Assembly (NCBI GenBank): GCA_002366685.1
Contig: DFBP01000113.1
Coordinates: 1-25,125, forward strand
Direction: 5' to 3'
DNA length: 25,125 nucleotides
Origin: Rhodobacterales bacterium UBA3077
GTDB lineage: Bacteria; Pseudomonadota; Alphaproteobacteria; Rhodobacterales; Rhodobacteraceae
In this document: positions 1 to 25,125 of the stretch, in pieces
How the letters are laid out: every line of letters starts with the position of its first letter
How positions within the stretch are numbered: the stretch's first letter is position 1
Program-made: the position numbers and the translations under genes
The notes under the pieces: model-generated
Told to the model about the DNA's origin: nothing
The model's database searches: none
The model's input: only the letters and a program-made list of their open reading frames with translations

Positions 1-602
1 TCAGCCCATGCCATAAGCTTGCCGCTGACATATTCAGGGCCATTGTCGACTCTGATTATTTGCGGCTTGCCACGCCATTCAATAATCCGGTTCAGGCTGC
101 GCACCACCCGCTCGGCGGGTAGTGAGAAGTCCACCTCAATGCCCAAACCTTCGCGGTTGAAGTCATCTAGCACGTTAAGGGTCCGGATCGAACGTCCATC
201 TGCCAATTGGTCAGCCATAAAATCCATCGACCAAGTATGATTGGCTGCGTCCGGCACTGCTAGTGCGTCCGGTCTGTCCCGTTTTAGCCGCTTCTTAGGC
301 TTGATCCGTAAGTTCAACTCCAACTCGCAGTAAATCCGGTATACCCGCTTATGATTCCAGCCAAAGCCCTTCACATTCCGCAAATACAGAAAACACAGGC
401 CAAAGCCCCAGGTGCGACGGTTGTCGGTTAGCTTCTCCAGCCAATCTGCGATCTCGGCATTCTCGTCACTCAGCTTGCATTCATATCGATAACAGCTTTC
501 ACTGATCTGGAACGTTCGACAGGCCAGCGCAATGCTAATCCTGTGACCAGTGACCGCTTTCACGGCCATCTCCTTACGCAGGGATGGCCTTGCTACTTTT
601 TT
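1..602 (-). CDS. IS3 transposase OrfB (DDE integrase core), partial, open to the window edge
   Basis: Manual translation: [16 protein letters not shown]...[35 protein letters not shown]...[10 protein letters not shown]...[12 protein letters not shown]...[12 protein letters not shown]. There is no stop; it is absent from the ORF track because it runs off the edge. Confidence 0.93.
596..602 (-). other. -1 programmed ribosomal frameshift motif A AAA AAG of IS3
   Basis: The minus strand reads GGA AAA AAG TAG at the orfA end, and orfB continues in the -1 frame (AAA AAA GTA GCA). Confidence 0.85.
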
Positions 603-643
603 CCAAGCACTTCCTTCAGCAAATCATTTTGCATGCTCATCTC

Positions 644-683
644 CACTGCCCGGCAGTTGATTGCACAGCAATCAATGAGAGGG
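644..683 (-). repeat. 40-bp hairpin mini-element, copy A
   Basis: CCCTCTCA-TTGATTGC-TGT-GCAATCAA-CTGCCGGGCAGTG: a perfect 8-bp stem plus a terminal palindrome. It interrupts orfA between codons GCT and GAG. Confidence 0.92.
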
Positions 684-967
684 AGCATACATCCGCTTCA
701 GGCGACGGTTCTCCTCAGTCAGCGACTTCATCTCCGACATCATAGACGCGTCCATTCCGCCAAACTTTGATCGCCATTTATAGAAGCTGGCCGAACTCAT
801 TCCGTGTTCTCGGCAAAGCTCTGAAACAGGAACCCCGCTCTCGGCCTGCTTCAAAATACCCATGATTTGCGCGTCGCTGTATCGTGTCTTCTTCATCAAA
901 ATCTCCTCAGATTATTATGCCGAGAAAATTCTACTTGTGAACACCACTAATTTTCGGGGGGATTACC

Positions 968-1096
968 TTATCCTCTCAACCCTGCTCTTTCAGAATCTGA
1001 ATGATCTGTTCGTCCGAGAATCGCTTCTTCATTTGTCCGTCCTTTTGGTTGGGCGGACTCTACATCATTCTGGAGGAGTTCTGGGGGCGTAGGTCA
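968..1096 (-). mobile_element. Remnant (left end and orfA start) of a second IS3-family element, interrupted by the first
   Basis: The minus strand starts TGACCTACGCCCCCAGAACTCC..., then RBS and ATG at 1032 encoding MKKRFSDEQIIQILKEQG*, an IS3 OrfA N-terminus. It abuts the end of the 1-967 element. Confidence 0.8.
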
Positions 1097-1158
1097 ACAT
1101 CTTACCCAACGGGTCTAAAGTGATCAGTTGAGATTTTGTCCCAAATGCAGGGCCCAGC

Positions 1159-1174
1159 ATACCGGAACCGGTAT
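1159..1174 (-). terminator. Hairpin just downstream of the HPF-CSD stop, possible terminator
   Basis: ATACCGG-AA-CCGGTAT inverted repeat; there is no clear U-tract. Confidence 0.3.
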
Positions 1175-1178
1175 CATA

Positions 1179-1757
1179 TCAAGTCTGATTTACGAGCCGC
1201 AATTTGCTGATCGGGCGAACAGTGCTGGCATGTGGTCCACCTTCAGCACCCTCTCTATCCACAACCAACTCGACAGCGCTACCAATTTTGAGATCGTCAA
1301 AGCTATGATCAATCACTGCATTGCGATGGAAATAGATCAACCGACCGTCAGTGGTTGAGATATGGCCGCTGTCTTTCTCTGGCTCAAGGCGCTCAATAGT
1401 TCCCTGAAGTGGGCTTACACCTTCCTCGGGGCGGCCACTGTGGAGCTCTTTATGCTTGCGAAGTTGGCGTTCCATCGCGTTGAACGCATCGCGGACTGTC
1501 ACATCAATGTTTTCATGTGCATTCACATCACCGGGCTCCCGGCCAACAGTTAGCGTACCCATAGGCGTATGAAGCTCAATATCGACTATGTAGCGCATGC
1601 CCTTTGTATGTCGACGCTGCGAAGCCCGCACCCAAACCTTGCAGCTGATAATCCGGTCAAATATCCGCTCCAGCTTGTGGATGCGATTGCTAATCCGCTC
1701 TTCAACAAGATCGGAATGCTCAACGTCCTTGAAGACGATTTGTGCAATATCTGTCAT
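1179..1757 (-). CDS. HPF/RaiA-family ribosome-associated protein fused to a C-terminal cold-shock (OB) domain
   Basis: N-terminal HPF pattern (IVFKDVEHSDLVEERI...RDAFNAMERQLRK) and C-terminal CSD (GHISTTDGRLIYFHRNAV). AAGGA RBS before ATG 1757, so the track's 55-aa extension is not used. Confidence 0.88.
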   Translation of the reverse strand: MTDIAQIVFKDVEHSDLVEERISNRIHKLERIFDRIISCKVWVRASQRRHTKGMRYIVDIELHTPMGTLTVGREPGDVNAHENIDVTVRDAFNAMERQLRKHKELHSGRPEEGVSPLQGTIERLEPEKDSGHISTTDGRLIYFHRNAVIDHSFDDLKIGSAVELVVDREGAEGGPHASTVRPISKLRLVNQT

Positions 1758-1820
1758 GATACGTTCCTTTTTAGCTCGGGTCCTTACTTGGTTACCTGCA
1801 TCCAGCCAGAATGCACTGCT

Positions 1821-1861
1821 ATAGTAGCCAAGCTGTTCATAATGTCTTTGATATAAGTCAT
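1821..1861 (-). promoter_or_regulatory. FNR/FixK-like box with -10 hexamer upstream of the HPF-CSD gene
   Basis: Box 1848-1861 (minus: ATGAC-TTAT-ATCAA), then 21 nt, then TACTAT (1826-1821). Confidence 0.6.
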
Positions 1862-1922
1862 CTTGGAAAGTGTTGATGGTTGACTCGAAGAAAGGCTCCA
1901 CAATTCCGCAGATCACCAGCAC

Positions 1923-3431
1923 TTAAGTAATCTCCGCCAGCCTTTGAAATACAGCATCAGCCTGATTGAGCGCATCTTTGGTTCTGGCCGCAAGCGATAA
2001 AAATATCAGAGCGCTCCCTTCGTCAAAGCTGATCGGTGATATAAAAATGATCCCGCTTTTTGCACCGGGATGCCACAATTCGGTTTTAAATTTATCCAGT
2101 CCGCTTGAAGATGAGTGTTGCAACGGAACCCGAACTTGGTTGTGGGAGATAATGTAGGCAGGCGTTTTGTCCGGGGCGAATAGTAGGTTCATGAGTGACA
2201 TTGGCACTGAGACCCCGCCCCAACGACCGTTGCATTCAATCCAGTGCAGGCTGGCTGATCCGAAATCCTCTCCTGAAATAATAGTATCAAAACTACAACG
2301 CCCAAAATAGCCGAGTGTTTGCATTACATAACCAAGAATCAGGGATCCTCGTGATAGCGTGAAATCCCAATCGTCAGGCAGAATGGCCGGCATTGCGCCC
2401 GAGAACCGGCCAGCTTGTCCGGTAATATTTTGCTCGAATATCCCCTCGATGACAGGCGGACCATCTTCAGCAAGAGGGATCCAGAGCTGGATAGACGGGC
2501 TCGTTAAGACATCATGTTTCCAAACTTGAACCAATATCGGGTAAGGAGCATGATCAACAACATCTGTGATCATTTCATCCAAGTGCCGGTAAAGTTTCTT
2601 TACACCCATACCGGCGATATCAGCTGACAAAATGGGAAAATTGCCAGCCGAACCAGCGCTATCACGAATTTTGATGACGATTTTTTCAAAATCTCGCGCC
2701 AGAGAATGTACGCGGCCAGCCAATGCCGCCTTACCAAAGACGGAATAAGTAGGCGGCACAGAGGATTTGCCAAACAAACGGGTTGTGAGCGATGTGAACC
2801 ATAGTTTGTCATTCGCCTGCACGGTCAGCGATGGCCGCGGTCCGGCAACATGTATTGGCAGGCCAGTATCGCGCCCGAGTTTTCTGGCAAGGGCCCAAAC
2901 GGTACCGGTTGAGATGTGCGCAACCAGAGTAGCGCCGCCGCGTTCTTCAACTTTTGTGCGCAGTTGTTTATAAATGTTTATATCGTTTAAGCATCTGAGT
3001 AGTGTCGGTACAGTGCCATCATCATCCGATACGCCGGTATACAAATACTCACGGCGGCCAAGGCCCAAATCCCTTTCCAGATATTGCTCAAAATCGCGAT
3101 TCTGTTTGCCACCAATAACGACCAGATCGCCCTCTCCGGCAAGGACCGACAAGCGGTATTCAATCGGGCCTGCATTGCGATTTCCAAATAGCCGAATCTC
3201 TCTATTGTCACCAAAAAATATATAAGACGTATCACCCAGCCCTTGCTGAACCTGTGGTTGGAAATAGGAAAGCTCCGCGTGGTTGCGACTCTCGCCTAAA
3301 ATTTCCGAAGCGACAATTTTAACCAGATCTTGTTCAGAGGGCTCCAGCTCGACATCACGCCGCTGGATAATCGGCAGTCGCGAAGGATTGAGCAACCGTT
3401 TCGCCATTTTTCCATTAGCTAATTTTGACAT
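1923..3431 (-). CDS. ATP-grasp-domain protein, probably pre-ATP-grasp/peptide-ligase (PGM1-like) type
   Basis: Motifs ANDKLWF, IKIRDSAGSAGN and WIECNGRWGG match the ATP-grasp pattern. AGGA RBS before ATG 3431. The subfamily assignment is from memory. Confidence 0.65.
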   Translation of the reverse strand: MSKLANGKMAKRLLNPSRLPIIQRRDVELEPSEQDLVKIVASEILGESRNHAELSYFQPQVQQGLGDTSYIFFGDNREIRLFGNRNAGPIEYRLSVLAGEGDLVVIGGKQNRDFEQYLERDLGLGRREYLYTGVSDDDGTVPTLLRCLNDINIYKQLRTKVEERGGATLVAHISTGTVWALARKLGRDTGLPIHVAGPRPSLTVQANDKLWFTSLTTRLFGKSSVPPTYSVFGKAALAGRVHSLARDFEKIVIKIRDSAGSAGNFPILSADIAGMGVKKLYRHLDEMITDVVDHAPYPILVQVWKHDVLTSPSIQLWIPLAEDGPPVIEGIFEQNITGQAGRFSGAMPAILPDDWDFTLSRGSLILGYVMQTLGYFGRCSFDTIISGEDFGSASLHWIECNGRWGGVSVPMSLMNLLFAPDKTPAYIISHNQVRVPLQHSSSSGLDKFKTELWHPGAKSGIIFISPISFDEGSALIFLSLAARTKDALNQADAVFQRLAEIT

Positions 3432-3495
3432 TGCGGTTCCTGCGACATTCGGATCAGTGCTGCCCTTCATACTATATCGTACTTTTCCATACGCA

Positions 3496-3509
3496 TTGAA
3501 ACAAATCAA
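3496..3509. promoter_or_regulatory. FNR/FixK-like palindrome between the divergent ATP-grasp and amidotransferase genes
   Basis: GCA-TTGAA-ACAA-ATCAA-TGC (extended palindrome). -10-like TATTTT lies 23 nt away on plus and TAGTAT 21 nt away on minus. Confidence 0.6.
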
Positions 3510-3569
3510 TGCGCTTGCTGAATAAACAAAAGTATTTTATCATGCTACAATACCATGGAGGTCGTTATT

Positions 3570-4379
3570 ATGTGCCGGCTATATGCTTTTGCTGCCAATG
3601 AACCAACACGTGTGGAATGCAGCCTTGTCCGATCACAAAACAGCTTGATGGCCCAAAGTGCGGGAGATTCCGAGGGTCTGGTGCATGCACATGGCTGGGG
3701 GGTCGCTGACTACCCCGATGATTTGCCAATGATCGAAAAACAACTCTGGGCCGCCTTTCACGGTGAGCATTTTTCTAAAAACGCTTCCCGTATCTATGCG
3801 CACACCGTCGTAGCGCATGTGCGAAGGGCAACCGTTGGTGAACATTCTATTGAAAACACTCATCCGTTTTGCCATGGACGCTGGATTTTTGCCCATAATG
3901 GCACGGTTCCGAACTTCCTTGAGGTTCGTGACAAGATGATGCCCGAAATTGATCCATTGTTCCGCAATAGCATCAAGGGAACGACGGACAGCGAGCATAT
4001 TTTCTACTACCTTATGTCACTCTATCAAGACCATCCCGAAGTCCCTCTCATGGATACTGTCGGCAAAGGTCTAAGGCAGATAATTGATTGGTCTCAGGAA
4101 ATTGATCCGAGCCGAGAAGTTGGCCTCAATATCGTTCTGACCGACGGAGACCAGCTAATCGGGAGCCGCTATAACCGGACGCTATGGCATCTTGAGCGTG
4201 AGTTCGAATTTGAATGCCCGATCTGCGGGAAATCTCACGTGCATCATGACTTTGGATCAGACTATCGAGCGGTGGAAATTGCCTCGGAACCGCTGACAGA
4301 CGAAAACTGGCAGGAAATGCCTGATGGTGTGGTTTATTCCGTGGACGAGGACTATTATTTGCTAACCCAAAAGTTCTAA
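3570..4379 (+). CDS. Class II glutamine amidotransferase (EgtC/YafJ-like Ntn hydrolase)
   Basis: N-terminal MCR (Cys nucleophile), HGWG, AHVRRAT, NTHPF, FAHNG and GTTDSE motifs. GGAGGT RBS before ATG 3570. Confidence 0.92.
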   Translation: MCRLYAFAANEPTRVECSLVRSQNSLMAQSAGDSEGLVHAHGWGVADYPDDLPMIEKQLWAAFHGEHFSKNASRIYAHTVVAHVRRATVGEHSIENTHPFCHGRWIFAHNGTVPNFLEVRDKMMPEIDPLFRNSIKGTTDSEHIFYYLMSLYQDHPEVPLMDTVGKGLRQIIDWSQEIDPSREVGLNIVLTDGDQLIGSRYNRTLWHLEREFEFECPICGKSHVHHDFGSDYRAVEIASEPLTDENWQEMPDGVVYSVDEDYYLLTQKF

Positions 4380-4454
4380 ATAACCGCTGGATATCACGTG
4401 TCGGAGGCTTGTGCCTCAACGCTAATAGAAAAACCCGATATAATTTGTGCTTAG

Positions 4455-5591
4455 CTATTTAACGGGGCGTCCAAACTCGTTTTCCAATGAAATATAGGTT
4501 ATGATATCGGTAATGGATATCACGCCCAGCAGTTGATCTCCGCGCACAACAAGAAATTTTTTCTGACCACCAAGCTGCATTCGGCCTACCAATTCCTTTA
4601 CAAGGTAGTTTTCGGGAACCGAATTATCCGCTGACAAAGGCACGTAGGCCTGCCCCACCGTCAAATCATCCCAAGTAGTACGGTCAATCCCGTGCAGAAT
4701 GTTGCGGTCGATATAACCAAGTAACTCCGCTCCGTCCACCACCGGGACAAACCCAACATTCCGCCCCAAAACAACATCATGCACCAACTCGCTGATCGTC
4801 ATCGAGGGGGAAACGGTTATTGGTCCCCGTGTCATCATCTGTTCGACCGTATGGCCCAGCAAAATCCGATCGACTTTTTGGCTTTCATAGGCTCCGCGAG
4901 ATGAGCCAAAGACAAAAAAACCGATCAGTATAAGCCAAAACCCTCCGACTCCAGCACCGCTGACCACCAAAAATAGCCCCACCGCCATAAAGCTGATGCC
5001 CAAAATGGTGCCAAGTCGGCTCGCAACACGAGTCGCATATTCAAGGTCGGACTTCAGATACCATAGAAAAGCCCGCAGAACTCTTCCGCCGTCCATCGGG
5101 AATGCCGGAACCAAGTTGAAGATCGCAAGCACCAGGTTTGCCAGCCCTAGATAGGCGAATAGGACGATAACGGGTTCATTGGCGCCCATGTTGATCAAAA
5201 CATTGGCCATGACACTTCCAAACAGCGCCAGAGCGAAACTCATGGCCGGACCGGCGATTGCGATCCAGAATTCCGAACGCGCATCTTTGGGTTCGCTTTT
5301 CAACCCTGCAACGCCACCAAAAATGAACAGCGTAATTCCAGTGATTTTCAGGCCATAGGATATCGCCACAACTGAATGCGCCAATTCGTGCAATAACAAC
5401 GATGCGAAAAACCCTAGCATCGCGACAATGCCAAGAGATATATACGTGCTCTGAGATAACCCGGGCAGCAGTTCCGGAAAATACTGCGCGGACAGGTTCC
5501 AGACAAATAATGCAGCGACCAAAAGCCAGCTCGGATCAATGCGGATGTCTATTCCATAGACACTGAAGATTTTGATTGCATTTTTAAACAT
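4455..5591 (-). CDS. Site-2 protease (peptidase M50) with C-terminal CBS domain pair
   Basis: HELAH zinc motif, NLVPAFPMDGGR, several transmembrane segments, and CBS repeats (MMTRGPITVSP..., LLGVISITDI). Confidence 0.92.
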   Translation of the reverse strand: MFKNAIKIFSVYGIDIRIDPSWLLVAALFVWNLSAQYFPELLPGLSQSTYISLGIVAMLGFFASLLLHELAHSVVAISYGLKITGITLFIFGGVAGLKSEPKDARSEFWIAIAGPAMSFALALFGSVMANVLINMGANEPVIVLFAYLGLANLVLAIFNLVPAFPMDGGRVLRAFLWYLKSDLEYATRVASRLGTILGISFMAVGLFLVVSGAGVGGFWLILIGFFVFGSSRGAYESQKVDRILLGHTVEQMMTRGPITVSPSMTISELVHDVVLGRNVGFVPVVDGAELLGYIDRNILHGIDRTTWDDLTVGQAYVPLSADNSVPENYLVKELVGRMQLGGQKKFLVVRGDQLLGVISITDIITYISLENEFGRPVK

Positions 5592-5784
5592 CAATTGGCC
5601 CCGTCAAAAAACGCGTTGTATCTGGAAGAATAATTGATTCCAAGAACTATTACACTTATTTTCGCGACAGTCTAGTCCGGTCCGTCGGCCACCATTCCAG
5701 TGCGCGGAACCCACTAAAATCTTTGCAGGCAGGAAGGATTGGCACCTCCAATAGCCAGATAGTGTATCTGTTGTAGAATTTGCT

Positions 5785-5798
5785 TTGACTTGGGTCAT
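5785..5798. promoter_or_regulatory. FNR/FixK-like box between the divergent S2P and Lon-like genes
   Basis: TTGAC-TTGG-GTCAT, 58 nt upstream of the Lon-like ATG; the -10 hexamer is weak. Confidence 0.45.
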
Positions 5799-5855
5799 TG
5801 TGGGGAGCGAAAGGTAGTGCAATGTTTCGGTGTGTTGAGTTTAGCAGGGGAAGAT

Positions 5856-8297
5856 ATGGAAAAGGAACGGAAAAAATTGGCAGAAAAACCCTCAGGTCTT
5901 CCGGCGACGGCGTTGAGATCAATCTGTGATCCTCAAGTATTGGGGTTCAAAACAACCGCAGATTTGCCTGACTTTTCCGGCCTTTTGGGGCAGGAGCGGG
6001 CTTTGAAAGCCATCGACCTTGCCGCTGGCATCAAATACCCGAGCTTTAACCTTTATGCTTTAGGGCCGGCGGGCACAGGTCGGCACTCGGCCGTTAGAAC
6101 TTCGCTGGAAGCACAAGCATGCCAACGTCTCACGCCTCGGGACTGGGTGTACGTGAACAATTTTCAAGCACCGCACAAACCAATTGCTCTGGCGCTACCA
6201 AGTGGTATTGCCCCCCGCTTCAAAGCGGCAATGGATGAGTTGATAAACGATCTCGCTTCGGCAATTCCGGCTTTGTTTGAGTCAGACGAATACCAGAACC
6301 GGCGGCAGGCAATTGAACAGAAATTTGCCGATGAACGTGAAGATTCATTTCTGAAACTTAATGCTAGAGCGGTAAAAAGAAATGTAAATATTTTACAAAC
6401 TCCAGACGGGTTTGTGGTGACGGCAATAAAAGACGGCAAGGGGCTTAGCCCGGAAGCGTTTAAGAAACTTCCTGCAAAGGAACGTGCTAAAATTGACCGG
6501 CATATTACCGCAACGCAAGACGATTTAGCCGAAGTTTTAAGAGCAATACCAAAACGGGATAAAATGCATCGCAAAGCTGTGGTTGAACTGAATGCTGCGA
6601 TGGCAAAGCAAACGGTAGAAACAGAAATAGACGAGGTCAGAGAGCAATTTGTAGAGATTGCGGGCATTATTGAATACTTTAAAGCAGTGCGCGAAGATAT
6701 TCTGGAAAACGCCGACTATTTCATTCTGGAAACCGAAGAAAGTAGTGACGGACCTTTCCCGATCGTGACTTCACGATATCACGAATATGCGGAATTTCAT
6801 CGATACACTGTGAATGTAATGGTTACGCATGGCGAAAATGGCAAAATCTGTGCCCCGGTAATTGAAGAGCCTTTACCTACGCTCGCCAACCTGACCGGTC
6901 GGGTCGAATATATTTCGACTATGGGTACTCTGGCGACAAATTTTACGCTTATTAGACCCGGCTCTCTGCATCGGGCAAATGGCGGGTATTTGATGCTCGA
7001 CGCGCGCCGGGTCATATCGGAGGCATTTGCTTGGGATGGTCTGAAGCGCTGCCTACAAGATGGTGCCATCTCGATAATTTCGCCTGCGGAAAAGCTCTCT
7101 CTGGCTAGCACTTCTTCGCTTGAGCCAGATCCGATCCCTCTCGATGTGCGGGTTGTTCTAATAGGCGATAGACTGCTATATTCTCTGTTGCTCCACCTCG
7201 ACCCTGATTTCGCTGAGCTTTTCAAGGTTCAGGCCGATTTCAATACTGATTTTGACCGCTCACCAAAGTCTCTAAACCTTTTCGCCAAAATGATTGGATC
7301 GATTGCTAAACGCGAGAGTTTGAAACCACTCAGCGCGGGCGGTGTCGCTCGGGTAATAGACGAGGCTGCCCGCATTGCAGAGGATGCTGAAAAGCTAACG
7401 CTTAGGGTCGGACAAATTGCCGATATTATGCGTGAAGCCGATCATATCGCGCATAACGCGGGTAAAAAGGTTATTACGGACAAACATGTCACGAGAGCAA
7501 TATCTGCGGCTACGGAAAGAGCCAGTCGCGCGCGCGATCTAGTTCAGGAGTCGATCACACGCAAAGTGAGGCTGATTGATACTTCTGGCAAGAAAGTAGG
7601 ACAGATCAACGGCCTCTCGGTGATGCAATTAGGCGGGTTCAGTTTTGGGAGCCCGACCCGGATAACCGCTAATGTCAGGATGGGGGATGGCAAATTTGTC
7701 GATATCGAACGCGAAGTCGAACTGGGAGGACCGCTGCATTCAAAAGGTGTTCTGATCCTGTCCAGTTATTTGGCATCGCATTACGCGTTGGAGGTTCCAA
7801 TGTCGCTTTGGGCATCTTTGGTATTTGAGCAGAGCTATGGCGGTGTGGACGGCGATAGCGCCTCTTCGGCCGAACTCTATGCGCTCTTATCGGCTCTGGC
7901 TGGTGCACCGATTGACCAATCACTAGCGGTAACCGGGTCGGTCAACCAGAACGGTGAAGTGCAAGCCATCGGCGGCGTAAACGAAAAGATCGAAGGATTC
8001 TATGATATTTGCAAACAGCGCCGGTTAACAGGGAAGCAGGGTGTGTTAATTCCTACGGCGAATGTTTCAGGGTTGATGCTAAGGCAAGATATTGCCGAAG
8101 CCGCCGCCAAAGGCAAGTTCCATATCTATCCGGTCACGCATATCAATGAAGGCATTGAGATACTGACAGGGGTACCTGCGGGTAAACGAGGTCGCGGAGG
8201 CACCTTTGGCGCTGGCACACTCAATGATCGGGTAGAAGAAAGATTGAAAAAATTTGCCTATGATCGGCGCGCATTTATGAAGCCTGAGAAGGGGTGA
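5856..8297 (+). CDS. Lon-like protease (AAA-like domain plus S16 protease domain; LonC-like architecture)
   Basis: GQERA, degenerate Walker A GPAGTGRHS, LHRANGGYL, catalytic DGDSAS and GGVNEKIEG. RBS before ATG 5856. Confidence 0.9.
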   Translation: MEKERKKLAEKPSGLPATALRSICDPQVLGFKTTADLPDFSGLLGQERALKAIDLAAGIKYPSFNLYALGPAGTGRHSAVRTSLEAQACQRLTPRDWVYVNNFQAPHKPIALALPSGIAPRFKAAMDELINDLASAIPALFESDEYQNRRQAIEQKFADEREDSFLKLNARAVKRNVNILQTPDGFVVTAIKDGKGLSPEAFKKLPAKERAKIDRHITATQDDLAEVLRAIPKRDKMHRKAVVELNAAMAKQTVETEIDEVREQFVEIAGIIEYFKAVREDILENADYFILETEESSDGPFPIVTSRYHEYAEFHRYTVNVMVTHGENGKICAPVIEEPLPTLANLTGRVEYISTMGTLATNFTLIRPGSLHRANGGYLMLDARRVISEAFAWDGLKRCLQDGAISIISPAEKLSLASTSSLEPDPIPLDVRVVLIGDRLLYSLLLHLDPDFAELFKVQADFNTDFDRSPKSLNLFAKMIGSIAKRESLKPLSAGGVARVIDEAARIAEDAEKLTLRVGQIADIMREADHIAHNAGKKVITDKHVTRAISAATERASRARDLVQESITRKVRLIDTSGKKVGQINGLSVMQLGGFSFGSPTRITANVRMGDGKFVDIEREVELGGPLHSKGVLILSSYLASHYALEVPMSLWASLVFEQSYGGVDGDSASSAELYALLSALAGAPIDQSLAVTGSVNQNGEVQAIGGVNEKIEGFYDICKQRRLTGKQGVLIPTANVSGLMLRQDIAEAAAKGKFHIYPVTHINEGIEILTGVPAGKRGRGGTFGAGTLNDRVEERLKKFAYDRRAFMKPEKG

Positions 8298-8417
8298 GCT
8301 CTTGAGCGGGCAGGGGCTGTGTCTCCTCGAATATGATCCGCTTTCTTTGTTATCGAGTGCCTCTCGGATATCGTAATATTACAAGGATGGCTGGGGTCGA
8401 GCGCAATCTCACCATGC

Positions 8418-8459
8418 TTGACGCAGATCATGGCTCCAAAATTATTTTTGGACTAGAAT
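8418..8459 (+). promoter_or_regulatory. Class II FNR/FixK-type promoter of the hydrolase-PRT operon
   Basis: TTGAC-GCAG-ATCAT (8418-8431), exactly 22 nt, then TAGAAT (8454-8459). This is the geometry of a site centred at -41.5. Confidence 0.68.
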
Positions 8460-8518
8460 TCCCGAATGCACCAAAAAGTGGTTTTGATGCAATTCACAAT
8501 CCGGAGGGTGTCGCAGAA

Positions 8519-9175
8519 ATGAAAAACAGACCTATCAATAAGCGTTTTGTTGAGGTTGGCTCAAAAAATCTGGAAGGCATTCTCCGCGTGCCCAAGGATT
8601 CGATTGGTCTCGTGGTTTTTGCTCATGGGGCAGGAAGTAGTCATCTCAGCCCACGGAACAACTTCGTTGCGGAAAGCCTAGGTCAGCGAGGAATTGCTAC
8701 CCTTCTGTTTGATCTGTTAACAGAGGCAGAAGCGTTCGATCGAAAAAACGTATTCGATATACCGCTCCTTAGTGAGCGTTTGCTTGAGGCGGTCAGTTGG
8801 GCGCACATCGAGACTGAACTAGTTGATCTGCCTGTCGGTTTGTTTGGGTCAAGTACCGGCGCGGCTGCGGCCTTGGTCGCTGCGGCTCATGCGCCAGATA
8901 GAGTCGATGTTGTCGTGTCGCGCGGTGGGCGAGCCGATATGGCCGGAGAGGCACTGCCAAAGGTGCGGTCGCCGACACTGCTCATCGTTGGTGGAAGAGA
9001 CGGCATCGTAGTCAATATGAACGAGGAGGCCAGCAACGCACTTTGTTGTAAAAATCGGCTCGAGATAGTGCCCGGTGCAACGCACCTTTTTGAAGAGCCG
9101 GGCGCGCTTGATCAGGTGGTTGCTTTGGCGGGGGATTGGTTTGAAAAATATCTACGCGTGGCGGGAGAAAAGTGA
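8519..9175 (+). CDS. Alpha/beta hydrolase, dienelactone-hydrolase-like
   Basis: VFAHGAGSSHLSPRN, FGSSTGAAAA, VSRGGRAD and ATHLFEEPG motifs. GGAGG before ATG 8519; the track's upstream extension overlaps the promoter. Confidence 0.85.
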   Translation: MKNRPINKRFVEVGSKNLEGILRVPKDSIGLVVFAHGAGSSHLSPRNNFVAESLGQRGIATLLFDLLTEAEAFDRKNVFDIPLLSERLLEAVSWAHIETELVDLPVGLFGSSTGAAAALVAAAHAPDRVDVVVSRGGRADMAGEALPKVRSPTLLIVGGRDGIVVNMNEEASNALCCKNRLEIVPGATHLFEEPGALDQVVALAGDWFEKYLRVAGEK

Positions 9176-9837
9176 TGAAATCATTTCGTGATCGCATTGA
9201 AGCAGGTCGGTTGCTTGCAGATGAGCTAGCTAAAAAGGAATACCCAGACCCTGTGGTGCTTGCTTTGCCGCGCGGCGGTGTGCCGATTGGCCTAGAGGTA
9301 GCGCGTCGTTTGAAAGCACCGCTCGACCTCGTCATGGTGCGCAAAATCGGCGTGCCTTATCAGCCAGAGCTAGCTGCCGCGGCCGTAGTAAACGGCGATC
9401 ATCCTGAACTTGTGATAAACGAAGCTATCGTCGCCAGAGTCGGCTTAGATAAAAGCGAAATTAATCATCTGGCCGACGTACAGCTTGCCGAAATCAAGCG
9501 CCGACGCGGGATATACTTGAAGGATCGCGCACCAGTTTCTGTAGAAGGGCGAACGGCGATCGTTGTCGATGACGGTATAGCCACGGGAGCCACCGTTCGG
9601 GCATCACTGAAGGCAGTGCGTCGTAGAAATCCTGAAAAACTTGTGCTCGCGGTTCCCGTGGCATCTGCCGACGCACTTGAATTGCTTCGCGCCCAAGTTG
9701 ACGATCTTATTTGCATCGAAACGCCGGAGTTATTCTACGCTATCGGCGCTCATTACATCGACTTTTCGCAGGTGTCCGATGAAGAAGTGGTACTTCTGCT
9801 CAATGAGGCCGACCAGTTATGTGCGCCGTCAAAGTGA
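9175..9837 (+). CDS. Type I phosphoribosyltransferase-family protein
   Basis: VLALPRGGVP and PRPP-binding VDDGIATGAT. The TGATG stop/start overlap couples it to the hydrolase. Confidence 0.9.
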   Translation: MKSFRDRIEAGRLLADELAKKEYPDPVVLALPRGGVPIGLEVARRLKAPLDLVMVRKIGVPYQPELAAAAVVNGDHPELVINEAIVARVGLDKSEINHLADVQLAEIKRRRGIYLKDRAPVSVEGRTAIVVDDGIATGATVRASLKAVRRRNPEKLVLAVPVASADALELLRAQVDDLICIETPELFYAIGAHYIDFSQVSDEEVVLLLNEADQLCAPSK

Positions 9838-9928
9838 TTTCAAGAAATCTGCACCTAAGTCTAAGCTATTACGTTTAATGCGTGGTGTTTTCGCACTCTG
9901 CGGGACAGGAACCAACACAAAATAGAGG

Positions 9929-11203
9929 CTATTCTTTTATATAGGCTTGCCCATCGGCGGCTGGTGGGCGCGCACGGCCGACAAGTCCGGCCACAAGAAT
10001 GATCGTCGCTATATATGGTGCCATCGCCAGAAACTCGGAAGGAATCGGCGTTTGTAGAAGCGCCAGTTTTTGCTGCATGGAATCCGCAAAGCCGAAGACC
10101 AGCGCCGCCATTAACGCCCCGAACGGATGCCATCGACCTACAATCATCGCCGCCAACCCGATATAGCCAAGTCCGTTTGTCATACCTTCGTCAAATCGCC
10201 CGACCGAGCCCAGCGTAAACCATGCGCCGCCAAAGCCAGCAACCATTCCGGCCACAGTCACGTTGATGTAGCGCGTCCGGTAGACATTGATACCAAGAGT
10301 ATCGGCAGCCTGCGGATGCTCGCCGACCGCGCGAGCGCGCAGGCCGCTCCGCGTATAGAACAAGTAATAGGTGGCAACGCAGACCATAATGAACGCGCCA
10401 TAAACAAATATGTTTTGCTGGAAGAAAACCGGCCCGATCACCGGTAGATCACTCAAGAAAGGAATACGAACCGGCCGAAACACTGGGGCATTATTCAGAA
10501 AACGGAACTCCTGATAGACTTGGCTGCTGACGTAAGAAGTCACGCCAAGCACAAAGAGGTTGATCACAACACCGGCGATGATCTGGTCAACGCGGTAAGT
10601 CACCACCAGCGCCGCCAAAATAAAGCCAAACAAACCACCGACCGCAACCGCCGCAGCCAAGCCGCCAAATCCACCAAGCAGCGAACCGACCAACGCGCCG
10701 GTAAAGGCACCCGCCAATAGCATTCCCTCTATGGCGATATTAACGACCGCTACCCTTTCAGAGAGAACGCCTGCCAGCCCACCGAGCGCTATGGGAACCG
10801 CCCGCACAACCGTTGCTTGAAGCATGCCCGTCAGGGAAAACGATTTTCCCGCCGTTGCCCAGACGAGAAACGCGGCAACCGCCAACAACAGCCCAAACCC
10901 CATTGAAAGTCCCGTCCATTTGACTCCGCCACGCATGAACTGTCGCGCGCCCAAAAAAGCCAGAACCGCCGCCGCGATGTAACTGAATGCCATCGCGGGC
11001 ACGACCAGATTAGGGGCCGCCCAAGGATCGTTGGGACGTGACAGGCGGAATACGGCGTCTCCTCCCGACGTGCCAAAGGCAAAGACATAGGCCACAAGGA
11101 CGGATAAGCAAATCAATATCACACCAGTATTTCTGGCCTGACGGACCTTCGCAGTATCCAGTTTGCGAGCTTGAGCATCTATCGGATTCATCGTTTTTGC
11201 CAT
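9929..11203 (-). CDS. ABC transporter permease (nucleoside/sugar type, BMP-associated)
   Basis: LSERVAVVNIAIEGML, GLRARAVGEHP and GLGYIGLAAMIVGRW motifs; multi-TM. Confidence 0.9.
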   Translation of the reverse strand: MAKTMNPIDAQARKLDTAKVRQARNTGVILICLSVLVAYVFAFGTSGGDAVFRLSRPNDPWAAPNLVVPAMAFSYIAAAVLAFLGARQFMRGGVKWTGLSMGFGLLLAVAAFLVWATAGKSFSLTGMLQATVVRAVPIALGGLAGVLSERVAVVNIAIEGMLLAGAFTGALVGSLLGGFGGLAAAVAVGGLFGFILAALVVTYRVDQIIAGVVINLFVLGVTSYVSSQVYQEFRFLNNAPVFRPVRIPFLSDLPVIGPVFFQQNIFVYGAFIMVCVATYYLFYTRSGLRARAVGEHPQAADTLGINVYRTRYINVTVAGMVAGFGGAWFTLGSVGRFDEGMTNGLGYIGLAAMIVGRWHPFGALMAALVFGFADSMQQKLALLQTPIPSEFLAMAPYIATIILVAGLVGRARPPAADGQAYIKE

Positions 11204-11209
11204 ATCCGT

Positions 11210-12343
11210 TTACTCCTTTCCTGCACGGGTTTCTTTTTGAAACCCCCAGGGGAAAATCTTTCTGACCAAAAGCGGCGCGGCAATGAAAACAATTATGAGC
11301 GCCTGAATGATCGCGATCAGGTCGATACTGACCCCGGCATCAACCTGCATCTGGCGGCCACCAGCCTCCAAAGCGCCAAACAACAGCCCCGCCATCAATA
11401 CGCCTACCGGATGGGATCGCCCAAGTAAGGCGACAGCGATGGCATCAAACCCGATTCCCGCCGAAAAGCCGGGTGTTGCCCGCCCAAGCACGCCCAACGT
11501 CTGGTTGGCACCGGCAAGGCCGGCCATGGCACCGGCAAAGACCATAACGATCACGATAATCAACCCCGATCGCATACCGGCATAGCGTGCAGCCTCGGGG
11601 TTGGCCCCACTGGCGCGGAATTCAAAGCCGAAGGTCGTTTTGAACAGAAGCCAGTACACGAGGAACACCGCGACCAGCATCACGAATAACCCGCTATGGA
11701 GCCGAAGGTTGGGGTCTATCCATTCCAGCAACCGGGGGAGCTCGGCACTATCCAGAACCGATCTGGAAATAGGGTCGGCGCGACCTTCACGCTGCACCAC
11801 TGGCAGGCGCAAGATGTAATCAACCAGCCGGTACGACATCAGGTTCAGCATTATGGTGGAAATAACCTCATGAGCACCCGTCGCGGCGCGCAGCCAGCCA
11901 GCGATACCGGCATACAGTCCGCCCGCAACAGCGCCAGCAATAAGGGCAAGCGGAAGGTGCACGTATGTCGGCATTCCGGCAAAACTAAAGCCCACAATGA
12001 CCGCAGCCATGCCGCCGATTAAAAGCTGTCCTTCAGCCCCGATATTAAACAGCCCCGCCCTGAATCCAACAGCCATGCCCAAGCTGGCCAGAACCAAAGG
12101 CGTTGCCGCCGTCAGAGTTTCTGAAATAGCATTTACAGAGCCAACCGAACCCACAACAAGCGCCACGTATGAGCGCCCGATTGTTGCTAGGTCAACATTC
12201 GTTGCCAGCATGGCAACCGCGCCAAGAATGAGCGCTACGATGACCGCAAAAACGGGGACCACGACCATGTCCTCGAAATCAACGCGACCCGGAGCCGCGC
12301 GTTGCAGGAGTTTTTCAGATAAGCTTTCCGTTTGCTCGTTCAT
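11210..12343 (-). CDS. ABC transporter permease (nucleoside/sugar type)
   Basis: FRAGLFNIGAEGQ, GAHEVISTIMLN, GFEFRASGANPEAARYAG and GFDAIAVALLG motifs. Confidence 0.9.
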   Translation of the reverse strand: MNEQTESLSEKLLQRAAPGRVDFEDMVVVPVFAVIVALILGAVAMLATNVDLATIGRSYVALVVGSVGSVNAISETLTAATPLVLASLGMAVGFRAGLFNIGAEGQLLIGGMAAVIVGFSFAGMPTYVHLPLALIAGAVAGGLYAGIAGWLRAATGAHEVISTIMLNLMSYRLVDYILRLPVVQREGRADPISRSVLDSAELPRLLEWIDPNLRLHSGLFVMLVAVFLVYWLLFKTTFGFEFRASGANPEAARYAGMRSGLIIVIVMVFAGAMAGLAGANQTLGVLGRATPGFSAGIGFDAIAVALLGRSHPVGVLMAGLLFGALEAGGRQMQVDAGVSIDLIAIIQALIIVFIAAPLLVRKIFPWGFQKETRAGKE

Positions 12344-13851
12344 GCCACTGCTCCTGCCATTGCTAAACCGATGGTGTTTTTATCGAGTGGATGTGTGGTC
12401 GCATCAAACTCCGCCACGATCCGGCCTTCAAACATCACCACAACCCTATCCGAAAGAGCCATTATTTCATCGAGTTCAGATGAAACAAACAAAACTCCGT
12501 CGCCTTCATCGCGGGCGTTGATGATGCGGCTATGAATATATTCGATTGATCCGACATCAAGCCCGCGTGTCGGCTGCGCCGCAATCAAAAACATGGTTTC
12601 GCGGGACAATTCGCGCGCGACGACCATCTTTTGCTGATTGCCTCCCGAAAGATTACCCGCCGCATCGTGCACCGAGGTCATTCGCACATCATAATCCGCC
12701 GCCACCCGCGCCGAGTTTTTATAGGCTTTTGGCCAGTTTATTACTCGGTGCTTTGAGAAGCGATCATCGTAGTAGGTATCAAGAACCATATTCTCGGCGA
12801 TGCTGAAGTCGGCGATCATACCCATCCGCTGTCTGTCCTCGGGAATATGCGCAATTCCCATCCGGTGCCGCGCCCTTGTCGAGGCGTGCGTGATGTTTTG
12901 ACCGTTGAATTTTACTGTTCCACCAGCTACGCGTGTCAGACCGGTCAGAGCTTCGATCAAAGAAGACTGGCCGTTACCCTGCACGCCCGCAACGCCAACT
13001 ATTTCGCCGCTGTGCACTTTCAGGTTAATGCCATCAACAGCAACATCATCGTTCTCTCGCAACACCGTCAAGTCCTCAATATCCAGCAAAACATCCGCAG
13101 GTGCATAGGGCTCTTTGTCCACGTTAAAACTAACCGGGCGCCCAACCATCATTTCGGCTAATTCAGTCTGTGTTGTTGTTTGGGGGTCTCCCTCACCGAC
13201 GATCTGGCCACGCCGCAAAACGCTAATGCGATCGGAGATATCCAGAATTTCATGTAGTTTATGAGTTATAAAAACAATCGCCTTGCCCGTGTCGCGCAGA
13301 GATTTGACGATCTCGAAAAACTCGGTGACCTCTTGCGGGGTTAACACAGCCGTAGGCTCATCAAATATAATTACATCAGCAGAACGAAACAAAACCTTGA
13401 TGATCTCAACACGTTGCTGAATGCCGACCGGCAGGTTTTCGATCAGCTCGTCCGGATCAACCTCAAGGCCGTATTTCTGGTTAATTTCGCGCACTTGCAG
13501 GCGCGCTTTCTTCAGGTCCAGATAGTCGATCTTTCCCGTTGGCTCAACGCCTAGGATAACATTCTCGGCGACCGTAAAAACGGGGATCAGCATAAAGTGC
13601 TGATGCACCATGCCGATACCGGCACTAATTGAATCCCCCGGGCCTTTGAAATCCACGGGCTTGCCATTAATCAAAATTTCGCCTTCGTCGGCGGTGTAAA
13701 GCCCGCTCAGAACATTCATGAGGGTAGATTTTCCAGCGCCGTTCTCACCGAGAAGCCCCAAAACTTCGCCCGCACGAATTGTCAGATTGACATCGTCATT
13801 GGCGACGACTTCACCGAAACGTTTGGTGATATTGCGTAACTCGACTTCCAA
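12340..13851 (-). CDS. ABC transporter ATP-binding protein (two-domain, CUT2/NupA-like)
   Basis: Walker A GENGAGKS, FDEPT, LSGGNQQK and QPTRGLD. Probable TTG start at 13851 after AGGAG. Confidence 0.92.
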   Translation of the reverse strand: MEVELRNITKRFGEVVANDDVNLTIRAGEVLGLLGENGAGKSTLMNVLSGLYTADEGEILINGKPVDFKGPGDSISAGIGMVHQHFMLIPVFTVAENVILGVEPTGKIDYLDLKKARLQVREINQKYGLEVDPDELIENLPVGIQQRVEIIKVLFRSADVIIFDEPTAVLTPQEVTEFFEIVKSLRDTGKAIVFITHKLHEILDISDRISVLRRGQIVGEGDPQTTTQTELAEMMVGRPVSFNVDKEPYAPADVLLDIEDLTVLRENDDVAVDGINLKVHSGEIVGVAGVQGNGQSSLIEALTGLTRVAGGTVKFNGQNITHASTRARHRMGIAHIPEDRQRMGMIADFSIAENMVLDTYYDDRFSKHRVINWPKAYKNSARVAADYDVRMTSVHDAAGNLSGGNQQKMVVARELSRETMFLIAAQPTRGLDVGSIEYIHSRIINARDEGDGVLFVSSELDEIMALSDRVVVMFEGRIVAEFDATTHPLDKNTIGLAMAGAVA

Positions 13852-13881
13852 TGTACTGCTCCTGACACAGGGACTATAAGG

Positions 13882-13914
13882 TCCGCCGCCAAAGCTCCAA
13901 ACCATGGCGACGGA
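13882..13914 (-). other. Intercistronic stem-loop between the substrate-binding and ATPase genes
   Basis: mRNA strand TCCGTCGCCA-13nt-TGGCGGCGGA, a 10-bp stem with one G-U pair. Confidence 0.5.
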
Positions 13915-13932
13915 TAGCGTTACTTTAGTGTG

Positions 13933-14964
13933 TCAGCCACCGACCGAAATTGAACCGTCAGAAATGCCCTGACGAATAACGTCAAGTTCCTTCTTCAATT
14001 CATCGGAAACCATGGCTTCCATATCATGGAAAGGTGCAAGATCGACACCGCCATTGGCGAGTGTACCCACAAGAACGCCACCTTCGAAAGTGCCGGACAT
14101 AGCCGCTTCGATAACATCCAATACAGTAGCATCCATCCGTTTGGTGATAGATGTCAGATAGACGTGCTGTTTGGCAGGGTCGGTCAGATAAAGGTCCGCA
14201 TCAACCCCAATGATCTTCAACTTGTCTACGCCCAGTTCATCTGCCAGCGCCGCGGAGCCCAAACCTACCGGGCCAGCAACCGGAAGCACAATGTCGGCTC
14301 CTTCGTCATAGAGGTTTTGGGCATAGGCACGCCCGTCATCTAGCGAGTCGAAGTTGTTGGTAAACAACCCTTCGCGGCTATCGACATCCCAACCCAGCAC
14401 TGCAACGTTCGTTCCTTTTTCGGCGTTGTGATAGTTAACGCCGTGAACAAAGCCATCCATAAAGATAGTTACCGGTGGAATATTGATGCCACCAAAAGTC
14501 CCGACAATGCCGGTCTCAGAGACACCTGCAGCTAAGTAGCCCGCCATAAACGCAGCCTCGTCGGTGGCGTAGACCTGCCCGAGAACATTCGGAATTGCCG
14601 GATCGTAAGCATAATCGACGATCGAGAATTTTTGATCAGGGTTGGCTTCGGCCGCTGCCTGAGTTGCATCGCCCAGTAAGAAACCAACGGTAATGATAAC
14701 ATCACATTGGCCGCCGAGTAGCGAAACGATATTCGCCTCGTAATCCGTTTCGGCTTGGGATTCCAGAAAACGACCATCAATCCCTAGGGTCTCCTGTGCG
14801 TCCAGAACGCCTTTCCAGGCTGTTTGGTTAAAGCTGTTGTCATCAATACCGCCAGTATCTGTCACCTGACAAGCTGTGAAATCCGCCGCGGCAACTGTGC
14901 TGCCCAGCAAGATTCCGACTCCTGAAATCAGGGCCAGCACCTTATTTTTTTGTAGTTCAAGCAT
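13933..14964 (-). CDS. BMP-family ABC substrate-binding protein (nucleoside/purine-type)
   Basis: TDTGGIDDNSFNQ, EAAFMAGYLAA, PVAGPVGLG, IIGVDAD and TSITKRMD motifs. Sec-type signal peptide. Confidence 0.9.
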   Translation of the reverse strand: MLELQKNKVLALISGVGILLGSTVAAADFTACQVTDTGGIDDNSFNQTAWKGVLDAQETLGIDGRFLESQAETDYEANIVSLLGGQCDVIITVGFLLGDATQAAAEANPDQKFSIVDYAYDPAIPNVLGQVYATDEAAFMAGYLAAGVSETGIVGTFGGINIPPVTIFMDGFVHGVNYHNAEKGTNVAVLGWDVDSREGLFTNNFDSLDDGRAYAQNLYDEGADIVLPVAGPVGLGSAALADELGVDKLKIIGVDADLYLTDPAKQHVYLTSITKRMDATVLDVIEAAMSGTFEGGVLVGTLANGGVDLAPFHDMEAMVSDELKKELDVIRQGISDGSISVGG

Positions 14965-15096
14965 CGCATATTCCTCCTGATAAAATGGAGTAGATGGAAG
15001 GCATCAATAACAGAACCCGAGTATCCCACCTCGCTCCTATAGCAGATTTTGTCTGCCAGCATCCGCCCATTCAATCACTGATCGAGCGAAGCATCA

Positions 15097-15138
15097 ATGA
15101 TTTAAGTCAAAAACATGAGGGATTAAACGTGATACACT
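15097..15138 (+). promoter_or_regulatory. Class II FNR/FixK-type promoter upstream of the DUF2267-like fragment
   Basis: ATGAT-TTAA-GTCAA (15097-15110), exactly 22 nt, then TACACT (15133-15138). Confidence 0.62.
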
Positions 15139-15184
15139 GAAGGGAGTCGAACGCATTTCTTAACATTAGAGTAAGGAGATCGTT

Positions 15185-15250
15185 ATGAGCAATCTGGGCC
15201 TCGAAATGATCGATCGCACTGTTCAATTGACCCAGGAGTGGATCAACGAG
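15185..15250 (+). pseudogene. 5' fragment of a DUF2267-like gene truncated by the IS3
   Basis: AAGGAG RBS, then MSNLGLEMIDRTVQLTQEWINE, which resembles DUF2267 N-termini as recalled. The frame runs into the IS end. Confidence 0.6.
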
Positions 15251-15305
15251 GTGCCCCTAGAATTGTAGACACCTTTTTACCTAAAAATAAGGCAATGAGG
15301 CCACC

Positions 15306-15618
15306 ATGGCAATGCAAGATTCAGTGAGCTTTTCAAATGGGATGCGGTGCATCAAATTGTGGTGCGGGGATATCCGGTTGCGGAGGTTTCGAAGCGATTA
15401 GGTGTCAGCTCTCACTCGTTATACGCTTGGGTGAAGAAGTTTTCCAAAGCACCTGACATTGACACCGGAGACGAACACGCAACCGAGAACAGGCGGTTAA
15501 GGCGGGCGCTGGCACGTGTCACGGAGGAGCGTGATATCCGAAAAAAGGCCACCGTATGTCGACCGGCAGGTGAATGGCACATTCACCGAGAGGGAACTTC
15601 GCCAGAGATGCCAAATGA
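15306..15618 (+). pseudogene. IS3 OrfA pseudogene
   Basis: DAVHQIVVRGYPVAEVSKRLGVSSHSLYAWVKKF...ERDIRKKATV|YFARDAK*. There is an apparent 1-nt deletion after the ATG and a 38-bp insert near the end. Confidence 0.85.
15558..15595 (-). repeat. 38-bp hairpin mini-element, copy B (divergent)
   Basis: Minus: (T)CCCTCTC-GGTGAATG-TGC-CATTCACC-TGCCGGTCGAC, a perfect 8-bp stem. Removal restores ACC GTA TAC TTC GCC AGA GAT GCC AAA TGA. The boundary is ambiguous by 1 nt. Confidence 0.8.
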
Positions 15619-15632
15619 AGTATGCGTTTATT

Positions 15633-15672
15633 CACTGCCCGGCAGGGTATTGCGCAGCAATGCAATAGAGGA
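15633..15672 (-). repeat. 40-bp hairpin mini-element, copy C
   Basis: Minus: TCCTCTAT-TGCATTGC-TGC-GCAATACC-CTGCCGGGCAGTG. Removal restores TTT ATT GAA GAG CAT. Confidence 0.9.
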
Positions 15673-15858
15673 GAAGAGCATCGCCCTCTGTTTTCGGTCC
15701 GTGCGATGTGCCGTTGTTTGCGCGCTCACCCCAGTGGTTTCTATGCGTGGCTGAAGAACCCTCACAGCAAAAGGGCCGCCAAAGATATGCGTCAGACGAA
15801 GTTGATTAAAGAGGCTTGGGAAGAAAGCGGCAAGGTTTACGGCTACCGCAAGCTGCAT

Positions 15859-15898
15859 CCCTCTATTTGATCGCTGCGCAATCAGCTGCCGGGCAGTG
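15859..15898 (+). repeat. 40-bp hairpin mini-element, copy D
   Basis: CCCTCTAT-TTGATCGC-TGC-GCAATCAG-CTGCCGGGCAGTG. Removal restores AAG CTG CAT GAT GAT CTC. Confidence 0.92.
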
Positions 15899-16346
15899 GA
15901 TGATCTCTGTGATCAAGGTGAGACCTACTGCCCTAAACGTGTGGGGCGTCTGGTTCGGTTGGGCGGTATCAAAGCCCAGATCGGCTATAAACGCCGCCCT
16001 GGCAAGTATGGCGGCAAACTATCGGTTGTGGTGGATAACACGTAGAATCGCCGCTTTGATGTCGATGCACCGGACAGGTTCTGTGTGACTGACATCACCT
16101 ATATCAAAACCTATGAAGGGTTTTTGTCTCTAGCGGTCGTTATTGATCTATATTCCCGTCGTGTGGTCGGTTGGGCGACGCACAGCCGTCAATACACCGA
16201 CCTTGCTCTGCAAGCAATACTGATGGCGGTGTGGCGACGCAAGCCATTGAATCAAGTGTTGATCCATTCCGACCAAGGCACACAATTCACCAGCATGGAA
16301 TGGGCAACATTTCTAAAGCATCACAATCTTGAACATAGCATGAGCC

Positions 16347-16387
16347 CCCTTTCGGCAGATTGCTCCGCAATCGCCTGCCGGGCAATG
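16347..16387 (+). repeat. 41-bp hairpin mini-element, copy E
   Basis: CCCTTTC-GGCAGATTGC-TCC-GCAATCGC-CTGCCGGGCAATG. Removal restores ATG AGC CGA CGA GGG AAT TGC (MSRRGNC). Confidence 0.9.
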
Positions 16388-16612
16388 GACGAGGGAATTG
16401 CCATGATAATGCCGTTGCCGAGAGCGTTTTTAATCTGTTGAAACGGGAACACATCAGACGGCGACTATATAAAACCAGAGAAGACGCAAGGCGTGATATC
16501 TTCGATTACATCAACGGCTTCTATAACCCGCGCCGGAGACACTCAACATTAGGCTGGAAAAGCCCCTTGGCTTTCGAAAGGATTGCCGCTTAAATGAGAT
16601 CTTGGGGCCGCA

Positions 16613-17779
16613 CTAAAGCGTGACAGGTCCAAACCCCCTTGCATGGCGGGCTTCCCTGAATTTCGGACCAGTATCTACGCTTAAATGGCCAAGGTCCTGC
16701 AAAAGATGCAGAGCTTCCAACTTGTCTTCAATTTCACTCTTTTTACCCGCCAAAGCTTCCGCTAAATGGGCCGATAGAGCTTCTGTTGCTGTATTGGCAA
16801 TCGAAACACTTAGCGATGCCATAGAGTCTTGCGCTTTTGGGGGTTTGTCAGCAGTAAGGATAAGACGGGAAAAGTAGAGTGATTTGACAGGAAAGTCCGT
16901 TTCGCCCTTAACTTCATTCTTTGCCACGTTCCAGTTAAATGACTGCGAAAACTTTAAACCGTTCTCGCTATGGCAGCTTGTATTTTTCTTCGCATTCTCA
17001 AAATCAAAGGAACGGTGAGCGAAGTGTTTTCTAACAATATCAGCATGGCAAAAATCATGTTCTGCTTCGCGATACCAGCCCGCGAGATAATAGGTCGTCT
17101 CTACCCCCTCAATAGGAGGTTTAGGGTCTTTAAAGCCGAAAACACTTTGACAATTCTGGTAATACGCCGAGAAGGTCGGCTCGCCATAGCCCAGTGCCGT
17201 AAGCGAATAGTCGGTGACCTGCTTTAGGTGTTCATGAGGCTTGTCTAACCAGTCCCAATGTGCCTCATCCAGACAGCGGCCCATATATCTAAAAGGGGGC
17301 TCTCTAGGGCCAGCATTCTCATACCCGATCGGATAGCACACCGCGCCTGAAGTTGCGCCTTCTCCAGGAGGGTAGACATAGTCACTTTCAACCAAATACG
17401 AGGTGCCAACTGTATCATCACCATCGTATCGGGTGATGAGCCACATGTTTGGAACCGCAGGAAACGCAAAACCTTTGGTTTTTTCGGAGTGAGCTTCCAA
17501 GTCTTTGTCTTTTTTGGATCGAACATCCAAGCTCTGCGTCAGGGCATCTGGTAAAGCCCAGTGAAGGTGTACGCCCGGCGAAAGCTCTCCTGTATCGTCA
17601 AAGGGGGCGCTAACCAGCTCTTCACTGACAAATGCTGTTCCGCCATTTACATCGCGACTTCTATCAAAATATGGCAATTTGGAAAAATCGGCCATTGCGG
17701 GGCGGGACTTAAGCGTTGAATCAACCCTTAGCGCGTCCAACCGAACGGGTACCATTAGATGATTATCGGCTTCGCTCAT
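16613..17779 (-). pseudogene. Hypothetical protein, probably C-terminally truncated by the IS
   Basis: 388-aa ORF with motifs GVHLHWALPDAL, FPAVPNMWLITR and YLVESDY. Its last codons (GPVTL*) are encoded by the IS right end. Confidence 0.65.
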
Positions 17780-18150
17780 ATTTTCCTATAGATAATAAAA
17801 CTAAATAATTACTTAAACAATTCAAGTAAATAATCATCTATCCAAATATAAATCAACCGTATTTGTTTACGTCACATGACTTTTCCGCCTGGTCACTGTG
17901 ACAAATGCCTACCGCTACAGTCTATTTTAAGTAGTATTGGTCGGAAATTTATCTTGTTGTTTCTTTCGCCCCTTCTTCCAGCCAGAAAAGCAAAGTAGAA
18001 AACTCCAGTCAAAATGGTCCAGTTTACTGGGGGCAGAGCAAGACGCTTACTCAAATAGGCGAAAAACGAGGGAGCATCCCGATCCTCTATTTCCTCAAAA
18101 CAACCTCGAGCAATAGCGACCGCACGTGTCGGATTAATCTTGCATCGGAA

Positions 18151-19359
18151 TTACTGATGCCGAAGCGCGTCAATCGGGTCTAACCTCGCCGCGCGCCTTG
18201 CCGGAAAGTAGCCGAATACCACGCCGACCATTGCCGAGAATGCAAACGCGATCAAAATAATTTTCGGGTCCGGTGTGAAGGGAATTTTCAACACTACGGC
18301 TCCCAAAAAACCAAGCGCGAGGCCGAGCAAAATGCCGAGCAGGCCACCAATGACAGACAACACGATCGACTCAACGAGGAACTGCAGCAGCACCTGACCC
18401 TCGCTTGCGCCAACCGCGAGGCGGATACCGATTTCACGCGTTCTTTCGGTCACAGAGACAAGCATGATATTCATGATCCCAATACCGCCAACCAGCAGGC
18501 TAACGGCGGCGACCGCAGATAATAGCCCTGTTAAAACGTTGGTAATTCCCGTGAGCATCGAGGTGATCTGCTTCATATCCATAACCCCGAAATCGTCTTC
18601 TTCACCAAAATCTATATTGCGCCTATCCCGTAGCAGGTTTTCAATATCGACCGTCGCCTTTTCAGTTGTGAACGCGTCCCTTACCGAAGCATAAATCAGG
18701 TTAACATCACGATCACCGGCAATGCGCCTTTGGAAGGCGCGGATCGGAACCAATACGAGGTCATCCTGATCGGTGCCAAAGCTGGAAGCGCCTTTTTCTT
18801 CCATCACACCGATGATCCGGCACGAGACCTGCTTGAGGCGAATGAAGGTGTCAACCGGGTCACTATTACCAAAAAGCTCTTTCTTAACGGTTTCGCCAAT
18901 GATGCATACCATTGTGCCACTGCGCAATTCGCTCTCGTAAAAAGCACGCCCGCTGGCAACATTCCAGTCGCGCACATCCATGAACCGGTTGTCAGTGCCG
19001 GTCACCGTTGTTGCATAGTTATTGTTGCCAAATATGGCCGTCAGCATTCGGGTATTTGTCGGAGCTGATACCCGAATGCTGGCCAGTTCAGATTCAATGG
19101 CGTCGGAATCGGCAATTGTGAAGCTTGATGCACTGCCGCCAGTTCCCGGCCCTTGCTGTGTTGCTCCCGGCATGACCATCAACAGGTTGGTGCCGAGCGA
19201 GGCAACCTCTTCCTCGACCTGATCCGTAGACCCTTGCCCAACCGTAACCATGGCGATAACCGCAGCCACACCGATAACGATACCGAGCACGGTTAAAAAG
19301 GACCGTGTCGCATTTCGGAAAATTGCGTGAAGCGCCAGGCGGAAGGTTTCAAAAAACAT
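18151..19359 (-). CDS. MacB/FtsX-like ABC permease
   Basis: RSFLTVLGIVIGVAAVIAMV, GGIGIMNIMLVSVTERTREIGIRLAVGA and PARRAARLDPIDALR motifs. Confidence 0.93.
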   Translation of the reverse strand: MFFETFRLALHAIFRNATRSFLTVLGIVIGVAAVIAMVTVGQGSTDQVEEEVASLGTNLLMVMPGATQQGPGTGGSASSFTIADSDAIESELASIRVSAPTNTRMLTAIFGNNNYATTVTGTDNRFMDVRDWNVASGRAFYESELRSGTMVCIIGETVKKELFGNSDPVDTFIRLKQVSCRIIGVMEEKGASSFGTDQDDLVLVPIRAFQRRIAGDRDVNLIYASVRDAFTTEKATVDIENLLRDRRNIDFGEEDDFGVMDMKQITSMLTGITNVLTGLLSAVAAVSLLVGGIGIMNIMLVSVTERTREIGIRLAVGASEGQVLLQFLVESIVLSVIGGLLGILLGLALGFLGAVVLKIPFTPDPKIILIAFAFSAMVGVVFGYFPARRAARLDPIDALRHQ

Positions 19360-20101
19360 GTCTGCCCCGCACTTGGTTCGGAACGTCAGATTCAATGCGG
19401 CCATCAACAAAGTGGACGAGTCGGCTCGCGTATTCGGCCAGTTCTGGTTCGTGCGTGACCATCAAAACCGTGATGCCATCATTTTTGTTGAGGCTCTCAA
19501 GAATGTTCATGATCTCGACACTGCGAGCGGTATCAAGATTGCCGGTGGGTTCATCCGCCAACAAAATCGCAGGGCGGGTGACAATCGCCCGCGCGATAGC
19601 AACGCGCTGCTGCTGCCCACCCGATAGCTGTGAGGGCCCGTGCTTTTCCCGGCCTTTCAACCCGACTTTTTCCAAAGCCTCGTAGGATAACTTGCGGCGC
19701 TCGGATCGTGACATGCCCAAATAGATTAAGGGAAGCTCGACATTTTCCAGAGCCGAAGTCCGCGCCAGCAGGTTGTATCCCTGAAACACAAACCCTAAAT
19801 AATTTCGCCTGAGTAGGGCTCTTTGATCGCGGTCAAGGGTGCCCACTTCATTTCCGCTAAAAAGGTATTGGCCGCTGGTCGGGGAATCCAGACACCCGAC
19901 GATATTCATTGCTGTTGATTTGCCGGAACCGCTGGGCCCCATAATCGCCACGAATTCTCCGGCCAAGATTTTGAGGTCGATCCCCTGCAAAGCGCGGACT
20001 TCGCCCTCGCCCGCGCCGTAAATCTTGGTGATTTCCCGGAACTCGATAAGCTCCGTCGCTCGGTGCACACTTGTATCTTGAGGAGTCTCGCCGGGCATCA
20101 T
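19349..20101 (-). CDS. MacB/LolD-like ABC ATP-binding protein
   Basis: GPSGSGKS, LSGGQQQRVAIARA and ADEPTGNLD motifs; ATGA overlap with the upstream gene. Confidence 0.93.
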   Translation of the reverse strand: MMPGETPQDTSVHRATELIEFREITKIYGAGEGEVRALQGIDLKILAGEFVAIMGPSGSGKSTAMNIVGCLDSPTSGQYLFSGNEVGTLDRDQRALLRRNYLGFVFQGYNLLARTSALENVELPLIYLGMSRSERRKLSYEALEKVGLKGREKHGPSQLSGGQQQRVAIARAIVTRPAILLADEPTGNLDTARSVEIMNILESLNKNDGITVLMVTHEPELAEYASRLVHFVDGRIESDVPNQVRGRHVF

Positions 20102-21363
20102 TCAACAATTTCTATGTCAGTTATTACGGTGTCTCCAGGTGATATCTCCCCATCGAGAATCTCCGTTACAATACCGTCAGAGGCTCCAGGGCGGACCTTG
20201 ACGGAGGTTAATTCATCCTCGCGCATAACCCAGATGATCCTGCGCCCCTCGGCGTCCGGTTCGTTGCGTGTAGAGGGGGCGAAGGATGGTGCGCTGCTGA
20301 AAAGCACACCGAGAAGCCCGGAGCCGCTTTCCTCACCAACCGCCTCAACAACGGGCGGTGTAAACCTGAAAGCCGCATTCGATACGACCAGGGCTTCGGC
20401 TACATGAGAAACGAGGATTTCAGCCGTTGCGGTCATCCCCGGCAGTAAACGCATATCTGCGTTATCGACCCGTAAAATGGCTTTATAGGTGACGACACCT
20501 TCAATTGTTTGCGGTGAATACCGGATCTCGGATATTACCGCGTCAAAGCGCTCGCCCTGATAGGCTTCTACCGAAAAAGTTGCGGGATTTCCGACATCAA
20601 CGCTCCCGATATCCGCTTCGTCGATATCAACATGCAGGGCCATTTGCTCCAGATCTTCTGAAACGGAAAACAGCGGTGCGATCTGGATCGCTAACTGCAC
20701 GATCTGGCCAACGACCACGTCCATATCCAATATGACCCCGTCAATCGTCGAGCATATACAGGCCTTCGCCAAGTTTGCGTCAGCTGTGCGCAAACTGGCT
20801 TGGGCAATCCGAACTTCGGCCTTTGCCATATTCAGGGAGGCTTCCGCGCGCTGAAAACCGACCCGCGTTGTGGTTAATTGTTCCAGTGAAATAACACCGG
20901 TGGATTGAAGGCTAATTGCCCGCTCGTATTGCGTGCGCGATTCATCATAGGTTGCCTCGGCCTCGGCGACCCTTGCCTCGCGGATTGCCAGCGTTGCCTG
21001 CGCCTGTTCTAGGGTGACTTCAAGCTGGTCGGTGTTTAACCGCGCCAATACCTGCCCGGCCTCGACCTTGTCATTAAAATCGACCTCCACCGAAACAACC
21101 GTCCCGGAAAGTTCGCTGGAGATTTCGATGACCTCTAACGGTTCAACCGTTCCCGTTGCCGCGACAGTTACCCTGATGTCCGATATAAATGCCGGTTCCG
21201 AAACATACTTGTTTTCGGGAATCTCGGCACTTTGCCTTAGCACAAACCAGCCGACCGCACCGATAGCTGCCAGCACCAGCAACCAGCGGATAACCCGCAT
21301 CGTGCCGCTTCCATTTTTCTTGCTGGCGACAATCGACTCAATATCCATCTTTGGCGAAGGCAT
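20098..21363 (-). CDS. Efflux periplasmic adaptor subunit (MacA/HlyD-like)
   Basis: N-terminal TM, lipoyl-like half motifs (ISSELSGTVVSVEVDFNDKVEAGQVLARL), a coiled-coil hairpin and LLPGMTATA. AAGGA RBS. Confidence 0.9.
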   Translation of the reverse strand: MPSPKMDIESIVASKKNGSGTMRVIRWLLVLAAIGAVGWFVLRQSAEIPENKYVSEPAFISDIRVTVAATGTVEPLEVIEISSELSGTVVSVEVDFNDKVEAGQVLARLNTDQLEVTLEQAQATLAIREARVAEAEATYDESRTQYERAISLQSTGVISLEQLTTTRVGFQRAEASLNMAKAEVRIAQASLRTADANLAKACICSTIDGVILDMDVVVGQIVQLAIQIAPLFSVSEDLEQMALHVDIDEADIGSVDVGNPATFSVEAYQGERFDAVISEIRYSPQTIEGVVTYKAILRVDNADMRLLPGMTATAEILVSHVAEALVVSNAAFRFTPPVVEAVGEESGSGLLGVLFSSAPSFAPSTRNEPDAEGRRIIWVMREDELTSVKVRPGASDGIVTEILDGEISPGDTVITDIEIVE

Positions 21364-21389
21364 TCCGTGTTCCTTTTTTCCTGCACGGC

Positions 21390-21430
21390 ATTCTAACTTA
21401 GTTATTTGCCGTTGTAATGATCTGAATCAG
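21390..21430 (-). promoter_or_regulatory. Possible weak FNR/FixK-type promoter of the MacAB-like operon
   Basis: Minus: CTGAT-TCAG-ATCAT (21430-21417), 21 nt, then TAGAAT (21395-21390). The box has two mismatches to consensus. Confidence 0.35.
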
Positions 21431-21762
21431 AAGTCGCTATCTTATTGGAAAACCGGCTTTGGAGACCCAAAAACGTCAAAAGCATATATTTCCTAAAGGT
21501 CTGTCGCCTCAAAGCTCGGTATTTCTGTCTCCGGTTTGTTGACTTACGCACGTTTTCCGGAAACAACACAACCCAAAGCCCGGCACCAACCGTCCGGACC
21601 TGCGTCGTTAATGATGTCCCATCCAGAATTGCTCACGGCAATGCAGTTTGAAGGTTGCAAGATGAAAGCGCCGTTTCCAACTAAGCCGAATGTTCACTTG
21701 TGGCCTGACGATTATTTCATCTAGAGTTGAGCCAAGACGAAATCAACAAAGCGAGGCCAGAT

Positions 21763-23007
21763 ATGTCTACCCCCTTCGACAAAGAGCTTGAAGAACGGCT
21801 TGTCCGTTATGCGGCGATTGATAGCCAAAGCGACGAAGACTCCGCAGCTTCCCCAAGCACTGAGATCCAATATGATATCTTGCACCTTCTGAAACAGGAG
21901 CTGGAGGATATCGGGGCACAGGATGTTGAGCTCACGGAATATGGCGTTGTTCTGGCAACAATTCCGGGCACGGCACCTGGCCCGACAATTGGCTATTTGG
22001 CACATATTGATACCGCCCCCCAGTTTAACGCGACCGGCGTTACACCGCGCGTGATCAGGGGCTACAATGGCGGTGATATAACTTACCCGGACGCGCCGGA
22101 TCTGGTGCTTTCTCCTGAAGAATTTCCTTATCTGGCAGAAAAGGTCGGGCAGGATATTGTTACCGCATCTGGCACCACGCTGTTGGGGGCGGATGACAAG
22201 GCGGGCGTCGCCATTATTATGACGGCAGCGCGCTACATGATTGAAAATCCCGATATCGCACACGGCCCCATCCGCATTGCCTTTACCCCTGATGAAGAAA
22301 TCGGGCGCGGGGTGGATTCAAAACTGCCCGAAGCCCTAGCCGCCGATTTTGCCTATACTTTTGATGGCGCGGCAGTGGGGGAGATCGAATACGAAAGCTT
22401 CTCGGCCGATGGCGCTGTAGTCACCATCAAAGGTGTTTCAATTCATCCGGGGTTGGCGACAGGTAAAATGGTGAGCGCCATTCATTTGGCATCCAAAATC
22501 ATTTCCACACTGCCGCAAGCCACCATGACCCCCGACACTACAGCCGATCGTGAAGGCTTTATTCATGCCACCGAGATGGCAGGAGACGCAGCAGAGATGA
22601 AAATCAAGCTGATCCTCCGTGATTTCGAGCGCGATGGGCTAGCGGCCAAAGGCCGGTTGCTTGAGCAGGTGTGTGAGGCTGTGCAGGCTTCTGAACCGCG
22701 CGCGATTGTTACCTGTTCTATTAACCCTCAGTATCGCAATATGCGATATTGGCTTGAAACAGATATGGCGCCGGTTGACCTTGCGCGCGCAGCAGCAGCA
22801 AAGCTCGGAGTGGACCCTGTTTCTGTTCCGATCAGGGGCGGGACTGACGGATCACGGTTAACCGAAATGGGGGTCCCGACGCCAAACCTTTTCACCGGAA
22901 TGCAAAACATTCATGGCCCGCTCGAGTGGATATCCGTGCAGGACATGGCAAAAGCAACAGAATTGTGCCTCACCATTTCCGAACTTGCAACGCAGGAACC
23001 GGGATAG
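21763..23007 (+). CDS. pepT: Peptidase T (tripeptide aminopeptidase, M20B)
   Basis: AHIDTAP, TLLGADDKAG, FTPDEEIG, IRGGTDG and NLFTGMQNIHG motifs. GAGG before ATG 21763. Confidence 0.93.
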   Translation: MSTPFDKELEERLVRYAAIDSQSDEDSAASPSTEIQYDILHLLKQELEDIGAQDVELTEYGVVLATIPGTAPGPTIGYLAHIDTAPQFNATGVTPRVIRGYNGGDITYPDAPDLVLSPEEFPYLAEKVGQDIVTASGTTLLGADDKAGVAIIMTAARYMIENPDIAHGPIRIAFTPDEEIGRGVDSKLPEALAADFAYTFDGAAVGEIEYESFSADGAVVTIKGVSIHPGLATGKMVSAIHLASKIISTLPQATMTPDTTADREGFIHATEMAGDAAEMKIKLILRDFERDGLAAKGRLLEQVCEAVQASEPRAIVTCSINPQYRNMRYWLETDMAPVDLARAAAAKLGVDPVSVPIRGGTDGSRLTEMGVPTPNLFTGMQNIHGPLEWISVQDMAKATELCLTISELATQEPG

Positions 23008-23273
23008 GCATTTATGCAAACAAAGATCACATGGGTGGGTCATTTTCCGAAAATTCGCAATAGCCTTTGAGGAAAGCAATAATGGATTTGCAGGTAAGGT
23101 GGTTTTTGGCATCAAGTTTGACAACCCATGCCACGGAGTAAACACCGGATATTGGCGGTGCGTCTTGCGTGCGTTGGACAGCTGAAAGACTCAATTTAAA
23201 GGCGTAGAGATTGTGAGTTGAAACAGCCTAAGAGGCAGTGATCGGTCAGTTTTCTTTTGCCTGAAATTAAAAA

Positions 23274-23471
23274 ATGGACTTAAGAAAGTCGGTTCTATTG
23301 GTTGGGTTGGTTACGCCGCTAGTGTTTACAAGTGGGTGCGATTTGTTGATGGCGGAAGAAGAGGTTGTTGACCCGGTAACAGGTGAAGTGACCACGGTGC
23401 CGGTTGGGCCGCCGCGGCCAAGTGAACCGCGGGAACCGCGCGGCGGCGGTGGTGGCGGCAGTTGGGGTTAA
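23274..23471 (+). CDS. Small predicted lipoprotein with Pro/Gly-rich C-terminus
   Basis: Basic-hydrophobic signal ending in lipobox-like FTSG-C, then GPPRPSEPREPRGGGGGGSWG. Confidence 0.6.
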   Translation: MDLRKSVLLVGLVTPLVFTSGCDLLMAEEEVVDPVTGEVTTVPVGPPRPSEPREPRGGGGGGSWG

Positions 23472-23498
23472 AACCAAAATAACCTGAAAGGTCTTAAA

Positions 23499-25125
23499 AT
23501 GACTATCCAACCAAGCAGCTTTCGTTTCGGCGTGGCGCTGGCTGCAGCGACCTGTTTTCCTTTGATTACGGAAGCTCAGACTTTGGTCCGGGGCTCAGGG
23601 GTGCTTGGTTTGCCGGAAATGCAGATTGACCTTTCGACGCGGGCCGCTGAACGCTACGCAATCGTGATCGGCAACGGGGATTACGAGTCGGCTTCCGGCC
23701 TGAAGAACGCCAATGCCGATGCGGCGCTGATGGCCAGCTTCTTGCGCGATCAGGGTTACGAAGTTATCGAGCGACACAACCTCACCAAACTCGGGTTCGA
23801 GGAATTGTTGCGCCGGGTTTTGTTTGACGTCTCCAAGCAAAGCGAAGTCATTTTCTATTATGCGGGCCATGGTCTGCAAATCGGAACCGGCAACTATATT
23901 GTTCCTGTCGATGCCAACCTTGATACCGCTTACGATGTGCCATTTGAAACGGTTTCATTGGAAAGCCTCGTTGCGATTATTGGCGCACGCGCACGGATGC
24001 AGCTCATCATTCTTGATAGCTGTCGCAACAACCCTTTTGAGGGACAGGTTTCTCTTTCAGGCGCCGGGAACGACCTTAGCGAAACCCGAAACGGGTTCTC
24101 AACCCTTTCGGCGCCGGTAAATTCGTTGCTTGCCTTTTCCACGTCACCCGGGGCACTGGCGCTCGACGGAGATGGCGACAATAGTCCATTTACGTCTGCC
24201 TTGATCGAGGCATCATCGTCCAAACCCGATGAATCGGTTTCCACTATTTTGGAAGAAGTCAGAAGGTTGGTTTACCAACGCACCAATGGCCAGCAGGTTC
24301 CTTGGGAGAGCTCAACCCTCGTCGAGCAGATTTCGTTCCAGCCAACCGAAGCGGTTTTGCTAAATACACAGGTAATGGAGATCGGGAGCGCCTCTAGAAC
24401 TTTGGCTTTTGTTGGCGATGTCCCAGAATTGCAGGAAGATAGGGTTACAACAGGCTCGGTAGATATCTCACTCCGCGCAACACTTAGCCCTGAAATTGAG
24501 ATCGGGACAGCGATACGGGAGGCGCTTGGCTTATCGGAAGATGAGTCGCTTTCGGTTGTTCGACAGCCTGTCGGAGGCCGGTTATCCTACCTTGAGTCAA
24601 ACGGCGCGCGCATTGCTTCCGATATGACGGGCGCGGCGAGCCGAGGGCTCGATCAGGTGCTCTATGCAAATACGATGCCTCAAACCAATGCTTCGATAGT
24701 AGATGGGGCTGTCCATACCGACGAATTTCGGGTCTTGGCAAATGGTGAGGAAAAAGTTGTCCGCATCGCACTTGAAGGCAATACCTGTGATATCGAAGCC
24801 GGAGACCATCTGGACCCCGAAGGCTCGGGCCTGACACGATACGCCAATGAAATCCGCCCCGAAATCGCGTTGCAAGCTTGCCAACAAGCGGTTGCTGACC
24901 ACCCCGATGTCGGACGGTTCTACTATCAACTAGGTCGCGCTTTTCGCGCCTTGCGTATGTTTGACGAGGCGCGTACTGCCTTTGAAAAAACACGAGACTT
25001 GGGGCACTCACGGGCTTGGGTGGCCATCGGAATGCGCCGGGCAATATTGGCCTCTTGTATGAACGCGGAGCTTTGGGCCGTTCCGGCGCCGCTGACAATG
25101 CCATGGAATGGTATGAACAAGGTAT
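23499..25125 (+). CDS. Secreted caspase-family (peptidase C14) protein with C-terminal TPR/Sel1-like repeats, partial
   Basis: Manual translation from ATG 23499 (AAAGGT RBS): signal peptide, YAIVIGNGDY, FYYAGHG (His at 23868), ILDSCRNNP (Cys at 24021), LLAFSTSPG, QQVPWESSTL, then GRFYYQLGRA. It is open to the edge, so missing from the ORF track. Confidence 0.88.
   Translation, partial: MTIQPSSFRFGVALAAATCFPLITEAQTLVRGSGVLGLPEMQIDLSTRAAERYAIVIGNGDYESASGLKNANADAALMASFLRDQGYEVIERHNLTKLGFEELLRRVLFDVSKQSEVIFYYAGHGLQIGTGNYIVPVDANLDTAYDVPFETVSLESLVAIIGARARMQLIILDSCRNNPFEGQVSLSGAGNDLSETRNGFSTLSAPVNSLLAFSTSPGALALDGDGDNSPFTSALIEASSSKPDESVSTILEEVRRLVYQRTNGQQVPWESSTLVEQISFQPTEAVLLNTQVMEIGSASRTLAFVGDVPELQEDRVTTGSVDISLRATLSPEIEIGTAIREALGLSEDESLSVVRQPVGGRLSYLESNGARIASDMTGAASRGLDQVLYANTMPQTNASIVDGAVHTDEFRVLANGEEKVVRIALEGNTCDIEAGDHLDPEGSGLTRYANEIRPEIALQACQQAVADHPDVGRFYYQLGRAFRALRMFDEARTAFEKTRDLGHSRAWVAIGMRRAILASCMNAELWAVPAPLTMPWNGMNKV

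Follow-up and report, generated by a model that had tools for sequence, protein, structure and literature searches.

A family of roughly 41-nt hairpin inserts within transposase genes of Rhodobacteraceae

RESULTS

Two IS3-family elements with five hairpin inserts

The window (the whole stretch of DNA analysed, 25,125 nt from Rhodobacterales bacterium UBA3077) contains two IS3-family elements. Within them lie five short hairpin inserts, all found at the coordinates claimed in the original prediction for this DNA. The features are as follows, in order of position.

1..899, minus strand: IS3-family element 1, ending at the contig edge, with the orfA start near 896
644..683, minus strand: copy 1, 40 nt, on the same strand as orfA of element 1, inserted at codons ...M-Y-A / E-M-S... 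of orfA
15300..16640, plus strand: IS3-family element 2, decayed, carrying four hairpin inserts
15558..15595, minus strand: copy 2, 38 nt, antisense to the gene of element 2
15633..15672, minus strand: copy 3, 40 nt, antisense, in orfB at M-K-Y-A-F-I / E-E-H-R
15859..15898, plus strand: copy 4, 40 nt, sense, in orfB at K-L-H / D-D-L
16347..16387, plus strand: copy 5, 41 nt, sense, splitting M-S-R-R-G-N-C-H-D-N-A, a conserved rve-domain motif

Element 1 has an A6G slippery site near 597–603, and its orfB runs downwards from 569. The interval 3–899 matches the Pfam families HTH_Tnp_1 (3.8e-24) and rve (2.5e-15). Element 2 (15347–16593) matches HTH_Tnp_1, rve and rve_2/3, so that the assignment of both hosts to IS3 in the original prediction is borne out. 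It also carries an in-frame TAG at 16043–16045 and, compared with the related IS copy L002, shows a gap of 1 nt near 15308. In element 1 copy 1 is the sole lesion visible in an alignment with three same-genus relatives (G013, G006 and G005), from which exactly 40 nt are missing. All five inserts frameshift their hosts, as had been claimed (lengths 40, 38, 40, 40 and 41 nt).

The five copies share the layout that had been described for them, but they are not identical. Copy 1 folds as DNA with −8.6 kcal/mol (z −3.1). Copy 2, located a few bases past the A6G frameshift site of element 2, has a variant 3′ box ending in ...GGTCGAC; copy 3 starts with TCCTCT and its stem is partly decayed; and copy 5 has the variant boxes CCCTTTC and CAATG.

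The junctions of all five copies are confirmed by uninterrupted alleles in relatives or in environmental contigs. Copy 2 is missing from the aligned IS copies L002 and L003, and contigs of run X1, a marine metagenome containing 73% of the words of the window, omit exactly 15558–15595 at a depth of 144. Copy 3 is missing from L003, while the same site is filled in L002 and L004, and empty forms occur in contigs of runs X1, X2 and X9. Copy 4 is missing from L002 and L003, and the X2 and X9 contigs omit exactly 40 nt at its position. Copy 5 is common to L002 and L003, IS copies that are just 71–74% identical; its empty allele in the X2 and X9 contigs reads M-S-R-R-G-N-C. Removing the inserts opens a long ORF in 59% of cases and shifted boundaries do so in 44–52%, but since this GC-rich DNA is open over long stretches in many frames, the comparison carries no information, and codon-phase and strand counts from it were left aside.

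Structure of the element

The element is about 41 nt in length. It starts with CCCTCTC, followed by a covarying stem of 9 bp, in which an A is bulged, and a loop of 3–4 nt, and then by CTGCCGGGCAGTG; these two boxes are the consensus of 113 copies. Across the copies the boxes are near-invariant and the stems covary. The stem is paired in 88.6% of cells, compared with 65.7% in shuffles and 32–46% in slid controls, and there are 166 double changes in the stem against 41 in shuffles, none of 500 shuffles being as high. Numerous stem subfamilies are found inside one genome. The 3′ box is palindromic over about 11–15 nt and could form a mini-stem of at most 4–5 bp. The consensus 5′ and 3′ ends are dissimilar, and the element is therefore without terminal inverted repeats. 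In the window, the 13-mer CTGCCGGGCAGTG has six matches with at most two mismatches where 0.76 are expected, and none of 100 shuffles gave six. Rfam covariance models return only three chance-level matches (E 2.5–7.3), none overlapping an insert, and no account of the element was found in literature searched by core sequence and keywords. The earlier statement that no described element could be recognised here has therefore held up.

Insertion site

Pairs of filled and empty alleles reveal neither a target duplication nor a lost base. Beyond the window, 129 other sites were compared, and an empty-site homolog is available for 68; identity reaches 95.9%, with filled and empty copies on a single contig. 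The junctions read C|CCCTCTC and CAGTG|GAT, and the target is a loose C|GAYG. The flank logo from 97 unique sites is C|GATG with about 2.8 bits, and sequence is thus too weak to account for the specificity for IS. Inserts are found in either orientation relative to the host gene, and every copy frameshifts that gene.

Distribution among genomes

Only seven copies occur in the source genome, a MAG of 2.6 Mb; profile scans over the entire assembly find just two outside the window and none elsewhere within it, as had been claimed. Six are in IS genes, within about 6 kb of IS-like DNA, and one is in a plasmid-type gene. This last copy (C244) is placed in a pRiA4b ORF-3-like plasmid gene by tblastn only; Pfam searches of the short pieces flanking the C244 and C74 copies gave no matches.

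Among 394 Rhodobacteraceae sampled, about 40% carry the element, many of them as a single copy; the sample is mostly drafts with under-assembled IS copies, and its related genomes do not count as independent. Relatives of Ruegeria, Sagittula, Phaeobacter and Sulfitobacter are among the carriers. Of 135 sites, at least 129 fall within mobile-element genes, so the copies are not scattered over neutral DNA here any more than in the source genome. Flanks homologous to hairpin loci of other genomes are found at 121 of the 135 sites, compared with 7 of 88 controls, and eight further sites are transposases. The ORF pieces adjoining 139 sites match transposase and integrase families of Pfam, bar single matches to DUF6880 and Amidase_2, although about half of these pieces have no Pfam match, and there the IS nature rests on flank homology. 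Controls taken 2.5 kb away match 85 Pfam families that are mostly ordinary, which supports the preference for IS DNA put forward originally. Restriction to IS3 proved too narrow: transposases of at least eight families are hit, together with integrases and the one plasmid gene, and the targets include IS3, IS5, IS6, IS21, IS66, IS256 and IS91.

Reuse of insertion positions

Within a given IS, identical nucleotide positions are reused by different stem variants, with the orientation fixed. One IS5-family IS, seen in 15 genomes, is hit at seven sites; orientation is constant at each of them and antisense at four. Its site D is occupied by three variants, one with a short stem and two with long stems that differ in length; different stems at one site rule out the variable stem as a guide to the target. 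One copy of this IS (L093) is empty at every site. A shared insert at one IS5-family site recurs across eight genomes from different genera. The tree of this IS is star-like, so the order of gains is not recoverable.

Filled and empty alleles disagree with the relatedness of the IS copies. Those sharing copy 5 have a dN/dS of 0.08–0.11 with dS above 1, with only some 10% difference in the insert; contigs at about 85% identity to the window lack copy 5. Together with the reuse of positions, this mismatch implies either recurrent site-specific insertion or precise excision. In genome G402 an IS with four inserts is found at nine places, and five aligned copies are 98.9–99.9% identical. Filled IS copies thus keep multiplying, and part of the copy number is due to hitch-hiking upon them.

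Search for a mobilising enzyme

The longer element or enzyme gene with matching termini that the original prediction had envisaged was looked for and not found; neither a mobilising enzyme nor a longer parent element was identified. G402 has 61 3′ boxes against 41 full-pattern matches, and all seven readable ‘solitary’ boxes proved to be complete elements whose 5′ box is mutated, which removes them as traces of a longer parent. Y1_Tnp is found in 47 of 401 genomes and in 4 of the 14 genomes with at least 10 copies. It was not found in the two richest, G245 (about 114 cores) and G402 (61 cores), on which ground a Y1 transposase was rejected as the mobiliser, and the intact Y1 loci L189–L194 are without any hairpin copy. 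Y2_Tnp occurs in 10 of the 14 rich genomes compared with 57 of 394 overall (odds ratio 17.7, p 1.2e-6) and is absent from the other four; enrichment is also seen for the IS256 control family (10 of 14 compared with 143 of 394). Intact IS91-like and IS200-like copies share no box with the hairpin at their ends, and the hairpin profile gave nothing significant there, so these ends were rejected as its source.

DISCUSSION

We consider that the hairpin is probably mobile DNA, a family of elements of roughly 41 nt that bear no gene and have a single hairpin, distributed across Rhodobacteraceae. On this best explanation it is mobilised in trans, and its net effect is that of a hyperparasite disabling insertion sequences. 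A structure-specific enzyme would move the element, reading the conserved boxes and the bulged hairpin. By analogy with the ‘peel and paste’ elements of HUH enzymes, which insert and excise precisely, the most likely route would be through single-stranded DNA. Restriction to mobile DNA would then reflect an exposed state of the DNA rather than a common sequence, perhaps single strands formed during copy-out transposition or transfer. The search for a mobilising enzyme, which found none, counts against this explanation, and two points count against this route. Known HUH transposons have two end hairpins whereas this element has one, and several target families (IS5, IS6) are not known to transpose via single strands.

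It is possible, though unlikely, that the inserts are reversible locks on IS, precisely excisable hairpins that a dedicated enzyme encoded by the host or the element both writes and removes. The enzyme would read the boxes and the bulged stem and act at fixed positions of transposase genes in many families, recognising mobile DNA by its physical state and not its sequence. If true, the locks would be a layer of transposon control of a kind not described in bacteria.

That the distribution arises from survivorship and hitch-hiking only, with random insertion at C|GAY, purging of genic copies, decay of those in spacers and multiplication of those borne on IS, is distinctly unlikely. Hitch-hiking is real, as seen for the four-insert IS of G402 and for the single insert common to one IS5-family site in eight genomes from different genera, and the target motif is weak. 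Yet inserts private to a single IS copy (copies 1, 2 and 4, and the L136 pair with its 95.9% identity) are likewise all in IS. At most 6 of the 135 sites could be non-IS, despite spacer DNA being many times commoner than IS DNA; none of the seven copies in the source genome is intergenic; and exact reuse of positions by different variants is unexpected under random insertion.

Alternatively the hairpins could be a tool of the host, a chromosomal and possibly guided enzyme writing a standard cassette into transposase genes so as to silence IS. The restriction to mobile-element genes of unrelated families would fit, as would the finding of neither an element-borne gene nor a parent element. Hot spots are often at catalytic motifs, preceding the D of DETY (IS6-type), DSTG (IS5-type), and IEIMF and IDAT (an IS427-like gene), but the GAY preference alone would favour Asp codons. 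Neither a candidate gene nor a template locus was found, the patchy occurrence in about 40% of genomes, often as one copy, is typical of selfish DNA, and the many stem subfamilies per genome resemble a diversifying replicator. We regard this as very doubtful.

We are just as sceptical that the inserts are tolerated within the life of the IS, being removed precisely from DNA or transcript so that a filled IS is functional or can be re-armed. The boxes and stem would then be kept by selection, which is consistent with near-invariant boxes and covarying stems, and this reading would also accommodate the strong purifying selection on IS copies sharing copy 5, the continued amplification of filled copies and the presence of nearer relatives that are empty with more distant ones that are filled. 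Recurrent insertion at hot spots accounts for the same data, however, and insert-free copies such as L093 could provide transposase in trans. Insert lengths are not multiples of three. Both orientations are used, with four of seven sites in one IS antisense, which argues against removal from RNA.

The least probable origin is a miniature fused-end derivative of a known IS family (IS91-like with integrase and Y2, or IS200/IS605) moved by its transposase: the Y2 association is stronger than that of Y1 or the IS256 control and a lack of target duplication is as for HUH elements, but IS load and the presence of hairpins inside Y2 genes (L186) confound this association, four rich genomes are without Y2 and the richest without Y1, the profile finds nothing at intact ends, the target is not GTTC/CTTG, and the ‘solitary’ boxes examined in G402 are all full elements.

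Comparison with known systems

The element resembles REP/REPIN sequences (RAYT, TnpA-REP, Y1 HUH) in being a short imperfect palindrome with a conserved tag beside the stem, REP being 20–40 nt; both are gene-less, high in copy number and free of target duplications, and have covarying stems. In REP/REPIN one end of the palindrome carries a conserved tetranucleotide, GTAG or CGTC (PMC3733652). The consensus of 113 copies has neither tag. Unlike REP/REPIN, which are extragenic and usually in inverted pairs, the hairpins are single units inside mobile-element genes; no flanked RAYT gene was found, nor any Y1 in the richest genomes. MITEs mobilised by DDE enzymes differ in their terminal inverted repeats and target-site duplications.

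IS200/IS605 elements, which move as single strands by ‘peel and paste’ transposition, have two subterminal hairpins and a Y1 transposase; they use a defined tetra- or pentanucleotide target anywhere, in a hairpin-dependent manner, and their excision is seamless. The hairpin itself, the seamless insertion without target duplication and the short motif adjoining one end are shared with these and with their miniature derivatives, the PATEs. Here, in contrast, there is one covarying hairpin with a palindromic 3′ box, and the target is of roughly 3 bits and in IS genes. IS91 derivatives differ in their ends and in their GTTC/CTTG target. The attC sites of integrons have R″/R′ core sites (RYYYAAC ... 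GTTRRRY) on either side of the hairpin and insertion at G|TT; our consensus has no GTT...AAC core, and its junctions are different.

Other mobile DNA also prefers mobile or repeated DNA. IS1111/IS4321-type elements target the inverted repeats of transposons, and IS1397 targets REP loops. These are autonomous elements of 1–1.5 kb with one defined target each, whereas the hairpin is 41 nt, gene-less and found in many unrelated transposases. Rickettsia palindromic elements and mitochondrial ‘byp’ are likewise small palindromic inserts within protein-coding genes, but they are in frame or bypassed, the host protein survives and the genes are housekeeping ones. The hairpins break the frame, in transposase genes and in either orientation.

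The nearest precedent in concept is RUP of Streptococcus pneumoniae, a miniature element that was once suggested to favour IS as targets and thereby to keep functional transposases in check (Oggioni and Claverys 1999, as summarised in PMC3049150), which is the same idea as that of the original prediction. Later whole-genome analysis gave no support for a preference of RUP for IS (PMC3049150). RUP is also unlike the hairpin element in its 107-bp length, terminal inverted repeats and duplicated target, and the preference of the hairpin for IS is strong.

Significance

An element nearly confined to transposase genes, in at least eight IS families and over much of Rhodobacteraceae, provides a clear example of one parasite living on others; small hairpin repeats of the REP and MITE kinds are known from spacer DNA. 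The inserts account for many ‘broken’ transposase annotations in Rhodobacteraceae genomes. The choice of target beyond sequence points to recognition of ‘mobile DNA’ as such, which would be of mechanistic interest and possibly a tool, and the palindromic box and bulged hairpin provide bait for finding an unknown DNA-processing enzyme. Inactivating IS copies, and perhaps re-arming them, the element could influence how many IS abundant marine bacteria carry and how stable their genomes are.

The hairpin element and its insertion junctions

Five inserts of one layout had been predicted in the window within two IS3 elements, and both the coordinates and the shared layout are borne out.

Copy 1: 644–683, minus strand, in IS3 element 1
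Copy 2: 15558–15595, minus strand, in IS3 element 2
Copy 3: 15633–15672, minus strand, in IS3 element 2
Copy 4: 15859–15898, plus strand, in IS3 element 2
Copy 5: 16347–16387, plus strand, in IS3 element 2
IS3 element 1: 3–899, minus strand, with HTH_Tnp_1 and rve domains
IS3 element 2: 15347–16593, plus strand, with HTH_Tnp_1, rve and rve_2/3 domains

Both hosts carry IS3-family domains (HTH_Tnp_1 and rve), as anticipated. At two or fewer mismatches the conserved 3′-terminal sequence (3′ box) has six matches in the window compared with 0.76 expected, and profile scans give nothing else above noise there, in agreement with the earlier failure to see further copies. The anatomy, based upon 113 distinct copies from many genomes, is as follows.

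5′ box, at the 5′ end: CCCTCTC
Stem: three pairs, a bulged A and six pairs
Loop: 3–4 nt, followed by the return strand of the stem
3′ box, at the 3′ end: CTGCCGGGCAG(T/C)G

The element is usually 41 nt long, and variants with a shorter or longer stem occur. A stem ending in CA extends the 3′ box to a perfect palindrome of 15 nt. The stem covaries: 88.6% of cells are paired compared with 65.7% in shuffles and 32–46% in slid controls, and there are 166 double changes compared with 41 in shuffles (reached by none of 500). Copies 1, 2 and 5 fold well as single-stranded DNA; the stems of copies 3 and 4 are partly decayed.

The element inserts cleanly and without duplication, its structure conserved. 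Empty alleles exist for all five copies, which are base-exact insertions. At the copy 1 site three relatives of the same genus read ...ATGTATGC(N) followed directly by GA(R)ATGAGC..., exactly 40 nt fewer. Copies 2 and 4 are missing from two relatives of IS3 element 2, L002 (genome G015) and L003 (genome G010), with IS copies 71–74% identical to it; copy 3 is missing from L003, and copy 5 is common to all three. Contigs from sequencing runs X2 and X9, ~85% identical to the window, have a few bases in place of copy 5, and this empty form encodes M-S-R-R-G-N-C. Contigs from run X1, a marine metagenome that contains 73% of the window's words and might be the sample of origin, skip 15558–15595 (copy 2) exactly, at a depth of 144, and skip copy 3 too. 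These data are Logan contigs rather than reads, and so establish that empty forms exist but not their frequency. No duplicated or lost bases are seen at the junctions in the filled/empty comparisons of the window copies.

IS3 element 2 is dead beyond its hairpins, because of an in-frame TAG at 16043–16045 (CTG in relatives) and a 1-nt gap near 15308, next to the start codon. Copy 1 is the sole visible lesion of IS3 element 1, which is cut off by the contig end. A terminal stretch of ~135 bp in IS3 element 2 (16498–16631; C-terminal codons and end) recurs by itself, with many copies in relatives at 76–91% identity (e.g. seven places in genome G011), and its word depth in run X1 is 4,000–6,000 compared with 50–300 for the IS body. 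This stretch may represent an end module common to IS3 elements, or else a repeat consisting of solo ends.

Other hairpins lie nearby in relatives. L209 (G005:C122), which is related to IS3 element 1, lacks a hairpin at the copy 1 site and has its own 39-nt antisense hairpin ~60 nt downstream, a few bases past the A6G frameshift site; this shares relative position and orientation, and a similar stem type, with copy 2 of the unrelated IS3 element 2. L003 (G010:C24) has a private 39-nt hairpin after ...ITYIKT, aligned to window ~16113 and found in neither the window nor L002, that is another independent insertion in the IS3 element 2 lineage.

Distribution and targets

A strict pattern has matches in 155 of the 401 genomes from the order, at up to 74 per genome; with a reversed control there are 0 or 1 per genome. 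Carriers are confined to one family, the Rhodobacteraceae (154/394, with 0/6 in a second family), and include Ruegeria, Sagittula, Sulfitobacter, Shimia, Phaeobacter, Roseobacter and other genera. Counted alone, 3′ boxes number ~114 in genome G245 and 61 in G402. Viral contigs hold three true copies, one of them within an IS3-type transposase.

The element is almost wholly confined to mobile-element genes. ORF pieces adjoining 139 unique sites match 27 Pfam families, all transposase, integrase or IS-helper except for one DUF6880 and one Amidase_2 match. The main ones are rve (17), HTH_21 (13), rve_3 (12), DDE_Tnp_1 (12), DDE_Tnp_1_5 (6), Transposase_mut (3), IstB (2), Phage_integrase (2), IS240 (2) and IS66 (1). 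Control pieces 2.5 kb away, treated identically, match 85 mostly ordinary families, with rve just twice. As about half of the site pieces have no Pfam match, flank homology was used as a further check: at 121 of 135 sites the ±250-nt flanks show homology to hairpin loci in other genomes, compared with 7 of 88 controls. Pfam identifies transposases at eight of the other 14 sites.

The window's own assembly (2.6 Mb, 308 contigs, 74% complete) has seven copies by two profile scans, five in the window, which is contig C84:1–25125, and one each on contigs C74 and C244. Six lie within the ~6 kb of IS-like DNA, and the seventh breaks a gene resembling the plasmid pRiA4b ORF-3 protein. With a fivefold larger IS content the chance of six from seven would be of the order of 1e-11, by rough arithmetic in which four copies in one IS are not independent. 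The restriction to IS3 originally proposed does not hold, with other transposase families, integrases and a plasmid-type gene also interrupted. The target range is unusual and well-supported. The assembly contains 592 scattered N runs (2–188 nt; 39,676 nt in total) that could conceal hairpin copies; one (C74:1595–1645) falls within an IS fragment beside a hairpin copy.

Across 97 unique sites the target logo has C (66%) before the junction and G (72%), A (64%), T (59%) and G (53%) after it (~2.8 bits), and is by itself unable to single out IS genes. Survivorship alone is an unlikely explanation of the distribution.

Hot spots and hitch-hiking

Sites are reused in a fixed orientation. An IS5-family (IS427-like) IS found in 15 genomes at 62–86% identity has seven insertion positions, each with one orientation for every occupant (three sense, four antisense), and its copy at L093 is empty at all seven. 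Three variants occur at site D, one with a short stem and two with long stems of differing length, and such differences are not easily derived from each other by point mutation. Occupancy cuts across the copies: L112 is filled at C and F, L075 at D and F, and L156 at B, C, D and E. Copy 5 of the window is common to IS3 copies with dS > 1 and dN/dS of 0.08–0.11, the inserts differing by only ~10%, while contigs that are closer relatives of the window IS3 are empty there. This pattern implies repeated insertion at one position or precise loss, either of which requires an active, site-specific process. Precise loss would also suit reversible locks forming part of the IS life cycle, a somewhat more doubtful idea than survivorship.

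The element also hitch-hikes. In G402 an IS5-family IS of ~1.26 kb with four inserts occurs at nine places, five aligned copies being 98.9–99.9% identical, so filled IS copies go on multiplying, presumably by means of a transposase acting in trans. At one IS5-family site the same insert is shared by eight genomes from different genera; copy number and taxonomic spread are therefore partly passive. The original prediction offered a hyperparasite or a host silencing mechanism. The former is favoured; silencing by the host is improbable, on a par with reversible locks.

At C74:1590–1924 (L199) the hairpin (1771–1809) lies exactly where two opposite-strand transposase fragments join, an IS3-type orfA N-terminus (plus) and an HTH '...LGIPRTTFYR' (minus). 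An rve-type C-terminus is likewise joined at a hairpin to a truncated IS5-type copy in G402 (L035:1489–1540). Hairpin copies may act as recombination joints between different IS.

Candidate mobilizing enzymes and related systems

A longer element or enzyme gene bounded by the same termini had been envisaged; no longer element bearing the boxes was found among those read in G402. Y1_Tnp was detected in 47 of 401 genomes but in neither of the two richest (G245 and G402), and the intact Y1 loci examined have no hairpin copies. For Y2_Tnp (IS91 type) the count is 59 of 401 genomes, including 10 of the 14 with at least 10 copies (odds ratio 17.7, p = 1.2e-6, ignoring kinship between genomes), an association exceeding those of Y1 (4/14) and an IS256 control family (10/14 compared with 143/394). 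Against this, four rich genomes have no Y2, and hairpins also lie within Y2 genes. Intact IS91-like copies have ends that are unlike the element, and end sequences lend no support to IS91 as its source. Intact 2.5-kb elements in G137 and G245 (L179–L188) comprise a tyrosine recombinase and an IS91-type Y2 transposase, with a conserved small hairpin (CCGC-TCTC-GCGG) at the left end; they have 3 to >10 near-identical copies per genome and are active IS91-like elements in hairpin-rich genomes.

The closest kinds are REP/REPIN–RAYT and IS200/IS605 miniatures, likewise hairpins inserted without duplication. However, the defining tags, extragenic location and Y1 partner of the former are absent here, as are the two-hairpin architecture and Y1 partner of the latter. 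RUP of pneumococcus, once proposed to target IS, is 107 bp with terminal inverted repeats and target duplication, and that proposal was later not supported (PMC3049150). No description of the hairpin element, and no matching catalogued family, turned up in Rfam or the literature searched. Derivation from a known IS family is the least likely alternative.

The hairpin element is a miniature hairpin mobile element, probably mobilized in trans by a structure-specific enzyme. The most plausible route would be through single-stranded DNA in an HUH-like manner, HUH insertion and excision both being seamless; IS and plasmid genes might then be targeted because their DNA becomes accessible in single-stranded form while being transferred or undergoing copy-out transposition. 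This single-strand step is considerably less secure than the overall reading, on balance the favoured one, that the element is a hyperparasite targeting IS.

Follow-up and report, generated by a model that had tools for sequence, protein, structure and literature searches.

Hairpin mini-elements of Rhodobacterales that sit nearly always in the transposase genes of insertion sequences

REPs, Rickettsia palindromic elements (RPEs) and PATEs are known, and no report was found of a hairpin repeat that inhabits many unrelated families of insertion sequences (ISs). Among the described systems, the CGTC-tagged REPs of Alphaproteobacteria and the GTAG REPs and REPINs with their RAYT transposases (Di Nocera et al. 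2013, PMC3733652) offer the first comparison for the mini-element described here. It is like REPs in its size (20-40 bp), its imperfect palindrome, its compensatory stem variants and its sub-families, and like CGTC REPs in that a tetranucleotide resembling CGTC adjoins the hairpin and a dedicated transposase was not found (PMC3733652). The tetranucleotide next to the element, YRTC, however, belongs to the target, whereas the REP tag (GTAG or CGTC) is part of the repeat; and the element lies inside IS genes, at low copy number and with long single-stranded arms, whereas REPs are extragenic and high in copy. The inverted doublets typical of REPs were not seen among the element copies. RPEs, too, are small palindromic mobile elements in protein-coding genes and stop-free in several frames. 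But RPEs lie in frame in functional host genes, whereas the present elements are 38-42 nt long, mostly not a multiple of three, and sit in transposase genes.

A second comparison is with the IS200/IS605 family, whose HUH Y1 transposases carry out 'peel and paste' single-strand transposition. With this family and with PATEs, the element shares the absence of a target duplication and insertion in one polarity 3' of a tetra- or pentanucleotide, and with IS200/IS605 also the dependence on a hairpin and the precise empty sites. It differs in having a single central hairpin within about 41 nt, where IS200/IS605 elements have subterminal hairpins at both ends, and, unlike in the hosts of IS200/IS605 and of RAYT-mobilised REPs, Y1 genes are missing from the most element-rich genomes. 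To our knowledge, a preference for IS DNA is no property of IS200/IS605. IS91 and ISCR elements, which are rolling-circle elements of the HUH Y2 type, likewise make no target duplication and use a tetranucleotide ending in TC (GTTC for IS91). Group II introns in IS or relaxase genes and IS1111/IS110 elements in REPs or attC sites also inhabit mobile DNA and spread with it, but they are kilobase-sized, bring their own enzymes and use long specific sites, whereas the element is 41 nt long, non-coding and recognises about 4 nt together with some further feature. Readings as a CRISPR repeat, attC site, dif/Xer site, ribozyme or intron, or T4-type translational bypass each misfit in sequence features, orientations or lengths. 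The element fails to show a defining feature of each of REPs, PATEs, IS91 derivatives and RPEs. An Rfam scan of the window gave no match at the gathering threshold, and a literature search that included the core sequence as a word returned no description of the element. This mini-element family of marine Rhodobacterales is apparently undescribed.

The window is the whole 25,125-nt stretch of DNA that was analysed; in what follows, L-numbers denote compared loci and G-numbers genomes. Two unrelated ISs in the window host the element:

15252..16631 (approximate), + strand: decayed IS3-family IS (the window IS), with orfA (HTH_Tnp_1) and orfB (HTH_21 and rve) by Pfam
15306..15309, + strand: orfA start codon out of frame through a 1-nt deletion relative to aligned homologs; the ATG is at 15306-15308
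15541..15547, + strand: A AAA AAG programmed -1 frameshift site, kept in all aligned homologs
16043..16045, + strand: in-frame TAG in orfB; CTG in homologs
1..960, - strand: second IS3-family IS, IS407-like, with orfA at 672-899 and orfB at 3-569; host of copy A

The ends of the window IS were set by end fragments repeated in sister genomes and by TG...CA termini, and its orfB contains rve_2/3 pieces besides HTH_21 and rve. The frameshift function of A AAA AAG is established for IS3-family elements. Four short inserts split the coding sequence of the window IS into five pieces; with them it measures 1380 nt, without them 1221 nt. Ordinary decay, which the earlier note on this DNA had described, is confirmed by the 1-nt gap at the orfA ATG and the TAG that replaces CTG, and the window IS is plainly an old, dead copy. 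The second IS is truncated by the contig start; used as a seed, it matched further IS3 contexts. In 17 genomes of the same genus, the genes flanking the window IS had no DNA match, which limits the comparison to paralogous IS copies. The window contains five copies of the element:

645..684, + strand: copy A, 40 nt, antisense to orfA of the second IS; interrupts the frame between RMYA and EMSMQNDLL
15558..15595, + strand: insert B, 38 nt, in orfA between KKATV and YFARDAK; divergent subtype with stem GTGAATG/CATTCAC
15633..15672, + strand: insert C, 40 nt, in orfB between MKYAFI and EEHRP; subtype GGTATTGC..GCAATGCA
15859..15898, - strand: insert D, 40 nt, in orfB between YRKLH and DDLCD; 29 bits in nhmmer
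16347..16387, - strand: insert E, 41 nt, in the rve domain between HSMS and RRGNCHDNA; 49 bits in nhmmer

The four discrete insertions that the earlier note had placed in one IS could all be located, and none of their lengths is divisible by three. Homologous IS copies of four sister species in the same genus, aligned with the window IS, give limits for B, C and D that are exact to the base, and their empty sites show no target duplication. The B site, 10 nt downstream of the A6G slippery site, is empty in three homologs (GTAT/ACTTCGC); B itself was missed by nhmmer, and its nearest relative is the stem variant at L099. The C site is empty in L010 (TTTATT/GATAAG) and filled in L014, L173 and the distant L004. 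D is private to the window and absent in three homologs. E belongs to the commonest subtype, GCGATTGC..GCAATCTGCCG, and its site is filled in L014, L172/L010 and L175/L009; because all four covering homologs carry E, its limits were taken from the reading frame. In more distant multi-copy homologs, the matches that span the D and E sites are shorter by about 81 nt and nhmmer detects no element, so the E site appears to be empty in them. The limits of copy A were taken from the reading frame, as none of the compared loci was an empty-site homolog. With CAYTG...GAGGG taken as forward, B and C run along the transposase and D and E against it; the opposition of the two pairs agrees with the earlier description, which by its own convention named sense and antisense the other way round.

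Since the five copies share a single contig of a fragmented MAG, one might suspect that they arose by duplication in place, by gene conversion inside the window or through misassembly. The copies, however, are only 51-82% identical in pairs and differ in their stems and subtypes, which marks them as separate arrivals, as the earlier note had concluded from their divergence. The family also occurs in isolate genomes and on finished plasmids, and empty sites are seen in other genomes and in metagenomes. This reading is refuted, and we assign it a negligible chance. An exact-core search of the 2.6-Mb assembly found the element nowhere beyond the five window copies, so all of them lie within about 2.3 kb of IS DNA. 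The order of events, left open by the earlier note, is only partly resolved by comparison with the sister copy L014: C and E are common to both copies, and B, D, the 1-nt frameshift and the TAG are private to the window.

The five copies belong to a much larger set. Searching the retrieved loci with a profile yielded 183 credible copies, of which 177 events were left once identical flanks had been dropped. Their layout is CAYTGCCCGGCAG, a stem of 8-9 bp closed by a 3-nt loop, and CCGAGAGGG; the usual total is 41 nt (range 38-42), with the hairpin flanked by conserved single-stranded arms of 13 nt and 9 nt. The two ends (CAYTGCC and CCCTCTC) do not form an inverted repeat, and the consensus is stop-free in all six frames. 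Stem cells are paired in 99% of cases against 91% in shuffles, but the inner five pairs were fixed by the search pattern, so the evidence for pairing is limited to the outer pairs and to variants found by the profile. Among the former, pair 16-30 covaries (G-C 60, C-G 52, T.G 22); among rarer copies, whole-stem variants have both sides changed (ATTCC/GGAAT, ATCGC/GCGAT and GAATG/CATTC).

In the data searched, the element is restricted to Rhodobacterales. Within the genus, 11 of 17 genomes carry it, and a looser pattern finds it in 52 of 201 sampled genera of Rhodobacteraceae, whereas a reversed control pattern had no match in the 201 genomes. Together with the lack of any other element in the 2.6-Mb assembly, this excludes chance. 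All 24 genomes sampled outside the host taxonomic family lacked it. A scan of public genomes found at least 120 stretches with the element, and among the matches listed essentially all are Rhodobacterales; a lone low-scoring match within long ORFs of a Bacteroidota MAG (L098) was treated as a probable chance match. In PLSDB, the element is on 77 plasmid records, all from Rhodobacterales, including Dinoroseobacter shibae DFL 12. Genomes contain 1-14 copies by the strict pattern and perhaps 20-50 by a looser 11-nt core after subtraction of the control pattern.

Each insertion is precise and of a single polarity, directly 3' of a tetranucleotide that resembles YRTC, with no target duplication. 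Over 140 distinct events, position -1 is C in 106, position -2 is T in 98 and position -3 is a purine in 120; CATC, TGTC, CGTC and GATC are the commonest tetranucleotides. As the tetranucleotide is present in empty sites, YRTC is target DNA and lies outside the element. An independent view of an empty site comes from an IS of genome G179: contigs of two marine metagenomes (X4 and X6), about 98% identical to it, lack exactly 41 nt (CA..GG) and show no target duplication, and sediment metagenomes contain the filled form. Unlike classical DDE-mobilised MITEs, the element has no terminal inverted repeats, and its insertion at B, C, D and in the G179 IS duplicated no target bases. With respect to the host gene, 77 copies are antisense and 41 sense, a mild bias that argues against an RNA-level role needing one orientation.

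The combination of one polarity, a hairpin, precise empty sites and no duplication suggests single-strand HUH chemistry rather than a DDE reaction. B to E and copy A are copies of non-autonomous hairpin mini-elements of 38-42 nt, and a trans-acting HUH-type enzyme, IS200/IS605- or IS91-like, probably moves the hairpin as a folded single strand. What, then, might this enzyme be? No mobilising enzyme was found in the genomes examined, nor was an autonomous parent element of the hairpin family. Y1_Tnp is present in 22 of 201 genomes, and the element occurs in 8 of these 22 and in 43 of the other 179; for Y2_Tnp, the element occurs in 13 of 28 positive and 38 of 172 negative genomes, a comparison confounded by IS load. 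Co-occurrence of Y1 or Y2 with the element is weak. Y1_Tnp is absent from G179, G130, G157, G160 and G178, and Y2_Tnp from G179, G160 and G178, which are among the most element-rich genomes.

Candidate associations with Y1 and Y2 elements were rejected. The element does not represent the terminus of an IS91 element with integrase and Y2 genes: the ends of such resident elements in G083 and G171, determined from copy pairs, are unlike it and gave no nhmmer match, which, with the weak Y2 co-occurrence, also sets it apart from IS91/ISCR. At L021, where the element might be taken for an IS91 terminus, it is in fact an interruption of an IS91 element between the integrase and Y2 genes. A Y1 gene beside the element in G165 (L230) belongs to an IS200-like element in an IS-dense patch, and the end hairpins of that element are unrelated.

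Where the element sits was determined in two steps. Fourteen Pfam-verified transposase fragments, used as tblastn seeds, labelled 118 of the 177 events, by IS family as follows:

IS3: 76 events
IS5: 20 events
IS1182: 6 events
IS66: 6 events
IS110: 5 events
IS21: 3 events
IS256: 2 events

The best ORFs flanking the remaining 59 events were tallied with Pfam and matched 20 families, 18 of them IS families, including DDE_Tnp_1 and its relatives, rve, IstA and Transposase_mut as well as IS91 Zn/Y2, IS6, IS110, IS630 and IS66 TnpB. The two non-IS families, RelE and DUF6233, had one match each, and the flanking ORFs in this tally included no housekeeping family. About 25 of the 177 contexts are unclassified (short contigs, decayed or non-coding DNA) and could be non-IS DNA. 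Clustering of the junctions at the DNA level gives about 127 distinct sites, so the IS-only pattern exceeds what a handful of events multiplied by descent would give. Nearly all sites are in transposase genes, and the ISs concerned represent at least 10 unrelated families.

Could such a pattern arise without any real targeting? The element may land at any YRTC; selection would then purge insertions elsewhere, and copies in ISs would be the ones multiplied and carried between genomes, so that survival and hitchhiking act as a filter. A 4-nt target is indeed too short to specify ISs, many copies are plasmid-borne, and multi-copy composites of IS and element exist in G179, D. shibae and G129. Set against this are the roughly 127 distinct sites with essentially no identified non-IS context. 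Intergenic DNA exceeds IS DNA several-fold in amount and, in other bacteria, tolerates REP-type repeats (PMC3733652). Identical sites are moreover re-used in distant IS lineages, and the five copies of the window genome all lie in 2.3 kb of 2.6 Mb. We consider such a filter without targeting rather unlikely. The near-exclusive occurrence in IS genes of many unrelated families, with their frames broken, would also be expected if the host wrote hairpins into IS genes as a defence to disable them. No gene associated with such a system was found, however, and composites still multiply; the distribution is patchy across genera and low in copy number, as for a selfish element, and the subtypes evolve like a transposon family. 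A host defence is very unlikely.

We favour a strong preference for IS DNA, within which preferred sites are hit repeatedly. To follow this in one lineage, about 36 homologous copies of the window IS were compared, at least 10 insertion sites were mapped and a tree of the IS was built with the inserts removed. In this tree, the window groups with L014, with which it has C and E in common, and an insert at site F marks a sister clade of L172, L173 and L174. E recurs in L172, and C in L173 and, far away on the tree, in L004. At site G, L174 and the distant L104 carry different subtypes, and L127 and L039 have site I occupied. Empty relatives separate the filled branches at C, E, G and I. All four character combinations of C and F occur, so this pair fails the four-gamete test. 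Filled sites C, E, G and I in distant copies thus require repeated insertion, precise loss or exchange between copies; plain inheritance is insufficient, and these positions are genuine hot spots. Other IS3-family members (G179, L005 and L115) also use the site directly after DITYI.

Four hits in a single IS had led the earlier note to propose targeting or a hot spot and to ask whether hits per IS copy exceed a Poisson expectation. Within the genus, nine copies have 4, 2, 2, 2, 2, 1, 1, 0 and 0 inserts (mean 1.56, variance 1.53), counts that are minima, as some copies are partial. These numbers show no excess over Poisson, and the chance of at least four inserts in one of nine copies is about one half. 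Seven of the nine copies were hit, against none of about 25 in other genera, so the excess lies in the hit rate of the genus and not in clustering per copy. Across the family, 30 of 135 loci have at least two copies of the element within 1.4 kb. The proposal of targeting or a hot spot is in part borne out by the confinement to ISs and the re-used sites, but no separate mechanism for multiple hits is needed: once a preference for IS DNA is granted, four hits are unremarkable.

The earlier note also assumed that the first hit ends the functional career of an IS, and this is doubtful: ISs with one, two or four elements form near-identical multi-copy sets, which shows that the element hitchhikes and that such ISs are still copied. 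The clearest case is G179, a five-contig, 99%-complete MAG with an IS3 element in five full-length and two partial copies, 99.1-99.9% identical and at different loci. A 41-nt insert at DITYIP/MARG is present in all seven copies that cover the site, and neither an empty copy nor, at E<=1e-10, any further IS3 paralog was found in the genome. Without the insert, the ORFs of the composite are intact; with it, the part downstream is shifted to the -1 frame, and neither frame meets a stop within the insert. IS-mediated copying accounts for all multi-copy sets of G179, which therefore need not reflect recent movement of the element itself. Plasmid pDSHI04 of D. shibae has three identical copies of a 926-nt IS427-like element with two inserts each, and insert-free relatives in that genome are only 73-75% identical. 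G129 has two full-length and two partial copies of a 1479-nt IS3-family IS, different from the window IS, with four inserts. Seven IS5-family copies in G160, 80-91% identical to one another, all contain the insert at the same site; in two of them, the 41-nt inserts are identical and the flanks 82% identical.

These composites make it tempting to regard element-bearing ISs as alive, with the hairpin excised as a single strand or bypassed by -1 recoding and acting as a reversible brake. Such a brake would explain the proliferation in G179 (at least five full copies and no helper), the intact frames and the conservation of the insert; as a general account, it seems unlikely to us. A related and quite unlikely possibility is that the hairpin is tolerated or useful, excised or bypassed, as a brake or switch on transposase synthesis and not a killer. 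In G179, all seven copies have the insert in otherwise intact frames, with no empty copy or IS3 paralog, and removal of the inserts leaves L014, L010/L172 and L127 with intact reading frames. The element is also better conserved than its host IS (41 of 41 nt in G160 against 82%; about 91-95% at site E against 71-80%), and its consensus lacks stops in six frames. But the inserts occur in both orientations, their lengths of 38-42 nt span all residues modulo 3, up to four are found in one IS (the window and G129), and the window IS is plainly dead. Recoding at the G179 junction was examined and rejected: the junction has no canonical slippery heptamer, and take-off and landing codons mismatch. 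A helper since lost, or one in unassembled DNA, could have mobilised the G179 composites.

Finally, we would like to place these observations in one account, of non-autonomous hairpin mini-elements that are transposed as single strands, prefer IS DNA and hitchhike on their hosts, to which we assign a probability of about 0.6. Once inside an IS, the element would be copied whenever its host is mobilised and would travel on plasmids, which would add to its confinement to ISs. The four hits in the window would be expected from a high local rate, about 1.6 per 1.2-kb copy in this lineage and genus; two of them, C and E, lie at recurrent hot spots, and the host is old and dead. Candidate causes of the preference are single-stranded or replicative transposition intermediates, circular IS intermediates as the earlier note suggested, another DNA state shared by ISs, R-loops on poorly translated genes, or selection combined with hitchhiking.

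The four hits in the window are thus the local symptom of a wider phenomenon that appears undescribed. If the preference is real, it would point to a physical state common to IS DNA that an enzyme can read, for example single-stranded or replicative intermediates, and the element would be a natural probe of transposition intermediates. It would also add a layer of parasitism on ISs that shapes which of their copies remain active in genomes and plasmids of the Roseobacter group. For annotation, it means that many 'transposase pseudogenes' of Rhodobacterales are intact genes with one 41-nt insert. The multi-copy composites pose the question of how an IS is mobilised despite an interrupted transposase gene, and D. 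shibae DFL 12, whose pDSHI04 carries three identical copies with two inserts each, is a tractable model in which to address it.

The decayed IS3-family element with four hairpin inserts (window ~15252-16631) is a close parallel to a 1479-nt IS3-family IS in genome G129, which likewise carries four. Two full copies of this IS occur alongside two partial ones, at 98-100% identity, and each insert orientation is represented twice among its four inserts. Another IS with more than one insert is found in D. shibae DFL 12, where each copy of an IS427-like element contains two hairpin inserts ~300 nt apart. PLSDB gives no gene at any of these copies, presumably as a result of pseudogene annotation.

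L242, L244 (G129:C1): 1479-nt IS3-family IS with four hairpin inserts
L247-L249 (G083:C5, D. shibae DFL 12 pDSHI04): 926-nt IS427-like IS, three identical copies

In the window itself, the ORF start to the left of the four-insert IS reads directly into the IS and does not resume beyond it, which suggests insertion into a small gene with loss of sequence alongside. The ORF abutting the right end of this IS has no Pfam match. At the left end of the window, the contig start truncates a second IS3-family element, with hairpin copy A (645-684) breaking up its orfA.

15186-15251: start of a short ORF (MSNLGLEMIDRTVQLTQEWINE...), abutting the left end of the IS
16613-17779, minus strand: 388-aa ORF that borders the IS directly on the right
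1-960, minus strand: second IS3-family IS, IS407-like (orfA 672-899, orfB 3-569)

What do the inserts do to the reading frame of their hosts? The consensus of element types 1 and 2 has a stop codon in none of the six frames, and 59% of 116 distinct canonical copies are stop-free in all six, against 11% of shuffled sequences; because the canonical copies are related, this state is the property of one ancestor and not independent evidence. In the MAG G179, a 41-nt insert lies between DITYIP and MARG in all copies of another IS3-family element (five full, two partial; 99.1-99.9% identity). The part downstream of the insert is in the -1 frame, and the insert is open in both frames. Neither an empty copy of this IS nor another IS3 paralog was found in this 99%-complete genome. 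In the same genome, four loci (L204, L208, L209, L211) have the hairpin element in the leader of an IS256-type transposase and not in the ORF, the insertion point being one base before the ATG; three of these copies are near-identical and one is diverged.

L218 (G179:C4) 1676-2901, and six other G179 loci: IS3-family IS with 41-nt insert
L021 7299-7340: hairpin copy in an IS91-type element, between integrase gene and Y2 transposase gene

A genome-specific hairpin subtype with a GGCTATTGC stem (L212-L217, G160) occupies the identical site in seven IS5-family copies. These hosts share only 80-91% identity with one another, while their inserts are 95-100% identical and therefore far more conserved than the elements that carry them. 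With the L021 copy, located where the Y2 gene begins, the IS91 family joins the host range of the hairpin element.

Follow-up and report, generated by a model that had tools for sequence, protein, structure and literature searches.

Fold-defined elements of 37–41 nt lying mostly in transposase genes of Rhodobacteraceae

The window considered here (the whole stretch of 25,125 nt that was analysed) carries five copies of a mini-element whose central hairpins pair well and yet differ in sequence, and it raises the question of what is conserved among these copies, how they came to lie where they do and what kind of enzyme moved them. Searches with nhmmer and with a covariance model built from the copies detected the five in the window and eight across the whole genome (2.6 Mb in 308 contigs, 74% complete, 53.7% G+C). 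The orientation of every copy is given for the element strand reading CACTG...GAGAGGG.

Copy A (644–683, plus strand, 40 nt, 58.2 bits with the covariance model) lies antisense in orfA of an otherwise intact IS3-family (IS407-like) element, IS_A, which occupies positions 1–1000 on the minus strand, continues past the window start and comprises, by its translations, orfA, an A7G frameshift site and the start of orfB. Copy A is the only visible damage in IS_A. The other four copies lie in a second IS3-family element, IS_B (15254–16631, plus strand; right end TGGACCTGTCAC at 16620–16631). Copy B (15557–15594, plus strand, 38 nt, sense) is found about 10 nt 3' of the A6G frameshift site and has a degenerate head; the initial annotation had placed it at 15558–15595, a 1-nt ambiguity of the boundary. 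Copy C (15633–15672, plus strand, 40 nt, sense, 52 bits) occupies a recurrent site at orfB codon 6/7, copy D (15859–15898, minus strand, 40 nt, 53.5 bits) lies antisense in orfB, and copy E (16347–16387, minus strand; model match 16348–16387, 48.5 bits) lies antisense in the conserved MSRRGNC motif of orfB. IS_B is a decayed copy because, besides the four inserts, it has a TAG nonsense codon at 16043–16045 (T*N; Leu in relatives) and a 1-nt deletion at about 15305, just past the orfA start, relative to its homologue on contig C211.

Beyond the window the genome has three more copies: one on contig C74 between two IS fragments, one on C211 in a third IS3 copy and one on C244 in the region of a plasmid-type pRiA4-ORF3-like gene. 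The C74 copy (copy F) lies at the joint of two different IS fragments, and on the same contig a run of N, either a gap or withheld bases, directly adjoins an IS3 orfA fragment (L001:1596–1646).

Pairing and covariation in the mini-element

On the minus strand the hairpin of copy A reads TTGATTGC-TGT-GCAATCAA and that of copy B reads GGTGAATG-TGC-CATTCACC. Both have perfect 8-bp stems with 3-nt loops (9 bp counting the closing G.T or G-C), in the positions and with the pairing first described, and inspection and folding bear out the accompanying statement that the stem persists in copies C–E despite a wobble, mismatch or bulge. In copy E the hairpin is lengthened by GGCAG/CTGCC pairing, with a bulge. 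The eight copies of the genome have eight different stems and every stem pairs: 92% of their cells are paired as against 77% after shuffling, with 0 of 500 shuffles as high and slid controls at 26–59%. In 72 distinct copies from relatives, counting both this hairpin (P2) and the helix P1 defined below, 91.2% of cells are paired versus 74.7% in shuffles (0 of 500 equal it), double-sided changes amount to 118 cells versus 41 in shuffles, and slid controls reach 31–45%.

Two model searches over fetched loci of relatives yielded 201 copies, 184 of them distinct. They follow a common plan, 37–41 nt in length, of a 12-nt head C-R-Y-T-G-(C/A)-C-C-G-G-C-A, a 9-bp stem that opens with G, closes with C or T and is otherwise almost free in sequence, a loop of 2–4 nt and a tail GAGAGGG. 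At least 15 clearly different stem sequences, all paired, are represented. The bases of the head, internal loop and tail are nearly invariant across copies, and 156 distinct sequences occur among 163 copies. We computed a structure-agnostic mutual-information matrix over all position pairs of these 156 distinct copies, anchored on the conserved head and tail only. Hairpin P2 appears in it as a clean anti-diagonal with values from 0.3 to 1.27. Two isolated peaks connect position 6 with the last base (C:G 110, A:T 14, G:C 4, T:A 1) and position 8 with the third-last base (C:G 139, T:A 11). These peaks define a 3-bp long-range helix, P1, formed by head positions 6–8 and the last three bases; within it lie a 4x4 internal loop of almost constant sequence, GGCA facing GAGA, and P2. 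The minimum-energy fold computed for copy A with RNAfold consists of exactly P1, the 4x4 loop and P2, and copies B, D and E take essentially the same fold, with P1 cut to 2 bp in B and a bulge in P2 in E; that of copy C instead pairs the head palindrome next to a 7-bp hairpin. Wobbles across P2 favour one strand: they comprise 108 G.T and 30 A.C, an excess of G.T to which one position contributes most, and these totals include 58 G.T and 0 A.C at the closing pair of P2.

Compensatory covariation in the hairpin is strong across some 180 distinct copies, and the pair counts and the mutual information together lend strong support to the original proposal that the mini-element is conserved as a structure and not as a sequence. 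The possibility that copy B came from an unrelated repeat family was also examined. Copy B matches the covariance model with 41.6 bits (E 2.6e-10), stems nearly identical to its GGTGAATG/CATTCACC recur in L041, L027 and L001, including copies of other genomes, and it is a true member of the family. At two places with stems similar to that of copy B (L027:1213–1250 and L041:2034–2071) the local sequence is similar too, GGCCA..C / ..CTTYGC.CAG, in two unrelated IS3 subgroups and in opposite orientation to the gene; this shared local sequence may reflect an extended target preference, or chance.

A second palindrome, earlier noted as retained in four copies, is a conserved feature of the sequence. 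Read here as CTGCC-C-GGCAG, it is found whole in copies A, C and D and with imperfections in E, and is lacking in B. As a helix it was rejected for want of covariation: pair 6:10 is mismatched in 48 of the 156 copies with a mutual information of 0.04, and positions 6 and 8 covary with the 3' end instead. The head also resembles the stem of type I-F CRISPR repeats, a likeness that we judged to be chance because CTGCC-C-GGCAG cannot form that hairpin and lacks covariation. Rfam gave no relevant match up to an E value of 10 over window positions 15200–16700.

Two further features of the ends were observed. The tail GAGAGGG (for example at window positions 676–683) is Shine-Dalgarno-like and in about 40% of copies is preceded by T, which yields TGA; judging from these motifs, a stop-and-restart effect of the tail on sense insertions is conceivable. 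A head variant T-R-T-T-A, which begins with T and has A as its fifth base, occurs for example at L008:732–772, L027:921–959 and L120:207–245. It is linked to the other end of the element, since the tail is followed by C in 5 of 5 copies with this head but in only 2 of 145 with the standard head.

Insertion junctions, host genes and spread

Removal of copies B–E at their exact coordinates restores a continuous OrfA and OrfB of IS_B, the frame at copy E being restored only when 41 nt are taken out, and removal of copy A restores orfA of IS_A. Homologues of IS_A with 65–75% identity have no insert at this position and reveal copy A as an insertion of exactly 40 nt with no duplication. In the 160 copies with distinct flanks no target duplication was found, flanking repeats of 1–6 nt occurring only at chance level. 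The bases upstream of the insertion are C at −1 (76%), T at −2 (61%) and A at −3 (48%). Insertion prefers the 3' side of (C)ATC, a preference that is clear but degenerate, and both healing and empty sites assign the upstream (C/G)(A/G)TC to the host sequence. The element has no evident complementarity to the (C)ATC target, and the flanks share no mutual information above the null with P2, so the variable hairpin is not a target guide. About 29% of element lengths are divisible by three, as by chance, and the reading frame is therefore usually broken. Restoration of long ORFs did not discriminate as a test of excision (median lengths 189 aa healed, 189 aa unhealed and 233 aa in the control) because GC-rich DNA has long spurious frames; homology and Pfam matches were used instead.

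Most copies lie in transposase genes, and these belong to eight or more IS families. In all, 85 of the 201 copies lie in or adjoin homologues of the two IS3-type transposases, and the remaining flanks with a Pfam match are almost all transposases, of the IS3, IS5, IS6, IS21, IS66, IS91, IS256 and IS630 types. Among two complete genomes that carry the element, G031 (39 copies) and G018 (23 copies), the identifiable hosts in G018 are IS5, IS3, IS256, IS110, IS630-like and IS21 elements; in G031 one single copy lies in an IS5 element and another is intergenic, upstream of an MscS gene. An inverted pair of copies 3.2 kb apart in G018 was considered as a REPtron-like unit and rejected, since what lies between the two is an ordinary IS21. 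Insertion favours neither orientation in the host gene: of the independent events, 18 are sense and 23 antisense. Insertion sites in IS3 elements are scattered over orfA and orfB and some are recurrent; the orfB codon 6/7 site carries copies of two different stem types in IS homologues from at least six genomes. As many as five to seven diverse copies can crowd into about 1.1 kb of a single IS, as seen in genomes of the same genus (L229:1750–2872, L231:941–2013, L230:1201–2144 and L232:897–2052).

An IS3-family element of 1386 bp in G031 (L034:1783–3168, that is G031:C1:76782–78167) has four copies inside it and is present there and at five other places, six times in all, at 99% identity, which shows that the mini-elements also multiply by riding in ISs. 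This amplification accounts for most of the copies in G031. The mini-elements in this IS break its frames, and the broken IS was presumably amplified in trans. Seawater metagenome DNA contigs that are 98–100% identical to the G031 IS are precisely without elements 1, 3 and 4 and keep element 2, the absence of element 1 being a skip of 2197–2234. Filled and empty alleles of a nearly identical IS thus exist in nature, from which it follows that the element is mobile as DNA, or was so until recently. They are direct evidence of recent insertion or excision as DNA which, the alleles being from different strains, gives neither direction nor present-day activity. Contigs from RNA libraries, which came from diverged IS variants, had no signs of splicing and do not weigh either way on a role as RNA. 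Excision, empty sites, the flank count over 160 copies and the metagenome alleles all support mobility as DNA without target duplication.

The taxonomic range is narrow. The covariance model matches every one of the 17 genomes of the genus and 29 of the 36 in the family, at 1–60 matches per genome. Among about 149 other families of the class, each sampled by one genome, only 2 have a match at E<=1e-6. A pattern scan of named genomes found the element mainly in Rhodobacteraceae/Paracoccaceae of the marine Roseobacter group, with sporadic strong matches in Hyphomicrobiales and in one marine gammaproteobacterium.

The mobilising enzyme and competing explanations

The initial annotation had placed a hairpin-recognising enzyme or an RNA structure behind the mobility and had named HUH transposases (IS200/IS605 TnpA, RAYT) as a model. 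An enzyme that recognises the hairpin, of another or a hitherto undescribed kind, is still the best guess; co-occurrence lends no support to the HUH proposal. PF01797 (Y1 HUH: RAYT, IS200 TnpA) was not found in the window's genome (G000) or in G031, G018, G002 and G004, and neither IS91-type Y2 nor TnpB was found in the complete genomes G031 and G018. Of five high-copy genomes, G005 alone has Y2_Tnp, G031 and G018 alone have IS110, and no genome has TnpB; we therefore rejected Y1 HUH, IS91 Y2, IS110 DEDD and TnpB as candidates, since none of them co-occurs with the element in all five. Such absence is reliable only for the two complete genomes because metagenome-assembled genomes often lose multicopy genes. 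A scan for the head motif revealed no longer autonomous element with the same head; the extra matches were rejected as an autonomous parent, those in G018 being chance matches in GC-rich genes and the one in G031 a degenerate copy. The mobilising enzyme is probably not a canonical Y1 HUH transposase.

The explanation that we favour, with a probability of roughly 60%, is that the copies are non-autonomous mobile DNA elements of 37–41 nt, defined by their fold, that insert precisely, hitchhike in ISs and are mobilised in trans by a structure-specific single-strand enzyme. The fold consists of a 5-nt 5' tail (C-R-Y-T-G), P1 (CCC at positions 6–8 with the GGG end), the 4x4 loop and P2. The element enters preferentially just 3' of (C)ATC, mostly in transposase genes and without gain or loss of target, and then spreads inside its host ISs. 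In keeping with the strand bias of the wobbles, the putative enzyme would act in trans on one single strand, that reading CACTG...GAGAGGG, and the 3'-terminal GGG, paired with the CCC upstream of the hairpin, would present the right-end cleavage site, much as guide and cleavage site pair at the right end of IS608-type elements. The points of anatomy concerned are a strand-specific fold, invariant unpaired bases, a 3' end that resembles a cleavage site and is anchored through a short helix on the 5' side of the hairpin's foot, a short preferred target at the 5' side and the lack of duplication, and by analogy we infer that the element may work like IS200/IS605 ends and other single-strand nuclease substrates.

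The fold might instead do its work in RNA, whether as a binding motif for a protein, as a processing site, as a stop-plus-Shine-Dalgarno cassette or as a small ribozyme, with DNA mobility being secondary. Variable paired helices around invariant internal-loop bases are characteristic of functional RNA motifs, only one strand tolerates G.U-type wobbles, and the tail is Shine-Dalgarno-like with its frequent (about 40%) TGA. Against these features stand the occurrence of copies facing both ways in their host genes (18 sense and 23 antisense, counted as independent events), the lack of any Rfam match even at E 10, a proportion of lengths in multiples of three (about 29%) that is at chance and does not preserve the frame, RNA-library contigs of diverged IS variants that bear no sign of splicing, and hosts that are dead or silenced transposase genes. 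We regard a primary function in RNA as unlikely, and the RNA structure that had been offered as an alternative basis of mobility is weakened, both by the two orientations and by the existence of filled and empty alleles as DNA. A slightly lower likelihood attaches to the suggestion that the copies are immobile relics, distributed by hitchhiking and by hot-spot or orthologous inheritance, with pairing arising by chance or by biased palindrome repair. IS amplification does explain most G031 copies, several sites are common to homologous ISs and nearly all sequences differ (156 distinct among 163); but three insertions distinguish IS alleles that are 98–100% identical, copy A is the sole lesion of an otherwise intact IS, and the conservation of head, loop and tail far exceeds what neutral decay would permit, at the same time as the stems have changed by compensating substitutions.

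It is improbable, in our estimation, that the family is an ordinary REP/REPIN or an IS200/IS605-derived palindrome moved by a RAYT or TnpA Y1 HUH transposase. The small hairpin, the lack of target duplication, the preferred short 5' target and the pairing of the 3' end with bases upstream of the hairpin would all suit such an origin, whereas PF01797 was not found in the window's genome or in the two complete carriers, the copies have no GTAG or CGTC tag, form no inverted dimers and are not extragenic, they number 1–60 per genome and not hundreds, and their architecture is unlike all families in PMC3733652. Least probable of all these, we think, is that a host system uses the element to disable transposons, its insertion being aimed at IS DNA as a defence. 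The very strong concentration of copies in the transposase genes of unrelated ISs, the repeated diverse insertions into one IS and the narrow taxonomic range, as for a host-encoded function, could be read in this way. Tolerance and hitchhiking can explain much of that concentration, though, a gene associated with the element was not found, one copy at least is intergenic, and an IS with four copies has still multiplied to six.

To return to a mobile element moved in trans, a bolder form of this explanation, which we put forward tentatively and consider doubtful, would make it a minimal single-hairpin transposon in which a 3-bp internal guide helix offers the 3' end for cleavage, moved by a hitherto undescribed, structure-specific single-stranded-DNA enzyme of Rhodobacteraceae that prefers IS DNA, for example as single-stranded or replicating transposition intermediates. 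If true, it would be a hyperparasite of transposons, or even a host tool for disabling them. Very small hairpin repeats are common in bacteria, and to our knowledge the mover of most of them, the CGTC class of Alphaproteobacteria included, is not known. The present family is an unusually clean case, with two covarying helices, exact junctions, filled and empty alleles and a narrow host range; its carriers include cultured strains with complete genomes, which makes a search for the enzyme experimentally tractable. The bias for transposase genes of unrelated IS families leads to the testable idea that transposons have inactivating parasites of their own.

Comparison with known systems

Literature searches by topic and by motif string returned no description of this family. 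The nearest kinds on record are the GTAG- and CGTC-tagged REPs. The latter are alphaproteobacterial repeats without an identified dedicated transposase, built from an 8–9-bp stem starting with A-T pairs, a 4–5-nt loop and a CCA tail (Di Nocera et al. 2013, PMC3733652). Like REPs and REPINs, which are hairpin repeats of 20–40 nt whose stems vary with compensation and some of whose copies are intragenic (PMC3733652), the mini-element keeps pairing while changing sequence. In contrast to the CGTC-tagged class its stem starts with G, its loop has 2–4 nt and its tail is GAGAGGG and not CCA. It differs from REPs and REPINs generally in having a conserved 12-nt head in place of an internal GTAG or CGTC, a hairpin enclosed by a long-range 3-bp helix, and copies that are single and not inverted dimers, low in number and mainly inside transposase genes; RAYT (PF01797), the partner in REP/REPIN-RAYT systems, was not found in its complete carriers.

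With the ends of IS200/IS605 elements (IS608 and ISDra2; PMC6006769 and established knowledge) the mini-element shares a strand-specific hairpin, insertion 3' of a short target that is not duplicated, and a 3' end, putatively the cleavage site, that is paired to bases on the 5' side of the hairpin's foot. It differs from them in being one hairpin in 40 nt without distinct left and right subterminal hairpins, in a target preference that is clear but degenerate (−1 C in 76%), theirs being a specific tetra- or pentanucleotide, and in that Y1 transposase and TnpB were not found in its carriers. On the points tested, distinct end hairpins and a Y1 TnpA, membership of IS200/IS605 fails. MITEs mobilised by DDE transposases differ as well, since the head and tail of the mini-element are not inverted repeats of each other and there is no target-site duplication.

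Other very short inserts offer looser parallels. Elhai and co-workers (2008, cited in PMC3116915) reportedly described small dispersed repeats (SDRs) of 21–27 nt from Nostoc and other cyanobacteria. SDRs are shorter than 50 nt, hairpin-forming, seemingly mobile and nested in repeats and ISs, and we know of no enzyme for them. They appear to differ from the mini-element in sequence and come from another phylum. The GC clusters and 'byp' elements of yeast mitochondria and the Rickettsia palindromic elements are likewise short palindromic mobile inserts that can enter coding sequence. Those inserts are tolerated in frame or bypassed by the ribosome, whereas most copies of the mini-element break the frame of their hosts, which are dispensable transposase genes.
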